From NCBI GenBank assembly GCA_964447875.1, contig CAYUUQ010000001.1, forward strand, positions 1-41,251: a stretch of 41,251 bases of DNA, read 5' to 3'. Below are positions 1 to 41,251 of this stretch, piece by piece (positions within the stretch are counted from its first letter, which is position 1; each line of letters starts with the position of its first letter). Source of the stretch: an uncultured Methanosarcinales archaeon. GTDB taxonomy: Archaea; Nanobdellota; Nanobdellia; Woesearchaeales; DATDXC01. The notes below the pieces were generated by a model, which saw nothing but the letters and a program-made list of their open reading frames with translations, did not search any database and was not told where the DNA came from. The translations under genes were made by a program, and so were the position numbers.

Positions 1-98
1 TGAATATTGTAATCTATTTAATAGTATGAAACAAGAATGTATACAATACTTTAAAAGTTATTTTACAGAAGTAGTCTAATGATTAGAAAAGAATTTAA

Positions 99-1553
99 TT
101 ATGTTTTTCTTGTTAAACTTTCGTAAAAATCTTTTATTTGTTTTTCAGGCATACACCTAAAAAATAAGTTTTTCATTCTAAATAATGCGATTGGTCTGTA
201 AAGTGAAGCAAGTTTTTTTATAACCTTTGATTTGATATAGATCCTTGGTTTGGAGTCTATAAAGAGGGAGGTAAAATATAGTCCCTCAAGTAATTTCTTA
301 GTTTTTTCATCTAACCAGTTAGTTTTCACTTTTCTCCAATCATGATCTGCCCAATCTTCGAGGTATGTGGGGGGTAAAAACCCTGCTTGGATAGATTGTT
401 TGAATGATTCGGTTCCGAGATAGGGAACATAGATTGAAAAAAATTTAATTATAGAATTTGGATTATCTTTTATGAGTTTAAGGGCCAAATTAACACTTTC
501 TTTTAAGTCTTTAGTGGTCTCCATAGGAAATCCACACATAAAATTATGTTCAAGCCTAATAGGATAGTCACTGATTCTTTTATTGAACTGATATATATGA
601 TTTAAGTTGTTTTTTTTATTAAGGGAATTTAGTATTTTCTTAGATCCAGACTCTGTTCCAATTTGCATACTAATACAACCACTTTTAACAAGCAGTTCCA
701 TGAATTCTGAATCAATTTGAGATAGTGCTAAAGAGGTGAGACCTTGACATTCCCAGCTTAAGTTATAATCACAGAGCTTTTGAATAATTTCCTTTGCTCG
801 TTTGATATTGACAAAAAAATTGTCGTCTTGTATATTAATATGTTCTATCTTATTGGATTGATTTAATAAATCTTCCAATTCTTTAATAAAGTTAGATGGA
901 CTCATAGATCTCCAACAATTATTATTCACTGTATTATAACAGTAGCTACATTTGTTGGGGCAACCTCTTGAAGAGAAAATATTTATAGCAAGCTTGTCAT
1001 CCTTTGTGGTAAGGTAATCATCTAGATTTATTATACCATAAGGTATTTTGGGTAGTTTATTTAAATCTAAAAATGGTCTTTTATTGTTGGTATAGATTTT
1101 TCCTTGCTTTTTGAAAGATATGCCTAAAATATTCTTTAAATCGTTTTTATGGTCAAGACATTTAACTAATTCATAAAAAGTAAGTTCTCCTTCCCCCCTA
1201 ACGACTATATCTATATTTTTGTTTTTCAATGTTTGTTCTGGTAATATGGTTGGATGAATTCCGCCCCATATAACAGGGATATTTGATTCTTTCTTTATAA
1301 AAGCTGAGGCGGATAGTGCATGATTTATTTGTGGTCCTGTCATTGATGTTGTGGCAAAACAAATTGGATTTTTATTTAATTCTTTTTTTAATGCGCCCCT
1401 CCAATTTTTATTAAGCCTTTCATCTATTAATTTTATACTATACTCCTTATTTACGAATCTTGAAGCACTTAGTAAACCCAAAGGTATATGTGGTGTGTTT
1501 ATACAAGACCAATCACCACCAATTGAAGGTAGAAATAATATTAAGTCTGCCAT
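99..1553 (-). CDS. Class B (cobalamin-binding domain) radical SAM enzyme
   Basis: 484-aa ORF. N-terminal B12-binding-type region (IPLGLLSASRF, VIWGGIHPT, VVRGEGELT) is followed by FSSRGCPNKCSYC, a CxxxCxxC cluster motif. ATG start, TAA stop. Confidence 0.85.
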   Translation of the reverse strand: MADLILFLPSIGGDWSCINTPHIPLGLLSASRFVNKEYSIKLIDERLNKNWRGALKKELNKNPICFATTSMTGPQINHALSASAFIKKESNIPVIWGGIHPTILPEQTLKNKNIDIVVRGEGELTFYELVKCLDHKNDLKNILGISFKKQGKIYTNNKRPFLDLNKLPKIPYGIINLDDYLTTKDDKLAINIFSSRGCPNKCSYCYNTVNNNCWRSMSPSNFIKELEDLLNQSNKIEHINIQDDNFFVNIKRAKEIIQKLCDYNLSWECQGLTSLALSQIDSEFMELLVKSGCISMQIGTESGSKKILNSLNKKNNLNHIYQFNKRISDYPIRLEHNFMCGFPMETTKDLKESVNLALKLIKDNPNSIIKFFSIYVPYLGTESFKQSIQAGFLPPTYLEDWADHDWRKVKTNWLDEKTKKLLEGLYFTSLFIDSKPRIYIKSKVIKKLASLYRPIALFRMKNLFFRCMPEKQIKDFYESLTRKT

Positions 1554-1593
1554 TTTAGTTTCTAATTAAATTTATAACCAAAAAACTTATTTT

Positions 1594-3261
1594 TTATGTT
1601 ATATTATTATTTTCTAACTCAAAGATTTTTATGTATTTAACTCTTTTTCCTGTTGGATATATAAATGTTCTTTTCAATTTTGAAGAATTTATGAACTTAG
1701 TTAGGTAAATTGAAGAATTATCAACATATTCTAACTCAAGGGTATTATAATAAATAACATCAAACTTTTCTTTGTTTGAAGGTGATGGCCAAATAACATC
1801 CATATTAGTGTGAGTGTAACCAAAATAAGGATATTTCAGGAAGAAATAGGCAATACCACCTACAACTATTGTCCTATTCGTATAATTATTATTTAAATAG
1901 TCTATCGATTCCTTATATATTTTTGTAATTTTTAAATATTCTAAGTTTGTTTCCTCAAAATCTTCAGGAGAATATGGTTCATGAAGAACAGGATGAAAAT
2001 ATTGAGAGATAAATATAATTATTATTAAGAAAGTAATAAAATAAGAATATTTCTTAAACAAATTACATAAGTAATTAGCAGCTATTATCATGAAAAATAT
2101 TAAAAATGGTAGTATGTGTCTTAATCGAAATTCTATGTTTGTAAGTACAAAAAAAGAAGATATAGTCAATAGAAATATTAAAATTGTAAATTTCCTAACC
2201 CTATTTTGATTAAACTCAATTATCTTTTCTTTAAAACCTAATAAATAAAACAAAAGTCCCAGATAAAAGAAAGGCATAGAAATTAAGATCCATGTAGTTA
2301 TTATACAATACAAAAAAGAAAGAGAACCGAGGATAATAAATGTTGTTTTCATTTCAAATTTGCTCTTTAAGAAATCTTGAGTAATCCCCAATAATATGAT
2401 TAGGAATGGAATCCACATAAAATGTTCAAATAAAAAACTCCAAGAATTAATAAATATCTTGTTTAATAAAGGATGTATCCCTAAAAACATAAATGACCGT
2501 GAACTAAACCAAAACCAACCAAATACTAGGTAATGAAAAAAAATCCAAGAAAAAAATAATACTAATGGAATTGTATAGATTAAATTCTTTTTAATATTCT
2601 TAAGAATGCTGCCTTTATAACTATCGATGAATTTATATAAAAAAAGGAAAGGGAATAATATTACTGTAAATTCGTTTGTTAATAACATTAATGAACTAAA
2701 AACTAAAAATGGCTTTCCTTTTTTTCTAATTAGATAGTAGACTGTTGCAGATAAGATAGTGGAAGTAATTATAGACAGGTTTAAGAGACCTGACTGAGCA
2801 AAATATATTGGTGAGAAAAATACTAAAAGAGATGCTATTAATCCAACTTTTTTATTGAATAAATAATTTCCTATTTTATAAATAAAAAATAAATTAATGG
2901 CTGATAGAAGCAAAATAACTATCCTATGTGTGATTACCTTAATACCAAAAATTTTATAAAAAAATCCGATTAGTAAAAAGAGAATGGGTGGATGCATACC
3001 ATCTCCAAAAAGTTCTTCTTGTTTTGAAAGTTCTTCCAAACTTGCGTGGTCTTTAGTTAATTCACCATGTTTATTTAAGTCCCCACCTATAAATGGATTT
3101 AAATTATGATTAGCAATCCATACGCTGTTAGGCATATAAAAAAAATCGTCTCCATAACTAAGGTTATCTACAAAAGGTAGCCTGATTATCATGATTAACA
3201 AAATGTAGAATAATAACAGTTTGTTGTCAGATAAAGATTGGCATACTTTCTTATATATCAT
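1594..3261 (-). CDS. Polytopic membrane protein, GT-C fold glycosyltransferase-like (PMT_2/ArnT-like)
   Basis: 555-aa ORF, almost entirely hydrophobic helices. Acidic motif YGDDFFY lies in the first loop after TM1, and an HPPILF motif resembles that of PMT_2/ArnT-type enzymes. C-terminal soluble domain of about 100 aa. Co-directional with the rSAM at 99..1553. Confidence 0.6.
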   Translation of the reverse strand: MIYKKVCQSLSDNKLLLFYILLIMIIRLPFVDNLSYGDDFFYMPNSVWIANHNLNPFIGGDLNKHGELTKDHASLEELSKQEELFGDGMHPPILFLLIGFFYKIFGIKVITHRIVILLLSAINLFFIYKIGNYLFNKKVGLIASLLVFFSPIYFAQSGLLNLSIITSTILSATVYYLIRKKGKPFLVFSSLMLLTNEFTVILFPFLFLYKFIDSYKGSILKNIKKNLIYTIPLVLFFSWIFFHYLVFGWFWFSSRSFMFLGIHPLLNKIFINSWSFLFEHFMWIPFLIILLGITQDFLKSKFEMKTTFIILGSLSFLYCIITTWILISMPFFYLGLLFYLLGFKEKIIEFNQNRVRKFTILIFLLTISSFFVLTNIEFRLRHILPFLIFFMIIAANYLCNLFKKYSYFITFLIIIIFISQYFHPVLHEPYSPEDFEETNLEYLKITKIYKESIDYLNNNYTNRTIVVGGIAYFFLKYPYFGYTHTNMDVIWPSPSNKEKFDVIYYNTLELEYVDNSSIYLTKFINSSKLKRTFIYPTGKRVKYIKIFELENNNIT

Positions 3262-3385
3262 ATTAGATTATAACCCCACTAAGATAAAAATGGGCAGGAT
3301 GTTAATAAAATTATCTAATTTATGTGAATTTTAAACATGAAAAAAATTCCAGTATATCAAAGATTATTAAGCATAAGTAATATAT

Positions 3386-4477
3386 ATGGGTGATAATCTT
3401 CATATAAAAAATAAAGTAATTTGTATTAGAATGAAAATAAAGAAAATATTGTTTGGTTTAAGTGTACTTCCCTTGCAACTTAAACATTATCTACTTGGAA
3501 TTTGTTACCCTCTTGATGTTTCTTTTAGTATAACTCATAGATGTAATAATAAATGTAGATACTGTAAAATTGAAAAAAATTTAAAATGTGAGGAATTAAA
3601 AACTAATCAAATAATTAGTATGATTGATGAATTGAAAAAAAATGGATTAAAAAGGCTGAGCATTACTGGTGGTGACCCCTTATTAAGGGGAGATATCAAA
3701 GAGATAATTGATTATTGCCATTTAAGGAACATATTTATATCTTTAGGAACTAATGGTAAACTTGTCCCAAAAAGGGTTTCAGAATTAAAAAATTTAGATG
3801 CCTTGGTGTTTAGTTTAGATGGTCCTAAAAAAGTGCATGACTTTTTGAGAGGAAATGGTTCTTATGATTCTGTTATTAGGGCTATTAAGGTTGCAAAAAA
3901 ATCTGGATTGAATGTAATAACAAATACAGTTTTAACAAAACAGAATGTTAAGCACTTATCTCACTTGTTTAAAAAATCAGAGGAACTTGGTTTTATGTGC
4001 TCGTTTCAGAGTTTACACCATCCAAGAATCATAGCAGGGGATACAAAAAGATTTCTCCCAAACAAAAAAGAAGTAGATGAAGCTATTCAATATATAAAGA
4101 AACAGAAAGGTATTTTGAAAAATGTTATAAATTCTAAACATTATCTTTCTATTTTAAGTAAGTTAAATGAGTATTGTTTATCAAAAAACCCTTGCAAAAA
4201 AGTTTCTGGAATTTACTTTAGAAAAATAAAATGTTTTGGAGGTAGATTACACTGCCATATAACAGCAAATGGGGATGTATATCCCTGTTCCAAAACTGTG
4301 GGATATGAAAAAACTTATAATTTTTTTGATTTTGATTTTAAAGAAATAACCCGAATGATCCTAGGAAAAAAAAGGTATTGTTCTGCTCTTTGTGGAAATG
4401 TCCTGGAATATAATTTACTTTTTTCTATGGATTTAGATTCTATAACTAATGCTTTTAAATTTATGAAAATAAATTGA
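3386..4477 (+). CDS. Radical SAM enzyme with C-terminal Cys-rich (SPASM/twitch-like) extension
   Basis: ITHRCNNKCRYC (CxxxCxxC), ITGGDPLL (GGE/D SAM motif), C-terminal CFGGRLHCHITANGDVYPC and YCSALC. Paralogue of 13299..14318. The start may instead be the ATG at 3431 (MKIKKILF). Confidence 0.85.
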   Translation: MGDNLHIKNKVICIRMKIKKILFGLSVLPLQLKHYLLGICYPLDVSFSITHRCNNKCRYCKIEKNLKCEELKTNQIISMIDELKKNGLKRLSITGGDPLLRGDIKEIIDYCHLRNIFISLGTNGKLVPKRVSELKNLDALVFSLDGPKKVHDFLRGNGSYDSVIRAIKVAKKSGLNVITNTVLTKQNVKHLSHLFKKSEELGFMCSFQSLHHPRIIAGDTKRFLPNKKEVDEAIQYIKKQKGILKNVINSKHYLSILSKLNEYCLSKNPCKKVSGIYFRKIKCFGGRLHCHITANGDVYPCSKTVGYEKTYNFFDFDFKEITRMILGKKRYCSALCGNVLEYNLLFSMDLDSITNAFKFMKIN

Positions 4478-4581
4478 AACCTGAAAGTTTTGAAATAACA
4501 GAATCAAAATTAATTTAAACTGTTGATGATTTATTTACTTTTTTGTTGATATAATTCATTAAATGGATTTTTAATAATACG

Positions 4582-5313
4582 ATGAAAAGAGCAGGGCTAT
4601 TTATTCCGATATATAATGAAGAGAGAATACTATATAAGAATATTTTGAAAATTCATCAAGAAATAAAAAAACAAAAATTAAAAGTGAATATCTACCTAGT
4701 TGATGATAATTCTAAAGATAACTCCATCTCAAAAGTAAGGCGCCTGATAAGTGTAATCCCCAATCTGCACTACATAAGGTGTAAAGACGGACCATCTAGA
4801 AGGGAAAATCTTAGTAAGGTTATGAGTAAAGCAAAAGAGAAGTATATCTTATTTATGGACTTAGATCTATCTACGAACATACATCATTTAAAGGAAGCGT
4901 TTGTTTTATTATCTAGCGGCCATATGATAGTAATAGGAAATAGATATTCCAAAAAATCAAAGTTAAAAAGGAGACTAGTAAGGTTACTCATAAGTAGAGC
5001 ATATAACCTAATAATAAATATATTCTTCGATTCGAAACTAAAAGATCATCAATGTGGCTTTAAAGGTTTTGAAAGAAATACTTTTAAAAAGATAGTTAGA
5101 ATAATGGGTTATGATAAATCAAAAAGTAGGGGCTGGTTTTGGGATGCTGAATTATTAATCATAGCTAAGAAAATGGATATAAAAATAATTGAGTTAGGAG
5201 TTGGTTGGGAAGAAAGTAAGAAAAGTAGTTTTAATTTTATACGTGAGATAAGGATGATCCCACATATTATATTTAAATTACCTAAAATAATGAAAAAGAT
5301 AAAAAAGAATTAG
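4582..5313 (+). CDS. GT2 family glycosyltransferase, polyprenyl-phosphate sugar synthase-like (DPM1/ArnC/GtrB-like)
   Basis: FIPIYNEE, VDDNSKDNS and FMDLDLS (DxD-type) motifs. Its 243 aa with no TM domain fits the small polyprenyl-P sugar synthase class. Confidence 0.8.
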   Translation: MKRAGLFIPIYNEERILYKNILKIHQEIKKQKLKVNIYLVDDNSKDNSISKVRRLISVIPNLHYIRCKDGPSRRENLSKVMSKAKEKYILFMDLDLSTNIHHLKEAFVLLSSGHMIVIGNRYSKKSKLKRRLVRLLISRAYNLIINIFFDSKLKDHQCGFKGFERNTFKKIVRIMGYDKSKSRGWFWDAELLIIAKKMDIKIIELGVGWEESKKSSFNFIREIRMIPHIIFKLPKIMKKIKKN

Positions 5314-5454
5314 TTACTTTTTCTTCGTCTTATCCGCTAGTTTATTTAATATTTCTAATAGTTCTTTTTTACATCTATATAACTCATATGCTGCAATTAA
5401 GATTCCTATGGCTATAGGTAATTGCGTCCATATTATTGCTGATACTGTATCCAT
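5314..5454 (-). CDS. Candidate small single-TM protein (46 aa), absent from the ORF track
   Basis: Hand translation gives MDTVSAIIWTQLPIAIGILIAAYELYRCKKELLEILNKLADKTKKK, one hydrophobic helix plus a Lys-rich tail. Its ATG lies 1 nt after the stop of the preceding small ORF. Together the pair fills an otherwise empty 320-nt gap. Confidence 0.3.
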   Translation of the reverse strand: MDTVSAIIWTQLPIAIGILIAAYELYRCKKELLEILNKLADKTKKK

Positions 5455-5455
5455 T

Positions 5456-5581
5456 TTATTTTAAAAGACTATTTTTAATTCTTTTTAAATCTTTCCTAAA
5501 TTTTTTAATGAAGATTATACCTAAGATTATTACTAGAATATAAATAATGTGAGTTATGATCAATGCATTTCCAGTAATCAT
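5456..5581 (-). CDS. Candidate small single-TM protein (41 aa), absent from the ORF track
   Basis: Hand translation gives MITGNALIITHIIYILVIILGIIFIKKFRKDLKRIKNSLLK, a hydrophobic helix plus a basic tail (positive-inside pattern). The ATG at 5581 lies about 25 nt from the centre of the palindromic TATA-like element. Confidence 0.3.
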   Translation of the reverse strand: MITGNALIITHIIYILVIILGIIFIKKFRKDLKRIKNSLLK

Positions 5582-5600
5582 TCTAACTGTATACTAGGTA

Positions 5601-5612
5601 ATATTTAAATAT
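5601..5612. promoter_or_regulatory. Palindromic TATA-like element ATATTTAAATAT between divergent start codons
   Basis: Perfect 12-nt palindrome centred 27.5 nt upstream of the ATG at 5634 and 25.5 nt upstream of the minus-strand ATG at 5581. This spacing fits archaeal TATA boxes on leaderless genes. Caveat: AT-rich DNA produces TATA-like strings by chance. Confidence 0.3.
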
Positions 5613-5633
5613 TTTACTAATATTACTTATATT

Positions 5634-6413
5634 ATGAAAGATATAATAATGACTATTGACTTCGAATGTAATTTTAAGAGTAAAGAATCGATAGAAAATA
5701 ACTTAAAAAAAGTTTTGAATATATTTGATAAGTATAATGTTAATTCTACTTTTTTTATTGTTGGTAAATTAATAGAAAAATATATTGATATAATTAAGAT
5801 AATACCTAAAAAATATGAAATTGCTGCACATGGATTTAAGCATGTGGCACTAAATAGAATAAATGAAAAAGAAATACAAAAAGAGGTCGTGTTTTCAAAA
5901 AAAAGTATTTTAAAACTAAGAAAAGAATGTTTAGGATTTAGGGCACCATATAATATTATACATCCATTATTACCCCAAATATTAAAAAAAGAAGGATTTA
6001 TTTATGATTCATCTATTTGTAGATCATTTTATCCTGGAAGGTATAATAATAGGAGAGTATCGAATCAGCCCTATATAGCGTCCGCAAATCTAAAAAATAA
6101 AGGTAATTTTATTCTAGAGTTTCCAATATCTAGTTATTCTGCACTTAAATTACCATTTGGTTTGTCTTTTATTAAAGCATTCGAAAATTTATATCCATTA
6201 AACAAAATAGAAAATAATTCTGTATTTTATATGCATGATTATGATATAAACAGTAAGAATTATCCGAAAGATGTTTCATTTTTTACAAAGATTTTTTTAA
6301 ATAAGAATAAAAAAAGTGGTTTAAGAATTTTAAAGCAAATTTTAGAAAGTGATTATAATTTTATTTCATGTAAAGACTATATCAAAATAAAATACCCTAA
6401 GTTGCTGAATTGA
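5634..6413 (+). CDS. Polysaccharide deacetylase (CE4 / NodB-homology domain, ArnD-like)
   Basis: IMTIDFE, FFIVGKLIEKY, EIAAHGFKHV and LGFRAPY motifs appear in the order expected for NodB-homology deacetylases. Confidence 0.7.
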   Translation: MKDIIMTIDFECNFKSKESIENNLKKVLNIFDKYNVNSTFFIVGKLIEKYIDIIKIIPKKYEIAAHGFKHVALNRINEKEIQKEVVFSKKSILKLRKECLGFRAPYNIIHPLLPQILKKEGFIYDSSICRSFYPGRYNNRRVSNQPYIASANLKNKGNFILEFPISSYSALKLPFGLSFIKAFENLYPLNKIENNSVFYMHDYDINSKNYPKDVSFFTKIFLNKNKKSGLRILKQILESDYNFISCKDYIKIKYPKLLN

Positions 6414-6417
6414 TAGA

Positions 6418-7329
6418 CTATTTTTTTACAATTTTATTAGAGATTACTAAAAAGATAAGTCCGATAAATGATGTGAACCATAAGGTCAAAAACCTTAAAA
6501 CTAGAATTAAAACTGTTGCTAATGAAACATCCATATACAATGAAAGCAAAGCTATGCTACCTCCCTCTACGATACCTATCCCCCCAGGAACCATGGATAA
6601 AGCTCCAGCTACTAAGGAAAATAAATAAATGGAAAATATTCCAAAAAAAGAAAAATCTATACTCAAATCTTGTAATATAAAAAATAATGCTCCGCCCATA
6701 CATAAATAGTGTAAAAATGTAAGTAATAGGGATAAAGATAAAATCTTGTTACTCATGAGGGATTTAGAAGAATTAAATGCTTTTTTTAGAGATTTAATTG
6801 GTTTAAAAGAAAACTTCTTGATTAGAAATGATATTATATTTAAATATAATCTTGGTTTTTTTAGAGAAAAATAAAGGATTAAAAATATAAAAATTAAATA
6901 AATTGCTAGATTTGTTTTACCCAAAATAAAAAGAAATGGCGAGCAGAGAATTAAAATAACAAAAAAATTAGTTAGATTTGAGATAAAATGAATTGGAACT
7001 GATGAAGTAAATGATACTCCTTCTTTTTTAATGAAATAGTATCTTATTAGTTCTCCAGATTTTGATGGCATAAATCCAAAAGCAAATCCTGACATGAAAA
7101 AAGCTATGTTTTTATAGAGATCTAATGAAATGTTGAGTTCTTTTAAATAGAAGGACCAGCGAATAAACTCAAAGAGAATCGCAAATAAAACAAAAAGTAA
7201 AGATATTAAAAAATAAGGTAAAGATAACATTTTTAAGTTTTCTAAAATATCTTCTATACCTATAAACTTTAAAATTAGAAAATAGATGATTACCGCAAAT
7301 AATAAAAAGTAGTGTGCTTTTTTGTTCAT
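6418..7329 (-). CDS. Flippase-like integral membrane protein (lysyl-PG synthase TM region / UPF0104-like)
   Basis: 303 aa with about 8 TM helices. The C-terminal GALSMVPGGIGIVEGGSIALL motif is typical of this family, which commonly neighbours GT2 genes. Confidence 0.6.
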   Translation of the reverse strand: MNKKAHYFLLFAVIIYFLILKFIGIEDILENLKMLSLPYFLISLLFVLFAILFEFIRWSFYLKELNISLDLYKNIAFFMSGFAFGFMPSKSGELIRYYFIKKEGVSFTSSVPIHFISNLTNFFVILILCSPFLFILGKTNLAIYLIFIFLILYFSLKKPRLYLNIISFLIKKFSFKPIKSLKKAFNSSKSLMSNKILSLSLLLTFLHYLCMGGALFFILQDLSIDFSFFGIFSIYLFSLVAGALSMVPGGIGIVEGGSIALLSLYMDVSLATVLILVLRFLTLWFTSFIGLIFLVISNKIVKK

Positions 7330-7342
7330 GTTATGATAAGTA

Positions 7343-9058
7343 ATGAGGGGTTTTAAAAATCTTTTTAAAATGATATTAGGTATATGGGATGGTCATGACT
7401 CTGGAGCAGCAATCATAAAAGATGGAAAAATAGTTGTTGCTGTCAATGAAGAAAGATTCACAAGAAGAAAATTAGAAGTTTTATTCCCTAAGAACTCAAT
7501 TAGATTCTGTTTAAAGAGCCAAGGATTAAATCCTAATGATATAGAAGATGTTGCATATAGCACTTCAGATTTCTCATTAACATTAACAAGAAGGATTCCT
7601 AAAATAAAAGATGATTATTATTATGTCAGAAGAAGGATAAAAAAAAGTGGGATGGATAATATTAATAGAAAAATACTAAATAGGACAGGTAGATTAAGAT
7701 CAAATTATATTTTTCAACTTATATCTAATAATGTATTAAAAAAAGAATTAAATAAACTAGGATTTAATAATTATAAGTTACATTTGGTTGATCACCATCA
7801 GGCTCATGCTGCTACAGCATATCTGGCTTCTGGTATGAATAAAGCTCTGACAATCACTATGGATGGGCTTGGAGATGGACTATCAGCCACAGTAAATGTA
7901 TGTAATGATGGAGATATAGAGAAATTATATGAAATTGGAACAAAAGATTCTTTGGGCCTTTTTTATCAAGAAATCACTGCTTTATTAGGAATGAGAATAC
8001 TTGAAGATGAAGGAAAAGTAATGTGCCTTGCAGATTACTCTGAAAGGATATCTAAAGAAAAGAATATTATGATGGATTTCTTTAAAATTGAGAAAGGTCT
8101 TATAAAATGTAATATTTCTTTAGGTCGTAGGTTTTCTTTGTTAAAAAATATATTAGAGAATAATAAGAAAGAAGTATTTTGTAGAATGGCTCAAGATGTA
8201 TTAGAACATTATTGCCTAAATTGGTTTAAAGAAATCATTAAAATAACAGGAATGAAGAATGTTTGCTTAGCCGGAGGAATTTTTTCAAATATAAAAAATA
8301 ATATGAATCTTATAGATAATTTAGATATTCATAACTGGTTTATATTTCCCCATATGGGAGATGGTGGATTAGCAGTTGGTGCTGCTTTGTTTGTGAGCAA
8401 TATGAAATATGGTACAAAACCATATGCTCTTGATAATATTAATTTTGGACCAGAGTATACTGAAGAAGATGTAAAAAAGTGTTTATCGAATTATAGAAAA
8501 AAAGTTGATTGTTATAAAATAGATGAACCAGCTAAATTTGCAGCAGAAGAAATAAGTAAATCAAAAATAATCTATTGGTTTAATGGTAAAATGGAATATG
8601 GGCCAAGATCATTAGGTAATAGAAGTATTTTGGCTTTACCTTCAAATATGAACCTAAAAGATGATCTTAATAGGATTATAAAGAGGAGAAGCTTATACCA
8701 ACCTTTCTGTCCATCTATATTAGAAAAAGATGCTAAAGAATTATTAGAACCATTCAAAAAAGCGGATCCTTTTATGACTATGGGATATAAGATAAAAGAA
8801 ATAAAAAGAAATTTTTTGGCAGCTGCTCAGAGTGTGGATGGGTCTTGTAGGCCGCAAATTATACCTTCATCTGATGAGGAATACTCTAAGCTATTACGTA
8901 ATGTTAAGAAAGAAATTGGTATTGGGGCTGTTCTAAATACGAGTTTTAATATACATGGTTATCCTTTGGTTATGAGTCCAGAAAATGCTATAGAAACATT
9001 GTTAAGTGCAAGAGAAGGTAAACTAGTTATGGGGAACTTTTTAGTTGAAATAAAATGA
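7343..9058 (+). CDS. Carbamoyltransferase, NodU/CmcH/TobZ family
   Basis: ILGIWDGHDSGAAIIKDGKIVVAVNEERFTRRK, VDHHQAHAATAY, EYGPRSLGNRSILA and LNTSFNIHGYPLV. The family-typical N-terminus suggests the true start is the ATG at 7370 (MILGIWDG). ATGA overlap with the next gene. Confidence 0.9.
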   Translation: MRGFKNLFKMILGIWDGHDSGAAIIKDGKIVVAVNEERFTRRKLEVLFPKNSIRFCLKSQGLNPNDIEDVAYSTSDFSLTLTRRIPKIKDDYYYVRRRIKKSGMDNINRKILNRTGRLRSNYIFQLISNNVLKKELNKLGFNNYKLHLVDHHQAHAATAYLASGMNKALTITMDGLGDGLSATVNVCNDGDIEKLYEIGTKDSLGLFYQEITALLGMRILEDEGKVMCLADYSERISKEKNIMMDFFKIEKGLIKCNISLGRRFSLLKNILENNKKEVFCRMAQDVLEHYCLNWFKEIIKITGMKNVCLAGGIFSNIKNNMNLIDNLDIHNWFIFPHMGDGGLAVGAALFVSNMKYGTKPYALDNINFGPEYTEEDVKKCLSNYRKKVDCYKIDEPAKFAAEEISKSKIIYWFNGKMEYGPRSLGNRSILALPSNMNLKDDLNRIIKRRSLYQPFCPSILEKDAKELLEPFKKADPFMTMGYKIKEIKRNFLAAAQSVDGSCRPQIIPSSDEEYSKLLRNVKKEIGIGAVLNTSFNIHGYPLVMSPENAIETLLSAREGKLVMGNFLVEIK

Positions 9059-10845
9059 TTTTGCCATTAATATTAAAATATTGCTTCTTTTTCTTATATG
9101 TATTCATACTACCGGGGTATTTGATATCTAAATTGTTATTTAAGAAAATAAAAACCTATGAAATTGCTTCTTTTTCTATGACTTTTGGATTTATTGTTTT
9201 GTCTTGGATATTTTTTAGTTTAGCTTGGATATTTAAGACTTATATTTCTGTTGGTCTTGTATTGATAGTTACTACAATCATCAATATTATATTAATATAT
9301 ATTAATATAAAAAAAGGATGGAAATTAGATAAGATAAAAGTAAATAAAAAATATGTTGCTTTGATAGTTATGTGCATATTTATTTTTTCTATTCATTTTA
9401 TGAATTTTCAAGGACCGGCTAAAGATTATTGGAGTACATATATCGTCGCAGGCAGCATGTTTCTTTCTAATGATAAGATTGAATTTGTAGATATAAATAA
9501 TAAAGAACTGTATGATTATGAATTGAAAGGTAATATTCCGGAAAACCTAGTTGATGAAAATAGTTATGGTATTATTACTAAAGACCAAAGAATTGGTGCT
9601 TCAGTAATATATTCCTTACCGTATGTTTTGTTCGGATTAGCAGGATTTAGGTTATTTCATGCATTAATATTGGTTCTTTGCTTTTTATTCATATATTCTA
9701 TAACAAAAAGTCTTTTTAAATCAGAGATAGTTGGTCTGATTACTGGTTTAGTTATTGTTTTGAATCCTTTATTGTTTTATTTTAATAGATTAAACGCAAA
9801 TATAATATCATTATTGATTATTTTTACAATTATTTTTCTTCTTCTAAATAATGAAAAGAATATATTTTTAGTTGGGTTGTTTTATGGTATCCTGGGGGGA
9901 GTTAGAAATGTTGCAATAATATTCTTGCCAGCTATATTGATTTTCTTATTAATGGAGAAAAAAGATATAAATTATAGATTAAAAAATATTGGATACTTTG
10001 TTTTTGGCAGTTTTATTACAATATTGCCCATCCTTATATGGAAAGCATTTGCTTTTGGAAGTATTTTAGCCCACCCAACACAACATCCCGGGCTTTATGG
10101 GTATAGACCAACATTTGAACATAATTTTATTGGTTTTAAATTTCTGTTTAATGGGCTCCTTAATTATCCATTTTATGATACGATTGTAAGAACGCCACAC
10201 TTTCCTTTTCCTAATTTTATAACTATGCCTTTGTTACTTATTAGAAGTTTTGGCTTATTGTTCGTTGGGTTAGGGTGTATTGGGGCTTATTTTTTAAGAA
10301 AATATAAAAAGAGATTGGGTTTTTTGTGTTTAGTATTGTTTGTGCCGTTCTTTATTTTTTTGATGTTTCAGGAAAACTGGGAAGAATTGAAAACAAGTTT
10401 CTTAATTTTGATTTTGCCCCCGATAAGTATTTTTATAGGCATGGGTCTTAGTGCATTCATCAGTAAGATAAAAAATAAAGATTATAAAAAAGCACTATTT
10501 AGCTTATTGATTATCTTGGCTTTGATTTATTCTTCGGTATTTATGTTAAAGTTTATTGATTATAAAGTTGATGAAAGATGGTATGAAAGATTTCCACATT
10601 CATTAAAAGATGAAATAAATATGTCTGTGTTGTCTAATGAATTAAGATTAGATTGGCAGTTTTTTTATACAAAGGATACTTTAGAAGAGTATGAAATTCA
10701 AAAAGAGAAGTATACTGATGTCTGGATTTTACCAAGATTGTATTCCAAATTACATGTAAATAATTTCTCAGTAGGGACTTTTTATAGTAATGTTGATAAA
10801 AAAGAACTAAAAACATTAGAAGTATGGAATTATATTTATGGTTAA
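9055..10845 (+). CDS. Polytopic membrane protein, GT-C-like; paralogue of 15926..18019
   Basis: 596 aa with many TM helices. Shares long motifs with the 15926 protein: GLFYGILGGVRNVAIIFLP vs GALYGFLGSIRPITILFIP, NYPFYDTIVRTPHFPFP vs NFPFYTHIVRSRGYPYP, QENWEELKTSFLILILP vs SEDWESQKTTLLLLILP. Confidence 0.5.
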   Translation: MILPLILKYCFFFLYVFILPGYLISKLLFKKIKTYEIASFSMTFGFIVLSWIFFSLAWIFKTYISVGLVLIVTTIINIILIYINIKKGWKLDKIKVNKKYVALIVMCIFIFSIHFMNFQGPAKDYWSTYIVAGSMFLSNDKIEFVDINNKELYDYELKGNIPENLVDENSYGIITKDQRIGASVIYSLPYVLFGLAGFRLFHALILVLCFLFIYSITKSLFKSEIVGLITGLVIVLNPLLFYFNRLNANIISLLIIFTIIFLLLNNEKNIFLVGLFYGILGGVRNVAIIFLPAILIFLLMEKKDINYRLKNIGYFVFGSFITILPILIWKAFAFGSILAHPTQHPGLYGYRPTFEHNFIGFKFLFNGLLNYPFYDTIVRTPHFPFPNFITMPLLLIRSFGLLFVGLGCIGAYFLRKYKKRLGFLCLVLFVPFFIFLMFQENWEELKTSFLILILPPISIFIGMGLSAFISKIKNKDYKKALFSLLIILALIYSSVFMLKFIDYKVDERWYERFPHSLKDEINMSVLSNELRLDWQFFYTKDTLEEYEIQKEKYTDVWILPRLYSKLHVNNFSVGTFYSNVDKKELKTLEVWNYIYG

Positions 10846-10855
10846 AATGGTTAAA
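10838..10855 (+). repeat. Perfect 9-bp tandem duplication ATGGTTAAA x2 spanning a stop/start junction
   Basis: ATGGTTAAA occurs at 10838-10846 and again at 10847-10855. The first copy contains the TAA stop of the upstream gene (10843-10845). Each copy provides an ATG, so the protein begins MVKMVK. Confidence 0.9.
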
Positions 10856-12295
10856 ATATTATTTTCAAACCTGAATTACCAGAAAAAAGTAGAATCTTTT
10901 TCACTAATTTCTAAAGTACCACCTTTAGATTTGATGTATTGTCATGAGATTTGTAAAAAATATATGAAAAGTGAACTGCTTGATGCTAATAATTTAGAAT
11001 TAAGTAATAAGGAACTAGCTAAATCTATTAATGATGCGAGTAGTGATATTATTGTCTTATCTTTTGATGTCTATAGTGTGAATGATGTAAAAGAAGTGAT
11101 AAGTAACCTCAAAAGAGAGAACAGGATCATAGTATGCATAGGAATGTTTCCCACTACTAATCCAGAATTTACATTAAAAGAAATAAAACCAGATGTAATT
11201 ATCAAAGGTGAGCCTGAAATTAGAGTAGAGTTTTTTGTTAAAAGATATTTAAGATTATGTAATAAAAGTAATTCTGGCATAATACTGAAAGATTTTAAAA
11301 AAGAATTGAAAAAAAGTATAAAAAATGGTGAGATTGATGGATTTGGATTCTTTTTTGATAGTGAGCTAACAGATTCTAAACCATTAAAATATATAAAAGA
11401 TCTTGATTTGTTGCCTTATCCATCGAGAGATTATAAAAATTATAGATATTCTAATCCATTTTCTTCAAAAATAACTGTTATAAAAGCACAAAGAGGTTGT
11501 CCAAGTAACTGCACTTATTGTGATGCCCATAATTTATATGGTAAGGAAAATAGAATCAGAAGTGTTGATAATGTTATAGGTGAGATTGAATTTTGTTTAA
11601 GACAAGATATAAACTTTTTTTCTTTTATTGACCACACATTTACTGTCAAGAAAAAATGGTGTGAAGACCTTTGTAATAAAATAATTGAAAAAGGATTGAA
11701 TAAAAAAATTGGCTGGATAGCTTTAACAAGAGTTGATAGTGTTGATCAAAAACTATTGAAATTGATGAAAAAAGCTGGATGTGTGATGATTGGGTATGGT
11801 ATAGAAAAGTGTTCTAATAACGGCTTGTTAGATATAAAGAAAGGTACAAATCTAAAGATGATAAATGGTGCTTTAAAAAATACAAGAAATGTTGGTATAC
11901 TAAGTATGGGCTATTTTATTATGGGTTTTCCTGAGCAAACATTGAAGAATTTATTGGATTTAAAGAAATATATACTAAGTTTGGATTTAGATTTTATTCA
12001 ATTGTCATTAGCTACACCATTGCCAGGTACTGTTTTTTATGAATATTGCGAGAAAAATAATTTGATAATAGATAATAACTTTGAAGACTATAGGTTTTTG
12101 AATAAAACAGTAATAAAGACAAAATTAAGTAGTAGAGAGCTTATAAAAATAAGGGATGATATGGTATTTAGATTTTATTTTGGTTTGATTGGTGGGATTA
12201 AAAGAATTAGTAGGTTGGTTTTGAATAAGAAAATATCTAAAATTCAACTAATAAAGACCATAATTCATGTTTTTTCTAAGTTTTTCTCTTCTTGA
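10838..12295 (+). CDS. Class B (cobalamin-binding domain) radical SAM enzyme
   Basis: N-terminal VPPLDLMY, IVCIGMFPT and IIKGEPE (B12-domain pattern), then AQRGCPSNCTYC (CxxxCxxC). Confidence 0.85.
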   Translation: MVKMVKILFSNLNYQKKVESFSLISKVPPLDLMYCHEICKKYMKSELLDANNLELSNKELAKSINDASSDIIVLSFDVYSVNDVKEVISNLKRENRIIVCIGMFPTTNPEFTLKEIKPDVIIKGEPEIRVEFFVKRYLRLCNKSNSGIILKDFKKELKKSIKNGEIDGFGFFFDSELTDSKPLKYIKDLDLLPYPSRDYKNYRYSNPFSSKITVIKAQRGCPSNCTYCDAHNLYGKENRIRSVDNVIGEIEFCLRQDINFFSFIDHTFTVKKKWCEDLCNKIIEKGLNKKIGWIALTRVDSVDQKLLKLMKKAGCVMIGYGIEKCSNNGLLDIKKGTNLKMINGALKNTRNVGILSMGYFIMGFPEQTLKNLLDLKKYILSLDLDFIQLSLATPLPGTVFYEYCEKNNLIIDNNFEDYRFLNKTVIKTKLSSRELIKIRDDMVFRFYFGLIGGIKRISRLVLNKKISKIQLIKTIIHVFSKFFSS

Positions 12296-12481
12296 AATGA
12301 TTTTATTTCTGCTAGGCACTTCTTATAATAAAAAGTGTAAAATTTAAGTATTGATTTATAATTTTTATTAAATAAAGAGCGAATAAATAAGATAAAAATA
12401 AGAAGTTTATGAAGAGTAATAAAGAAAGTTAATCTAATAAGAAAACCTATTCTTGAAAATTTCTCATTACTATCTCTTAGA

Positions 12482-13225
12482 CTACAACAACCCATTTTTA
12501 CCAATTTTTTCTTGAATATATTTTTTTATTAAAGGTAATTTTTTCTTATAAAAATTATTTACTTCTTTTGCTTGATGGAATGGCTCTTTTTTTAAGAGCA
12601 TATATGGAGAGTAATAAAGTTCTCCAGGAATACACTTTGGTTGAATTCCTATATTTCTTCCCATAAAAGATATACCTAAATTAAGACCTAATTCTTTTAG
12701 TTCTTTGACTTTTTTTTCTCTTTTTATTTTGTAAGATATTGGTTCGAAATCAATTTTATACATTTTATACAAATCTTTTATCAGGCTTATAGAAAAAATT
12801 GATTGTTCTACCATTTCCCTGCTATCATATGATGAACCATCGCATATCTTATTTATACTATTAAGTTTATTATATACAATTGATTGAGTATGCATTGAAA
12901 TTTTGCATGCCCAACACCATATAAATGCAGAAGAGTATTCTTTCATCTCTTTTTGAAGGTGTTTGATTAAAATATTTTCAAATAAATCTTTAATAGATAT
13001 GTGATTAAAAATAAACTTATTGCCGAATTGCCTTTTTAATTCGATATATCTTTTTTTGGAGTTTTTAAGTAGAAAATGACCATATCCGTTGGAATAATTA
13101 ACTAAATGTACTTTATCATATTCTTTTGCTAATTGGATAGCACAATAAGTAGAATCTATTCCTCCTGAAAACATTAATGTTATTTTATTTTGCATGTTAA
13201 ACTCTTTTTTAATTAAAATAAACAT
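12482..13225 (-). CDS. PP-loop ATP pyrophosphatase superfamily protein (adenine nucleotide alpha-hydrolase; possible sugar amidotransferase or sulfur/amide transferase)
   Basis: TLMFSGGIDSTY is the SGGxDS PP-loop, and CWACK is a CxxC pair. The likely true start is the ATG at 13195 (MQNKITLMFSGG). Confidence 0.7.
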   Translation of the reverse strand: MFILIKKEFNMQNKITLMFSGGIDSTYCAIQLAKEYDKVHLVNYSNGYGHFLLKNSKKRYIELKRQFGNKFIFNHISIKDLFENILIKHLQKEMKEYSSAFIWCWACKISMHTQSIVYNKLNSINKICDGSSYDSREMVEQSIFSISLIKDLYKMYKIDFEPISYKIKREKKVKELKELGLNLGISFMGRNIGIQPKCIPGELYYSPYMLLKKEPFHQAKEVNNFYKKKLPLIKKYIQEKIGKNGLL

Positions 13226-13298
13226 CTATTTAAAAGTAATGTTAAACTCTTTCTTTTTTGATAATATAATGCTATTTTAAATAAGGCAATATTTAAAT

Positions 13299-14318
13299 AT
13301 GTGCCATTATTCCATAGAAGAGATGATAATAAGACATATAAAATCTGGTTTTAAAGTTTTGGGGGCAAAATTACTTAACAAAAGATATCCCCTTAAAATT
13401 AATTTTATTAGTACTTATAGGTGCGATAATAATTGTTCTTATTGTAAAATAGGTCAACTAAAAAAAACAAAAGAACTTTCTACAAAACAGGTTAAGAGTA
13501 TGATAAACTCATTAGTTAATCTGGGAGCAGAACATATTACTTTTATTGGAGGAGAACCTTTAATTAGAGATGATATGGGTGAATTAATAACCTATGCAAA
13601 GAAAAAAGGATTATTAACTACAATGAGTTCTAATGGTAATTTGTTTGAAAAGAAAAAGAATCAGTTGAAAGATCTTGATTTACTGATAACATGCTTCAAT
13701 GGACCTGAAAAGATACATGATTCTATAAGAGGAGAAAGGAATTATAAAAAAATAATGAAAATACTTTCTTTGGATATAGGAAAACTTGCGACAACAATAT
13801 TAACTAAACAAAATGTTAAATATATTGATTTTATAATGAATAAAGCAAAAAAACTTGGTTTTTATGTTAATTTTCAGCCAGTGTTTAGAAATGAACTTGC
13901 TAAAGTAGAAAATGATGAGATGGAAGAGATAATGTTAAGTAGAAAAGAGGTTAGAGATGTTTTCCAGGAGATCATAAGACGAAAAAAGAATGGAGAACCA
14001 ATTAGCAATTCTTATCCATCACTCAGAAACTTTGCAAAATATGGTAAAGCTAAATTTAATACATGTTATTTAGGTAGACTTTCTATTGCTATAGACCCAG
14101 AAGGTAATGTCTATAGATGCTATAAATATGTTAATAAAGATAAAAAAATAAATGGATTTAAAATTGGCTGGAAAGAAGCTATTAAAAAATTGAATTTGAA
14201 TAATTGTAAAGAGTGTTATTATGGGTGTCATATTGAGGATAATCTTTTGTATGGTCTTAATTTAAGTTCAATAATAAATTTGATAAAACTAGGAAGGATT
14301 TTTAAAAATGGAAAGTGA
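13299..14318 (+). CDS. Radical SAM enzyme with Cys-rich C-terminal extension; paralogue of 3386..4477
   Basis: STYRCDNNCSYC (CxxxCxxC), FIGGEPLI, C-terminal CYLGRLSIAIDPEGNVYRC and CKECYYGC. Confidence 0.85.
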   Translation: MCHYSIEEMIIRHIKSGFKVLGAKLLNKRYPLKINFISTYRCDNNCSYCKIGQLKKTKELSTKQVKSMINSLVNLGAEHITFIGGEPLIRDDMGELITYAKKKGLLTTMSSNGNLFEKKKNQLKDLDLLITCFNGPEKIHDSIRGERNYKKIMKILSLDIGKLATTILTKQNVKYIDFIMNKAKKLGFYVNFQPVFRNELAKVENDEMEEIMLSRKEVRDVFQEIIRRKKNGEPISNSYPSLRNFAKYGKAKFNTCYLGRLSIAIDPEGNVYRCYKYVNKDKKINGFKIGWKEAIKKLNLNNCKECYYGCHIEDNLLYGLNLSSIINLIKLGRIFKNGK

Positions 14319-14970
14319 GATAAATTTAAAAAGGATTTCTCTGCAAGATAATTATATAAAATGGTTATATGACTTAATCAAATCTGACATTAGTGGAAAT
14401 GTCTTAGAAGTTGGTGCTGGTGTTGGGGGATTTACAAAGATATTAGAAAAAAATGGAGTGAATATTTTTCCTATCGACAAAAAAATATATGATATTTGCC
14501 ACAGCAATATAAAAATAAATAAATTTGATATAACAAACAATCCAAAGAAACTTGAAATGAAATTTGATACCATAATATGTATGAATGTATTAGAACATAT
14601 CAAAGAAGAGAAGACTGCTATCAAAAATATGGCTTCTCTTTTAAATGACAAAGGTACGCTTATAGTGATGGTTCCTGCTATTAAGTTAGCATATGGTATT
14701 ATTGATAAAGCAAATGAACATTATAGGAGATATAGTCGAAAAGAGATAAAAGAAAGGATTAAAGATAGTGGATTAAAGATAAAAAGAATAAACTATACTA
14801 ATTTTATTGGTTTGTTAGGCTGGATTTATCAAAATAATGTATTAAAGTGTAATATACATAAAGTATCGGATTTGAATAGGTTTGATAGATTATGCCCAAT
14901 AATATCTAAAATGGAATCTATAATAAAACCAGTAATTGGTTTAAATTTGGTTGTGGTTGCTAAAAAATGA
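14308..14970 (+). CDS. Class I SAM-dependent methyltransferase
   Basis: VLEVGAGVGGFT (motif I, GxGxG) with a downstream DTIICMNVLEH motif. Overlaps the upstream gene by 11 nt and the downstream gene by ATGA. Confidence 0.8.
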   Translation: MESEINLKRISLQDNYIKWLYDLIKSDISGNVLEVGAGVGGFTKILEKNGVNIFPIDKKIYDICHSNIKINKFDITNNPKKLEMKFDTIICMNVLEHIKEEKTAIKNMASLLNDKGTLIVMVPAIKLAYGIIDKANEHYRRYSRKEIKERIKDSGLKIKRINYTNFIGLLGWIYQNNVLKCNIHKVSDLNRFDRLCPIISKMESIIKPVIGLNLVVVAKK

Positions 14971-15929
14971 ATAATTTGATAAGATTTGTATCTAATTTAG
15001 GAATTGTATTAAAAAAGATAAGATTATTTCCAAGACTAATTAAGAATTATATTTTGCTTGCTTTTGGTAAAACTGCCCTAAGAACTGTAGAAATCGCTTT
15101 AACGTATGAATGTCAATGTAGGTGTAAACATTGTAGTTCTTATGGCTTAAAGGATAAGAAAAAAGAAGAATTAAGTATTAATAAAATTAAGAAATTAATA
15201 GATGATGCTGTAAAAGAAGGAGCAATACATATCCTTTTTACTGGTGGAGAAACTCTTCTGGCTAAAAATAAACTTATTCTGTTATTAAAATATGCTAAAA
15301 GAAAAGCGTGCTTAACTAGTATTGATACAAATGGATTATTATTGGATAAAAAATATGCTTTAGAACTTAAAAAAGCAGGATTAGATGTTGCTTGTGTTAG
15401 TTTGGATAGTTTTAACGAAAAAAAACATGATAAATTTAGGGGATATGTGGGGTGTTGGAAAAAATCTATTGGAGCTATAAAAATCTTTAGAAGGCTTAGA
15501 ATAAATGTCATAATCAGCACTCTGATTACAAAAAATAATCTAAGAAATGGGGATTTAAAAAAAATATTAAAATTTGCCAAAGATAATGGAAGTAGTGTAA
15601 TTTTTTGTCTTCCTGTGATGACAGGTAGATGGAAAGATAATAAAAAAGATAAACTTGATAAAAAAGATTTCAAGAAAGTTGAAGAAATAATGAAACATCC
15701 ATTAGCTAGACTTTGTGAGGAAAATAATTATTTTTTCAAAGGTTGTGCTGCGGGTTCTGAGAAAATAACTGTAAGCCTTTATGGAGATGTTACTCCTTGT
15801 TCGTTTATAAAAGAAAAATATGGGAATATAAGAAAAGATAAATTAACTAGTATCTTGAAAAGGATGAGAAAGAATAAATATTATAATAAAGTAAATAGAA
15901 AGATTAAATGTTTGGCGTCTGAAAGATGA
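14967..15929 (+). CDS. Radical SAM enzyme (twitch/SPASM-like C-terminus); paralogue of 18023..19039
   Basis: LTYECQCRCKHC (CxxxCxxC), FTGGETLL, CAAGSEKITVSLYGDVTPC. ATGA overlaps at both ends. Confidence 0.85.
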   Translation: MNNLIRFVSNLGIVLKKIRLFPRLIKNYILLAFGKTALRTVEIALTYECQCRCKHCSSYGLKDKKKEELSINKIKKLIDDAVKEGAIHILFTGGETLLAKNKLILLLKYAKRKACLTSIDTNGLLLDKKYALELKKAGLDVACVSLDSFNEKKHDKFRGYVGCWKKSIGAIKIFRRLRINVIISTLITKNNLRNGDLKKILKFAKDNGSSVIFCLPVMTGRWKDNKKDKLDKKDFKKVEEIMKHPLARLCEENNYFFKGCAAGSEKITVSLYGDVTPCSFIKEKYGNIRKDKLTSILKRMRKNKYYNKVNRKIKCLASER

Positions 15930-18019
15930 TAGGGGGAATAATTAAAATATTTTTAATATCGATTTTTGTATTTTTAATACCATCTTATTTATTAACTCAA
16001 TTATCCAAGAAAAAAGATTTTGAAAAATTCTTTTTAAATCTTATGATAGTGTTTATTTTCTTACCATTAATTTCATTCTATCTTATTTTGATTACAAATA
16101 ATTTCTTTACTTTAATTAGTATTTCAATAATAGCAACAATTCTCAATTTAGCATTAATAATATTTGTAAAATATAAGAAATGTGGATTGAATAGAATCAG
16201 TATTAGAAAGAGAGACTATGTGATATTAATAATTTTGTTGGTTGTTTTTGTATTTAATTTCTTAACATTTTCTTTCCCAGAAGAAGACAGATATGAATGC
16301 CAAGATGATTGGGTCTACGCTAATATCCAATCTGAATACAGATACCACCCAAAACATACTGTTATAAATAACTTATTACCTAGCTCTTTTTATAATTACT
16401 CAAATACTGGAGAAGGAATATTGTATTATGAATTAAAACATAATTATAAGAGTGGCCCTCAAACTAATTGGGTTGAAAGACAATCTGTATGGAATGATGA
16501 ACCATTCTCCATAGGCATACATCAGTCCTTTTTTATTGGTTTGTTTAATTTTTTGGGTATAAGAATTATGTTTTCATTAATTATGGCATGCTCTTCAATA
16601 CTAATTTTTTTTATAATCAGAAATTTTGAAAAGGGGTTGTGGTTTTTATCAATTTTGGCCATTATATTATTGAATACTAGTTTAATTGCTAAAGAATCCC
16701 ATAGTGCTAATATAAACTATCTGGGTCTGCTCCTTGTTACAATAATCATGTATATGCTAACAAGAAAAAATATATCAACTAAAGAGGTAATTTTAACAGG
16801 GGCTCTATATGGTTTTCTTGGTTCTATAAGGCCAATTACCATACTGTTTATACCTGGGATTATCTTATACTTTTATCATCATGATTTAAAGAAGATTATT
16901 CCGTTTGGAATAAGTTCTTTAGTATTAATATCCCCCGTAATGGTCATAAATTACTTTTTATATGGTAATCCGCTCCAATTTCCTGGCTTTTTTTATCGCC
17001 CCCTTATTGAACACAATTTATTTGGATTAACTTTTTATGTAAGACAACTTTTTAATTTTCCTTTTTATACGCACATAGTTAGAAGCAGAGGGTATCCTTA
17101 TCCAGTGTTTTTTTATTTGCCTTTGATGATGCTAAAGAACTTTGGATTAATTTTATTTAGTACTATTTTTTTTGGATTAAAAGAAATAAGAAACAAAAAA
17201 TTGAGATATTTTTTCTTGGTTACTCCCTTATTGCCCTTCATCTTATTCTTAGTAAGTGAGGATTGGGAAAGTCAAAAGACAACATTATTATTGTTAATCT
17301 TGCCATTTATTATTTTTTTTAGCATTAATGGTCTAAAAACAATAATTAAAAATTTCAAAGATAAAAGAAAATTAATATTGTTTTCTACATTATTATTTCT
17401 TATTATTATATGTATGATAACCATTAGAGATTTAGATTTTCCTGTTGATAAAAGACAAGGATTGGTAATGCCTTATTTAATAGAAGAGAATGAAAAAGAT
17501 ATAATCTACCAAAGAAAAGAACTGACAAATATTAATTTATTTCCTTTATTATCCTTTAATAAAATAAATATAGATGAGTTAACTGAAGATATGAAACTAA
17601 AAAGAGAATTGCCGCCTTTTTTAGAAAAATTCGCAAAGTGCATAAATGAAAGAGATGATATTATTGGATATAATTTCATAAAAAAAGAAGAAAAGATATA
17701 TTTAACAATACCCCATATAAAAGACAAAGAAGATGTATCTATAGATATGGAAGAAATAAATATTTCAAAAAATGATATTATTTTCAGAGATATATCTTCA
17801 CCAAACCATTGTTATACTTTTAATCTGAGGATAATTAAAAATGACAATGAAATTGATTTTTTTGTAGATAATATTTCTCAAAGAAGTTACAATAAAACTA
17901 TTGGTAAAGAAATAGAGATTATATTGGAAGATAAAAATATTGATTTGAAATTGTTTGAAAATGATAAATTGATGGCTAATCTAAAAGAAGGGCCATATAT
18001 GGTTGGAGAGATAACATAA
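15926..18019 (+). CDS. Polytopic membrane protein, GT-C-like, with C-terminal soluble domain of about 200 aa; paralogue of 9055..10845
   Basis: 697 aa. Acidic loop FPEEDRYECQDDW follows the N-terminal TM bundle. Shares motifs with the 9055 protein. Flanked on both sides by rSAM genes on the same strand. Confidence 0.5.
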   Translation: MIGGIIKIFLISIFVFLIPSYLLTQLSKKKDFEKFFLNLMIVFIFLPLISFYLILITNNFFTLISISIIATILNLALIIFVKYKKCGLNRISIRKRDYVILIILLVVFVFNFLTFSFPEEDRYECQDDWVYANIQSEYRYHPKHTVINNLLPSSFYNYSNTGEGILYYELKHNYKSGPQTNWVERQSVWNDEPFSIGIHQSFFIGLFNFLGIRIMFSLIMACSSILIFFIIRNFEKGLWFLSILAIILLNTSLIAKESHSANINYLGLLLVTIIMYMLTRKNISTKEVILTGALYGFLGSIRPITILFIPGIILYFYHHDLKKIIPFGISSLVLISPVMVINYFLYGNPLQFPGFFYRPLIEHNLFGLTFYVRQLFNFPFYTHIVRSRGYPYPVFFYLPLMMLKNFGLILFSTIFFGLKEIRNKKLRYFFLVTPLLPFILFLVSEDWESQKTTLLLLILPFIIFFSINGLKTIIKNFKDKRKLILFSTLLFLIIICMITIRDLDFPVDKRQGLVMPYLIEENEKDIIYQRKELTNINLFPLLSFNKINIDELTEDMKLKRELPPFLEKFAKCINERDDIIGYNFIKKEEKIYLTIPHIKDKEDVSIDMEEINISKNDIIFRDISSPNHCYTFNLRIIKNDNEIDFFVDNISQRSYNKTIGKEIEIILEDKNIDLKLFENDKLMANLKEGPYMVGEIT

Positions 18020-18022
18020 AAA

Positions 18023-19039
18023 ATGCGAAACAGATTTTTTTATAATTTGAGGTTGATATCTAAGAAAAAAGGATTGTTATTTAAATTGATTAGAAACTAT
18101 ATCAATTTAATTTTATTAAACCAAAGGGTCTTAAAGGCTGTTGAATTAGATCTCACATTTGATTGTCAACTTAATTGTCTACATTGTTACGCAAAAGGCA
18201 TCTCTAATAGAAAAAAGAGAAAGATAAATTTAGAAGAAATTAAAGATATCGTTGATCAGTGTGAGAAACTTGGAGCAATATATTTTTTATTGAGTGGTGG
18301 AGAATCACTACTTTCAAAACATATTTACGAAACAATAAAGTATATAAATAAGAAAAATTTATATTGTAGTTTAGTAACAAATGGTTTGGCTCTTAATTCT
18401 AAGGTCATAAAGAAGTTAAAATTTTTTGGTTTAGACAATATAATAATAAGTTTGGATAGCCCAATAAAAAATAAACATAATTATCGTAGAGGTTCTAGAA
18501 AGTCTTATGATAATATAATAAAAAATTTAAGATTATGTAAAAAAGAAGGATTGGAAGTTTTTACAAGTACCATAATAACTAGAGATAATCTCTATAATAA
18601 AGAAATTGGGGAAATAATAGAATTGGGGAAAAATCTAAATATTAAAAGTCAATTCTGTTTTTCTGTTGCATTAGGTAATTGGAAAAACAAAGATGTTTTA
18701 TTAAGAAAACATGATTGGGTTTATATAAAGTCTTTTTTAAAAAACTATGATGTCAGAACATGTGAAGAAGGGAATTACCTCAAATGGGGTTGTGCTGCTG
18801 GTTCTGAAAGAATAACTATAACCCCATATGGGGATGTAATGCCTTGTTGTTATATCCAAATGTCTTTTGGGAATATTCGGAAAGAAAAAATAAAAAAGAT
18901 TTGGAAAAGAATGACAAAGAACAAGTTCTTTAATGATGTTAACAACAAATATTGTCTACCTGCTTATGATAAACAATTTATAGAAAAAGTGATGACAAAA
19001 ATAAATAAATCAAAAGAAAAACCATTTAAATCTGAATAA
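18023..19039 (+). CDS. Radical SAM enzyme (twitch/SPASM-like C-terminus)
   Basis: LTFDCQLNCLHC (CxxxCxxC), LSGGESLL, CAAGSERITITPYGDVMPCC. Confidence 0.85.
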   Translation: MRNRFFYNLRLISKKKGLLFKLIRNYINLILLNQRVLKAVELDLTFDCQLNCLHCYAKGISNRKKRKINLEEIKDIVDQCEKLGAIYFLLSGGESLLSKHIYETIKYINKKNLYCSLVTNGLALNSKVIKKLKFFGLDNIIISLDSPIKNKHNYRRGSRKSYDNIIKNLRLCKKEGLEVFTSTIITRDNLYNKEIGEIIELGKNLNIKSQFCFSVALGNWKNKDVLLRKHDWVYIKSFLKNYDVRTCEEGNYLKWGCAAGSERITITPYGDVMPCCYIQMSFGNIRKEKIKKIWKRMTKNKFFNDVNNKYCLPAYDKQFIEKVMTKINKSKEKPFKSE

Positions 19040-19049
19040 AATTATAAAA

Positions 19050-20501
19050 ATGCAATCTACCTCTTCAAACAAAGAAAAAAAGTATGATATTGTTTTAATT
19101 TCTATACAAAGAGATTCTTTGTCTACAAATAGTAGAAAAAAAGATGGATTAAACAGGTTGCCCCCATTGGGTTTAATGTATCTTGGTTCTTATCTCAATA
19201 AAATGGGTTTTAAAACAAAGATATTAGATATACCTGTAAATCGATTAGATGAAATTATAAATTTTGTTAAGAAAAGTATTACTAGAATTCTTGGATTTAG
19301 TATAACTACTTCAACTTTTAAAATAACAAAAAGATTTTTAGAAGAAAATAAACAAGTATTTAGTAATAATATTATAATTCTCGGTGGTGTCCATGCTAGT
19401 TCTATGCCTGAAACTTGCTTCAAAGAAATAGAAAAAATGGATTTTTTAGTTTATGGGGAAGGTGAAAAAATATTATATAATTTATTAAAAGAACTAAATA
19501 AAATTAATTGTGAAAAAAAAGATCTTCATAAAATAAAAAAAGAGTTGAATAGTATTAATGGACTTTGTTATAGGATTAATGATAAAATAAATATAAATAA
19601 AAAGCCTAACTTAATAGAAAATTTAGATGATATTCCTTTTCCAAAAAGGGATAGATTAAGTAAGTATATTCCGCCACCCAATCAATATAAGAAATTGCCT
19701 GTGGCCCATATAATGGCTAGCAGAGGTTGTTCTTATAATTGTTCTTATTGTTTAATAGGTAGTATGTATTCTTCTACTAGGTATAGATCAGTAGAAAATG
19801 TTATCAAAGAAATAAATTATCTTTTAGGGCTGGGTGTTAAAGAAATACATATTTGGGATGATTGTTTCACTTCTAATTATTTATGGGTTAAAAAATTTTG
19901 TGAGAGAATTATAAAAGAGAATATTAAATTTTCTTGGAGCTGTTTTTCGAGAGTTGATACCATCGATGAAAAACTGCTAAGGTTAATAAAATCTGCTGGG
20001 TGTTGGTGCATATTTTATGGAATCGAATCTGCTAACAAAGATCAATTAAAGCTTATTAATAAAAATATATGCTTAAAAAGAGCAGAAGATATAATAAAGA
20101 TAACTAAAAATTTAGGAATTTGTACTAGGGTTTCTTTTATGCTTGGTCTTCCTGGAGAAAACATAAAAAAAGCTAAGAAAACTATTAATTTTGCTATTAA
20201 ACTAAACCCAGATTATATCCAGTTCTGTTATACGACACCATTTCCTGGAACACAGTTATACAAAAATTATCACAAATATGGAACATTAGAATCTAATTTC
20301 TCAAATTATAGCTTATGGGATCCTGTTTTTATTCCATTTGGATATAAAACAAAAAAAGATCTAATAAAGATTAAAAAATATGCATTTAGAAGATTTTACT
20401 TAAGACCGAGTTATATTTTAAATCAATTAAAATCTATAAAATCCTATGAAGATTTTATTAGGTTTGTTAAAGGATGTTTTTTCTTAATTAATTATTTATA
20501 A
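19050..20501 (+). CDS. Class B (cobalamin-binding domain) radical SAM enzyme
   Basis: LPPLGLMYLGSYL, IIILGGVHAS and LVYGEGE (B12-domain pattern), then ASRGCSYNCSYC. Confidence 0.85.
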   Translation: MQSTSSNKEKKYDIVLISIQRDSLSTNSRKKDGLNRLPPLGLMYLGSYLNKMGFKTKILDIPVNRLDEIINFVKKSITRILGFSITTSTFKITKRFLEENKQVFSNNIIILGGVHASSMPETCFKEIEKMDFLVYGEGEKILYNLLKELNKINCEKKDLHKIKKELNSINGLCYRINDKININKKPNLIENLDDIPFPKRDRLSKYIPPPNQYKKLPVAHIMASRGCSYNCSYCLIGSMYSSTRYRSVENVIKEINYLLGLGVKEIHIWDDCFTSNYLWVKKFCERIIKENIKFSWSCFSRVDTIDEKLLRLIKSAGCWCIFYGIESANKDQLKLINKNICLKRAEDIIKITKNLGICTRVSFMLGLPGENIKKAKKTINFAIKLNPDYIQFCYTTPFPGTQLYKNYHKYGTLESNFSNYSLWDPVFIPFGYKTKKDLIKIKKYAFRRFYLRPSYILNQLKSIKSYEDFIRFVKGCFFLINYL

Positions 20502-20509
20502 ATAGAAAA

Positions 20510-22144
20510 TTAAATATATTTTGTGTTATTTATATTTAAACAAGATATTATAGCTATTGATTTGTTTTCTGGTAAATTGATTTTTTCTAGAAAGTACTTT
20601 TCTGGTAACGTTCCATTAATTATGGTTATTCCATGATACACCTTTAATTCGTTATTCGGCCAGTAAGAGTGGGGGTCGCTTTCAACAAAATCTTTATTTA
20701 AGATTAGATGAGTAACATTGTACATATTACAGAAATTTCTAAAAGTGGAGGACTCATTTCCATAAACAAGATTAAAAAAATCATTCGTCATTTCCTTCAT
20801 TGTATTATGATAATATCTCATTTCAGGGTGGTAAGAATGAAAATTAAATATGATTTCTTGTTTATTAAATAGGGGTATAAATCTTATAAAGAGAGGATGT
20901 CCTGCAAATAATGATTCGTCTCCAAAACTTTTAATTTCTTTTAATTTGAGATTAATAGGGCACTTCTCAAAATCATGTTCAAAATATATTAGATAAAAAG
21001 GAATGAATAAAAGTAATATTATAACTAAAAAAATATGTATTTTTTTTCCGAACCTGGATACTAATCTCTCTAGATTCATAGAAAAGAAAAAGACTAAAAA
21101 AATAGGAAAGATTGCTTTGGTATAATAAAGTGGAAAAGCCAATATGCCCACAAATTTAATGATATTTACCAAATGTGAAAGAAAAAATAGTATAGTGGAT
21201 GATAAAAATAAAGCGAATAGTATTTGGGGAAGATTCCATGCTTTTTTATAAAATATTATTGAGAAAATAAATAAAGATAGTAACAAAATAAAAGTAAAGA
21301 TTACACTGTATGATGTTTCAAAAGAAAAAATACCGCTATAAAGAGTTTCTCCACGATAAGAACCTGATAGTCTAGAGAAAAAATCAGAGACGGTGCTGCC
21401 AAAGTAATAACGAGATCCACCAATATTGAATTCTGGCATATTTTGTGCCTCAGAAAAAGAGTAAGTTGTTTTGCCCATAAAATTAAGTGAAATAGGGATT
21501 AATAAAACAAAAGAAATTGAAATTAACAATAATAAGTTTAAAAAAAACTTTTTATTAAAAACAAACAAAGGCTTTTTTTTAGAAAACCTAAACATAGAAA
21601 AAAAGAGTGCACCTATAAATATAGAATTTAAAGGTGGATAAAATATCAAAGATAATGCAGTTAGAAAAAAACACCAAATAAACTTTCTATTGATAAATAG
21701 GTAGATAAAAAGTAAAATAAAAGGAAATTGAAATGCTCTAGGCAAAGCTCCACTAAAAAAATAAAATGTTGATGAATATAATAAGAAAGTAATTGATAAA
21801 AAGTATCCCAACCTACTATTCTTTAATTTTAGTCCTATTAAATATAAGATTACTACACAAAAAATAGAAAGAACAAAAGGCAATATTTTGGTCAGAACTA
21901 AAAATGGAATAAAAAAAGACAAAACATAGATAGTATATAGATAACCATAAGGAACAGCATATGCATATGTTAGTTGATTGATATCTTCTTCAAATAAACC
22001 ATATTTTAAATTATGAAAAACATATCCTACTGCAATAACATCATCTGAAACAGTATATTTGTCAAATCCTGGATAAAAAACAAATATATTAAAAAGAAGA
22101 GATAAGATTATAAGTATTAATATGGCCAGTTTTTTGCTATTCAT
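20510..22144 (-). CDS. Polytopic membrane protein, GT-C-like, with C-terminal soluble domain
   Basis: 544 aa. TM1 is followed by an acidic loop PGFDKYTVSDDV, then more than 10 hydrophobic helices. Co-directional with two upstream rSAM genes. Confidence 0.45.
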   Translation of the reverse strand: MNSKKLAILILIILSLLFNIFVFYPGFDKYTVSDDVIAVGYVFHNLKYGLFEEDINQLTYAYAVPYGYLYTIYVLSFFIPFLVLTKILPFVLSIFCVVILYLIGLKLKNSRLGYFLSITFLLYSSTFYFFSGALPRAFQFPFILLFIYLFINRKFIWCFFLTALSLIFYPPLNSIFIGALFFSMFRFSKKKPLFVFNKKFFLNLLLLISISFVLLIPISLNFMGKTTYSFSEAQNMPEFNIGGSRYYFGSTVSDFFSRLSGSYRGETLYSGIFSFETSYSVIFTFILLLSLFIFSIIFYKKAWNLPQILFALFLSSTILFFLSHLVNIIKFVGILAFPLYYTKAIFPIFLVFFFSMNLERLVSRFGKKIHIFLVIILLLFIPFYLIYFEHDFEKCPINLKLKEIKSFGDESLFAGHPLFIRFIPLFNKQEIIFNFHSYHPEMRYYHNTMKEMTNDFFNLVYGNESSTFRNFCNMYNVTHLILNKDFVESDPHSYWPNNELKVYHGITIINGTLPEKYFLEKINLPENKSIAIISCLNINNTKYI

Positions 22145-22164
22145 AGATGGGGTTTATTATTACT

Positions 22165-22172
22165 TATATAAA
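22165..22172 (-). promoter_or_regulatory. TATA-like box (TTTATATA on minus strand) upstream of the gene starting at 22144
   Basis: Plus strand reads tatataaa. The centre lies 24.5 nt upstream of the ATG at 22144, inside a 93-nt intergenic gap. Confidence 0.3.
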
Positions 22173-22237
22173 TAGTTTAGTAAAATGTACTTATCAGGGT
22201 CTGAAAAAGAACTATTATAAAATAATGCAATTTCAGA

Positions 22238-23284
22238 TCACCAGTTCATTATTAGATCTATAATTCTTCTAACTTTCATCATAGAATGTGGGAAGATAAA
22301 ACATCTTGAATCGCAATTAAGACAAAAATCAAAATTACCTGTTCTTCTTTTATAATCTAAGAATTTTTTAGACTTGAACACTTTTACAATATCTTTGTTT
22401 TTAATATCTAGTTTATCAACTACATAAGCATCACATGGCAAAGAAATGCAACCATCAGGCAGCAGATTTATAGAATATTTTAACACTTCACATTTTTTAT
22501 TAATGGCATCTTTTTTTTCTAAATGGTCCAAATAAAAACTAGTATTAGATATATTTCGGTATTTTCCCTTTAACTTTTTGACCATATTAACAAAAAAGGT
22601 TGGGTCTATTTTTCTAATATTTTTAGAGCCTTTAGATTGTGGTAATTTTATAGAAATTGGGCAATCGAACATATTAACAGGAGAAAATGTTATTTTACAC
22701 CCTATTTTTTGTGATAGCTTAGCTAATTTTTCCATTTGATCTAGTGAGTCTCTTGTTATTGTTGAGTTTATTGCTACATTAACACCTTTTTTTCTAGCGA
22801 GAATTATATTATTTATAATTTTTTTATATTTATCCTTAGTACCCCGTATTTCATCATGAAAATCCACGGAATCGACCGAAACTCTTAAGATATCTATATT
22901 TTTAATGAATGATTTTTTATTGAGATATTTATCTAACAAAGTTCCGTTTGTATTGATAATGTTAAAAAAACCAGATTTTTTTGAGAAAGTCAAAATTTCA
23001 ACTAAATCATTTCTTAATAATGGTTCACCACCAGTGAGATCAAAAATAGACATTCCTAACTTTGAGAATTGATAAATCAATAATTTGGCCTGGGAAGTAC
23101 TTAGCTCTTTATCTCTAGGAAAATATTTTTCTCCGTATTTATGTATATTACAAAAAGCACATTCCATATTGCACCTATATGTGGGTTTCCACTGAAGTAA
23201 GATTGGGGTAGTAATACCCACCATATTTTTTAAAATAGTGTATAATGTTTTAAAAGTTGATTTTGAAAAAGGCCTTATTATCAA
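22238..23284 (-). CDS. Radical SAM enzyme with Cys-rich C-terminal extension
   Basis: PTYRCNMECAFC (CxxxCxxC), LTGGEPLL, C-terminal CLNCDSRC. The ORF-track start is a TTG in a TTGA overlap with the upstream stop. An alternative ATG lies at 23224. Confidence 0.85.
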   Translation of the reverse strand: MIIRPFSKSTFKTLYTILKNMVGITTPILLQWKPTYRCNMECAFCNIHKYGEKYFPRDKELSTSQAKLLIYQFSKLGMSIFDLTGGEPLLRNDLVEILTFSKKSGFFNIINTNGTLLDKYLNKKSFIKNIDILRVSVDSVDFHDEIRGTKDKYKKIINNIILARKKGVNVAINSTITRDSLDQMEKLAKLSQKIGCKITFSPVNMFDCPISIKLPQSKGSKNIRKIDPTFFVNMVKKLKGKYRNISNTSFYLDHLEKKDAINKKCEVLKYSINLLPDGCISLPCDAYVVDKLDIKNKDIVKVFKSKKFLDYKRRTGNFDFCLNCDSRCFIFPHSMMKVRRIIDLIMNW

Positions 23285-24408
23285 TTTATGTACCTCTTGT
23301 ATTCATTTATTACTGTTGCTAAGTTGGTCATTAAATATTTTAGTGAAAACCTAATTTTTGGTTCAACTTGACAATTATCCCAACATTTTTTACATCTCTG
23401 AAGTTTTTTTCTTACTTTGTTAAATTTTTTAGAGTTCCATATTTCTCTGATACTATGGTCCCTAATATTCCCAGCAATCAATTTACTGCCATAACAAGGA
23501 TAGACATCCCCATAAGAATCCACTTCACAAACAATATTTCCCCCACTACATCCCCCCATTGGAAGATTTTTTCTATAAAAAGAAGGAATGCTGTTAAAAA
23601 ATATTTTTGACATGCTGTTTAGCTTATTTTTCCCCAGATAATTAACCAGACGTTTTAATTCATATTCTAATTGTTTAACTTCTGCCACAGTATTAAAATA
23701 AAGGGAGTTATTTTGCTTTAAATAGTAATTAAGAGGGTATAATTTTTGGATAGGAAGAAAGTTTATTGAACTGACTTTCAGTTTTTTAGCCAAAGAAGCT
23801 AAATCTATTAAATTTTTATAATTTCTCTTATTTATTACACAATTTATAGATATTGAGATTTTTGGATTTATTCTCTGAATTGATTTTATTGCATTCGATG
23901 CTTTATCAAATGCCCCTTTCATCCCCCTTAAAGAATCATGTATATTTGATTTAGGTGAATCTATGGATATTGTAAAATTTTTTAAACCTGAATTTTCAAG
24001 TTTTTGTATATACCTAGGTGTTAATTTAGAGGCATTTGTCGTTAATGCTGTTGGCAGACCAATTTTAGAAGCTTCTTTGATAATCTTTGGTAAAAACTCA
24101 ACTAATGTAGGTTCTCCCCCAGCTATGTGCAATAATTTTACTCCTAGTTTCTTAGAATCATAAATCAATTGTTTTACTTCATAAAAATCTAATTCCCTCT
24201 TTGAACTCTTAATCCTCCACATATCGCAAAATTGACAATGAAAATTACATTTTTTTGTAAGTTCGAGATAAACAAAAAGTGGTGCTTTTGGGGGTTTATT
24301 AAAAAGTAGATTAATGTATGTATTTAGATACAAAAAAAGATTATTTATCCATTGCCTCATTTTTATAGGCAAAGCACATAAATTTATAAATTTATGTATA
24401 ACATCCAT
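23281..24408 (-). CDS. Radical SAM enzyme with SPASM-like C-terminal domain
   Basis: LTKKCNFHCQFC (CxxxCxxC), IAGGEPTL, GGCSGGNIVCEVDSYGDVYPC and CKKCWDNC. The ORF track extends to 24519. That extension overlaps the N-terminus of the divergent pseudogene, so the ATG at 24408 (MDVIHKF) or 24360 is more plausible. Confidence 0.85.
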   Translation of the reverse strand: MDVIHKFINLCALPIKMRQWINNLFLYLNTYINLLFNKPPKAPLFVYLELTKKCNFHCQFCDMWRIKSSKRELDFYEVKQLIYDSKKLGVKLLHIAGGEPTLVEFLPKIIKEASKIGLPTALTTNASKLTPRYIQKLENSGLKNFTISIDSPKSNIHDSLRGMKGAFDKASNAIKSIQRINPKISISINCVINKRNYKNLIDLASLAKKLKVSSINFLPIQKLYPLNYYLKQNNSLYFNTVAEVKQLEYELKRLVNYLGKNKLNSMSKIFFNSIPSFYRKNLPMGGCSGGNIVCEVDSYGDVYPCYGSKLIAGNIRDHSIREIWNSKKFNKVRKKLQRCKKCWDNCQVEPKIRFSLKYLMTNLATVINEYKRYIN

Positions 24409-24454
24409 AATATGAAAGACATTATATTGGTATCTCAAGGTCTTGATTATTTTG

Positions 24455-25807
24455 TTGGAAAATCGAATAAATATAATAATATTGCAGTTTTCAGAAAATC
24501 TGAAGCATACCCCTCCCATTGGGTCTTTGTTATATTGGAAATGCTTTACTCAATGTAAAATATAAGGTAGGCATTATAGATTCTACATTAGAAGATTATA
24601 ATATAGCAAATATTGTAAACAAGATTATACGTGAAAAACCGAAGGTTATCGGTATAAGTGTTTCGAGTTTGTCTCTTCACTGGACATATATATTAATTCG
24701 GTTATTAAGAAAAAAGTGCAAAGCTAAAATTATTTTAGGTGGACCACACATAAGTTATGAACCATATTCATTTAATTACCTTAAAGCAGATTATGGTCTA
24801 AGGGGAGATAGTGAATTTGAATTTTTAAAACTTGTTGATCTTATACTTAGAAATAAAGGAGAAGAAGAAAATATTTCTGGTCTTTTAAGCACGAAAAAAG
24901 TAAAAAATAGTCAAATAAATATTATTGATGATCTTAATTCTATACCGTTACAATCTAGACAGTTATTGGATAATAATAAATATGTTTTCCCCCTTAATAC
25001 TGGAAAAGTTACTACAATAATCACTACAAGAGGTGCCCATTTAATTGTGTTTATTGTATATGTGGAAAAAGCAAATATAGAGAAAGATCTATAAAAAACA
25101 TAATTGAAGAATTGATGATTCTTAACAAAAGATTTGATTATATTGATTTTCAAGATGACTGTTTTACATTTAATAAAGAAAGAGTTAAAAAATTATGTTT
25201 TGAAATGATAAAGCAAAAATTCGTTTTCAAATGGGGTTGTGCAACAAGAATAACTCTTATTGATAAAAAATTATTAAAGATAATGAAAAAAGCTGGTTGT
25301 GAAAATATACGTTTTGGAATTGAATCTGGCTCTAAAAAAATTAGGTGTATGACTGGTAAATCTATTGATTACAATTTATTAGATAAAAACCTTAAGATGG
25401 TAAAAAAAGAGGGTATTCGTTGTGTTGGTTTTTTTATCTTGGGGCTTCCTAAAGAAAAGAAAAAAGATATTAAAATGACTTTATCCATTATAAAAAAATT
25501 AGATTTGGATTATATAGAAGTTGGTTTGCCCTTACCCATAGCTGGTTCTGATCTCTTTAAAATGATGATTAAAGATGGAAAAGTTAAAAAAAGTTATTGG
25601 AAAGATATTTGCCATGGAAAAAGACAGATTGAATATTACATATCCAATAATTTAAGTTTTAATTATCTTAAAAGTATGCAAAATAAGGCGTATCTAACAT
25701 TTTATTTTAGACCAAAGATAATAATCAGTAATTTATTGGAAATCAGATCTTTAAAAGATTTGATTCTTAAGTTTAGTATTGCATATGAAATTCTAAAGAA
25801 TAATTAG
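24455..25807 (+). pseudogene. Class B radical SAM gene disrupted by two frameshifts (ORF-track pieces 24519..25094 and 25112..25807)
   Basis: Frame A (24455-24523) reads (TTG)MENRINIIILQFSENLKHTPPIG. Frame B continues LCYIGNALL...ILGGPHIS...TTRG and stops at 25092-25094. Frame A resumes at 25034 with CPFNCVYC (CxxxCxxC) and runs uninterrupted into the 25112 ORF. The second junction splits TTRG|CPFNCVYC exactly. Confidence 0.75.
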
Positions 25808-25815
25808 CTCAAAGG

Positions 25816-27180
25816 TCAATCACAAATATAAATATCTTTTATTTCTGTTTCATTACAGTTATTCCTAAGCCAAGTAATTGTAGAATTATTGAAATAATAT
25901 AAATCATTATTTTTGATTTCACCATTATAAATAAACCAGTTCCTACCCTCTGCACTATTGCTTATTTTACCTGGATCTGAAAAATCATAAAAAGTAAAAT
26001 TCTTGTATTTTAGATTTGAATGATACTCTATTTCAAAAGCTTTGAAACCATCTACATATAACACATCTCCCTCTTTAAAGTTGGATTCAATATAGTTTAT
26101 ATAACTTATATCGTGTTTTTTAGCATAAACATCAGATATTCCAATTGTACTGAGTATTATAATAATAAGGATAATTACATGTTTAATATTAACAGAAATA
26201 GTATGAAGATATTTAGAGAAATAAAGAAGATAAAATGGTAATAGGAATATTATTTGATAATGTCTTATATTTATAAAAAAAGATAAGATAAAAAATAAGA
26301 TAGGCAAAAAGATAAAAAGTAGATTGGATAGTAAATTTTTATCTTTAGTTCGTATGTAAATAAAATAGAATAAAGCAAGCATAAGGACCCCGAACCATTT
26401 TATGCCGCCTATAACAATATGATAAAATAAATTGAATATTGTGTTTGTGTTTGGTGGAAATAACATATCGTGCCAAGGTTCATTATAGGGAAAATCGAAA
26501 AGACCATATTTTATTGTTAATAGTAATTGAGGTATAAAGGTACAACCGACTATCAAGAAAATAAAAGAAACTTTTTTAATCTTGCACCTACAATGGGGAT
26601 TAAACAATAGATATAAAAACTCAACGAAAAAAAGAAACATACTATAAAAATGTGTTTGTGCTAGGAAAAAAGAAGATGCTAATAAAAATATCCAATTTTT
26701 TTTGGTTCCATCTTTTAAGAATCTTATAAAGGTATAAAAATTGATTATTGATAAAAAAATAAAAAGTGAATATTTGTCTACTATACGAGAATAATCTATC
26801 AATATAGGGCATATTGCAAGAAAAAAAGCACTTAAATTTGCGACTTTTTGATTAAACATAAACTTAGCAAGTTTATGAATCATAAAAATCGATAACAAAC
26901 CGAAGATTATGGGTAAGATTCTCGAAGAAACTGAACCTATCCCAAAAGATATGTTCCAAAAATGTAATATAAAAAACCAAAGTGGTGGATGAGGGACACC
27001 TGTTCTTATAAAATTATAACTTATTGGCCGGGAAGATACATCCAAAATACTTAATTCTTCTTCGTTCAAATTCTTTTCTGATAAATTAAAAAAAGCCAAA
27101 CTTAAAAAGATGAGCATACTGAAAATAATAAATAAGTATTTCTTAAAAATTCTGAATTTATATTGTTTAAGATTTAACAT
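25816..27180 (-). CDS. Polytopic membrane protein, GT-C fold glycosyltransferase-like (PMT_2/ArnT-like)
   Basis: 454 aa. An acidic first loop (SEKNLNEEELSILD) is followed by GVPHPPLWFF and many TM helices. The start overlaps the upstream rSAM stop by 7 nt. Confidence 0.6.
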   Translation of the reverse strand: MLNLKQYKFRIFKKYLFIIFSMLIFLSLAFFNLSEKNLNEEELSILDVSSRPISYNFIRTGVPHPPLWFFILHFWNISFGIGSVSSRILPIIFGLLSIFMIHKLAKFMFNQKVANLSAFFLAICPILIDYSRIVDKYSLFIFLSIINFYTFIRFLKDGTKKNWIFLLASSFFLAQTHFYSMFLFFVEFLYLLFNPHCRCKIKKVSFIFLIVGCTFIPQLLLTIKYGLFDFPYNEPWHDMLFPPNTNTIFNLFYHIVIGGIKWFGVLMLALFYFIYIRTKDKNLLSNLLFIFLPILFFILSFFINIRHYQIIFLLPFYLLYFSKYLHTISVNIKHVIILIIIILSTIGISDVYAKKHDISYINYIESNFKEGDVLYVDGFKAFEIEYHSNLKYKNFTFYDFSDPGKISNSAEGRNWFIYNGEIKNNDLYYFNNSTITWLRNNCNETEIKDIYICD

Positions 27181-28607
27181 CTATACTTATCCCCTATTTT
27201 TTCTTCAAAAATCTTTTTCAAATAAAAAAAATCACTCAAAAGAGTTTTATGTTTAAGGCCATATGATGTGCGTTTTAGTATAAATGGCAGTCTAAAATAA
27301 AATTCCTTATAGAATAGGTTATAATAATAAAAAATCTTTTCGGTTTTAAGATTTGGATGATTATAAATAGGTACCCGATTATTATGAAATTTATATAAAT
27401 TCCAGTCTTCTGTCAAAATTCTTTTTTCTTTTTTCCACCTATACCAATATTCCGTACCAGGATAGGGAATAAATATGGAAACTCTTGCAAAAGTTGGATC
27501 TAGTTTCTTTACAAAGGAGATAGTTTGCTTCATCGTTTCTTCGGTTTCTTCTGGATTTCCAAAAACACATAATGCATAAGTATCTATATCATATTTATTG
27601 GCTTTTTTAAAGGCTTTAATTGTCTGATTGATTTTAATATTCTTGTTTAATGAGTTAATAATCTTTTGTGAACCTGATTCCACACCAAAAGAAATACGAT
27701 AACAGCCTGCTTTTTTAGCATAATTGAGAAATTCATCATCAACACGATCAACCCGTATACCATTCTCCAGATTTAATGAAATATTCAGTTTTTGCTTTTT
27801 TATTTGGTAGCATATTCCTTTGGCTCTTCTTAAATTCTGGGTAAATGCATCATCAGTTAAGTGGATATCATTATAACCTAAGTCTTTTAGGTAATTTATT
27901 TCTTTTATTACGCGCGATATAGATTTTATTCTAAAAGTTGTTTCAAATTTCTGATTACAATATATGCACCTTTGATAATAAGGGCAACCTCTGCTTGTTT
28001 CAATGAACGCTATTGGGAAGTCTTTATGGAATGTTTTATAATATCTTGATTTTCTAATCATCTTTTTATCGATTAGATCCCATGATGGGATAGGTAAAGT
28101 ATCCAGATCTAAAATAACATTTCTATGTCCTGTTTTTATAATCTTTTTTCCTTTTTTATAATATATACCATTTATTTTATTTAATTTATTTCCCAAGATA
28201 ATCTCTTTTAGTGTATTGTCTCCTTCTCCAACAACAACTATATCCAATAGGGTTTGTTTTAAACAATATTCTGGTAGAGCAGAAACATGTGATCCACCAC
28301 CAATTAATAAGATATGTTTGTTAAATTTCTTTATTTTGGCAATTATTTTCTGAGCATTAAAAAAATTGGGTGTTTTAAAGGTTACCCCCACATGGGTTGG
28401 ATTGAACGACTGCAAGGTTTTGAATAGTTTCAAATTTGGATTTTCATATAGATTTAAGTCTAAGATTTTAACTTCATGACCAATTGTGCATATTGGTGCT
28501 GCTAAAACTGGCAAAGTTAACCCAGGAAAGTAATCTCCTTTAGCTAAAGACCCAGTGTAAGCATTTTCTGCCCCCCCTACTTCAACTAATAATATTTTTG
28601 ATTTCAT
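27174..28607 (-). CDS. Class B (cobalamin-binding domain) radical SAM enzyme with variant Cx5Cx2C motif
   Basis: LLIGGGSHVSALPE and VVVGEGDNT (B12-domain pattern). The cluster motif SRGCPYYQRCIYC was verified on the DNA at 27957-27986 as C-x5-C-x2-C. Confidence 0.8.
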   Translation of the reverse strand: MKSKILLVEVGGAENAYTGSLAKGDYFPGLTLPVLAAPICTIGHEVKILDLNLYENPNLKLFKTLQSFNPTHVGVTFKTPNFFNAQKIIAKIKKFNKHILLIGGGSHVSALPEYCLKQTLLDIVVVGEGDNTLKEIILGNKLNKINGIYYKKGKKIIKTGHRNVILDLDTLPIPSWDLIDKKMIRKSRYYKTFHKDFPIAFIETSRGCPYYQRCIYCNQKFETTFRIKSISRVIKEINYLKDLGYNDIHLTDDAFTQNLRRAKGICYQIKKQKLNISLNLENGIRVDRVDDEFLNYAKKAGCYRISFGVESGSQKIINSLNKNIKINQTIKAFKKANKYDIDTYALCVFGNPEETEETMKQTISFVKKLDPTFARVSIFIPYPGTEYWYRWKKEKRILTEDWNLYKFHNNRVPIYNHPNLKTEKIFYYYNLFYKEFYFRLPFILKRTSYGLKHKTLLSDFFYLKKIFEEKIGDKYRC

Positions 28608-28611
28608 TTTA

Positions 28612-29808
28612 TTATATGTTAATTAAATATTTAATAAAGGATTTTAGTAGCATAAATAAATCTAAAACGTTATTGTTTTTTATTGTTTTTGTCATCCATT
28701 TTAACCTTAAATAGAATCTTTTTGTCATTAGCTTTGATTCTGCCATACCACATATTTTGGAATTTTTATAATCCGTAAAGGGCACTATAGATACATAATC
28801 TGGATCCAACCCTTTGAGAATAGAATAATCATAATTTATGTCTTCTTTTTTTTGACTCGAAAACCCAACTATCATATAAGCTAATGTTTTTATTTGATAT
28901 TTTCTGCATAATCTAAAAGCATTTTTTATACTTAAAATATTTTGATTTTTATTCATTTTAGACAGTATGTCCTTAGAAAAAGACTCTACACCTAATTGAA
29001 TAAGTTTACAACCTGAATCGTTTAATTTCCTAAGTATATCTTTATCTAGATGATCGCATCTTGTTTGAATGAAATATCTGAATTTTGGATTGAAAGAGAG
29101 TAATAGATTACAGATTTTCAAAGCAAATTTTTTGTCTATTAAAAAATCTAAGTCAATAAACATGATGTTTTTTATTCCGAGCTTATGTAAACTTAATAAT
29201 TCTTTTTTTACTTGATATATTGATTTTTTTATATATTTCGGATACATTAGTTTATTACAGAATTTGCATTTGTATGGGCAGCCCCTAGTTGTTTCAATTA
29301 AGAAAAATTTTCCAGAAAATAATGGAAAGGTATAGTTGGTGTTCTTTACTAAAGAATAATCTGGAAGGAGAAGATTATTAATTTCGGTTCCGACCCGTTC
29401 TTTTCGTTTCAATATGAACTTATTTATAAGATTATAAACATTTATTTCTGGATTTGATTTGATGAAGAATTCATTTTTAGCATGTTTTTTGGGATTATGT
29501 GGCCCAATAAAGAAAAAATAACTATCTGGATTATTTTTCCTCAAGATATTTTTGAATTCTAAAAATGAGAAATCTATTTGAGGGCATTGCCATCTATCAA
29601 GAGAGGCTGAAGATATTATAAATATGTCTGATTTCAAACTATTCCAAAAATTTGACCTTGCTTTTATTTTCTTTATATTAGCATCTATTAGTGAAATATA
29701 AAAGAACCCTGCCTTTTTAAGTAAAGAAGAAACGTATAATAAACTTAAAGGAGGGTAATCTTTATTAATTTGACCAATATTAGAATAATCTATAAAAGGA
29801 TTGATCAA
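28612..29808 (-). CDS. Class B (cobalamin-binding domain) radical SAM enzyme
   Basis: YPPLSLLYVSSLL in the N-terminal domain, then TTRGCPYKCKFC. TTG start (no ATG is available before an upstream in-frame TAG at 29833-29835). Confidence 0.8.
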   Translation of the reverse strand: MINPFIDYSNIGQINKDYPPLSLLYVSSLLKKAGFFYISLIDANIKKIKARSNFWNSLKSDIFIISSASLDRWQCPQIDFSFLEFKNILRKNNPDSYFFFIGPHNPKKHAKNEFFIKSNPEINVYNLINKFILKRKERVGTEINNLLLPDYSLVKNTNYTFPLFSGKFFLIETTRGCPYKCKFCNKLMYPKYIKKSIYQVKKELLSLHKLGIKNIMFIDLDFLIDKKFALKICNLLLSFNPKFRYFIQTRCDHLDKDILRKLNDSGCKLIQLGVESFSKDILSKMNKNQNILSIKNAFRLCRKYQIKTLAYMIVGFSSQKKEDINYDYSILKGLDPDYVSIVPFTDYKNSKICGMAESKLMTKRFYLRLKWMTKTIKNNNVLDLFMLLKSFIKYLINI

Positions 29809-29844
29809 TGTTACTTTTTTTTGGTTATATTTCTATATCCCCTT

Positions 29845-31494
29845 TTAAACATTTTTCACCAAATAATTACCAATTGCTAAATAATCCAATTTAGCTTCTT
29901 TAAAAGCCGCTATAGCGTCATTAGGGGTACAAACAATGGGTTCTTCGTGTAGATTGAAGATTGTAATTAATATTTAACATTTTCCAGTGATCTTCCTAAA
30001 TTCATCTAAAATCTTATAATATGGTGGATTATCTTCCTTTGACAGTATTTGTGGTCTTGCGGTTCCATCTATATGAGTTACTCCCGGACATTCTTCTTTC
30101 ATTTTTGGCTTACAATCGAAAGATATGTTCATATATTTTGAAGTTAATTTAGCTTTTTTTAGGTCGTAATAATATTTGTCAGCAAATTTTTTGATAGTTG
30201 TTGGTGCAAATGGCATAAAATTGGTTCTTTTTAATTTCTTATTTAACCATATTCTTACAGTATTGTCATCTGGCAGGCAGAGTATAGATCTATTTCCTAA
30301 TGCTCTAGGACCATACTCTAATGCTCCATTAAATCTTGCTATAATTTTTCCTTTTGACAGTAATTCTGCTACTTGATATTCGATATTGGTTAATTTCTCA
30401 TAAAATATCCCTTTTTTATCTAATGTCTTCTTAATCTGCTCGTCTGAAAAATCTGGACCTAGGTAGATTGTGTCCATTGGTGCATGAGGTATTCTTATTC
30501 TTTTATTCAACCAACATAAACCAGCACCCATACTTAAACCGACATCATTCATAGCTGGATGGATGTATACTTGTTTGACTTTATCTAATTGAGATAATCT
30601 TTGATTTAGTTTAACGTTGGAAAATACCCCACCAGATAAAGAAAGATTATTTGATCCATATTCGTCTAAAAGATTAGAGGTATAATCACAAAAAATCTTC
30701 TCGAATAATAACTGTAATGTGTGTGCTACATCTTCTTTCTTAAATGTAGCTAAGAATGATTTTAATTTAGGATAATTATTAAAAAAAGTTCTAGAAAGAA
30801 GGAAGGTGTTTTGTTTATTATCTAGATAAAATATTCTTTTTAATTTTTTAAATAATCTCTTATTGGGTTTACCATAGGCAGCTAGACCTGTTACCTTACC
30901 TACCTCTTTCATTGGATCGAAACCCAATAATTCAGCAATTCCTCCATAAAATAGTCCAGGCGAATTAAGTGGTGACGAAGTTTTAATAATTTTATAGGTA
31001 TTATTTTGACATAATGATGTTGTTGAAGAATGATAATCCCCGACTGCGTCGGCTGTTAAAGTTATTGCTTTATTAAATCCAGAAGTAAAGTATGCATTAC
31101 ATAAGTGGCATTCGTGATGGGGCAATGTTTCTTTAAAAGAGATTGGTATTTTATTTAAAAGTGTATTAACTTCCCTAATTTTATTATTATTAAATAATAT
31201 TTCACTATATTTTACTCTCATATATTCTAAAAAAGTAAAACACGAATCTTTTTTATTTTTTAAGAGCATATTAACAAATCTATGAGGATTATTTTGACTA
31301 GAATATATTGTTCTATGAATATTATATCTTTCCTTTAAAAGTTTAATAGATAAAGAAGGCTTACCTGAGTCCAGCTTCTTTCTAGACAAATTTTCATTTG
31401 CTAAAGAAAATAATATTTTGCCATTAGAATCAAATAATGTGGAGGAGTTATTTTGGCCATCATTTATACTTAATATGTATTTTTTAAAATTCAT
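29845..31494 (-). pseudogene. Carbamoyltransferase (NodU/CmcH family) with an in-frame TAA at 29974-29976
   Basis: LPHHECHLCNAYF, LEYGPRALGNRSILC and FMPFAPT. After ...KITGKC-TAA the same frame continues ILITIFNLHEEPIVCTPNDAIAAFKEAKLDYLAIGNYLVKNV-TAA. This aligns with the C-terminus of the intact paralogue (VLNTSFNIHGYPLVMSPENAIE...GKLVMGNFLVEIK). Confidence 0.85.
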
Positions 31495-31518
31495 TTTATA
31501 ACTTTCAAATAGTTTTAT

Positions 31519-31527
31519 TTTATATAA
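31519..31527 (-). promoter_or_regulatory. TATA-like box (TTATATAAA on minus strand) upstream of the carbamoyltransferase start at 31494
   Basis: Centre lies about 29 nt upstream of the ATG at 31494, inside an 84-nt gap in an otherwise tightly packed minus-strand block. Confidence 0.25.
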
Positions 31528-31578
31528 TTTTCGAAGACACCTTTGCTTAATGAGATATAACCTTCAATAACATCTTAG

Positions 31579-32280
31579 TTAACTATACCTGATTCTAAAG
31601 CGCCAAAGTGAAAGTAATTGTTCGTATGATGTGCTAAAAATATTAAGGCTTGATTTTCCTTTTTCTTCCCAACATAAAGGTAATTCCTTTATGGTGTATT
31701 TCCTCTTTCTTGCCTCTAACATAAACTCAAGATCCCACGGCCAACCATTACTTTTAATTTCTCCATTTATACTAATAAAAATGTCCTTTCTAAATGCCTT
31801 AAGTCCTACATCAGTATCATGAATTCTTAGTTTTGGAAAAATAATCCTGACTAAAGTAATATATATTTTACTTAGCATAGATCTATAAAATTTCCTTTTT
31901 ATTCTTGAATTCGGCATATATCTAGATGCAATAACAATATCATATTTCTTAAGGGTGTGTATCATTTTTTCTATTATCCTTAAATCTATAGTTAAAGGAA
32001 TATCTACGTCCATGAATAGTACCCTAGTTCCTTTAATTGAACTACAGGTTCTTTTTAATGCGTGACCCCTTCCCTTGTTTTTATTATTATTAATAAATTT
32101 TATATTGTTATTTATGTTAGAAAGTTTTTTTATGATATCAAAAGACTTATCTGTTGAACCATCATTTGATAATATTATTTCATTTTTTAAGTTTAATCTC
32201 TTCATGTAATTTACTAAAGTAAGTATATTTTTCTCTAATTTATCTTCCTCATTATAAACAGGAATTACAATCGAAATCAT
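31579..32280 (-). CDS. GT2 family glycosyltransferase, polyprenyl-phosphate sugar synthase-like (DPM1/ArnC-like)
   Basis: ISIVIPVYNEE, LSNDGSTDKS and FMDVDIP. I place the start at the ATG at 32280, which forms an ATGA overlap with the SDR stop and gives the family-typical N-terminus MISIVIPVYNEE. The ORF track extends to 32346. Confidence 0.8.
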   Translation of the reverse strand: MISIVIPVYNEEDKLEKNILTLVNYMKRLNLKNEIILSNDGSTDKSFDIIKKLSNINNNIKFINNNKNKGRGHALKRTCSSIKGTRVLFMDVDIPLTIDLRIIEKMIHTLKKYDIVIASRYMPNSRIKRKFYRSMLSKIYITLVRIIFPKLRIHDTDVGLKAFRKDIFISINGEIKSNGWPWDLEFMLEARKRKYTIKELPLCWEEKGKSSLNIFSTSYEQLLSLWRFRIRYS

Positions 32281-33176
32281 TTTGTATTTTTGTACCAATT
32301 GATATATTTTTTCATTCCTTCTAAGAAAGTTGTTTTTGGTTGCCAATTAAGGTCTATTTTTGCTTTTTCTGAAGATACTGTTTTTCCTTTATAGTCTCCT
32401 TCTCTAGCTTCTTTATGTATTATTTCTACGTCGCCCATGTTAGATTTTATTGTTTCTGCCACTTGTTTTATCGATATTGGTTCAGTTCCATCGAGATTAT
32501 AGATTTTGTTTTTAGCTAACTCATTTAGGGCTAAAACATTTCCTTCTGCTAAATCTTCAACATAAATAAAGTTTCTATATTGTTTTCCGCTGCCATTAAT
32601 TGTTAATGGTTCTTTATTTATTGCCTTTCTTACAAAAATAGGTATAACTGTGGTTTCCCTTGCTCTTGGGCCATAAGGAATACCATATCTTAAAATTGTA
32701 AAATCTTGATCGTATAATTCTTTATAATCATGACAAAATAACTCTCCTGCTATTTTAGTTGAAGTATATATATGTCCTGCTCCAGGCATATGGAAAGGAC
32801 TTTTTTCATCTACGTTTTCTTCTTTTGAACCTGCATAAACCCATACAGTACTTGCAAATATTACTCTTTTAATATTATTTACTCTTGCGGCTTCTAGAAT
32901 ATTTATTGTTCCGGTACTGTTTAAATTAATACATTTTATTGGATCTTTGTATGCTTTGTTTACATTAGAAACAGCTGCTAAGTGATATATAACATCAATA
33001 TTCTTTGTTGCCTCTTTTAATTTATTAAAATCTAGAATATCTCCATTAATATGATTAAGCGGTTGCTTATATGGTTCTGCTAAGTCAAAAGTGGTAACAT
33101 TATGGTTTTCTTCCGCTAGTTTATCTACTACATGGCTTCCTATAAATCCATTTCCACCGGTTACAAGTATATTCAT
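32277..33176 (-). CDS. Extended SDR NAD-dependent sugar-nucleotide epimerase/dehydratase/decarboxylase
   Basis: ILVTGGNGFIGSH (GxxGxxG) and YTSTK (YxxxK). The 299 aa length is typical of UDP-sugar 4-epimerase or UDP-GlcA decarboxylase-like enzymes. Confidence 0.9.
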   Translation of the reverse strand: MNILVTGGNGFIGSHVVDKLAEENHNVTTFDLAEPYKQPLNHINGDILDFNKLKEATKNIDVIYHLAAVSNVNKAYKDPIKCINLNSTGTINILEAARVNNIKRVIFASTVWVYAGSKEENVDEKSPFHMPGAGHIYTSTKIAGELFCHDYKELYDQDFTILRYGIPYGPRARETTVIPIFVRKAINKEPLTINGSGKQYRNFIYVEDLAEGNVLALNELAKNKIYNLDGTEPISIKQVAETIKSNMGDVEIIHKEAREGDYKGKTVSSEKAKIDLNWQPKTTFLEGMKKYINWYKNTK

Positions 33177-34282
33177 TTTAATTCCACCTTTAATGATTTA
33201 ATAACATAATTTATTTCTTCTTCACCCATGCTTGGGTAGATAGGTAAACAAATATGATCGCCACAGTGTTGTTCTGCTGATTGGAAATCTCCTTCCTTAT
33301 AACCTAGATCATCAAAAATTGGTTGTAAATGACATGGTTTTTCATATACTTCGCCAGTTAAGGATATGTTATATTTTTGTTTCATTTTATCTTTCAGTTC
33401 TTTTCTTTTTTTATTTGTTAAAAAGCAAATATATTTGTAATAATTGGATTTATTATTATCATTTATTTTTAATAATTTTAGATTTTGCGTATTTGCTATT
33501 TTTTCATCATATATTTTTGCAATGTCTCTTCTTTCTTTTATTAGATTATCCAATTTACCTAGTTGAGAAAGCCCAACTATGGCGTTTAGTTCACTCATAC
33601 GCCAGTTATATCCTAATTTTGTGTGCGTATTTCCTGGACCAGACATACCTTGATTCCTATAAATCAAAGAATTTTCATATAGCTCTTTGTTGTTTGTTAA
33701 AACAACGCCCCCTTCTGCAGAAGTCATTACTTTTGTTGCAAAAAATGAAAAAGCTGCTGCATCACCAAAAGAACCCGCTTTTTTATCATCTAAAGTAGAA
33801 CCTTGAGCATGAGCAGCATCTTCAATTAGAAAAATTCCTTTATTTTCACATAATTCTTTTATTTGATTTATTTCTGGTGTTACTATACCCCCAATATGGA
33901 CAACAACTACTGCTTTTGTTTTATCTGTTATTTGTTGTTTTATTGTTTTTTCATTAACGCACAAGCTTTTGTCACAGTCTGCAAACTTAACTTTATTTCC
34001 TGAGTGTAAAACTGCTGCAGGTGTTGCAAAAAATGTATTGGTAGGTACGATTATTTCTTCATTTTTGAGGTTTAATGACCTAAATATTATCTCTAAAGCA
34101 GATGTTCCGCTGTTTGTTGCGGTCCCGTATTTGGTGTTAGTGTAAGAAGAAAATTTATCTTCAAATTCTCTGACATATTTACCTAATGATAAAAATCCTG
34201 ATGAGAGAACTTCATCTATTTTATCTTTTATATCTTTTTTTTCTTCTTCTGTGAATATTATTTTTACTGGAGGTATTTTCAT
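33173..34282 (-). CDS. DegT/DnrJ/EryC1/StrS family PLP-dependent sugar aminotransferase (ArnB-like)
   Basis: NSGTSALEI, EDAAHAQGS and SFFATKVMTSAEGG (PLP lysine context). ATGA overlap with the SDR gene. Confidence 0.9.
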   Translation of the reverse strand: MKIPPVKIIFTEEEKKDIKDKIDEVLSSGFLSLGKYVREFEDKFSSYTNTKYGTATNSGTSALEIIFRSLNLKNEEIIVPTNTFFATPAAVLHSGNKVKFADCDKSLCVNEKTIKQQITDKTKAVVVVHIGGIVTPEINQIKELCENKGIFLIEDAAHAQGSTLDDKKAGSFGDAAAFSFFATKVMTSAEGGVVLTNNKELYENSLIYRNQGMSGPGNTHTKLGYNWRMSELNAIVGLSQLGKLDNLIKERRDIAKIYDEKIANTQNLKLLKINDNNKSNYYKYICFLTNKKRKELKDKMKQKYNISLTGEVYEKPCHLQPIFDDLGYKEGDFQSAEQHCGDHICLPIYPSMGEEEINYVIKSLKVELK

Positions 34283-34369
34283 TAAAGAAAGAAAGAAATA
34301 GGGTTACTTATAAATTTATCTGATAGGATAAATATCTATTATAGAATATAGAAAAGGTTATATAAAAAG

Positions 34370-36163
34370 ATGAGTATGGATTATAAGAAGAAAGTGGTTA
34401 AAAAGAATTTAGGAAATTATTTGAGTTTGACTTTTATATTAGTTATATCATTCTTATTCACAATTCCTTTATTAGAAAATATAAACAATGATATGTATGA
34501 TGAGGATTGGTTTCAATTTTCATCGCATAATCTGAATTCTAGAAAATCTATAATTGAATATAAACAACTTCCTTTGTGGTCCCCTTTCTTGGGGGGTGGA
34601 TTTCCAATAATTGGACATCCCCAAGATATGACACTTAGTCCATTATTTCTTTTCATATTAATATTTGGTGAAACAGTTGGATTAAAACTGATAATAATTC
34701 TTATTTACTTGTCAAGTGCGTTAGGAACATATCTTTTCAGTAAAAAGGTATTGTGCTTCTCTCAATTAACAAGTTCATTTGTTGCTCTCTCTTTTGTTTT
34801 AAGTAGTTATTTACCATATCAACTTTCTGATGGTAACTTTCATTGTGAACCATTTCTTTTATTGTTGCCCCTATTGCTTTACTTATATGAAAAATCAATT
34901 AATAACAAAAAATTTATTTTTTTCAGTGCATTTTTATTGGCTATAATGTTATTTTCTGGGGCTTTTGCTTTTTTATACATATTTCTTGCTTTCTTCATGT
35001 ACTGTCTTTTCAGTCAAATATTTTGTGCAAAAAAAAAGTACTTCAAAACGTTTTGTATTATCTTTATTTCCTTATTATTTATTGGATCAATAAAGATTCT
35101 GCCTACTTTGGAAATATTATCAAATAAAGGCGCCTGTATGAGTGACCCTTTAGATTCAAATCCCCATGCAAGTACGATTTGCAAAGAGAATATAAACACG
35201 GTGCCCCCCAACTACCTAAGTTATTCTAATCTTGTAAACTCTTATTTATCAAAAAGTTTTCCTTATCATTCTACTACTTACACCGGAATAATTCCAATAA
35301 CATTTTTTATTTTAGGATTATTTTTTATAAGAAAGAATATAATAAAATTTCTATTGTTATTTTTGTTATTTTTGTTATTACTTCTAGGAAATAATTTTGT
35401 GATCAATATTCATCATCTTTTTTCATATATCCCATTATATAATTTAGTAATTAAATTGAACAAATATATTCCCCCAATAATATTATTTTTCTTTTGTATT
35501 ATTTCAGGAAATTTTTTAAATAAAATATATTTAAAAATAAAAAATAAAAAATTATTGATTTCATTAATAACCTTACTAGTTTTATCTTCTATATTTTGGC
35601 AGTTTTATTCAAATATTGGGACACAATCTAATCTTTTTATATACCCTAAACAAAAAGTAAACCTTAAAAATAATTTTTATCAAACACGTATAATTACTAC
35701 TTCAAGAGTAAACATAGAAACATCAAAAAATCAATATTATAATATTAGAAAAGGTATTGGAACAATTAATTGGTATAGTAGCATAATATTAGATGAAAAC
35801 ACGATACCCAAATATTTTGTTTATAAAAATAGTAGTTTAATGGAAAACCAGAAATATTTAGGTGAAGTTTACTTTATAAATAGAAAAAATAAGGCGTATA
35901 TGAAATATTTTAGTCCGAATAAGATGATTATTGATGTAAAAATATCAAAACCCGATACATTGATTATAAATCAAAATTATAATAAATATTGGAAAACCGA
36001 TTGTGGAAAATTGTTTGATAAGGGGGGATTATTAGCAATTGAAATGGATACGCAATGTAAATCAGTGAAAATATGGTTTACCCCTGTATTGTTTTTTATA
36101 GGGTTGGGAATCAGCCTAGTTACTTTAGTTATATACATTATTTTCATTATTAAAAAAGAATAA
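34370..36163 (+). CDS. Polytopic membrane protein, GT-C-like (YfhO-like topology) with extracytoplasmic domain and C-terminal TM anchor
   Basis: 597 aa. Acidic first loop NDMYDEDWFQF, then LPLWSPFLGGGFPIIGHPQ and about 12 helices. A soluble domain of about 170 aa precedes a final helix VLFFIGLGISLVTLVIYIIFII. The family call is by pattern only. Confidence 0.45.
   Translation: MSMDYKKKVVKKNLGNYLSLTFILVISFLFTIPLLENINNDMYDEDWFQFSSHNLNSRKSIIEYKQLPLWSPFLGGGFPIIGHPQDMTLSPLFLFILIFGETVGLKLIIILIYLSSALGTYLFSKKVLCFSQLTSSFVALSFVLSSYLPYQLSDGNFHCEPFLLLLPLLLYLYEKSINNKKFIFFSAFLLAIMLFSGAFAFLYIFLAFFMYCLFSQIFCAKKKYFKTFCIIFISLLFIGSIKILPTLEILSNKGACMSDPLDSNPHASTICKENINTVPPNYLSYSNLVNSYLSKSFPYHSTTYTGIIPITFFILGLFFIRKNIIKFLLLFLLFLLLLLGNNFVINIHHLFSYIPLYNLVIKLNKYIPPIILFFFCIISGNFLNKIYLKIKNKKLLISLITLLVLSSIFWQFYSNIGTQSNLFIYPKQKVNLKNNFYQTRIITTSRVNIETSKNQYYNIRKGIGTINWYSSIILDENTIPKYFVYKNSSLMENQKYLGEVYFINRKNKAYMKYFSPNKMIIDVKISKPDTLIINQNYNKYWKTDCGKLFDKGGLLAIEMDTQCKSVKIWFTPVLFFIGLGISLVTLVIYIIFIIKKE
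35353..35379 (+). repeat. In-frame 9-bp tandem repeat (TTGTTATTT x2 + TTGTTATTA) inside the membrane protein gene
   Basis: Read directly at 35353-35361, 35362-35370 and 35371-35379. It encodes LLF-LLF-LLL within a TM helix. Confidence 0.85.
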
Positions 36164-36165
36164 AC

Positions 36166-36918
36166 TCAATACAAAGATAAGTTGGGTTTAGCTTTTTGAT
36201 ATTCTTTATATGCTTTTATCCATGTCTTTGACATCATTTCTTTAGTTATCCTCTTATCATTATTAAAGTTTCTTTTAAAATGCCCGCAAAAACGACATAG
36301 TAATCTTAATTGACTTTTTAATGTTTGTTGATTTACTAATGAAAGTCTCTTTATAGCTATATCAAAACCAAATACTCTATCAAGGCTAGCCCCTGCACCA
36401 CATGGATAATAACCATATCTAGTCAGCCCCAATCCACATTCTTGAGTTGTCTTACAACCTCTAGTGAAATCTGCGTTCTTATATTCTTTTATATCAATTG
36501 GTGATATGTTATAACTAAAAAACTTATTTTTAATAGAAGTTTTATATGAATTTCTAATATTCACCCAACTTGGTAATTTGGATAAAATTTTATTAACTTT
36601 TCTACCATACCCATTTGTTACAAGTTCTATAATACAATTCTGTTTTATGTCCCTATATCTTTTTAAGATCCTTAGGATATCAAAAATATGTGGATGTAAA
36701 GTTGGTTCGCCACCAAGTAATCCTATATATTTCCAATTCCAATTTTATTCGATAGATTCATTTACGAACTTAATAATTTGGTTGAGCGTCATCTGTTCAT
36801 TAGATGCGGCTTGTCTAACTGATCTATTACAATTAAAACAACATAAATTGCAAAAGGTAGTTATTTCAATTTCTATCTTTTTCATATTTGGAATCCATGA
36901 TCTTTTCTTATTAGACAT
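36166..36918 (-). pseudogene. Small radical SAM gene with an in-frame TAA at 36745-36747
   Basis: Hand translation from the ATG at 36918 gives MSNKKRSWIPNMKKIEIEITTFCNLCCFNCNR...FVNESIE-TAA-NWNWKYIGLLGGEPTLHPH... This runs in the same frame into the ORF-track piece 36166..36564. The stop separates the CxxxCxxC motif from the GGEP motif. Confidence 0.8.
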
Positions 36919-36961
36919 TTTATATTAAATATCAACTTATTCTAAATCTTATTTTTCAATA

Positions 36962-38674
36962 TCATTTTATTGAATTTTTACTTATTTCAAAAAAATCTTT
37001 ACACATATCGCAATACTCAAAATTTTTACTCTTAACCTTTCTTCTTACAGAAATGGCTTCACTAGAATAATATATATCATGCAGATTTTTCTCAAATATA
37101 TTTCCTATTTTAGCTTCAAGAATAGTTAATGTTCCACAACATGGAAAAACATCACCATTTGGCATTATATCAAGGGTATAATTAGGAACAACACACGGAA
37201 CTTTTTTGTGGAATATTTTACCATATTTTCCTTCTGAAAAATTCTCTAATTCTTCTAAAAATTCATTATTTTTTGATTTATTTATAATAAAAATTTTTGA
37301 TTTCCCAACTAAATCAAAAAAGAAAGGATTGAATGAAATGTTTATTTTTAATTTTTCACTTAGCATGTTAGGAATAATTTTTAAATAAAATTCTTTCATT
37401 TGAACTTTATTCAGCCTTAAATTTGATTTGGATATTACCTTATTTTTTGAATTTTGACTTAAGCAATCAACTTGAGAAAAATAAAGATTATCAACCCCTA
37501 ATCTATCCAAAATTATCGGAAGATCGGATATATGATCATAATTTATTTTTGTAATAACGCAATTTACACCAACTCTTATTTCAGGATTCGATATCTTTAT
37601 TTTTTGTATAAACTCAGTTATTTTATCGAAACTATCGACTCCTGTTATTTTTTTTTGAATATCTTTATCATCTGAGTGTAATGTTAACATAACTTCATCT
37701 AGTAACTTTGAATATTTTATTACTTCGTTATTATTTAAAACTGCATTGGTGGCATATTCTATTTTAAATCCTAATAATTTAGAAAATTCAAAAACTTCTA
37801 TTAGGTTATGATATAAACTAGCTTCTCCACCTGTTATCTTGATATGATTAAAATCTAACACAAATGCTTCAAATAAAATGTTTTTTACTTTTTCAAGAGG
37901 TAAACTAGATTTATTTTCTTGATTCCACCAATCACATATTATACATCTTGAATTACATTTGTCTGTTAACCTTAGGTAAATTGATTTTGTTGGATAATCT
38001 GAAATTGGTTTTGCTATTGAAATAAACTTACTCTTACCATCAAACAACCTAACATCAACCTCTTGTTTTAATTCCCTTAAATTTCTTATACCCTTAACTG
38101 TTTGTTCAAAACTTCCTGGAACTTTAGTTATCTTATCATGTTCTTCAGAGGTTTTACCAAATATATTAATTATAAACTTATTTGCACCAGCATCGATTAT
38201 TTTTTTACAATATTCTAAGTTTGAAAATGCTCTTCCGTTTGATTCTATTGTTATGTATTTATAATCTAACTGTTTTGCATAATCTATTAAAACATCTAAA
38301 TTATCTCTTAATGTTGATTCTCCACCTGTGAAAATTACTTCTTCTCTGAAATAGGATTCTTTGTTATCATTTTTCCATTCTTGAAGTTGATTAAAAACAA
38401 CTTCTTTTCTTTTTCTATCTCCGCCCTTACCTATCTGAAAACAAAAAGAACAATTATTATTGCATTGATGAAAAATTGGTATCTTTAATGGTGTTTTTAG
38501 TTCTTCAAGTATTAATTTAGGAGTGAGATTAGAATTAAATGTCATTTCTAGTTCTGAAAAATTGTTTTTCATCATTGATAATTTTTCTTTTGAATTATTT
38601 AATTCTTTTATTAGATTGGTTAATTGAACAATATCTAGATTGGCTATTGATTTAGAAACGCCTTTATCTACCAA
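36962..38674 (-). CDS. Tandem di-domain radical SAM protein (two complete rSAM cores)
   Basis: Core 1 has CNNNCSFC (38441-38464, verified on DNA) plus FTGGES. Core 2 has CNSRCIIC (37934-37957, verified) plus ITGGEA, then CVVPNYTLDIMPNGDVFPCC and CDMC. The ORF-track start is a TTG. The first ATGs are at codons 34/35. The frame is continuous with the upstream GT-B gene. Confidence 0.85.
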   Translation of the reverse strand: MVDKGVSKSIANLDIVQLTNLIKELNNSKEKLSMMKNNFSELEMTFNSNLTPKLILEELKTPLKIPIFHQCNNNCSFCFQIGKGGDRKRKEVVFNQLQEWKNDNKESYFREEVIFTGGESTLRDNLDVLIDYAKQLDYKYITIESNGRAFSNLEYCKKIIDAGANKFIINIFGKTSEEHDKITKVPGSFEQTVKGIRNLRELKQEVDVRLFDGKSKFISIAKPISDYPTKSIYLRLTDKCNSRCIICDWWNQENKSSLPLEKVKNILFEAFVLDFNHIKITGGEASLYHNLIEVFEFSKLLGFKIEYATNAVLNNNEVIKYSKLLDEVMLTLHSDDKDIQKKITGVDSFDKITEFIQKIKISNPEIRVGVNCVITKINYDHISDLPIILDRLGVDNLYFSQVDCLSQNSKNKVISKSNLRLNKVQMKEFYLKIIPNMLSEKLKINISFNPFFFDLVGKSKIFIINKSKNNEFLEELENFSEGKYGKIFHKKVPCVVPNYTLDIMPNGDVFPCCGTLTILEAKIGNIFEKNLHDIYYSSEAISVRRKVKSKNFEYCDMCKDFFEISKNSIK

Positions 38675-38704
38675 TAGATTGGTTCTTTCTAATTGATCAT
38701 CATA

Positions 38705-39529
38705 TTATTTAACCAAAGCGTAAAGTAAAGATGTGGTTTTTGTATAAATAAAATCATTTATAGTGTTATACCCTACTTGAGAGATTACTAAATCTGCGCA
38801 ATTCATTAATTCTAAAAAATTCTGTTCAAATTTAACAACTGAATCATTAGGTATTTTATTATATGGTCCAGAAATTATTATAAAATTAATGTTTTCGTTT
38901 GTTAGTTTTTCTTTTAATTTTAGAATTAAATCAAAATATTCTTTTGATTTTTTATCTCCTCCGCCGCCTGCAGATGCTAAGATAACTAATTGATTGTTAA
39001 TTATTTTATATTTTTTAGAAACATCTGAATTAATCTTTAATTTTCTAACTAATGGCCCTATAAATTTTATTTTTTCTGAATTTGATAATGATTCTAATAT
39101 TTTTGGTGGTACAGAATATCCTTTAAACTCATCAATAGAATGGGGCAATAAAATTAAATCAATATGTTCGTAATCTGAACTTTTTATGAATTTATCGATA
39201 AGATTGTTTTTATATTTTCTAAAAACAAATATATGTTTTAAAGGGAAATTAAATGTTGTACCTAAAATACCTGTATTGTAACTAGCATCCCAAATTATAG
39301 CGTTTGGTTTATAATCTGTAATTATATTATATATTTCTTCATAATAGTTCTTTTTCTCAATCTTAAAATAGGTATATCCTTTTTGATCTAACCAATAATT
39401 GAATTTAGAATTAGTCATAAATGCTATATCTAAGTGAGGCATTGCTTTTTTTAACATGTCTGCAATTATTATGCTTCTATTTAAATGACCTAGTCCTTCA
39501 CCATTTACAACATAAAATAATATTTTCAT
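38705..39529 (-). CDS. GT-B fold glycosyltransferase (GT28/GT1, MurG/MJ1255-like), apparently truncated by a TAA at 38705-38707
   Basis: MKILFYVVNGEGLGHLNRS (G-x-GH-x-x-R), LASAGGGGDK and ADLVISQVGYNT. The ORF ends about 55 aa short of the family norm. Beyond the TAA, YDDQLERTNLLVDKGVSKSIANLDIVQLTNLIKEL continues the GT28-type C-terminal pattern in the same frame. Confidence 0.65.
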   Translation of the reverse strand: MKILFYVVNGEGLGHLNRSIIIADMLKKAMPHLDIAFMTNSKFNYWLDQKGYTYFKIEKKNYYEEIYNIITDYKPNAIIWDASYNTGILGTTFNFPLKHIFVFRKYKNNLIDKFIKSSDYEHIDLILLPHSIDEFKGYSVPPKILESLSNSEKIKFIGPLVRKLKINSDVSKKYKIINNQLVILASAGGGGDKKSKEYFDLILKLKEKLTNENINFIIISGPYNKIPNDSVVKFEQNFLELMNCADLVISQVGYNTINDFIYTKTTSLLYALVK

Positions 39530-39542
39530 AGTTTCAGTAATG

Positions 39543-39550
39543 TTTAAATA
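39543..39550 (+). promoter_or_regulatory. TATA-like box TTTAAATA for the plus-strand gene starting at 39573
   Basis: Centre is 26.5 nt upstream of the ATG at 39573, in the 43-nt divergent intergenic region. Confidence 0.35.
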
Positions 39551-39551
39551 G

Positions 39552-39559
39552 ATTTAAAG
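39552..39559 (-). promoter_or_regulatory. TATA-like box CTTTAAAT (minus strand) for the gene starting at 39529
   Basis: Centre is 26.5 nt upstream of the minus-strand ATG at 39529. It forms a crossed pair with the box at 39543-39550. Confidence 0.3.
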
Positions 39560-39572
39560 ATTATGGTTTTAT

Positions 39573-40712
39573 ATGAAAAGGGTTGTTTTTATATTTCCTA
39601 AATTAAGTAGTCTTGGGGGAGCTGAGAAGGTATTTTTGCATGCTATGAAGATTATGCAAAATCAAGGATATGAGATAATATTGATAACTCAGAGTATTCC
39701 TGATAATGATATGGCTATAAAGCTTTATGGAATAGATATTGAGAAAATAGTTTCAAGATATTATAAAGTAAGGGCTTCTAATTTATCTTCATCTTTTAGA
39801 GGCATATGGGTCTATCAGAAGGAAAAAGAGATAGGAAAGATTCTAGAGATAATAGAAAAAGAGAAACCTGAAATGTTATTTATCTCTCAAGCTAATATGC
39901 CAAAAATTGAGGTTGATATCCCTAAGATTGCTTTTGTCTGGTGTCCGTTTACAAGGTATTTATTTAAAAGAAAAAATTACAAGTTAAAAAGTGAGTGGAG
40001 AAAAAAGATGGATGCTAAAGTTGATGAAGCACCAGACGATTATCTATTACTTGCTAATTCTGAATGGACACAAGATAAGATAAAACAAATATGGGGATGT
40101 GAAAGCAAGGTACTGTATCCTTGTTGTGATATCAAAGAAGGAAGTGTAAAGGCTGAAGATAAAAAAAATTGGATATGTACTATATCTCGGTTTAATAAAC
40201 ATAAACATATAGAGATTGCAATTGATGCTGTTAAGGAATTAGAGAATCTTGAATTACATCTGATAGGTATTGCTAAAAATGAAGAAGATGAAGATTATTT
40301 GAAGAAATTGAAGAAAATGGCTGGGAGTAAATGTGTGTTTCATGTTAATGCTAGTATAGAAGAGAAAAAAGAAGTTCTTAAAAAAAGTAAGTATGGATTA
40401 CATCTAAATGGTGCTAATATGCAATTTCCAACATATGTAGGGTATGAACACTTTGGAATTGTTATCGCTGAGATGATGAGTTTTGGATGTGTAATGCAGC
40501 ATTATAAATATGGATTTTTTCCTGAATTTATATTGGATGAAGATCAGAAATTTAATGGTGTTGATGATATTATTACAAATATAAAGAAGTTTGAGGATGA
40601 TTTTGAATTGTATAATAAAACAATGTTAAAAAATCAGGAGATTGCTAGTAAATATACTGATGAGGAGTTTGAGAAAGGATTATTGGAGATTGTTGAGAAA
40701 ATTGGGACTTAA
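39573..40712 (+). CDS. GT4-type GT-B glycosyltransferase
   Basis: 379 aa. EHFGIVIAEMMSFGCV is the E-x7-E signature of retaining GT4 enzymes. The N-terminal SLGGAEKV motif is typical. Confidence 0.8.
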   Translation: MKRVVFIFPKLSSLGGAEKVFLHAMKIMQNQGYEIILITQSIPDNDMAIKLYGIDIEKIVSRYYKVRASNLSSSFRGIWVYQKEKEIGKILEIIEKEKPEMLFISQANMPKIEVDIPKIAFVWCPFTRYLFKRKNYKLKSEWRKKMDAKVDEAPDDYLLLANSEWTQDKIKQIWGCESKVLYPCCDIKEGSVKAEDKKNWICTISRFNKHKHIEIAIDAVKELENLELHLIGIAKNEEDEDYLKKLKKMAGSKCVFHVNASIEEKKEVLKKSKYGLHLNGANMQFPTYVGYEHFGIVIAEMMSFGCVMQHYKYGFFPEFILDEDQKFNGVDDIITNIKKFEDDFELYNKTMLKNQEIASKYTDEEFEKGLLEIVEKIGT

Positions 40713-40778
40713 TTATGACTGATCTTACAGGCAGCAATGTTGCCGATATTGAAATTACAGTGGCTGATTTAATAGGTA

Positions 40779-41251
40779 TTAATATTTAAGGTATGCAGTA
40801 TTTCCTCCTGGAGAGAATATTATATTAAATCTTGTTAAATCTGTCAATATACCATAACTCCACATGAAGATAAATATGATGATGATGATTATGCTTATTA
40901 TTAACTTTTTTATTGTTTTATTTCTTAATTTGATATTATTTGATAATAGATTTAATTTAATCTTTGAAATATTAGTTAAACCTTTTGAAGCCAATATTGT
41001 TATAAATGGAATCAATGCAGTATGCATCCTACTTTCGGCTAAAGTTAAACTATGTAGTACCGTATAATAAAATATAATGATTAATAGTAACCATATTTTA
41101 TTATTTAATTTTGTAAATATTGTTCCAATTATGCCCATTATTATTATGATAGTATAAGGTATGGTTATTAGAAAAAATAAAAAGAATAGTATTGCTGGGT
41201 GAAGTTCTCCAATATAATTATGAGAATAAGCCATAATAAATTCTCTTTTAT
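40779..41251 (-). CDS. Integral membrane protein, probably the 3-prime part of a larger polytopic gene running off the window
   Basis: The 151-aa ORF-track piece has about 4 TM helices. The frame stays open upstream of the ATG at 41234 to the window edge (..KREFI-MAYSH), so the true start is probably outside the window. Confidence 0.4.
   Translation of the reverse strand, partial: KREFIMAYSHNYIGELHPAILFFLFFLITIPYTIIIIMGIIGTIFTKLNNKIWLLLIIIFYYTVLHSLTLAESRMHTALIPFITILASKGLTNISKIKLNLLSNNIKLRNKTIKKLIISIIIIIIFIFMWSYGILTDLTRFNIIFSPGGNTAYLKY

Follow-up and report, generated by a model that had tools for sequence, protein, structure and literature searches.

The locus analyzed here follows the logic of the three-component systems of the Arn/Gtr/AglD-R-S type, in which glycosylation takes place on the outer face of the membrane, and in which the GT-C glycosyltransferases, which transfer sugars but do not export them, need partner proteins for the supply of lipid-linked sugars. 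The machinery for decorating the cell surface with lipid-carried sugars is standard, whereas for its combination with a large set of radical SAM (rSAM) enzymes literature searches found no description, and no characterized locus matched. Known rSAM enzymes that act on sugars include AprD4, a non-methylating sugar diol dehydratase, and BlsE, the cytosylglucuronate decarboxylase.

The window that we analyzed, a DNA stretch of 41,251 nucleotides (contig CAYUUQ010000001.1 of assembly GCA_964447875.1, positions 1 to 41,251), stems from a tiny-genome DPANN (Nanobdellota-like) archaeon of low-oxygen seawater, which spends over 40 kb on a gene cluster that joins this machinery to 14 rSAM genes. As in the described systems, the partners of the GT-C enzymes are present, namely two DPMS/GtrB/ArnC-like GT2 polyprenyl-phosphate sugar synthases and a flippase-like protein, together with nucleotide-sugar genes, a deacetylase, two carbamoyltransferases and a methyltransferase (Table 1). 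The logic is the same but is repeated several times, and rSAM genes are translationally coupled to the GT-C genes.

Table 1. Features of the window, with positions and strands. Scores are given in bits, with cut-offs where they apply; L096 and L097 are handles from the comparison with related DPANN contigs.
Position (strand)	Length (aa)	Feature	Supporting observations
99..1553 (-)	484	B12-binding rSAM enzyme, 40 nt downstream of the GT-C gene at 1594	Pfam B12-binding and Radical_SAM; CPNKCSYC at residue 198; best NCBIfam hit HpnJ, 150 against a cut-off of 577.6
1594..3261 (-)	555	GT-C glycosyltransferase, PMT_2/ArnT type, about 12 TM	PMT_2 44.1 > 26.1; YGDDFFY after TM1; HPPI
3386..4477 (+)	363	rSAM enzyme with a SPASM-like C-terminus	Radical_SAM 97; SPASM 20.0, just below the 21.5 cut-off; no curated family reached
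4582..5313 (+)	243	GT2, DPMS/PgfS-like polyprenyl-phosphate sugar synthase	Glycos_transf_2; only PDB hit P. furiosus Dol-P-Man synthase 5mlz, E 9e-6; best NCBIfam hits PgfS, AglJ and ArnC, all below cut-off
5314..5581 (-)	46 and 41	Two small single-TM ORFs, uncertain as real genes	Called as genes on other contigs; no family found
5634..6413 (+)	259	Polysaccharide deacetylase family enzyme in the ArnD/HpnK-like position	Polysacc_deac_1, 49; NCBIfam hits below cut-off
6418..7329 (-)	303	Flippase-like membrane protein, LPG_synthase_TM	PF03706, 128; TIGR00374 flippase-like domain 77.5 > 43.2
7343..9058 (+)	571	NodU/CmcH-type carbamoyltransferase	Carbam_trans_N and Carbam_trans_C
9055..10845 (+)	596	GT-C glycosyltransferase, overlapping both neighboring genes	PMT_2 30.4 > 26.1; about 15 TM
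10838..12295 (+)	485	Class-B-like rSAM enzyme; start overlaps the GT-C gene by 8 nt	Radical_SAM; aligns to 19050 over residues 24-448 and to BchE over model positions 17-428
12482..13225 (-)	247	PP-loop ATPase, QueC-like; probably an adenylating or amidating tailoring enzyme	QueC 23.2, barely above the cut-off of 22; only the N-terminal PP-loop region matches
13299..14318 (+)	339	rSAM enzyme, first gene of a six-gene run	Radical_SAM and Fer4_12; best NCBIfam hit PTO1314 family, below cut-off
14308..14970 (+)	220	SAM-dependent methyltransferase	Methyltransf_23, 70
14967..15929 (+)	320	rSAM/SPASM enzyme	Radical_SAM; SPASM 25.6 > 21.5; 40% identical to the product of 18023
15926..18019 (+)	697	GT-C glycosyltransferase, paralog of 9055, flanked by two SPASM rSAM genes	No Pfam family; 30% identity to 9055 over 542 aa, E 8e-43; weak hit to the LA_3751/2 putative glycosyltransferase family
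18023..19039 (+)	338	rSAM/SPASM enzyme	Radical_SAM; SPASM 45.3; best PDB hit BlsE, E 1.3e-9
19050..20501 (+)	483	B12-binding rSAM enzyme	B12-binding and Radical_SAM; a 65% identical ortholog sits next to the 18023 ortholog in L097
20510..22144 (-)	544	Predicted GT-C-fold glycosyltransferase from a family without a Pfam model	633 homologs; AF2 pLDDT 88.9; Foldseek finds PglB, DPY19, STT3, AglB, AftA and ArnT; D35 and D54 conserved
22238..23284 (-)	348	rSAM enzyme, upstream of the 20510 GT-C gene on the same strand	Radical_SAM and Fer4_12
23281..24519 (-)	412	rSAM/SPASM enzyme with an 80-aa N-terminal extension	Radical_SAM; SPASM 48.9; cluster motif at residue 91
24519..25807 (+)		B12-binding rSAM pseudogene, 1-nt frameshift at the CX3CX2C motif, 5' end also truncated	B12-binding in 24519-25094 and Radical_SAM in 25112-25807; shift seen in three-frame translation
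25816..27180 (-)	454	GT-C glycosyltransferase, PMT_2 type, last gene of a seven-gene run	PMT_2, 58.9; HPPL; weak hit to Agl23
27174..28607 (-)	477	B12-binding rSAM enzyme with CX5CX2C, overlapping the GT-C gene by 7 nt	Pfam B12-binding and Radical_SAM; best NCBIfam hit HpnJ, 193 against 577.6; best PDB hit of the subfamily profile AprD4, E 1.4e-40
28612..29808 (-)	398 (413 on the JGI contig)	rSAM enzyme; no domain assigned to the N-terminal 170 aa	Radical_SAM, 80.7; a 61% identical ortholog sits next to the PMT_2 ortholog in L097
29974..31494 (-)	506 (549 on the JGI contig)	Carbamoyltransferase	Carbam_trans_N and Carbam_trans_C; the two assemblies differ at 29815-29975
31579..32346 (-)	233-255	GT2, DPMS/GtrB/ArnC-like polyprenyl-phosphate sugar synthase	Glycos_transf_2; PDB hits 5mlz DPMS E 4e-19, GtrB E 2e-13, ArnC E 6e-10
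32277..33176 (-)	299	NAD-dependent sugar epimerase/dehydratase (SDR)	Epimerase, 187; best NCBIfam hits RmlB, GalE and LegB, below cut-off
33173..34282 (-)	369	DegT-type sugar aminotransferase	DegT_DnrJ_EryC1, 351; best NCBIfam hits PseC, LegC and DesI, below cut-off
34370..36163 (+)	597	Predicted GT-C-fold glycosyltransferase, YfhO/DUF2079-like	Distant homologs carry PF09586 YfhO; AF2 pLDDT 88.5; Foldseek finds STT3, PglB, AftD, AglB, DPY19 and Pmt4; L096 homolog annotated DUF2079
36166..36918 (-)	250	rSAM gene with one in-frame stop in this window	Translation; intact on the JGI contig, the single difference being at 36746
36962..39529 (-)	855 when intact	One gene, split here by an in-frame stop codon: GT-B glycosyltransferase domain, two rSAM domains, SPASM	Pfam domains; the 855-aa form occurs on two other contigs; clustered substitutions at 38690-38762
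39573..40712 (+)	379	GT-B (GT1/GT4-type) glycosyltransferase	Glycos_transf_1, 53.9

The original prediction, which had been made from the sequence alone, described 14 rSAM genes with 15 rSAM domains that are interleaved with six GT-C-like membrane proteins, and this observation was confirmed. Pfam Radical_SAM (PF04055) hits above the gathering score were found in the ORFs starting at 99, 3386, 10838, 13299, 14967, 18023, 19050, 22238, 23281, 25112, 27174, 28612 and 36962, the last of which has two such stretches, and a CX3CX2C motif is present in all of these except 25112, which lost it to the frameshift, and 27174. The fourteenth gene, 36166, gave no Pfam hit on its 132-aa remnant, but when read through it is an rSAM with CNLCCFNC. 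In total, the 14 genes cover 17.1 kb, about 41% of the window. As rSAM enzymes usually account for about 1% of genes, a share of 14 in about 34 genes is far beyond chance.

The class assignments need small corrections. Of the six genes for which an N-terminal B12-like domain had been predicted, Pfam B12-binding is found in 99, 19050, 24519 and 27174, whereas for 10838 such a domain is supported only by the alignments to 19050 and to BchE, and 28612 has no assigned N-terminal domain. Among the genes that had been grouped as SPASM/twitch-like or di-domain type, SPASM is above cut-off in 14967, 18023, 23281 and 36962, just below it in 3386, and not detected in 13299 or 22238. The pseudogene that had been placed at 24455 is real, but its start is at about 24519.

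The six membrane proteins have 8-15 predicted TM segments, and all of them are assigned to the GT-C glycosyltransferases, albeit on different grounds: three pass the PMT_2 cut-off, 15926 is a clear paralog of one of these, and 20510 and 34370, which have no Pfam family, have confident AlphaFold models that match only GT-C structures among the top 23 Foldseek hits. The acidic first-loop motifs that had been listed for most of them (YGDDFFY, EEDRYECQDDW, SDDV, DEDW) and the HPP(I/L) motif of two of them are where they had been predicted. As had also been predicted, five of the six GT-C genes abut an rSAM gene on the same strand, and three of the junctions overlap by 4-8 nt. The coupling extends to longer runs, which read DegT, SDR, GT2, carbamoyltransferase, rSAM, B12-rSAM, PMT_2 (34282 to 25816, minus strand), rSAM, methyltransferase, rSAM, GT-C, rSAM, B12-rSAM (13299 to 20501, plus strand), and carbamoyltransferase, GT-C, rSAM (7343 to 12295, plus strand). 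Moreover, rSAM domains are fused to glycosyltransferase domains in this locus, on the one hand in the 855-aa protein at 36962, and on the other hand in a 625-aa rSAM and GT2 protein in the flank.

The arrangement of rSAM genes next to GT-C genes is not restricted to this window, and the pairing recurs across many uncultured microbes. Related DPANN contigs repeat the supercluster, one of them with 10 rSAM genes in 21.6 kb, with orthologs that are 34-65% identical and with conserved pairs of rSAM and PMT_2 genes. For the B12-rSAM subfamily of 27174, we counted the neighbors of homologs in 79 loci from other genomes, which span many archaeal and bacterial phyla. A DPMS-like GT2 occupies 15% of the adjacent positions against 1% at seven or more genes away (odds ratio 5.2, p 5e-4), and another rSAM occupies 20% against 6%. 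A large polytopic protein lies within three genes in 42 of the 79 loci, and of 65 such proteins 32 hit PMT_2 and 6 hit PMT. The enrichment of polytopic proteins is modest against the internal control (12% against 8%, p 0.04). The whole 20-kb neighborhoods are glycan loci, which weakens that control.

What could be the function of such a cluster? The original interpretation, which assumed repeated modules of radical tailoring and a dedicated GT-C for export or transfer that produce radically modified lipid-linked sugars or membrane lipids, is only partly supported. In our view, which we hold with moderate confidence, the window is most of a roughly 55-kb surface-glycan biosynthesis supercluster that is built on the three-component scheme. 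The SDR epimerase/dehydratase and the DegT aminotransferase would make unusual nucleotide sugars in the cytoplasm, the GT2 enzymes would load single sugars onto a polyprenyl (dolichyl) phosphate, and the sugar would be tailored by the deacetylase, the carbamoyltransferases, the methyltransferase and the many rSAM enzymes. The flippase-like protein would then move the lipid-linked sugar to the outside, where six different GT-C enzymes, or seven if the flank is counted, would transfer the sugars to surface acceptors, most likely glycans or residues of S-layer or giant surface proteins. The rSAM enzymes are proposed to carry out radical edits, i.e. deoxygenation, C-methylation, epimerization, oxidation or decarboxylation, or ring rearrangement, on the nucleotide-linked or the lipid-linked intermediate, which would give each GT-C its own donor. 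While the domain identities, the GT-C folds (for 20510 and 34370 from predicted models), the operon coupling and the conservation of the neighborhood are results of our analysis, the lipid carrier, the order of steps, the substrates of the rSAM enzymes and the acceptor are inferences.

That the rSAM enzymes act on the sugars is inferred from gene order, from the fusions and from the nearest solved relatives, which are sugar-modifying rSAMs, namely AprD4 for the B12 subfamily and BlsE for 18023. These similarities are distant, however, and other neighbors in the hit lists act on peptides, tetrapyrroles or lipids. As no rSAM of the window reaches the cut-off of any curated family, no chemistry can be assigned, and as AprD4 is non-methylating, the original view that class B rSAMs typically methylate or rearrange unactivated carbons is too narrow where it is taken to mean methylation. 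The modules are also not self-contained, as there are not six complete sets but only two GT2 loaders and one flippase-like gene that serve six GT-Cs, and the likely flippase is the separate LPG_synthase_TM-type protein rather than a GT-C. Furthermore, DPANN archaea are thought not to make their own isoprenoid lipids, and the carrier would then have to be scavenged.

What alternatives exist for sugars as the substrates of the rSAM enzymes? A peptide role of some of the SPASM enzymes remains possible, as a genuine His-Xaa-Ser peptide system, which could not be seen in the window, abuts the cluster 5 kb beyond the window, and as the first rSAM domain of the di-rSAM protein is HxsC-like. On the other hand, six of the seven SPASM-type enzymes carry the cluster motif within 38-71 residues of the N-terminus, which leaves no room for a peptide-recognition domain, and no precursor-like small ORFs occur in the intergenic gaps of the window. 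A membrane-lipid product is unlikely for a DPANN archaeon, although it is not excluded.

Three rSAM genes are disrupted in this window, so part of the locus may be decaying. The frameshift of the pseudogene at 24519 lies at the cluster motif, which is still readable in the other frame as RCPFNCVYC, and the same split is present in the independent JGI assembly. In contrast, the gene at 36166 is intact on the JGI contig, which is 99.85% identical.

The window, which has 26% GC and is an entire 41,251-bp MAG contig, is covered at 99.85-99.97% identity by a 122,746-bp JGI metagenome contig (Ga0115649_1000373) that extends on both sides. We scanned all 35 listed ORFs of at least 100 aa that do not lie antisense within a longer gene against Pfam. 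These comprise 14 radical SAM (rSAM) genes carrying 15 rSAM domains (17.1 kb in total, 41% of the window), six large polytopic membrane proteins, two GT2 and two GT-B-type glycosyltransferases, two NodU/CmcH-type carbamoyltransferases, and one each of a DegT-type sugar aminotransferase, an SDR sugar epimerase/dehydratase, a polysaccharide deacetylase, a SAM methyltransferase, a PP-loop ATPase, and an LPG_synthase_TM-type flippase-like protein. The observation made in the original prediction, namely 14 genes with 15 rSAM domains interleaved with six GT-C-like membrane proteins, therefore holds, apart from small points of classification. Genes are designated in the following by their lowest coordinate in the window, and the coordinates of all features are compiled in the table below.

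Coordinates of the genes, gene runs and other features considered in this part
Feature	Sequence	Coordinates	Strand	Description
99	window	from 99		B12-domain rSAM gene
1594	window	from 1594		GT-C gene, PMT_2 type
3386	window	from 3386		rSAM gene, SPASM-like C-terminus
4582	window	from 4582		DPMS-like GT2 gene
Small ORFs	window	5314-5581	-	two tandem ORFs of 46 and 41 aa between the GT2 and deacetylase genes
6418	window	from 6418		flippase-like protein gene
9055	window	from 9055		GT-C gene, PMT_2 type
10838	window	from 10838		rSAM gene with B12-like domain supported by alignment only
13299	window	from 13299		rSAM gene
14967	window	from 14967		rSAM/SPASM gene
15926	window	from 15926		GT-C gene, paralog of 9055
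18023	window	from 18023		rSAM/SPASM gene
19050	window	from 19050		B12-domain rSAM gene
20510	window	20510-22144		predicted GT-C-fold gene without Pfam model
22238	window	from 22238		rSAM gene
23281	window	23281-24519		rSAM/SPASM gene
24519	window	24519-25807		frameshifted B12-domain rSAM pseudogene
25816	window	from 25816		GT-C gene, PMT_2 type
27174	window	27174-28607		B12-domain rSAM gene; cluster motif at residues 208-217
28612	window	from 28612		rSAM gene
31579	window	from 31579		DPMS/GtrB/ArnC-like GT2 gene
34370	window	from 34370		predicted GT-C-fold gene
36166	window	36166-36918	-	rSAM gene with one in-frame stop
36962	window	36962-39529	-	di-domain rSAM gene with one in-frame stop
First plus-strand run	window	7343 to 12295	+	carbamoyltransferase, GT-C, rSAM
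Second plus-strand run	window	13299 to 20501	+	rSAM, methyltransferase, rSAM, GT-C, rSAM, B12-rSAM
Minus-strand run	window	34282 to 25816	-	DegT, SDR, GT2, carbamoyltransferase, rSAM, B12-rSAM, PMT_2
Difference patch	window	29815-29975		4 substitutions plus 1 indel in 161 nt relative to the JGI contig
Difference patch	window	38690-38762		11 substitutions in 73 nt relative to the JGI contig
Antisense ORF	window	15140-15673	-	
Antisense ORF	window	33319-33798	+	
Antisense ORF	window	36578-36928	+	
His-Xaa-Ser system	L010 (JGI contig, right flank)	14615-18957		3.4-7.7 kb beyond the window end
Laminin_G_3 surface protein	L013 (JGI contig, left flank)	1-1752		about 3.7 kb from the left edge of the cluster
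HicB/ParD-like antitoxin fragment	L013 (JGI contig, left flank)	1749-1889		46 aa, between the surface protein gene and the glycan cluster

Twelve genes counted as intact and the frameshifted gene 24519 score 43-121 bits against the Pfam Radical_SAM model (PF04055, cut-off 29.5), while 36166 is recognised through its intact allele on the JGI contig. The CX3CX2C motif for the SAM-binding 4Fe-4S cluster was found in all of them, including the second frame of the pseudogene and the 250-aa product of 36166, with the exception that 27174 has the variant CX5CX2C (CPYYQRCIYC) in which all three Cys are conserved. This two-residue insertion in the cluster-binding loop is shared by the two closest homologs and is specific to this small clade, as the other 20 aligned subfamily members have the canonical motif. 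In contrast to the original prediction, which assigned an N-terminal B12-like domain to six genes, the B12-binding domain (PF02310) scores above the cut-off in 99, 19050, 24519 and 27174 only, is supported in 10838 merely by alignment to 19050 and BchE, and was not detected in 28612. The SPASM domain (PF13186) is above its cut-off in 14967, 18023, 23281 and 36962 and just below it in 3386 (20.0 against 21.5), whereas 13299 and 22238 have C-terminal Cys clusters without a Pfam hit.

Three of the rSAM genes are disrupted in the window. In 24519, a 1-nt frameshift lies exactly at the CX3CX2C motif, and as the same split is found in two independent assemblies from different samples, this is a real pseudogene whose inactivating mutation is fixed in this population; its 5' end abuts the start codon of the divergent gene 23281. 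Both 36166, which encodes a 250-aa rSAM, and 36962 are interrupted by single nonsense codons that are absent from the JGI contig and from other contigs, where 36962 corresponds to a single 855-aa protein with a GT-B glycosyltransferase domain, two rSAM domains and a SPASM domain. An alternative genetic code can be excluded as cause of the split genes, as TGA, TAA and TAG all terminate ordinary genes at overlapping junctions. The window differs from the JGI contig at only about 25 positions, nearly all of which fall into two short patches at gene or domain junctions, and as both patches shorten or split genes in the window, they could be short recombination tracts or local assembly or polishing errors. 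One residue of the 3386 product differs on the other contigs.

All six membrane proteins are GT-C enzymes, although this rests on sequence evidence in case of four of them and on predicted structures in case of the other two. They have 8-15 predicted TM segments, and DD/DE motifs follow directly after TM1 in all six. The products of 1594, 9055 and 25816 score 44.1, 30.4 and 58.9 bits against the PMT_2 model (PF13231, gathering score 26.1), whereas those of 15926, 20510 and 34370 do not reach it. The product of 15926 has no Pfam family, but is 30% identical to that of 9055 over 542 residues (E 8e-43). Sequence searches with the two orphan membrane proteins 20510 and 34370 against Pfam and PDB gave nothing significant (DUF2079 at E 0.13, PIG-M at E 0.36), and they were resolved only by structure prediction. 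In case of 34370, the protein itself has no YfhO hit, and only distant homologs (E 1e-12 and weaker) carry this domain (PF09586), while a 30% identical homolog is annotated as DUF2079; a 22-sequence alignment gave an AlphaFold model with a pLDDT of 88.5 and a pTM of 0.89, which matches STT3, PglB, AglB, AftD, DPY19 and Pmt4. In case of 20510, a word-indexed homology search returned only 3 hits, but an exhaustive HMMER search found 633 cluster representatives at E <= 1e-3, for which no Pfam or NCBIfam model exists and whose members give only sporadic weak hits to Dpy19, DUF2079 and PMT_2; one member (P0130, 797 aa) is fused to an N-terminal GT2 domain. The model obtained from 60 sequences (pLDDT 88.9, pTM 0.91) matches PglB, DPY19, STT3, AglB, AftA and ArnT. 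For both models, the top 23 Foldseek hits in the PDB are all GT-C enzymes, with E-values of 3e-6 to 5e-3, a probability of 1.00 and TM values of 0.36-0.54. The acidic motifs that had been pointed out in the original prediction (SDDV, DEDW) are in both models positioned directly after the first transmembrane helix, where GT-C enzymes carry their catalytic aspartates, and D35 and D54 are nearly invariant in the 20510 family.

The accompanying genes fit to these enzymes. Both GT2 proteins find polyprenyl-phosphate sugar synthases as nearest solved relatives, which for 31579 are Pyrococcus Dol-P-Man synthase (5mlz, E 4e-19), GtrB (E 2e-13) and ArnC (E 6e-10), and for 4582 only the Dol-P-Man synthase (5mlz, E 9e-6), and their best NCBIfam neighbor is PgfS of the S. 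mutans protein-glycosylation system. Both GT2 proteins are short (243 aa for 4582 and 233-255 aa for 31579) and have no predicted TM segment, and their use of a lipid acceptor is inferred by analogy. The product of 6418 passes the curated model for a flippase-like domain. The aminotransferase is closest to PseC, LegC and DesI, and the SDR is closest to RmlB, GalE and LegB, but neither reaches an equivalog cut-off. Taken together, these are the parts of a three-component glycosylation system acting on the outer face of the membrane, in which a GT2 loads a sugar onto polyprenyl phosphate, a flippase moves it across, and a GT-C enzyme transfers it to an acceptor, and the Arn-like front end with SDR, aminotransferase and deacetylase would make an aminosugar. 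The gene junctions show tight coupling within the three runs, and the B12-rSAM gene 27174 overlaps its GT-C gene by 7 nt.

The organism is a DPANN archaeon, as one of the few close homologs of 20510 comes from a MAG named Nanobdellota archaeon, as the flank of the longer contig encodes an RNase P component 3-like protein (E 2.5e-14, below its curated cut-off) and an RNase Z-type metallo-beta-lactamase-fold protein, and as the related locus L096 (see below) lies next to RFC and ribosomal protein L44e genes. On the JGI contig, the cluster continues about 8 kb past the window end and encodes there a seventh GT-C (PMT_2), a 625-aa rSAM+GT2 fusion and a genuine, complete-looking His-Xaa-Ser (Hxs) system in an archaeon. 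This system comprises HxsB (423.6 bits, cut-off 370), HxsD (50.9 bits, cut-off 50), an HxsD-like protein, an 81-aa HxsA3-like peptide ending in SHSNSLSLSYSGGTATATHTHHANHSSY (32 bits against a cut-off of 65), a prepilin-peptidase-like membrane protein and an HxsC4-like rSAM (172 against 500), and its position next to the rSAM+GT2 fusion and a PMT_2 gene raises the possibility of a glycosylated Hxs product. To the left of the window lie another epimerase, another deacetylase, and a surface protein of more than 1,907 aa with a Laminin_G_3 domain, which is a plausible glycosylation target.

The association of rSAM and GT-C genes is conserved in other DPANN genomes. Two related DPANN contigs carry the same kind of supercluster. 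One of them (L097) has 10 rSAM genes in 21.6 kb together with a PMT_2, a 20510 ortholog, three DegT genes and a carbamoyltransferase, and the other (L096) has five rSAM genes, a 20510 homolog, a DUF2079-annotated 34370 homolog, a GT2, a carbamoyltransferase, two DegT genes and a deacetylase. Orthologs are 34-65% identical, and the pairs 28612+25816 and 18023+19050 remain adjacent. Beyond DPANN, the B12-rSAM 27174 has more than 2,200 homologs at E <= 1e-20, and a scan of one genome per GTDB species with a narrow alignment of this subfamily returned 80 loci from Woese-, Pace- and Nanoarchaeota, CPR bacteria, Omnitrophota, Elusimicrobiota, Planctomycetota, Nitrospirota, Desulfobacterota and others. 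In an ORF map of the 79 usable loci, a DPMS-like GT2 occupies 15% of the adjacent positions against 1% of the positions seven or more genes away, and another rSAM occupies 20% against 6%; when positions within one to three genes are compared with those seven or more genes away, the Fisher odds ratios are 5.2 (p 5e-4) and 2.3 (p 0.003), respectively. A large polytopic protein lies within three genes in 42 of the 79 loci, and of 65 such neighboring proteins, 32 hit PMT_2 and 6 hit PMT at E <= 1e-3. For these polytopic proteins the internal control is weak (12% near against 8% far, p 0.04), because the whole 20-kb neighborhoods are glycan loci. Carbamoyltransferases recur as well, but no fusion of rSAM and glycosyltransferase domains was found in the 80 loci from other genomes, and the fusions seen so far are specific to the locus of this lineage. 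In some of the loci from other uncultured lineages (Patescibacteria, Aminicenantes, Smithella, Deltaproteobacteria), 6-8 rSAM genes occur within about 20 kb around the B12-rSAM homolog, and rSAM-dense glycan-like loci are therefore not confined to DPANN.

What might the rSAM enzymes do? A chemistry cannot be assigned from NCBIfam, as none of them reaches the curated cut-off of any model and the best scores are a third or less of the cut-offs. The B12-domain enzymes are nearest to HpnJ, BchE and PhpK, the SPASM-type enzymes to AhbD, NirJ, PTO1314 and MoaA, and the di-domain protein to HxsC. Against solved structures, a profile of the 27174 subfamily finds first AprD4, an aminoglycoside sugar diol dehydratase (E 1.4e-40), and 18023 finds first BlsE, a glucuronate decarboxylase (E 1.3e-9). 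Both are carbohydrate-modifying enzymes, but the relationships are distant. AprD4 is not known to depend on B12 although it has the domain, and cobalamin binding and use by the B12-domain enzymes cannot be assumed. Six of the seven SPASM-type proteins carry the cluster motif within 38-71 residues of the N-terminus and thus lack space for a peptide-recognition domain. The intergenic gaps of the window hold no precursor-like ORFs but only the two small ORFs between the GT2 and deacetylase genes, each of which encodes a single hydrophobic helix followed by a basic tail. These are called as genes on several contigs and, like the flank ORFs, gave no hit when checked for DUF5989 or precursor-peptide families, whereas in L096 and L097 small DUF5989 proteins sit beside carbamoyltransferase genes. 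The fusions of rSAM domains to GT-B and GT2 domains link the two enzyme classes physically.

On this basis, we favor a radical tailoring of the sugar, before or after its transfer to the lipid carrier, which would give each GT-C a distinct donor. While the domain content, the coupling of the genes and the conservation of the neighborhood follow directly from our analyses, and the GT-C folds from sequence and structure prediction, the tailoring step itself, the reactions, the carrier and the acceptors are inferred. The interpretation in the original prediction, according to which radical tailoring is combined with dedicated GT-C enzymes to produce radically modified lipid-linked sugars or membrane lipids, is thus supported only in part.

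The described gene set can be compared to several known systems. In bacterial GtrB/GtrA/GtrC, CsbB/YfhO and S. mutans PgfS/PgfM1/PgfE/PgfM2, and in archaeal AglD/AglR/AglS and Agl22/Agl23 (the latter cited in PMC11407970), a DPMS-type GT2 makes a polyprenyl-phosphate monosaccharide, a flippase moves it across the membrane, and a GT-C enzyme (PMT_2, YfhO and similar) transfers it to a glycan, teichoic acid or protein outside. All three component types are present here, but the known systems have one GT-C and no radical chemistry, whereas six or seven GT-Cs of at least four unrelated subfamilies are here interleaved with 14-17 rSAM genes, the flippase-like protein is of the MprF/LPG_synthase_TM type and not GtrA or Wzx, and no component reaches an equivalog cut-off. 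In the Arn pathway (ArnA/B/C/D/E/F/T) for L-Ara4N modification of lipid A, the gene logic matches from SDR and DegT aminotransferase via GT2 transfer to polyprenyl phosphate, deacylation of the lipid-linked aminosugar by a polysaccharide-deacetylase-family enzyme and flipping to the PMT_2-type GT-C. However, the ArnB, ArnC and ArnA models score far below cut-off (154 against 631, 55 against 529, and 53 against 777), there is no formyltransferase, carbamoyltransferases and rSAMs are added, and the host is an archaeon without lipid A. In the hopanoid cyclitol ether pathway, a GT2 (HpnI), a deacetylase (HpnK) and a B12-type rSAM (HpnJ) act on a lipid-linked aminosugar, and HpnJ (TIGR03471) is the top NCBIfam hit for 99 and 27174, but the scores of 150-193 bits (193.3 for 27174) fall far short of the cut-off of 577.6, there are no hopanoid genes, and GT-C enzymes have no place in this pathway. 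The carbohydrate-modifying rSAM enzymes of antibiotic pathways (AprD4, BlsE, BtrN, DesII, GenK) include the nearest solved relatives, and the occurrence of a DegT aminotransferase next to rSAMs recalls DesI/DesII, but scores against the AprD4 model (NF033070) are only 43-85 bits with a cut-off of 500, the BlsE model also scores far below its cut-off, and those enzymes act on soluble intermediates of secreted metabolites and not in GT-C pathways. As to the Hxs system beyond the window, no Hxs model reaches its cut-off inside the window, where only the first rSAM domain of 36962 is HxsC-like (118 bits against 267.9), and the fusion of such a domain to a GT-B glycosyltransferase is not known to have been described for Hxs systems.

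What alternatives exist for a tailoring of lipid-linked sugars? It is possible, though unlikely, that the locus serves a RiPP-like peptide maturation, in which SPASM and B12 rSAM enzymes cross-link or methylate ribosomal peptides or surface proteins, and GT2, GT-B and GT-C enzymes then glycosylate these peptides, as in glycosylated mycofactocin or glycocins. This view gains support from the adjacent Hxs system, from the similarity of the first rSAM domain of 36962 to HxsC/HxsC4, from the resemblance of the GT2 part of the flanking 625-aa fusion to MftF-type glycosyltransferases, from the many peptide maturases among the NCBIfam neighbors of the SPASM enzymes, and from an 80-aa N-terminal extension of 23281 that could be a recognition domain, and it may well apply to the right-hand end of the cluster. 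It fits poorly to the gene content of the window, as no precursor-like ORF, leader peptidase or exporter occurs there, as six of the seven SPASM-type enzymes lack room for an N-terminal recognition domain, as nucleotide-sugar and lipid-linked-sugar genes dominate, and as all rSAM scores against peptide-maturase models are far below cut-off. Moreover, the cross-phylum association of the B12-rSAM subfamily is with DPMS-like GT2 and PMT_2 genes, albeit in a survey that was not directed at precursor peptides.

Equally unlikely is a remodeling of membrane lipids or glycolipid head groups, in which rSAM enzymes would act on isoprenoid lipids or on sugar head groups of glycolipids, like HpnJ with hopanoid cyclitol ethers, calditol synthase, or the GDGT-modifying rSAMs, and GT-C enzymes would glycosylate lipids, as ArnT does with lipid A. 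The best NCBIfam similarity of four B12-rSAMs is indeed to HpnJ or BchE, weak hits to the ladderane-lipid and Tes models also occur, the combination of GT2, deacetylase and B12-rSAM parallels HpnI/HpnK/HpnJ, GDGT-MAS is among the PDB hits of 18023, and ArnT is among the Foldseek hits of 20510. However, all these scores are far below the family cut-offs, DPANN archaea generally lack lipid synthesis, the same module occurs in bacteria with quite different lipids, and six different GT-Cs with distinct extracytoplasmic domains fit diverse glycan or protein acceptors better.

Still less likely is a secondary-metabolite cluster of the aminoglycoside or nucleoside antibiotic type, in which DegT aminotransferases, carbamoyltransferases, methyltransferases and AprD4/BlsE/BtrN-like rSAM enzymes would build a diffusible modified oligosaccharide. 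The mix of DegT aminotransferase, NodU/CmcH-type carbamoyltransferase (the family to which TobZ belongs) and AprD4-like and BlsE-like rSAMs resembles aminoglycoside clusters, but six GT-C enzymes, two DPMS-like GT2s and a flippase-like protein point to lipid-linked donors used outside the membrane and not to a soluble product, no cyclitol synthase, resistance gene or exporter was found among the ORFs scanned, and the host has a reduced genome and is symbiotic. Finally, a decaying or hitch-hiking paralog island without functional link to glycosylation is very unlikely, although three of the 14 rSAM genes are disrupted and one frameshift is shared by two assemblies, because paralogs are only 23-40% identical, which rules out a recent expansion by tandem duplication, the two nonsense codons are absent from a 99.85% identical contig, orthologs and rSAM+GT-C pairs are conserved in other DPANN genomes, the GT2/rSAM adjacency holds across phyla, and start/stop overlaps indicate co-translation.

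The components belong to known superfamilies, and the backbone is a known kind of pathway. What appears new is the systematic insertion of rSAM enzymes into this pathway, its scale in this organism with 14 rSAM genes and six GT-Cs in 41 kb (or 17 and seven in about 55 kb), and its recurrence across many uncultured lineages. Literature searches on rSAM enzymes together with GT-C, polyprenyl, DPANN or archaeal N-glycan topics found no paper describing such modules, although a prior description cannot be excluded, since most subscription journals were outside the searched full texts. We tentatively consider that a widespread but undescribed branch of glycan biosynthesis may exist in uncultured anaerobes (DPANN and Asgard archaea, CPR bacteria, Omnitrophota, Elusimicrobiota, Planctomycetota, Nitrospirota and others), in which B12-domain and SPASM rSAM enzymes edit polyprenyl-phosphate-linked monosaccharides between the DPMS-type GT2 step and the GT-C step, which would yield C-methylated, deoxygenated or ring-rearranged sugars on cell surfaces. 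In this view, the DPANN lineage would have amplified the scheme into a roughly 55-kb, seven-GT-C, 17-rSAM diversity generator for its envelope, possibly for host attachment or virus evasion, which would also include at least one GT-C family without Pfam model.

Radical SAM chemistry on sugars is known almost only from antibiotic pathways, and lipid-linked, GT-C-delivered surface sugars are thought to be tailored by ordinary enzymes. A conserved module of rSAM, DPMS-type GT2 and GT-C would add a new chemical layer to cell-envelope glycobiology, and it would give testable functions to thousands of proteins that are merely annotated as radical SAM proteins, as there are more than 2,200 close homologs of the single enzyme 27174. 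It would predict unusual sugars on the surfaces of DPANN archaea, CPR bacteria and other uncultured anaerobes, and in the symbiotic groups among them these surfaces mediate the attachment to hosts. For a symbiont with a genome of probably about 1 Mb, as is typical for DPANN archaea, the investment of about 5% of the coding capacity into one locus implies a strong selection on envelope diversity. The three antisense ORFs of 116-177 aa, each of which lies inside a well-supported gene on the other strand, are almost certainly artefacts of the AT-rich sequence and were treated as spurious.

Follow-up and report, generated by a model that had tools for sequence, protein, structure and literature searches.

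The window, by which we mean the whole stretch of 41,251 nt that was analysed, contains a block of seven genes on the minus strand, given here in their 5' to 3' order along that strand together with the short features that precede or interrupt them:

34283..34369, no strand assigned: divergent promoter region (inferred) between the DegT gene and a plus-strand membrane protein gene (34370-36163)
33173..34282, minus strand: DegT-family PLP sugar aminotransferase, 369 aa (Pfam DegT_DnrJ_EryC1, 1e-104)
32277..33176, minus strand: extended SDR, 299 aa (Pfam Epimerase, 4e-55)
31579..32280, minus strand: small soluble GT2, 233 aa, polyprenyl-phosphate sugar synthase type (DPMS/GtrB/ArnC/PpgS-like; Pfam Glycos_transf_2, 2e-22)
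31495..31578, minus strand: 84 nt between the GT2 and carbamoyltransferase genes, with a TATA-like box some 32-34 nt ahead of the ATG of the latter (inferred)
29845..31494, minus strand: NodU/CmcH/TobZ-type O-carbamoyltransferase (Pfam Carbam_trans_N/C), interrupted here
29960..29975, no strand assigned: patch of four substitutions within 16 nt, only in this contig (comparison with contigs L001 and L002)
29814..29822, no strand assigned: poly-A/T run, 8 nt here versus 9 nt in sibling assemblies (sequence comparison)
28612..29808, minus strand: rSAM1, AprD4-like radical SAM enzyme, 398 aa here from a TTG start (Pfam Radical_SAM alone)
27174..28607, minus strand: rSAM2, class B radical SAM enzyme (Pfam B12-binding and Radical_SAM domains), 477 aa
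25816..27180, minus strand: PMT_2 family GT-C glycosyltransferase, 454 aa (Pfam PMT_2, 9e-16, 58.9 bits versus a cut-off of 26.1)

The order, coordinates, families and overlaps that a sequence-only reading had assigned to these genes were confirmed, the families by Pfam profile search, except that the carbamoyltransferase at 29845..31494 is not an open frame because of an in-frame TAA. Neighboring genes overlap by 4 nt (ATGA), 4 nt (ATGA) and 7 nt or are separated by 84, 36 and 4 nt, and no minus-strand terminator-like site was seen inside the block. The 84-nt gap is a possible internal promoter. In the divergent region, each of the two ATGs is preceded by a TATA-like box at a distance of about 32 nt, and inspection of the sequence upstream of DegT revealed no Shine-Dalgarno site. 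This promoter architecture suggests an archaeon as host, probably a DPANN-like one of anoxic marine water.

The TAA that cuts the carbamoyltransferase lies at 29974-29976 and leaves an ORF of 506 aa, but the 42 codons past it still match the end of Carbam_trans_C (4e-10), and the near-identical contigs L001 (JGI) and L002 (ENA), from two other assemblies, encode an intact protein of 549 aa. The patch at 29960..29975 changes SLLNTSFN into *ILITIFN (the asterisk being the stop), with loss of N510 and S512, both invariant in the NTSFN motif. Downstream, the 1-nt poly-A indel frameshifts the first 15 codons of rSAM1 and reduces it from 413 to 398 aa; in L001, the 413-aa form starts 8 nt inside the carbamoyltransferase gene. 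Similar patches elsewhere in the contig break two further genes. One could therefore imagine a decaying locus, non-functional in this genome, with a carbamoyltransferase pseudogene and a truncated rSAM1, in agreement with the stop, the two lost invariant residues, the frameshift and the two other broken genes. The variants, however, form tight clusters within DNA otherwise identical to that of the sibling assemblies; the window has 17 variant bases, of which 16 are A or T and 10 result from G>T or C>A changes, a pattern that fits low-quality sequence more than mutation. Moreover, both genes are intact in two independent assemblies, and two contigs, L003 and L004, break off near window position 30018, some 40 nt before the patch (BLAST coordinates). 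We thus regard decay as quite unlikely and read the interrupted carbamoyltransferase and the shortened rSAM1 as strain-level variation or an artefact of assembly, not as design.

The PLP lysine of the DegT protein is K184, within SFFATK. Its best NCBIfam match is PseC (264 bits, versus 154 for ArnB), every score being below its cut-off, its best PDB match is QdtB (3frk, 5e-53), and its closest solved structures are sugar or inositol transaminases; as judged from these scores, the enzyme is nearer to QdtB and PseC than to ArnB. The SDR presents the motifs GGNGFIG, S109-T-V-W-V-Y and Y137xxxK, and its PDB matches include a 4-epimerase (4zrm, 132 bits), UXS1 (128 bits) and MoeE5. Residue alignment showed that it reads S-T-V-W where ArnA and UXS have T-S-E and the 4,6-dehydratases T-D-E, that it has the acid/base residues of neither the 4,6-dehydratases nor the UXS/ArnA decarboxylases, and that it retains the Ser/Thr-Tyr-Lys residues only. 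The S-T-V-W motif is kept in the ortholog of a relative (L093), and the ArnA model gives the SDR 52.6 bits versus a cut-off of 777. The protein is predicted to be epimerase-like or ketoreductase/oxidase-like, and because it is devoid of the residues normally needed for releasing a keto sugar, the source of the DegT substrate is conjectural.

The GT2 had been proposed to be a polyprenyl-phosphate sugar synthase, with a processive synthase as the alternative, and this proposal held. The best PDB match is the Pyrococcus DPMS (5mlz, 1e-18, residues 2-227), followed by GtrB (5ekp) and ArnC (9hwj/9bhc/8vxh), PpgS is among the NCBIfam matches, a DxD is found at residues 91-93, and the sequence, which gene callers start at the ATG at 32280, contains neither a TM segment nor QxxRW. 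These sequence characteristics place it with the polyprenyl-phosphate sugar synthases and not with the processive enzymes. For the last gene, the predicted structure (pLDDT 79.7, pTM 0.82) presents about 11 TM helices and a small C-terminal alpha/beta domain. Foldseek returned STT3 (2e-6), ArnT (5f15, 7e-6, TM-score 0.59/0.51), ALG12, AglB, PglB and Pmt4, all significant fold matches being transferases that depend on polyprenyl-P(P). Of the usual DE motif, the Asp is missing and only E42, nearly invariant in the first external loop, is kept. As modelled, this is a genuine GT-C fold, which bears out the GT-C part of the initial PMT_2/ArnT-like GT-C label; ArnT is among the best structural matches, yet it is not distinguished from STT3 or ALG12.

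The carbamoyltransferase has a HHECH motif at residue 126 and is closest in the PDB to TobZ (3ven, 2e-53), then to NovN and GdmN. Concerning the radical SAM enzymes, the initial view of two class B proteins performing two B12-dependent steps was right for the class of rSAM2 (B12-binding 54.3 bits versus a cut-off of 32.1, Pfam) but not for rSAM1, since neither this protein nor its orthologs gave a Pfam B12-binding match even at E<=1. The N-terminal domain of rSAM1 is degenerate and Rossmann-like, its cluster motif is CPYKCKFC at residue 177, and its clade is rare. Both the PDB sequence search (AprD4 6fd2, 8e-16) and Foldseek with the predicted structure (pLDDT 89.6; AprD4 2e-17, TM-score 0.72/0.63) indicate AprD4 as its closest relative, by sequence and by modelled fold. 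AprD4 does not bind cobalamin (PMC12931638), and a B12-dependent step for rSAM1 is thus unsupported. The closest solved structure to rSAM2 is likewise AprD4. Its cluster motif, CPYYQRCIYC, has a non-canonical Cx5Cx2C spacing that is absent from its ortholog (motif alignment). Its nearest NCBIfam is HpnJ, followed by BchE and PhpK; with 193 bits versus a cut-off of 577.6, rSAM2 was rejected as an HpnJ ortholog.

The same gene set was sought in related genomes, as the sequence-only reading had advised, and all seven genes were found together in a relative (L093/L094), with 39-61% protein identity (DegT 53%, SDR 60%, GT2 55%, carbamoyltransferase 39%, rSAM1 61%, rSAM2 42%, GT-C 54%). Each protein of the relative has its best match in its counterpart from the operon rather than in a paralog elsewhere in the window, and the GT-C gene overlaps the preceding gene in both loci. 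Going by this comparison of sequences, the seven-gene arrangement is not due to chance but is conserved as a unit. The relative's cluster has one extra deacetylase gene (CE4) inserted and rSAM2 inverted, on the opposite strand, and strict co-transcription is therefore not conserved. The full set was present in 0 of 80 generic carbamoyltransferase loci, which confines the combination to a single lineage. In more distant lineages (L009 and L011), the carbamoyltransferase again occurs with PMT_2 GT-Cs and class B rSAMs, and distant rSAM1-like genes have a homologous small GT2 immediately after them in 31 of 80 metagenome loci. The island to which the operon belongs exceeds 41 kb and comprises at least 7 GT-C genes and some 15 genes for radical SAM enzymes. 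In relatives there are rSAM fusions with rSAM+GT2 (625 aa), GT2+rSAM+SPASM (666 aa), GT28+rSAM+rSAM+SPASM (855 aa) and DegT+rSAM+SPASM (654 aa, L099) architectures, which physically link the rSAMs of this island with sugar enzymes.

Our preferred reading, to which we give a probability of roughly 55%, is that the cluster constitutes a conserved carrier-lipid glycosylation set with unusual sugar tailoring: its enzymes seem to assemble an unusual amino sugar on a lipid carrier in the membrane and to deliver this sugar to the cell surface. The starting compound, a nucleotide sugar or the lipid-linked form of it, would be oxidised to a keto sugar, either by the SDR or by rSAM1 acting on a vicinal diol as a radical dehydratase in the AprD4 style, and the keto sugar would be aminated by DegT; the SDR could alternatively act as a ketoreductase, like AprD3 after AprD4. 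On the cytoplasmic side, the small GT2 would load the sugar on a polyprenyl phosphate, probably dolichyl phosphate. A hydroxyl would be O-carbamoylated by the carbamoyltransferase in the manner of TobZ, which uses carbamoyl phosphate and ATP via carbamoyl-AMP (PMC13584161), and rSAM2 may perform a cobalamin-assisted step, either C-methylation (cf. GenK, MoeK5) or an HpnJ-like rearrangement. Once the completed sugar has been flipped, the GT-C would transfer it to an acceptor outside the cytoplasm, e.g., a surface protein, a glycan or a lipid. This acceptor is probably not lipid A, because the host is probably a DPANN-like archaeon, in which lipid A would be absent, and the archaeal-type promoter architecture makes lipid A unlikely too. 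The operon contains no flippase gene; an AglD2/MprF-like candidate is located outside it, at 6418-7329.

The gene content had at first been mapped onto a true Arn-type pathway (ArnBCADTEF), in which ArnB- and ArnA-like enzymes make a 4-amino pentose or hexose, an ArnC-like enzyme loads it on undecaprenyl phosphate and an ArnT-like enzyme transfers it to lipid A/LPS. The general logic is similar, the same four superfamilies (DegT, SDR, GT2 and GT-C) occur in one cluster, and ArnC and ArnT are among the sequence or structural matches. The one-to-one mapping nevertheless fails: every Arn equivalog model is missed by a large margin, the SDR has neither the T-S-E triad nor the decarboxylase residues, DegT has its affinity elsewhere, a formyltransferase, ArnD and ArnE/F are missing (the relative's deacetylase reaches only 23.8 bits versus an ArnD cut-off of 382), and promoters are of archaeal type in a probably archaeal host. 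We regard this pathway as highly improbable. In a pathway for membrane-lipid headgroups that resembles HpnI/HpnK/HpnJ, calditol synthase or GpgSDF, the GT2 would glycosylate a membrane lipid directly, the sugar being aminated or deacetylated, carbamoylated and remodelled by radical SAM chemistry (e.g., ring contraction to an aminocyclitol) into a modified glycolipid, with a separate role for the GT-C. On the way to the hopanoid cyclitol ether, a glycosyltransferase (HpnI), a deacetylase (HpnK) and a radical SAM enzyme (HpnJ) work on a lipid-linked glucosamine, and in archaea Cds converts a lipid-linked hexose into calditol (PMC13459092). The parallel of a radical SAM enzyme remodelling a lipid-linked (amino) sugar is reinforced by HpnJ being the nearest curated family to rSAM2, by the CE4 gene of the relative's cluster and by a trio of GT2, CE4 deacetylase and MprF-like flippase at 4582-7329 of the window, analogous to gpgSDF and hexSDF. 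But the HpnJ cut-off is widely missed, GpgS is a GT4 and not a GT2, hopanoid genes are absent and the end product of the known pathways is a lipid, not a GT-C donor, whereas here the closest solved relatives of the GT2 are polyprenyl-phosphate sugar synthases and the GT-C is conserved, and overlapping, with the set. On balance, a headgroup pathway seems unlikely.

Among solved structures, those nearest to the tailoring enzymes point to the tailoring of antibiotic sugars: TobZ for the carbamoyltransferase, AprD4 for both rSAMs, sugar or inositol transaminases for DegT, and MoeE5 among the SDR matches. In the aminoglycoside systems (TobZ; AprD4 with AprD3; BtrN with BtrS/BtrR), a radical SAM dehydratase or dehydrogenase together with a reductase or transaminase is an established pairing, which matches the gene content of the cluster and the DegT-rSAM fusion of L099. 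In moenomycin synthesis, an SDR epimerase, the carbamoyltransferase MoeM5 and the B12 radical SAM enzyme MoeK5 modify a sugar that is bound to a lipid phosphate. MoeK5 counts among the B12 radical SAM methyltransferases (PMC12931638). The locus might accordingly be a secondary-metabolite cluster for an aminoglycoside- or moenomycin-like phosphoglycolipid, unrelated to cell-surface glycosylation. We find this very unlikely, as the proteins share little identity with the antibiotic enzymes (13-18% in structural alignments), no cyclitol synthase, resistance or export genes are present, and a GT-C in the cluster with at least six further GT-C genes around it is typical of envelope glycosylation. 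Furthermore, aminoglycoside enzymes act on free pseudo-oligosaccharides, not on carrier-lipid sugars, and involve no GT-C, whereas moenomycin is an actinomycete antibiotic built on phosphoglycerate-moenocinol without a GT2/GT-C pair or an aminotransferase.

The preferred reading, carrier-lipid glycosylation, has its nearest counterparts in the three-component systems of GT2 synthase, flippase and GT-C (Dpm1/Ppm1 with PMT, GtrB/GtrA/GtrX, and the mycobacterial PpgS with Rv3779), which likewise pair a small DPMS-type GT2 with a GT-C, of the PMT_2 family in this one cluster. The operon differs from them in its lack of a flippase and in the addition of DegT, SDR, carbamoyltransferase and two radical SAM enzymes; our literature searches found no report of such additions to three-component systems. 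The PpgS system, too, carries an amino sugar.

The window, which is an entire NCBI MAG contig, has a GC content of about 26% over its 41,251 bp and carries, between positions 25,816 and 34,282 of the minus strand, seven contiguous open reading frames whose Pfam families are those listed by the sequence-only reading.

Genes of the block and their Pfam matches
33173-34282, minus: DegT aminotransferase, DegT_DnrJ_EryC1 (1e-104)
32277-33176, minus: SDR, NAD-dependent epimerase/dehydratase (4e-55)
31579-32280, minus: GT2, Glycos_transf_2 (2e-22)
29845-31494, minus: carbamoyltransferase, Carbam_trans_N and Carbam_trans_C
28612-29808, minus: rSAM1, Radical_SAM
27174-28607, minus: rSAM2, B12-binding and Radical_SAM
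25816-27180, minus: GT-C, PMT_2 (9e-16)

The junctions were also correctly described, with 4-nt overlaps (ATGA) at DegT/SDR and SDR/GT2 and a 7-nt overlap at rSAM2/GT-C, while the genes are separated by 84 nt between GT2 and carbamoyltransferase, 36 nt between carbamoyltransferase and rSAM1 and 4 nt between rSAM1 and rSAM2. The terminator scan gave no terminator-like site on the minus strand within the block; the sigma-70 promoter/terminator scan, with 62 sites versus 64.7 expected, is uninformative at 26% GC, and tRNA and Rfam scans of the window returned zero matches. A single transcript is not established, because the 84-nt gap contains a TATA-like box and rSAM2 is inverted in a relative. 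A 159-aa reading frame antisense to DegT (33319-33798, plus strand) is of low complexity and probably spurious in such AT-rich DNA.

The relative in question, represented by contigs L093 and L094 from two different samples (GC 34%), carries the closest homolog of the GT-C (P0131, 54% identical) in the order DegT, CE4 deacetylase, SDR, GT2, carbamoyltransferase, B12-rSAM on the opposite strand, rSAM1-like gene and GT-C. The set thus recurs in this relative, but with an added deacetylase and an inverted B12-rSAM. In L093 the identities for DegT, SDR, GT2, carbamoyltransferase, rSAM2, rSAM1 and GT-C are 53, 60, 55, 39, 42, 61 and 54%, respectively, and each of the seven proteins finds its best match in its own operon counterpart, none in a window paralog. 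A looser version exists in locus L099 (carbamoyltransferase, GT2, DegT, rSAM1-like gene and fusion proteins), and in the distant lineages L009 and L011 the carbamoyltransferase is accompanied by tandem PMT_2 GT-Cs and class B radical SAM enzymes. As background we used the 80 matches listed in a carbamoyltransferase-anchored scan of GTDB genomes, generic loci from which the window's own genome is absent: a class B radical SAM gene lay nearby in 10 of these 80 and the full set in none, so that chance co-occurrence is low. The seven-gene grouping is meaningful and constitutes a real, conserved gene set.

The carbamoyltransferase, initially taken as one open gene (29845-31494), contains an in-frame TAA at 29974-29976 across which the sequence had been read. 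Its frame in the window stops after 506 aa; beyond that point, 42 codons still align with the terminal part of Carbam_trans_C (4e-10). In near-identical sibling contigs of two other assemblies, L001 (JGI 3300009008, 122.7 kb) and L002 (ENA ERZ23498639), the enzyme is intact with 549 aa, and rSAM1 has 413 aa and starts 8 nt inside the carbamoyltransferase gene. Comparison with these siblings over 11.5 kb (window 25,001-36,500) revealed only five differences inside 25816-34282: a 1-nt poly-A indel at 29814-29822 and four substitutions within 16 nt (29960-29975), which convert GKC-SLLNTSFN to GKC*ILITIFN. The NTSFN motif thereby becomes ITIFN in the window, losing N510 and S512, two residues that do not vary among 16 aligned family members; in both siblings it is intact. 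Stop-codon reassignment was rejected, since the other genes all end normally and the siblings have TCA (Ser) at this position. Similar lesions exist further on. One change, at 36746, cuts a 250-aa radical SAM protein and leaves a 132-aa frame at 36166-36564; 12 others, 11 at 38690-38762 and the last at 38906, break an 855-aa GT28-rSAM-rSAM-SPASM fusion into remnants at 36962-38674 and 38705-39529. Both genes are intact in the JGI contig. Over the whole window 16 of the 17 variant bases are A or T, with 10 of the 17 changes being G>T or C>A, and two further contigs (L003, L004) stop about 40 nt ahead of the carbamoyltransferase patch. We take the patches to be either low-quality sequence or micro-heterogeneity of the MAG, probably foreign to the system itself.

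Membership of the carbamoyltransferase in the NodU/CmcH/TobZ family was judged on the Kae1-like and YrdC-like domains, the HHxxH metal site and the invariant NTSFN. The Pfam domains are present, as is the metal site in the form HHECH, and the closest solved relative is TobZ (2e-53), followed by NovN and GdmN. TobZ O-carbamoylates a sugar from carbamoyl phosphate and ATP via carbamoyl-AMP (PMC13584161).

The two glycosyltransferases fit the carrier-lipid logic proposed for the block. The best PDB match of the 233-aa GT2 is the dolichyl-phosphate mannose synthase of Pyrococcus (1e-18, over the whole catalytic domain), followed by GtrB and three ArnC entries (ArnC 5e-9), and its DxD motif is DVD at 91-93. 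Its 233 residues contain neither a QxxRW or [QR]xxR[WF] motif nor any transmembrane or hydrophobic segment, whereas ArnC carries C-terminal transmembrane helices. This profile is the one expected of a polyprenyl-phosphate sugar synthase of DPMS/GtrB/ArnC/PpgS type, as had been suggested; by the same features the enzyme is not a processive polysaccharide synthase, the outcome that the sequence-only reading had named as refuting it. For the 454-aa GT-C, PMT_2 scores 58.9 bits, above its cut-off of 26.1, and the PDB holds zero sequence-level matches; its AlphaFold model (pLDDT 79.7, pTM 0.82) nevertheless supports the fold assigned to the last gene, since the 22 Foldseek-type structural matches at E<=1e-3 are all GT-C, with zero from other folds. 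They include STT3, ArnT (TM-score 0.59/0.51), AglB, PglB, Pmt4 and ALG12, with STT3 and ALG12 scoring as well as ArnT, and every significant match uses polyprenyl-P(P)-linked donors. A nearly invariant glutamate (E42) in the first external loop occupies the position of the PMT_2 DE motif, whose aspartate is replaced (NLNEEEL, versus SLWxDEA in distant homologs). A 627-aa protein in the GT-C 90%-identity cluster (P0129, from an ENA contig of 3.4 kb) could reflect read-through from, or fusion with, the upstream, overlapping rSAM2.

The more specific analogy with the Arn pathway did not survive comparison with its individual enzymes. DegT retains the PLP lysine (K184), and its nearest relatives are PseC (NCBIfam, 264 bits) and QdtB (PDB), the ArnB equivalog reaching only 154 bits against a cut-off of 631; the resemblance to ArnB, a UDP-Ara4O aminotransferase, reduces to membership of the DegT superfamily. 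The SDR gives near-equal scores for UDP-hexose 4-epimerase (4zrm) and human UXS1. By residue alignment it presents S109-T-V-W-V-Y where UXS and ArnA have T-S-E and the 4,6-dehydratases T-D-E, and it keeps YxxxK; the L093 ortholog has the identical S-T-V-W motif. These residues point to an epimerase or simple oxidoreductase and away from the UDP-GlcA decarboxylase of the ArnA C-terminal domain, whose model gives 52.6 bits for a cut-off of 777. The GT2, although of the same subfamily as ArnC, scores 55.4 bits against the ArnC equivalog cut-off of 529. A Pfam search of the seven frames gave no formyltransferase domain, no deacetylase is found among the window's seven operon genes, and ArnE and ArnF are not present, there being no room for additional frames because the gaps in the block are at most 84 nt. 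CE4 deacetylases were considered as ArnD and discarded, the relative's enzyme reaching 23.8 bits for a cut-off of 382. In addition, Arn modifies lipid A, whereas the window shows an archaeal-type promoter pattern. A one-to-one mapping onto ArnB, ArnA-C, formyltransferase/ArnD, ArnC and ArnE/F thus breaks down at each of these steps and, because each testable Arn-specific feature failed, the seven-gene set as judged from its sequences is not an Arn pathway. The general logic of the sequence-only reading was reasonable, but the Arn analogy and the two B12-dependent steps are unsupported.

Both radical SAM enzymes had been assigned to class B, which is supported for rSAM2 (B12-binding domain, 54.3 bits versus a cut-off of 32.1) but not for rSAM1, for which, as for its close orthologs, no B12-binding match appears even at E<=1. 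rSAM1 has a canonical CxxxCxxC motif, and its best PDB match by sequence is AprD4 (8e-16), a radical SAM 1,2-diol dehydratase whose substrate is an aminoglycoside sugar. The structural model, a confident one (pLDDT 89.6), gives the same answer, with AprD4 as the best match in a full-length alignment (2e-17, TM-score 0.72/0.63), ahead of TsrM, MgmA, CysS and TokK. AprD4 itself does not bind cobalamin despite a Rossmann-like N-terminal domain (PMC12931638). Members of the rSAM1 clade are few: no more than 84 of 1.84 billion representatives reach E<=1e-30, and identities of at least 41% are limited to three clusters. More distant rSAM1-like proteins (about 30% identity, about 432 aa), mostly from Omnitrophota and Planctomycetota, do carry a recognisable B12-binding domain. 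A small-GT2 homolog lies near their genes in 45 of 80 metagenome loci (L101-L180), and in 31 of the 80 a small DPMS-type GT2 is placed directly 3' on the same strand within 300 nt; no carbamoyltransferase lies near this conserved pair, of which L100 (10001-11997) offers an example. We also noticed rSAM1-like domains, sometimes in 3-5 copies, within giant proteins of 900-2,600 aa (among them P0240, P0255, P0287, P0301, P0305, P0311 and P0320), which recall the multi-enzyme giant proteins reported from Omnitrophota (bioRxiv 10.64898/2026.06.07.730766). Concerning rSAM2, its class B architecture is nearest to the curated family HpnJ, the hopanoid cyclitol ether radical SAM enzyme, then to BchE and PhpK, with 193.3 bits against the HpnJ equivalog cut-off of 577.6. 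Its residues 208-217, CPYYQRCIYC (Cx5Cx2C), contain a 2-residue insertion relative to the CxxxCxxC of the L093 ortholog and of the window paralogs.

The operon lies in an island that fills the entire contig and extends past its ends, with at least seven GT-C-like membrane proteins, about 15 radical SAM genes of class B and SPASM types, a second small GT2, a CE4 deacetylase, a flippase-like protein and a second, intact carbamoyltransferase. The predicted genes from 4582 to 12295 form a second, paralogous module.

Genes of the second module
4582-5313: small GT2
5634-6413: CE4 deacetylase
6418-7329, minus: MprF/AglD2-type flippase-like protein, passing TIGR00374, nearest to 'GlcN-PG flippase'
7343-9058: carbamoyltransferase, intact, 571 aa
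9055-10845: GT-C, overlapping the carbamoyltransferase gene by 4 nt
10838-12295: class B radical SAM enzyme, overlapping the GT-C gene by 8 nt

The GT2, deacetylase and flippase-like trio (4582-7329) parallels the aminoglycolipid operons gpgSDF and hexSDF, but gpgSDF serves only as an analogy for it, since GpgS is a GT4. In relatives, radical SAM domains and sugar enzymes are joined within single polypeptides.

Fusion proteins on related contigs
L097, 12701-14578: rSAM and GT2, 625 aa
L097, 7390-9957: GT28, rSAM, rSAM and SPASM, 855 aa
L095, 2416-4416: GT2, rSAM and SPASM, 666 aa
L099, 16965-18929: DegT, rSAM and SPASM, 654 aa
L099, 18926-20833: rSAM and TehB-like methyltransferase, 635 aa

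Among the indirect lines of evidence that the radical SAM enzymes of the island may act on sugars, these fusions are the strongest, and the wider rSAM/GT-C island with its fusions is arguably more noteworthy than the operon alone.

From the observed families, folds and conserved set, we infer the following scenario. A keto sugar would be produced by the SDR, or by an AprD4-like radical dehydration catalyzed by rSAM1, and then aminated by DegT; alternatively, the SDR would act as a ketoreductase, the role that AprD3 has after AprD4. The GT2 would load the sugar on polyprenyl or dolichyl phosphate, the carbamoyltransferase would O-carbamoylate it and rSAM2 might perform a cobalamin-assisted methylation or rearrangement, and after flipping the GT-C would move the sugar to an extracytoplasmic acceptor. 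The common GT2/flippase/GT-C carrier-lipid logic of the Dpm1-PMT, Gtr, PpgS-Rv3779 and Arn systems is matched here, while the tailoring enzymes recall those of aminoglycoside biosynthesis (TobZ, AprD4, DegT-type transaminases) and of moenomycin biosynthesis (MoeE5, MoeM5, MoeK5), MoeM5 and MoeK5 being the carbamoyltransferase and the B12 radical SAM enzyme of the latter. The main rival is a glycolipid-headgroup pathway in the style of HpnIJK, Cds or GpgSDF; HpnJ is the family nearest to rSAM2, at a score well below its cut-off. Our literature searches gave no account of carbamoyl and radical SAM tailoring in a GT2/GT-C system, and nothing relevant on a system combining rSAM, GT-C and polyprenyl phosphate or on a DPANN carbamoyltransferase cluster. 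In the boldest form of the carrier-lipid scenario, to which we give a probability of about 0.15, DPANN-like archaea would diversify their surface glycans combinatorially, and the operon would be one module of that system. If this were true, radical SAM enzymes would stand in for the usual NAD-dependent dehydratases: a cobalamin-independent AprD4-like dehydratase, together with DegT, would make deoxy-amino sugars anaerobically on dolichyl phosphate, C-methylation or ring contraction by the B12 radical SAM enzyme would follow, and the GT-Cs would place the resulting carbamoylated, aminoglycoside-like (pseudo)sugars at the cell surface. The fusions of radical SAM domains with GT or DegT domains would be hard-wired forms of the same chemistry.

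For simple sugars, carrier-lipid glycosylation is well understood: a GT2 loads them on polyprenyl phosphate and a GT-C transfers them to the outside. In the conserved gene set described here, two radical SAM enzymes and a sugar carbamoyltransferase are coupled to it, and the nearest solved relatives of these tailoring enzymes act on antibiotic sugars, mostly in aminoglycoside pathways. Should the scenario hold, radical deoxygenation, methylation or rearrangement together with carbamoylation would decorate the surfaces of uncultivated anaerobes, and some of the very many class B-like radical SAM genes that lack an assignment would gain a function. The rSAM1-like-GT2 pair and the GT-rSAM and DegT-rSAM fusions provide concrete proteins for expression.

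As for the host, the named homologs come from Omnitrophota and DPANN archaea (Nanoarchaeota, Woesearchaeota, Pacearchaeota), and in the sibling contigs no ribosomal or other marker gene lies beyond either window end, where further radical SAM and GT-C genes are found instead. In 10 of 17 unit-leading genes a TATA-like hexamer, from a motif set chosen after looking at the sequences, starts between 36 and 24 nt ahead of the ATG (background probability 0.12-0.20), as in the upstream regions 34283-34369 and 31495-31578. Unit-leading genes are mostly devoid of a Shine-Dalgarno, whereas internal genes have GGTG or GAGG-type sites. This layout suggests the archaeal pattern of leaderless first genes and, because the motifs were picked after inspection, is taken as supportive evidence only; the predicted host assignment rests on homolog names and promoter architecture.

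Several neighboring genes deserve mention. A class B radical SAM enzyme is split into a B12-binding frame (24519-25094, plus strand) and a radical SAM frame (25112-25807, plus strand), and this split is genuine, representing a pseudogene or a two-piece enzyme, because it is present in all assemblies (L001, L002). Amid the SPASM radical SAM and GT-C genes we found a QueC-like PP-loop ATPase with a weak Pfam match (12482-13225, minus strand) and a putative SAM-dependent methyltransferase (14308-14970, plus strand). Finally, past the right end of the window and just outside the island, the region 14904-19522 of L097, on the 122.7-kb contig, contains an HxsD-family gene flanked by radical SAM genes, as in a His-Xaa-Ser-type system, together with a faint archaeal prepilin-peptidase-like match.

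Follow-up and report, generated by a model that had tools for sequence, protein, structure and literature searches.

In-frame TAA stops in three enzyme genes of an archaeal contig are most likely a property of one metagenome assembly

In-frame stop codons at conserved positions of real genes are what stop-codon reassignment and programmed readthrough have in common with the locus described here. Known reassignments concern TGA, read as Trp or Gly in translation tables 4 and 25, and TAG, read as pyrrolysine in some archaea. Private nonsense alleles, or segregating loss-of-function alleles collapsed into a metagenome consensus, offer a second likeness, a stop being present in one assembly while others of the same population are intact. 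A third is provided by diversity-generating retroelements, which are known from DPANN archaea and place many substitutions in a short stretch while the remainder of the gene stays identical. Finally, the excerpted text of Chen et al. 2020 describes local assembly errors in scaffolds of metagenome-assembled genomes (MAGs), with 13 in a 1.13-Mb genome; such regions are not perfectly supported by any single read, and the proteins translated from them are wrong (PMC7111523).

The locus compared with these systems lies in a window of 41,251 nucleotides, the whole stretch of DNA that was analysed, from one contig of an archaeal MAG. In contrast to reassignment or readthrough, TAA is here the main terminator, the stops stand in place of three different residues, near-identical genomes lack them and no matching tRNA was found among those predicted. 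Typical private nonsense alleles are single-base changes; here, two of the three stops belong to clusters of 4 and 9-10 substitutions, and the MAG is damaged in essential genes too. A diversity-generating retroelement differs in that the three targets here are unrelated in sequence and stops were created. The likeness to the errors in the excerpted text of Chen et al. would extend to a short wrong consensus within an otherwise correct scaffold, truncated or wrong public protein calls, a similar density and N-gapped scaffolding, whereas near-pure transversions and placement on conserved motifs are, as far as that text goes, particular to the present case (PMC7111523). Overall, comparison of the available sequences suggests that the three TAA codons are most likely a property of this one assembly and not of the organism's lineage, with local assembly or consensus errors of the MAG contig as the probable explanation.

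Three interrupted frames and their intact counterparts

The minus strand carries the three TAA codons, at 29974, 36745 and 38705, with an open stretch of the same frame on either side of each (Table 1). When the frames were read through with X and searched against Pfam, every stop fell inside a domain: Carbam_trans_C (residues 376-547, E 2e-54) spans X507 of the carbamoyltransferase, Radical_SAM (residues 17-119, E 5e-10) spans X58 of the radical SAM gene, and Glyco_tran_28_C (residues 190-324, E 1e-8) spans X275 of the gene that fuses glycosyltransferase (GT) and radical SAM domains. With one Pfam domain across each stop, the initial annotation was right to place breaks in conserved frames at these positions. 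Its statement that TGA and TAG interruptions are absent also holds for the window, where four other single-stop candidates were seen, each without a domain across the stop.

Table 1. Coordinates of the interrupted genes and changed stretches in the window
Feature	Position	Strand	Basis
Carbamoyltransferase gene, NodU/CmcH type, 549 codons read through TAA	29848..31494	-	Pfam Carbam_trans_N and Carbam_trans_C
Patch 1, 4 changed codons within 6, including TAA 29974-29976	29959..29976	-	
Radical SAM gene, 250 codons read through TAA	36169..36918	-	Pfam Radical_SAM spans stop
Site 2, TAA versus Leu in intact form	36745..36747	-	
855-codon gene, GT28-like glycosyltransferase, two radical SAM domains and SPASM	36965..39529	-	Pfam
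Patch 3, 9 changed codons within 22, including TAA 38705-38707 (intact: GAA, Glu)	38690..38755	-	
Tenth, outlying change of patch 3 (window: Lys; P0253 and P0121: Asn)	38906..38908	-	
B12-binding radical SAM gene, one-base frameshift near 25033	24519..25807	+	Pfam, direct sequence reading

The stops are peculiar to this MAG contig. In other public assemblies all three genes are whole and encode proteins of 549, 250 and 855 aa that are 99-100% identical to the window, with Ser (TCA), Leu (TTA) and Glu (GAA), respectively, at the stop positions. The intact 549-aa carbamoyltransferase (P0256), found in JGI and ENA assemblies, shares 545 of 549 residues with the window, while the intact 250-aa radical SAM protein (P0130), present on three JGI and ENA contigs, differs solely at residue 58. 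Intact 855-aa fusions occur in JGI (P0253, on a 122,746-bp contig) and ENA (P0121) data, and the longest listed carrier contig of P0256, P0130 and P0253 is 122,746 bp in each case. Ten of the eleven other window ORFs that were looked up (4,403 aa) gave letter-for-letter matches, with the same length of 122,746 bp for the longest listed carrier; the eleventh is absent from the gene-call collection. These ten ORFs and the remainder of the three genes amount to 6,042 identical residues, a count in which synonymous differences are not visible, intact and window alleles having been compared as proteins only. A lesion absent from other assemblies of the same population is what an assembly error predicts. 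Of the readings first offered for this DNA, a consensus artefact of a mixed population is the one we favour, given the 99-100% identical assemblies with sense codons at all three sites.

The three genes are missing from the Logan contig listings in broken and intact form alike, compared with 8 of the 10 other matched window ORFs that are listed there, and this absence would fit mixed alleles in the reads. Seven DNA sequencing runs from two studies carry the sequence as contigs, with no RNA run among the holders. A DNA search of metagenome contigs and viral contigs, collections in which near-identical records may be left out, returned no match. Sharing at the DNA level with four other genomes of the same family is confined to the 3' end of the carbamoyltransferase gene, at 69% identity, and the same-family relative G003 has the NTSFN motif with a sense codon at site 1. 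A 58%-identical relative of the 855-aa fusion (P0122) likewise joins GT and radical SAM.

Clustered changes at conserved motifs

Fifteen amino-acid differences separate the window from the intact alleles, all of them in three patches of 6, 1 and 73 codons, with none in the other 1,639 codons of the three genes at the protein level. In patch 1 the window reads stop-I-L-I-T-I where the intact form has S-L-L-N-T-S. The carbamoyltransferase residues N510 and S512, invariant in 119 of 119 homologues, are both Ile in the window, and the NTSFN motif that is intact in P0256 reads ITIFN. The column of site 2 holds Leu in 96 of 119 homologues, and TTA to TAA is the sole one-base route to the stop. At the ten changed places of patch 3, P0122 agrees with the intact allele at seven and with the window allele at none; this agreement, together with Ile at otherwise invariant positions, marks the window allele as the derived and damaged one. 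Inferred as one-base changes, at least 14 of the 15 are transversions and 14 of the 15 end in A or T. Judged by these changes, the spectrum is unnatural.

One of the explanations originally put forward, that redundant paralogues under relaxed selection decay gradually with a bias to AT, captures the direction of change correctly. The window also holds many paralogues: of 44 radical SAM domain matches in the genome, 17 fall on this contig, and a second carbamoyltransferase lies at 7343-9055. It has, in addition, one true frameshift pseudogene that is common to another assembly. The process itself is contradicted by the clustering: decay would scatter differences along the genes, whereas here they are restricted to the three patches, 6,042 other residues are identical, and intact alleles exist at 99-100% identity. 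We therefore consider gradual decay highly improbable.

Other sources of local change were considered and rejected. For a diversity-generating retroelement, the MAG, which is incomplete, gave no match to reverse transcriptase (PF00078) and repeats none of the patches over more than 21 nt, and the changes are not confined to adenine but affect all four bases. A quasi-palindrome as the site of template switching was set aside as too weakly supported: an inverted repeat over patch 3 pairs at 15 of 19 positions in the window allele versus 12-14 in the intact allele as inferred, with no hairpin at site 1 and no donor found elsewhere. AT-rich coverage troughs were likewise discarded, since the local G+C of the three sites ranks between the 17th and 94th percentiles in windows of 100-500 nt and between the 27th and 74th in a 60-nt window.

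Private changes adjoining the same patches were also observed in proteins from two further assemblies, namely I202N and D288Y in P0121 and N61K, Y64F and H75A in P0251, all non-conservative and of transversion type. They hint at real local variability or at a shared cause. It is conceivable, though a long shot, that the patches reflect real, local, untemplated and transversion-biased hypermutation of the DNA encoding catalytic motifs of surface-glycan enzymes, by which individual cells in a subpopulation of this DPANN-like archaeon would switch off glycan tailoring. The P0121 and P0251 changes would then be further products of the same activity, and clustered hypermutation, if real, would constitute a new way to vary archaeal surface glycans.

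TAA as a terminator

Context-dependent readthrough of TAA as a form of regulation had also been proposed, and all three window stops are indeed TAA and in frame. Regulated readthrough does not agree with the comparison of assemblies, in which members of the same population lack the stops and site 1 is a sense codon in a same-family genome as well. Moreover, the changes flanking site 1 destroy the invariant Asn and Ser, and lesions of the same kind across the genome include TGA and TAG. Readthrough thus has only a very slight chance of being correct.

Reassignment of TAA to an amino acid, whether throughout the organism or along the contig, is next to impossible, with nothing in its favour apart from the three sites themselves. 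TAA is the terminator of 871 of 1,467 ORFs in the genome (minimum length 100 aa) and of 19 of 38 in the window (minimum length 90 aa), and a single reassigned residue would not suit the three sites, which call for Ser, Leu and Glu. The initial annotation had dismissed global reassignment, a judgement borne out by these counts, and had called for a search for suppressor tRNA genes. None of the 22 tRNAs predicted by ARAGORN has the anticodon TTA, in a partial tRNA set from a genome that is 79% complete.

Damage elsewhere in the MAG and its probable origin

A genome-wide screen covered 184 of 251 candidates, those on contigs C2-C105, in addition to all 7 in the window, with 60 on 47 smaller contigs left out. 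Stops across domains number 3 in the 41 kb of the window versus 7 in the 1.04 Mb of C2-C105, such that the window is ~11-fold richer (by our own arithmetic, Poisson P ~0.003 for at least 3 at the background rate). As to the high rate of disrupted genes suspected from the window alone, such stops are denser here than in the remainder of the genome, as represented by C2-C105. The radA gene differs from its intact 364-aa counterpart P0284, carried by three contigs of which the largest has 153,091 bp, solely by a change of GAA to TAA. In pyrG, for which the genome has one match, GGA has become TGA, and 4 of 4 family relatives retain the Gly encoded there. In-frame stops were also found in genes for Hef, an NMT1 protein, a giant LamG protein and a transporter, the last of these 6 codons from an N gap; the 27 N runs in the MAG indicate that it was scaffolded. 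The same type of lesion in the indispensable single-copy genes radA and pyrG is a further feature predicted by assembly error.

The consensus might alternatively have taken up a minority or sample-specific haplotype in which three glycan-tailoring genes were knocked out by one multi-base event each. Surface-glycan genes are frequent targets of loss in populations, and the enrichment of stops in this glycan cluster, the private changes that two other assemblies show close to the patches and the lack of any full-length form of the three genes on Logan contigs are all consistent with such a haplotype. Nonetheless, a living lineage should not lose radA and pyrG, which are also broken in this MAG; the spectrum consists nearly entirely of transversions, a donor or template for the patches is absent from the MAG, and every other compared residue is identical. 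A genuine broken haplotype is thus possible but unlikely.

For the preferred explanation, local assembly or consensus error, we propose the following technical cause. DNA encoding conserved motifs would be common to paralogues and to related genomes in the sample, and such shared stretches could make the assembly graph branch or leave it thinly supported. An assembler that resolved these places wrongly would leave a false consensus at three short stretches. Common assemblers accept a word only if it occurs two or more times, and a patch with nine changes would be hard to obtain from one bad read. This rule counts against assembly error, as do the private changes of P0121 and P0251, the ~11-fold enrichment in the window and the Logan pattern.

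As deposited, the public record of the MAG fragments three enzymes that are intact elsewhere, a carbamoyltransferase, a radical SAM protein and an 855-residue GT/radical SAM fusion, and it also breaks radA and pyrG. Pseudogenisation, genome decay or odd decoding in DPANN-like archaea could be wrongly inferred from this assembly, and the forms to use are the intact ones of other assemblies.

The initial annotation had counted four disrupted genes in the window. A fourth gene is indeed broken, but by a one-base frameshift: the B12-binding domain and Radical_SAM lie in successive frames, with the break between the Gly codon and the first Cys codon of CxxxCxxC. The downstream 230-aa product recurs letter-for-letter among the gene calls of JGI, Logan and ENA; two contigs carry it, the longer measuring 122,746 bp. 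Because this frameshift is common to another assembly, it is a different kind of lesion from the TAA stops.

Three interrupted frames and their intact counterparts

Pfam analysis of the read-through proteins upheld the report in the initial annotation of three minus-strand TAA interruptions, as each stop links two open stretches in the same frame and lies within a single domain (see table). The site 3 frame of 855 codons encodes a GT28-like glycosyltransferase fused with a pair of radical SAM domains and one SPASM domain. This fusion is conserved, since P0122, a 501-residue relative with 58% identity to it, likewise joins a glycosyltransferase to radical SAM.

We sought intact forms by searching with the read-through proteins and then by cluster look-ups, comparing at the protein level only, with synonymous differences unseen. 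The searches returned an uninterrupted 855-residue protein from ENA that is 99% identical to the window fusion (P0121) and an uninterrupted 250-residue protein from JGI and ENA that differs from the window radical SAM protein at residue 58 alone (P0130), and the look-ups added uninterrupted P0253 (855 residues) and P0256 (549 residues). The longest listed carrier of P0130, P0253 and P0256 is a 122,746-bp JGI contig, whereas the fragments predicted from the window (506, 57, 132, 274 and 570 residues) have no listed source other than the 41,251-bp contig as recorded in NCBI and ENA. Ten of eleven other window ORFs looked up match letter for letter with the 122,746-bp contig listed (454, 477, 299, 369, 597, 379, 230, 483, 571 and 544 residues; 4,403 in total); the eleventh is absent from the protein collection, possibly because its chosen start is wrong. 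Overall, the comparison covers 6,042 identical residues and 15 differences, every one of the latter inside three short patches at the stops. By these comparisons the three TAA stops are private to this assembly, and such clustering contradicts gradual decay, including the AT-biased decay offered initially.

Locations of interrupted or divergent genes (Cn:position, contig n of the MAG; X, stop read through)
Gene	Location	Lesion	Domain evidence	Comparison
Carbamoyltransferase (site 1)	29848..31494 (-)	TAA at 29974	Carbam_trans_C, residues 376-547, across X507	4/549 differ from intact form (507, 508, 510, 512)
Radical SAM (site 2)	36169..36918 (-)	TAA at 36745	Radical_SAM, residues 17-119, across X58	1/250 differs from intact form (58)
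GT/radical SAM fusion (site 3)	36965..39529 (-)	TAA at 38705	Glyco_tran_28_C, residues 190-324, across X275	10/855 differ from P0253 (208-280, nine within 259-280)
B12-binding radical SAM	24519-25807 (+)	one base lost near 25033		
ORF without match	23284-24519			absent from protein collection
Gene matched by P0258	25819-27180			exact, then complete divergence from residue 386
Gene matched by P0286	20513-22144			exact, then complete divergence from residue 478
pyrG	C16:8436	TGA	domain across stop	
radA	C23:1238	TAA	domain across stop	
PF20603 hydrolase	C28:8286	TGA	domain across stop	
LamG giant surface protein (~2,600 codons)	C29:3851	TAG	domain across stop	
NMT1 protein	C95:324	TAA	domain across stop	
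Nucleoside-transporter gene	C70:1948	TAA	domain across stop; six codons after N gap	
hef	C90:4099	TAA	stop between ERCC4 and HhH domains of one gene	

The frameshift in the B12-binding radical SAM gene separates the codon for Gly from that for the first Cys of the CxxxCxxC motif. The 230-residue product downstream of it recurs without change among gene calls from JGI, Logan and ENA (two contigs, one of them 122,746 bp and the other shorter). Unlike the three TAA stops, this lesion is therefore shared, and it is probably real, a true pseudogene. P0258 and P0286, from other assemblies, diverge near their C-termini, a pattern suggestive of frameshifts or of chimeric joins in these other assemblies as well.

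Direction and spectrum of the changes

The window allele is the derived, damaged one, because invariant residues are lost at site 1 and P0122 sides with the intact allele at site 3. In the NTSFN motif at site 1, Asn and Ser are each present in 119/119 homologues and both are Ile in the window; P0256 retains both, and NTSFN also occurs in a same-family relative. At seven of the ten changed places of site 3, P0122 has the residue of the intact allele; it shares the window residue at none of the ten. Regulatory readthrough, another of the options first proposed, is unsupported, as the stops are missing from near-identical genomes and the adjoining changes destroy invariant residues.

Judged from the protein comparison, all 15 differences are reachable by single base changes. 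Under any choice of synonymous codon at least 14 of these are transversions, and 14 yield an A or a T. The types are G→T, C→A, A→T and T→A plus one C→G, and the stops derive from TCA, TTA and GAA. Neither a reverse transcriptase nor a template or donor repeat for the patches was found in the MAG, the patches are not located in G+C troughs, and support for a hairpin template switch as their source was weak.

Global TAA reassignment, already dismissed in the initial annotation, is out: TAA is the main terminator (19/38 window ORFs with 90 residues or more; 871/1,467 ORFs genome-wide with 100 or more), the three sites correspond to three different residues, and the suggested suppressor-tRNA search gave no TTA anticodon among 22 ARAGORN predictions. 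That tRNA set is far from complete, given seven intron-less predictions and 22 with introns allowed, several of the 22 having implausible introns.

In-frame stops across the MAG

The MAG comprises 213 contigs (1.48 Mb, 79% complete) and is scaffolded, as its 27 N runs indicate. The window is its longest contig and, at 26.7%, the lowest in G+C (median 31.3%). Of 44 radical SAM domain matches in the genome it carries 17, which together with the low G+C fits a flexible glycan island. Archaeal Pfam matches outside the window include histone, ribosomal proteins S27e, L24e and L34e, aIF5A, RadA, Hef, Top6A and OapB/OapC, and two window genes have their nearest named homologues in Woesearchaeota and Nanoarchaeota records.

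Genome-wide, 251 candidates have a single stop preceded by an ORF of 50 or more residues and followed by 40 or more open codons. A Pfam scan covered 184 on contigs C2-C105 and four others in the window; a further 60 lie on 47 smaller contigs. A domain spans the stop in six, none of them among the four window candidates, and the hef stop separates two domains. The lesion class on C2-C105 extends to TGA and TAG. With three stops in 41 kb versus seven in 1.04 Mb, the window is ~11-fold richer.

The radA gene differs from intact P0284 (364 residues; carried by three contigs in JGI and ENA, the largest 153,091 bp) solely by GAA→TAA. In pyrG, which has one match in the genome, the TGA sits at a Gly retained in 4/4 family relatives, with a second odd residue pair 43 codons further on. 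Thus indispensable genes of this MAG are also interrupted through G→T changes of the same kind. The PF20603 hydrolase TGA is common to assemblies and is real, because the same 72-residue upstream fragment occurs in JGI gene calls (two contigs, one of 70,030 bp and one shorter). Candidate readings of it are a genuine gene split, a pseudogene and a recoded site.

Assembly error or broken haplotype

With near-identical assemblies carrying uninterrupted genes and every difference confined to three patches, we favor the consensus artefact among the original options: the three TAA stops are probably local assembly or consensus errors rather than a real biological feature. Chen et al. 2020 (PMC7111523) describe short scaffold-consensus stretches without perfect read support that give wrong proteins, with an example density of 13 local assembly errors per 1.13 Mb, and among known systems such errors fit the window patches best.

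A private or minority haplotype that is genuinely broken seems less likely, but would accommodate private, non-conservative, transversion-type changes adjoining the same patches in two other assemblies, namely I202N and D288Y in P0121 and N61K, Y64F and H75A in P0251, that His being present in 118/119 homologues. Among Logan contigs, likewise, none of the three genes is listed at full length, versus eight of the ten other window ORFs found. These private changes and the Logan pattern may alternatively reflect a local hypermutation process.

For assembly error, a plausible cause would be conserved-motif DNA common to paralogues and to related genomes in the sample, which could create weak points in the assembly graph. 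This proposal fits the concentration of radical SAM matches on the window contig, the finding that family relatives show a single long DNA match, to the 3′ end of the carbamoyltransferase gene where site 1 lies, and the placement of the N- and C-terminal JGI gene calls of pyrG on contigs of 965 and 1,777 bp.

Follow-up and report, generated by a model that had tools for sequence, protein, structure and literature searches.

An 855-amino-acid enzyme, in which a GT-B glycosyltransferase is followed by two radical-SAM (rSAM) domains and a SPASM/twitch domain, is encoded as one gene at positions 36962..39529 (minus strand) of the 41,251-nucleotide stretch of DNA analyzed here (the window). The host is a low-GC DPANN-type archaeon. 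In the window record the gene, which comprises 855 codons plus a TGA, is broken by a TAA at codon 275. The best overall explanation, to which we give a probability of about three in four, is that this stop is artefactual and that the intact enzyme has a role in a glycan pathway.

The frame was recomputed on the minus strand from 39529 to 36962. The ATG at 39529 starts an ORF of 274 codons that ends with the TAA (38707-38705), and beyond it the same frame runs for 580 further codons up to the TGA at 36964-36962. With both stops counted, the frame totals 856 codons and the TAA is its only internal stop, as had been described in an earlier interpretation of the DNA letters (the sequence-only reading). 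The peptide quoted in that reading is exact, and the rSAM ORF indeed has no ATG before its codon 34; 43 ATG-free codons follow the TAA, and the nearest start-like codon after it is a TTG at 38674. Because frames in the window (26% GC) usually close 0-25 codons after a stop, the open frame past the TAA is not a product of chance. Stop-codon reassignment was considered and rejected: about 14 ordinary ORFs of the window end in TAA, with their frames closing soon after.

The TAA is private to the window record. GAA (Glu275) stands at this site in four further public assemblies from this population (L001, L004, L060 and L061). Two of these, L001 and L004, are contigs near-identical to the window that span the whole gene and encode uninterrupted 855-aa products (P0001 and P0020) with the domain order GT-B, rSAM, rSAM, SPASM/twitch. 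The frame is open over 719 aa in L060 and over 290 aa in L061, both with a sense codon at the site. Sense codons also occupy this position in the diverged relatives P0002, P0003, P0005 and P0006, and the 274-aa product was found in no other public assembly. The junction between the GT and the first rSAM domain (rSAM1) is contiguous in 14 or more other protein clusters (50% identity), with named relatives in Woesearchaeota and Thorarchaeota. For instance, P0023 (813 aa, 34% identity) shares the domain order of the fusion. The sequence-only reading had proposed a tri-domain GT-B, rSAM and rSAM fusion and suggested a search for orthologues with an uninterrupted frame. P0001 and P0020 are such orthologues, and together with the junction kept in relatives they bear out the proposal and rule out that orthologues always encode the two parts as separate genes.

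The same reading had also supposed that the gene is now split by a nonsense codon or expressed by readthrough. This part does not hold, because the TAA is confined to one record and four assemblies have GAA. In a programmed form of readthrough or recoding, the TAA would be decoded at low frequency, so that the cell made the full fusion alongside a short GT. The homologous open frame downstream and the run of 43 codons past the stop with no ATG are what such recoding would need, but orthologues do not keep a stop there, neither the same-population assemblies nor the diverged relatives. Furthermore, some of the donor-binding half of the GT-B domain in the AF2 model would be absent from the short product, TAA terminates the ordinary genes of the window, and the private substitutions adjacent to the stop strike conserved residues. 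We consider programmed readthrough extremely improbable.

The GT-B domain (residues 1-345; 38495..39529, minus strand) is delimited by Pfam and NCBIfam matches, AF2 and Foldseek, and contains the G-loop GEGLGH (39485-39502, minus strand). The peptide that follows the stop is homologous to GT-B C-termini and, judged by profile comparison, completes a GT28/MurG-like domain. The 274-aa ORF is marginal for the Pfam family Glyco_tran_28_C (PF04101), with 23.2 bits against a cut-off of 22 and a match to profile positions 6-92 of 166. Appending the post-stop peptide raised the score of the window's read-through product to 36.8 bits and extended the match to positions 6-154, and the intact P0020 reached 47.9 bits. 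Likewise, the score for murG (TIGR01133) rose from 16.2 to 33 bits once the peptide was appended, with coverage of profile positions 152-340 of 353. The resemblance to a GT28/MurG C-terminus that had been noticed by eye is thus confirmed, and the contrary outcome, a post-stop peptide with no similarity to GT-B proteins, did not occur. The sequence-only reading was also right that the GT-B ORF falls short of the family length, but the shortfall is about 60-70 aa rather than about 55, since stand-alone GT relatives of 345-392 aa align to residues 1 to ~340.

The structural predictions agree with the profiles. A 6-sequence alignment was used to model the whole protein with AF2; only the GT part of this model, and to some extent rSAM1, is usable. 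Its pLDDT is ~70-90 across residues 1-345, and Foldseek matched GT1/GT28 enzymes with a probability of 1.0 (target-normalised TM of 0.63-0.68 for MurG). The intact protein therefore has, by AF2 and Foldseek, a complete two-domain GT-B fold with its C-terminal helices. In the model the TAA falls between a strand (267-270) and a helix (278-288), so the 274-aa ORF ends ahead of that helix and does not form the complete fold; part of the donor-binding half would be missing from such a product. The fusion shares the two-Rossmann GT-B fold with MurG/CAZy GT28 and GT1-type enzymes (1f0k, 1nlm, 3s2u; YojK 7vm0; CalG1 3oth), as well as the N-terminal Gly-rich loop with a His (GEGLGH) and the C-terminal donor-binding motif GYNTxNE...P...DDQxxR. 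It is not MurG proper, because the TIGR01133 equivalog requires 250 bits against the 33 observed, and its score for the MJ1255 family is 40 (cut-off 196). Unlike the fusion, none of the solved or described GT28/GT1 GT-B members that we found has fused rSAM domains.

One could still suppose that the GT and the di-rSAM protein are two independent genes that share a frame by chance, and the gene caller does give two ORFs, P0018 and P0019. The GT profile is nevertheless completed by the peptide that follows the stop, intact fusions exist, and the junction is kept in at least 14 other clusters. We regard two separate genes as hardly conceivable.

The remainder of the protein has the hallmarks of the radical SAM superfamily (PF04055) twice over: two CX3CX2C motifs, two GGE motifs and an above-cut-off profile score (118.6 bits on P0020, in two stretches). 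rSAM1 (residues 348-510; 38000..38488, minus strand) directly adjoins the C-terminal helix of the GT in the AF2 model, without a linker. It is short, with only ~165 residues and about five beta/alpha units in that model. Its CX3CX2C (C356/360/363) lies at 38441-38464 and its GGE (residues 402-404) at 38312-38329, both on the minus strand. Among profiles and PDB entries, rSAM1 is matched best by HxsC, the radical-SAM maturase of the His-Xaa-Ser system (TIGR03977 and NF038332), and by Tes/GDGT-MAS (7tol, E=4e-9). The HxsC profile scores, 126 and 118 bits, do not place it among the HxsC/HxsC4 maturases (NCBIfam cut-offs 500 and 268), and these matches cover the N-terminal half of the profiles only. 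No HxsA-like peptide was identified.

The second rSAM domain (rSAM2) has its core at residues 516-770 (37220..37984, minus strand). Its CX3CX2C (C525/529/532) is at 37934-37957 and its GGE (residues 567-569) at 37817-37834, again on the minus strand. AF2 is poor here, with pLDDT <50 at residues 729-855. The C-terminal auxiliary-cluster domain (residues 771-855; 36965..37219, minus strand) matches Pfam SPASM (PF13186, 40.7 bits on P0020) and has the spacing of a BtrN-like twitch. It contains only five Cys (C779, C797, C798, C840 and C843), so that the seven-Cys SPASM motif CX9-15GX4C...CX2CX5CX3C...C is reduced to a CX12GX4C part and a CX2C. The whole enzyme would thus be predicted to bind three [4Fe-4S] clusters, two of the radical-SAM type and one auxiliary.

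BtrN (4m7s/4m7t) and BlsE (7vob) are carbohydrate-modifying rSAM enzymes with a single auxiliary cluster in a twitch domain. The N-terminal part of rSAM2 is nearest to BlsE and has its CX3CX2C in a similar 'RLTDKCNSRCIICDWW' context, and C779-x17-C797/798-x41-C840-x2-C843 of the fusion aligns with the auxiliary-cluster region of BtrN. These likenesses are weak (E 2e-5 for BlsE and 5e-4 for BtrN), and the peptide maturase SuiB (5v1q, E=5e-5) matches equally well or better. The BlsE profile TIGR04466 gave 65 bits against a cut-off of 400. Indeed, all curated NCBIfam scores of the fusion are far under their cut-offs. MJ0619 also has two CX3CX2C radical-SAM domains on one polypeptide, without a GT domain.

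Comparison with the other assemblies at the base level places the TAA inside a patch of 12 private substitutions (38690..38906). All 12 changes, within 217 bp, are transversions and 11 of them are nonsynonymous: N208K, E259D, L260F, P266T, P271A (two bases), V272L, D273V, E275stop, D276Y and F280L. The probability of such clustering is <1e-18. Outside this and one further patch, ~41 kb of the window match 4-6 other assemblies exactly, bar a few singleton differences. The changes also fall on residues that matter to the family, as E259 and P266 are at least 90% conserved among 42 relatives and P271 is invariant (alignment A1), and because of them the Pfam GT28_C match scores 36.8 bits instead of 47.9. 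For random A/T-directed transversions in this region, a fraction of 0.87 is expected to be nonsynonymous, and 12 of them would include at least one stop with a probability of ~0.75, so the stop is an expected by-product of unselected noise. Because the TAA is private and the patch destroys conserved residues, the split is best taken for an error or a dead minor allele and not for an evolved state.

From this pattern of substitutions we infer that the patch is probably an assembly or sequencing artefact and not the organism's gene. The substitutions become denser in one direction and then return abruptly to 100% identity, as if the tail of one poor read had bridged a spot of low coverage. L001 has two private changes of its own flanking the patch, at 38668 and 38925, and contig L061 ends at 38660, which suggests that this spot is hard to assemble or poorly covered. 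In the other assemblies, too, every singleton difference is a transversion (28/28 variable sites, about half of them A/T swaps), and we cannot assign the transversion-only pattern to a specific technical cause. Error is a much more likely source of it than a real local mutational process. A chimera with the 58%-identical relative P0002 (contig L002) was rejected, because P0002 has E, P, P, D, D and F, unlike the private D, F, T, A, L, V, stop, Y and L of the window. A sequence-specific error at a GGC motif is a weak idea for the trigger of this patch: the sole GGCGGCGG motif lies ~50 nt upstream on the minus strand, but none is present at the other patch.

The other patch lies at 29822..29975 and consists of four transversions (29960-29975) and a homopolymer loss (A8 versus A9) at ~29823. 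Five other assemblies agree against the window at these positions. The patch shortens a carbamoyltransferase (549 to 506 aa) as well as the next rSAM gene, which loses part of its start (413 to 398 aa). Two further lesions are not private to the record. The small radical-SAM gene downstream of the fusion (36166..36918, minus strand; 250 aa when intact) has a single TAA at 36745-36747 that is common to the window and L001, while L004/L051, L052 and L053 have TTA (Leu). A frameshift in a B12-rSAM gene at ~25033 is present in all assemblies that cover the site (L051 and L052). Because the lesions at 36746 and ~25033 are shared, some real gene decay in the island is possible.

Such decay bears on the reading in which the TAA and its 11 companions are real and belong to a minor haplotype of the population, a decayed non-functional allele picked up by the assembler. 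Island lesions seen in more than one assembly would be in keeping with it, and the break of L061 and the changes in L001 on either side of the patch are arranged as around a graph bubble. However, strain divergence or decay of the usual kind should leave scattered changes, with transitions and synonymous sites among them, whereas we observed 12 changes in 217 bp against almost none in the other ~41 kb, with zero transitions. Moreover, four assemblies from four samples are mutually identical in the patch region, and none of the public records besides the window has the short product. We consider a real minor allele unlikely, though not negligibly so.

Targeted hypermutation of the GT donor-binding region, by a diversity-generating retroelement (DGR) or another local mutator, would also produce sharply localised and mostly nonsynonymous changes, and the two differences private to L001 fall within the same 258 bp. 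DPANN archaea commonly carry DGRs. The window, however, holds no template-repeat copy of 38600-39000 and no reverse transcriptase among its scanned ORFs of at least 100 aa, and the sequence is identical in four samples here, where a DGR variable region would show many haplotypes. None of the 14 regional differences is a transition, when about one third would be expected under random replacement. The changes include a stop and lost invariant prolines, and a similar patch occurs in an unrelated gene. Hypermutation thus appears very improbable.

We return to the intact enzyme encoded by the sister assemblies. Our literature search turned up no description of a GT-B and radical-SAM fusion enzyme, in line with the sequence-only reading, which recognised the architecture from no described enzyme. 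Close counterparts are uncharacterised archaeal multi-domain GT-rSAM proteins, known as database predictions only, that share the GT28-like-to-rSAM1 junction at 28-37% identity: P0003 (a 'glycosyltransferase' of Ca. Woesearchaeota, 1164 aa), P0041 (Woesearchaeota), P0049 (Thorarchaeota), P0021 (1920 aa) and P0023. Unlike the fusion, most of these relatives add GT2, GT4 or deacetylase modules or miss the second rSAM domain. The search for relatives of the GT-rSAM1 module gave about 80 matches with E <1e-30. A search of genome contigs with the family alignment gave no clear GT-rSAM fusions among the matches listed, which were mostly HxsC-like rSAM genes of Myxococcota and did not include the window's own genome. 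Searches of metagenome contigs with the protein and with an exact 30-mer were both empty, which indicates that this collection does not include these samples.

The neighbourhood of the gene is rich in related functions. A divergent GT4 glycosyltransferase gene (39573..40712, plus strand) starts 43 bp from the fusion gene and also adjoins it in the relative L002. The 41-kb island encodes ~15 radical-SAM domains, four PMT_2-type transferases, two carbamoyltransferases and sugar-nucleotide tailoring genes, along with GT2, GT4, DegT, epimerase, deacetylase and methyltransferase genes. Contig L004 also carries an HxsD-like gene and more rSAM genes at a distance of ~5-7 kb from the fusion, just past the window end. 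Domain homology and this neighbourhood suggest that the fusion combines sugar transfer with radical tailoring. The GT domain would use a nucleotide sugar as donor and glycosylate an acceptor that is either lipid-linked or a glycan, and the fused radical-SAM domains may next tailor that sugar or acceptor by radical chemistry. This tailoring could be an oxidation, decarboxylation, epimerisation or C-C chemistry, like that of BtrN and BlsE. The surrounding island would encode a cell-surface glycan pathway to which the enzyme belongs.

For annotation, the split-gene or readthrough reading should not spread, and the correct product is the 855-aa protein of the sister assemblies. Local error patches in the window record have led to three false or doubtful truncations. 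Covalent fusion of a GT-B domain to radical-SAM domains is apparently unstudied and recurs in uncultured archaea. We see somewhat less than an even chance that the intact protein represents an undescribed DPANN/Asgard family of 'mega-enzymes', in which a MurG-like GT is hard-wired to at least one rSAM domain and couples transfer to tailoring in rSAM-dense surface-glycan islands. The island offers a concrete, clonable entry to new radical carbohydrate chemistry and to the surface decoration of DPANN archaea.

On the minus strand, positions 39529 to 36962 form a single frame of 856 codons with one internal TAA, and the sequence-only reading described this accurately. A first ORF of 274 codons runs from an ATG at 39529 to the TAA at 38707-38705, and a second of 580 codons extends from there to a TGA at 36964-36962. 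The earliest start-like codon past the TAA is a TTG at 38674, with the first ATG 33 codons beyond. The post-stop peptide is part of the glycosyltransferase (GT), and its proposed resemblance to GT-B C-termini was borne out by profile scores. The 274-aa ORF alone scores 23.2 bits against Pfam Glyco_tran_28_C (profile 6-92 of 166); with the post-stop peptide added, the score is 36.8 bits (6-154 of 166). Likewise, the murG model score rises from 16 to 33 bits and the match reaches position 340/353 of the profile. Stand-alone GT relatives are 345-392 aa long, and their alignment covers residues 1 to about 340. The downstream ORF encodes two CX3CX2C radical-SAM (rSAM) cores, C356/360/363 and C525/529/532, plus a SPASM-type tail.

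The GT-rSAM fusion is real. Uninterrupted orthologues of the GT-B + rSAM + rSAM fusion that had been claimed were sought and found. Using the conceptual read-through product as query against 5.8 billion proteins, we retrieved an uninterrupted 855-aa protein (P0001) with 99% identity. A cluster look-up gave a further intact 855-aa copy (P0020) on a 122.7-kb JGI contig, and the two ORFs of the window (P0018 and P0019), itself an entire NCBI contig of 41,251 bp, fall in the same protein cluster as this copy. The GT-rSAM junction is kept in a 58%-identical relative with GT and rSAM1 (P0002) and in three proteins with the order GT, rSAM, GT2 (P0003, P0005 and P0006). An exhaustive HMMER scan over 1.84 billion representatives showed contiguous alignment from the GT into rSAM1 in 14 or more additional clusters at 50% identity. 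For instance, P0023 (813 aa, 34% identity) has the identical order GT, rSAM, rSAM, SPASM; P0022 has an inserted polysaccharide deacetylase, and the 1920-aa P0021 reads GT2, GT28, rSAM, GT4, rSAM, SPASM. PF04101 is present in 40 of the top 42 proteins and PF04055 in 33; the few named relatives come from Woesearchaeota and Thorarchaeota MAGs. On the contig of the 58%-identical relative (L002, 10001-17692), the orthologue ends after rSAM1 (501 aa); after it come a GT4-GT8 fusion and, as genes of their own, an rSAM-SPASM and a GT28. This arrangement shows rapid domain shuffling among the GT-rSAM relatives. Because the fusion there does not include the second rSAM, and the rSAM-SPASM gene stands apart a few genes downstream, the GT-rSAM1 pair looks like the conserved core.

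A base-level comparison was made between the window and near-identical public contigs that together span all of it: L001/L059 and L056 (ENA, SAMN10231913), L052, L057 and L060 (ENA, SAMN10231914), L004/L051/L055/L058 (JGI 3300009008), L053 (JGI 3300007511), L061 (JGI 3300007510), and L054 and L062 (Logan SRR8062320 and SRR8062321). A few sites aside, these contigs are 100% identical to the window and to one another. At the stop site, L001, L004, L060 and L061 read GAA (Glu275), and only the window reads TAA. Among the alternative explanations of the TAA (taken up in the report under ALTERNATIVES), recoding, or the occasional readthrough suggested from sequence alone, is therefore not supported: the stop is unconserved, and about 14 ordinary ORFs of the window end in TAA. 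In addition, the structure model predicts that a 274-aa product would stop between a strand (267-270) and a helix (278-288), and would be without the DDQxxR donor-binding helix, one strand and the C-terminal helices.

Twelve window-private substitutions, including the TAA, all fall within 38690-38906. Read on the coding strand, all are transversions (three C>A, four G>T, four A>T and one C>G), and 11 are nonsynonymous. These include E259D, P266T and P271A, at positions conserved in at least 90% of 42 relatives (E259 and P266) or invariant in the family alignment (P271). With these changes the family score drops from 47.9 bits (intact protein) to 36.8 bits (read-through product). The probability that 12 of 16 private changes would fall inside 217 bp of the 25-kb comparison is <1e-18. 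Their density climbs in the minus-strand direction, with one at 38906 and eleven between 38762 and 38690, past which identity returns abruptly to 100%; the pattern is like that of one read whose quality decays towards its 3' end. An origin of this patch in a diversity-generating retroelement is not supported, as a template repeat is absent from the window, the scanned ORFs contain no RT domain, there are no transitions, and the patch sequence is identical across four samples. Contamination by the 58%-identical relative was also considered and is excluded, since the private residues differ from those of that relative. In this AT-rich coding stretch, 87% of random A/T-directed transversions are nonsynonymous and 11% create stops. 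Because a burst of 12 would give at least one stop with a probability of about 0.75, the stop is an expected product of unselected noise. The TAA is most likely an artefact of the window record.

The window has another private patch, where four transversions within 16 nt (29960-29975) introduce a premature TAA into a carbamoyltransferase, cutting it from 549 to 506 aa, and the loss of one base from a homopolymer (A8 for A9, at about 29823) shortens the next rSAM gene from 413 to 398 aa. At these sites five other assemblies concur against the window. Private changes of L001 at 38925 and 38668 flank the first patch, and L061 ends beside it at 38660, so coverage of this spot seems poor, or its assembly difficult, in several data sets. 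Ends of several independent contigs also recur at or near the right end of the window (L001 and L061 at 41251, L062 at 41236). The ends at or near 41251 and 38660 look like recurrent assembly break points, caused by coverage troughs or microdiversity. Private singletons occur in each assembly, for example at 3477 and 19 (window), 5445 (L056), 13043/14164/14182 (L057), 33350 (L053) and 9776 (L055). Across all assemblies, 28 of 28 variable sites are transversions (A/T 13, G/T 8, C/A 6, C/G 1) and none is a transition. Mainly because this differs from natural SNP spectra, we suspect that these differences are technical in origin; about half are A/T swaps, however, which we could not match to a specific known error mode.

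That a real, decayed minor allele carries the TAA is unlikely; what speaks for it is that the island holds lesions common to more than one assembly. One is a TTA>TAA change at 36746 that interrupts the rSAM gene immediately downstream (250 aa; 36166-36918, minus strand) with one TAA (36745-36747) in an otherwise open frame. L004/L051, L052 and L053 read TTA (Leu) and encode the intact 250-aa product; only the window and L001 read TAA. As these two belong to the same BioSample series, this TAA may be either a true nonsense SNP specific to the sample or an error common to both records. The second lesion is a frameshift at about 25033 in a B12-rSAM gene (24519-25807, plus strand), present in every assembly covering the site (L051 and L052). 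It separates a B12-binding ORF (191 aa) from the C-terminal part of the rSAM core (231 aa) in a different frame: 'TTRG' in one frame resumes as 'CPFNCVYC' in another, as if one base had dropped out of GGT(T)GCC. Because both assemblies carry the same sequence, this is either a true pseudogene with a frameshift or a gene that is naturally in two parts. Elsewhere on the plus strand, 15926-18019 (a 697-aa protein without a Pfam hit) and 18023-19039 (an rSAM-SPASM gene) share a frame with a single TAA between them. An ATG follows one codon past the stop, the sequence is the same in all assemblies, and gene callers give two genes; this is probably ordinary adjacency.

In the structure model, the GT part adopts a GT-B fold (pLDDT 70-90), with MurG and GT1 enzymes as its nearest matches (Foldseek probability 1.0; MurG target-normalised TM 0.63-0.68). 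It has a GEGLGH loop and the GYNTxNE...DDQxxR motif, but at 33 bits, where the cut-off is 250, it is not MurG proper. In the model, strand 1 of rSAM1 (348-351) follows straight on from the GT C-terminal helix (335-344), which would make the fusion tight. The closest matches to rSAM1, which is short (~165 aa), are HxsC and Tes. The N-terminal part of rSAM2 is similar to BlsE, and the 5-Cys tail of rSAM2 can be aligned with the 'twitch' region of BtrN, which has a single auxiliary cluster; BlsE and BtrN both modify carbohydrate. Scores against the peptide maturase SuiB are similar. None of the fusion's domains reaches the cut-off of curated functional families. A full-text literature search found no description of GT-radical-SAM fusion enzymes, in agreement with the earlier remark that the architecture was not recognised from any described enzyme. 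We class it as an undescribed fusion protein, with each domain from a well-known superfamily. The enzyme would use a nucleotide donor to add a sugar, with the radical-SAM domains tailoring either that sugar or its acceptor. A cell-surface glycan pathway is the most economical reading of its setting.

The whole window (1-41251) is a glycan-biosynthesis island unusually dense in radical-SAM genes, with about 15 rSAM domains. At least four are B12-dependent (99-1553, 19050-20501, 27174-28607 and the split gene at 24519-25807), and rSAM-SPASM genes lie at 3386-4477, 14967-15929, 18023-19039 and 23281-24519. Interleaved with the rSAM genes are two GT2 and one GT4, three PMT_2 (a fourth lies just past the window end), two carbamoyltransferases, an LPG_synthase_TM protein, a DegT aminotransferase, an NDP-sugar epimerase/dehydratase, a polysaccharide deacetylase and a NodS-like methyltransferase. 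The organism is archaeal by genomic context: the relative L002 carries Hjc and RNase P p30, and the flanking gene order is shared by L004. Just past the window end, L004 (3034-7257) carries an HxsD-like gene and small ORFs (87 and 81 aa), together with genes for a 460-aa rSAM protein and for a 625-aa fusion of rSAM and GT2. This organism thus has a second kind of rSAM-glycosyltransferase fusion, beside a His-Xaa-Ser-like cassette. The idea of a split or read-through gene is of little interest; the interest of the enzyme family and of its rSAM-dense island is real but unproven.
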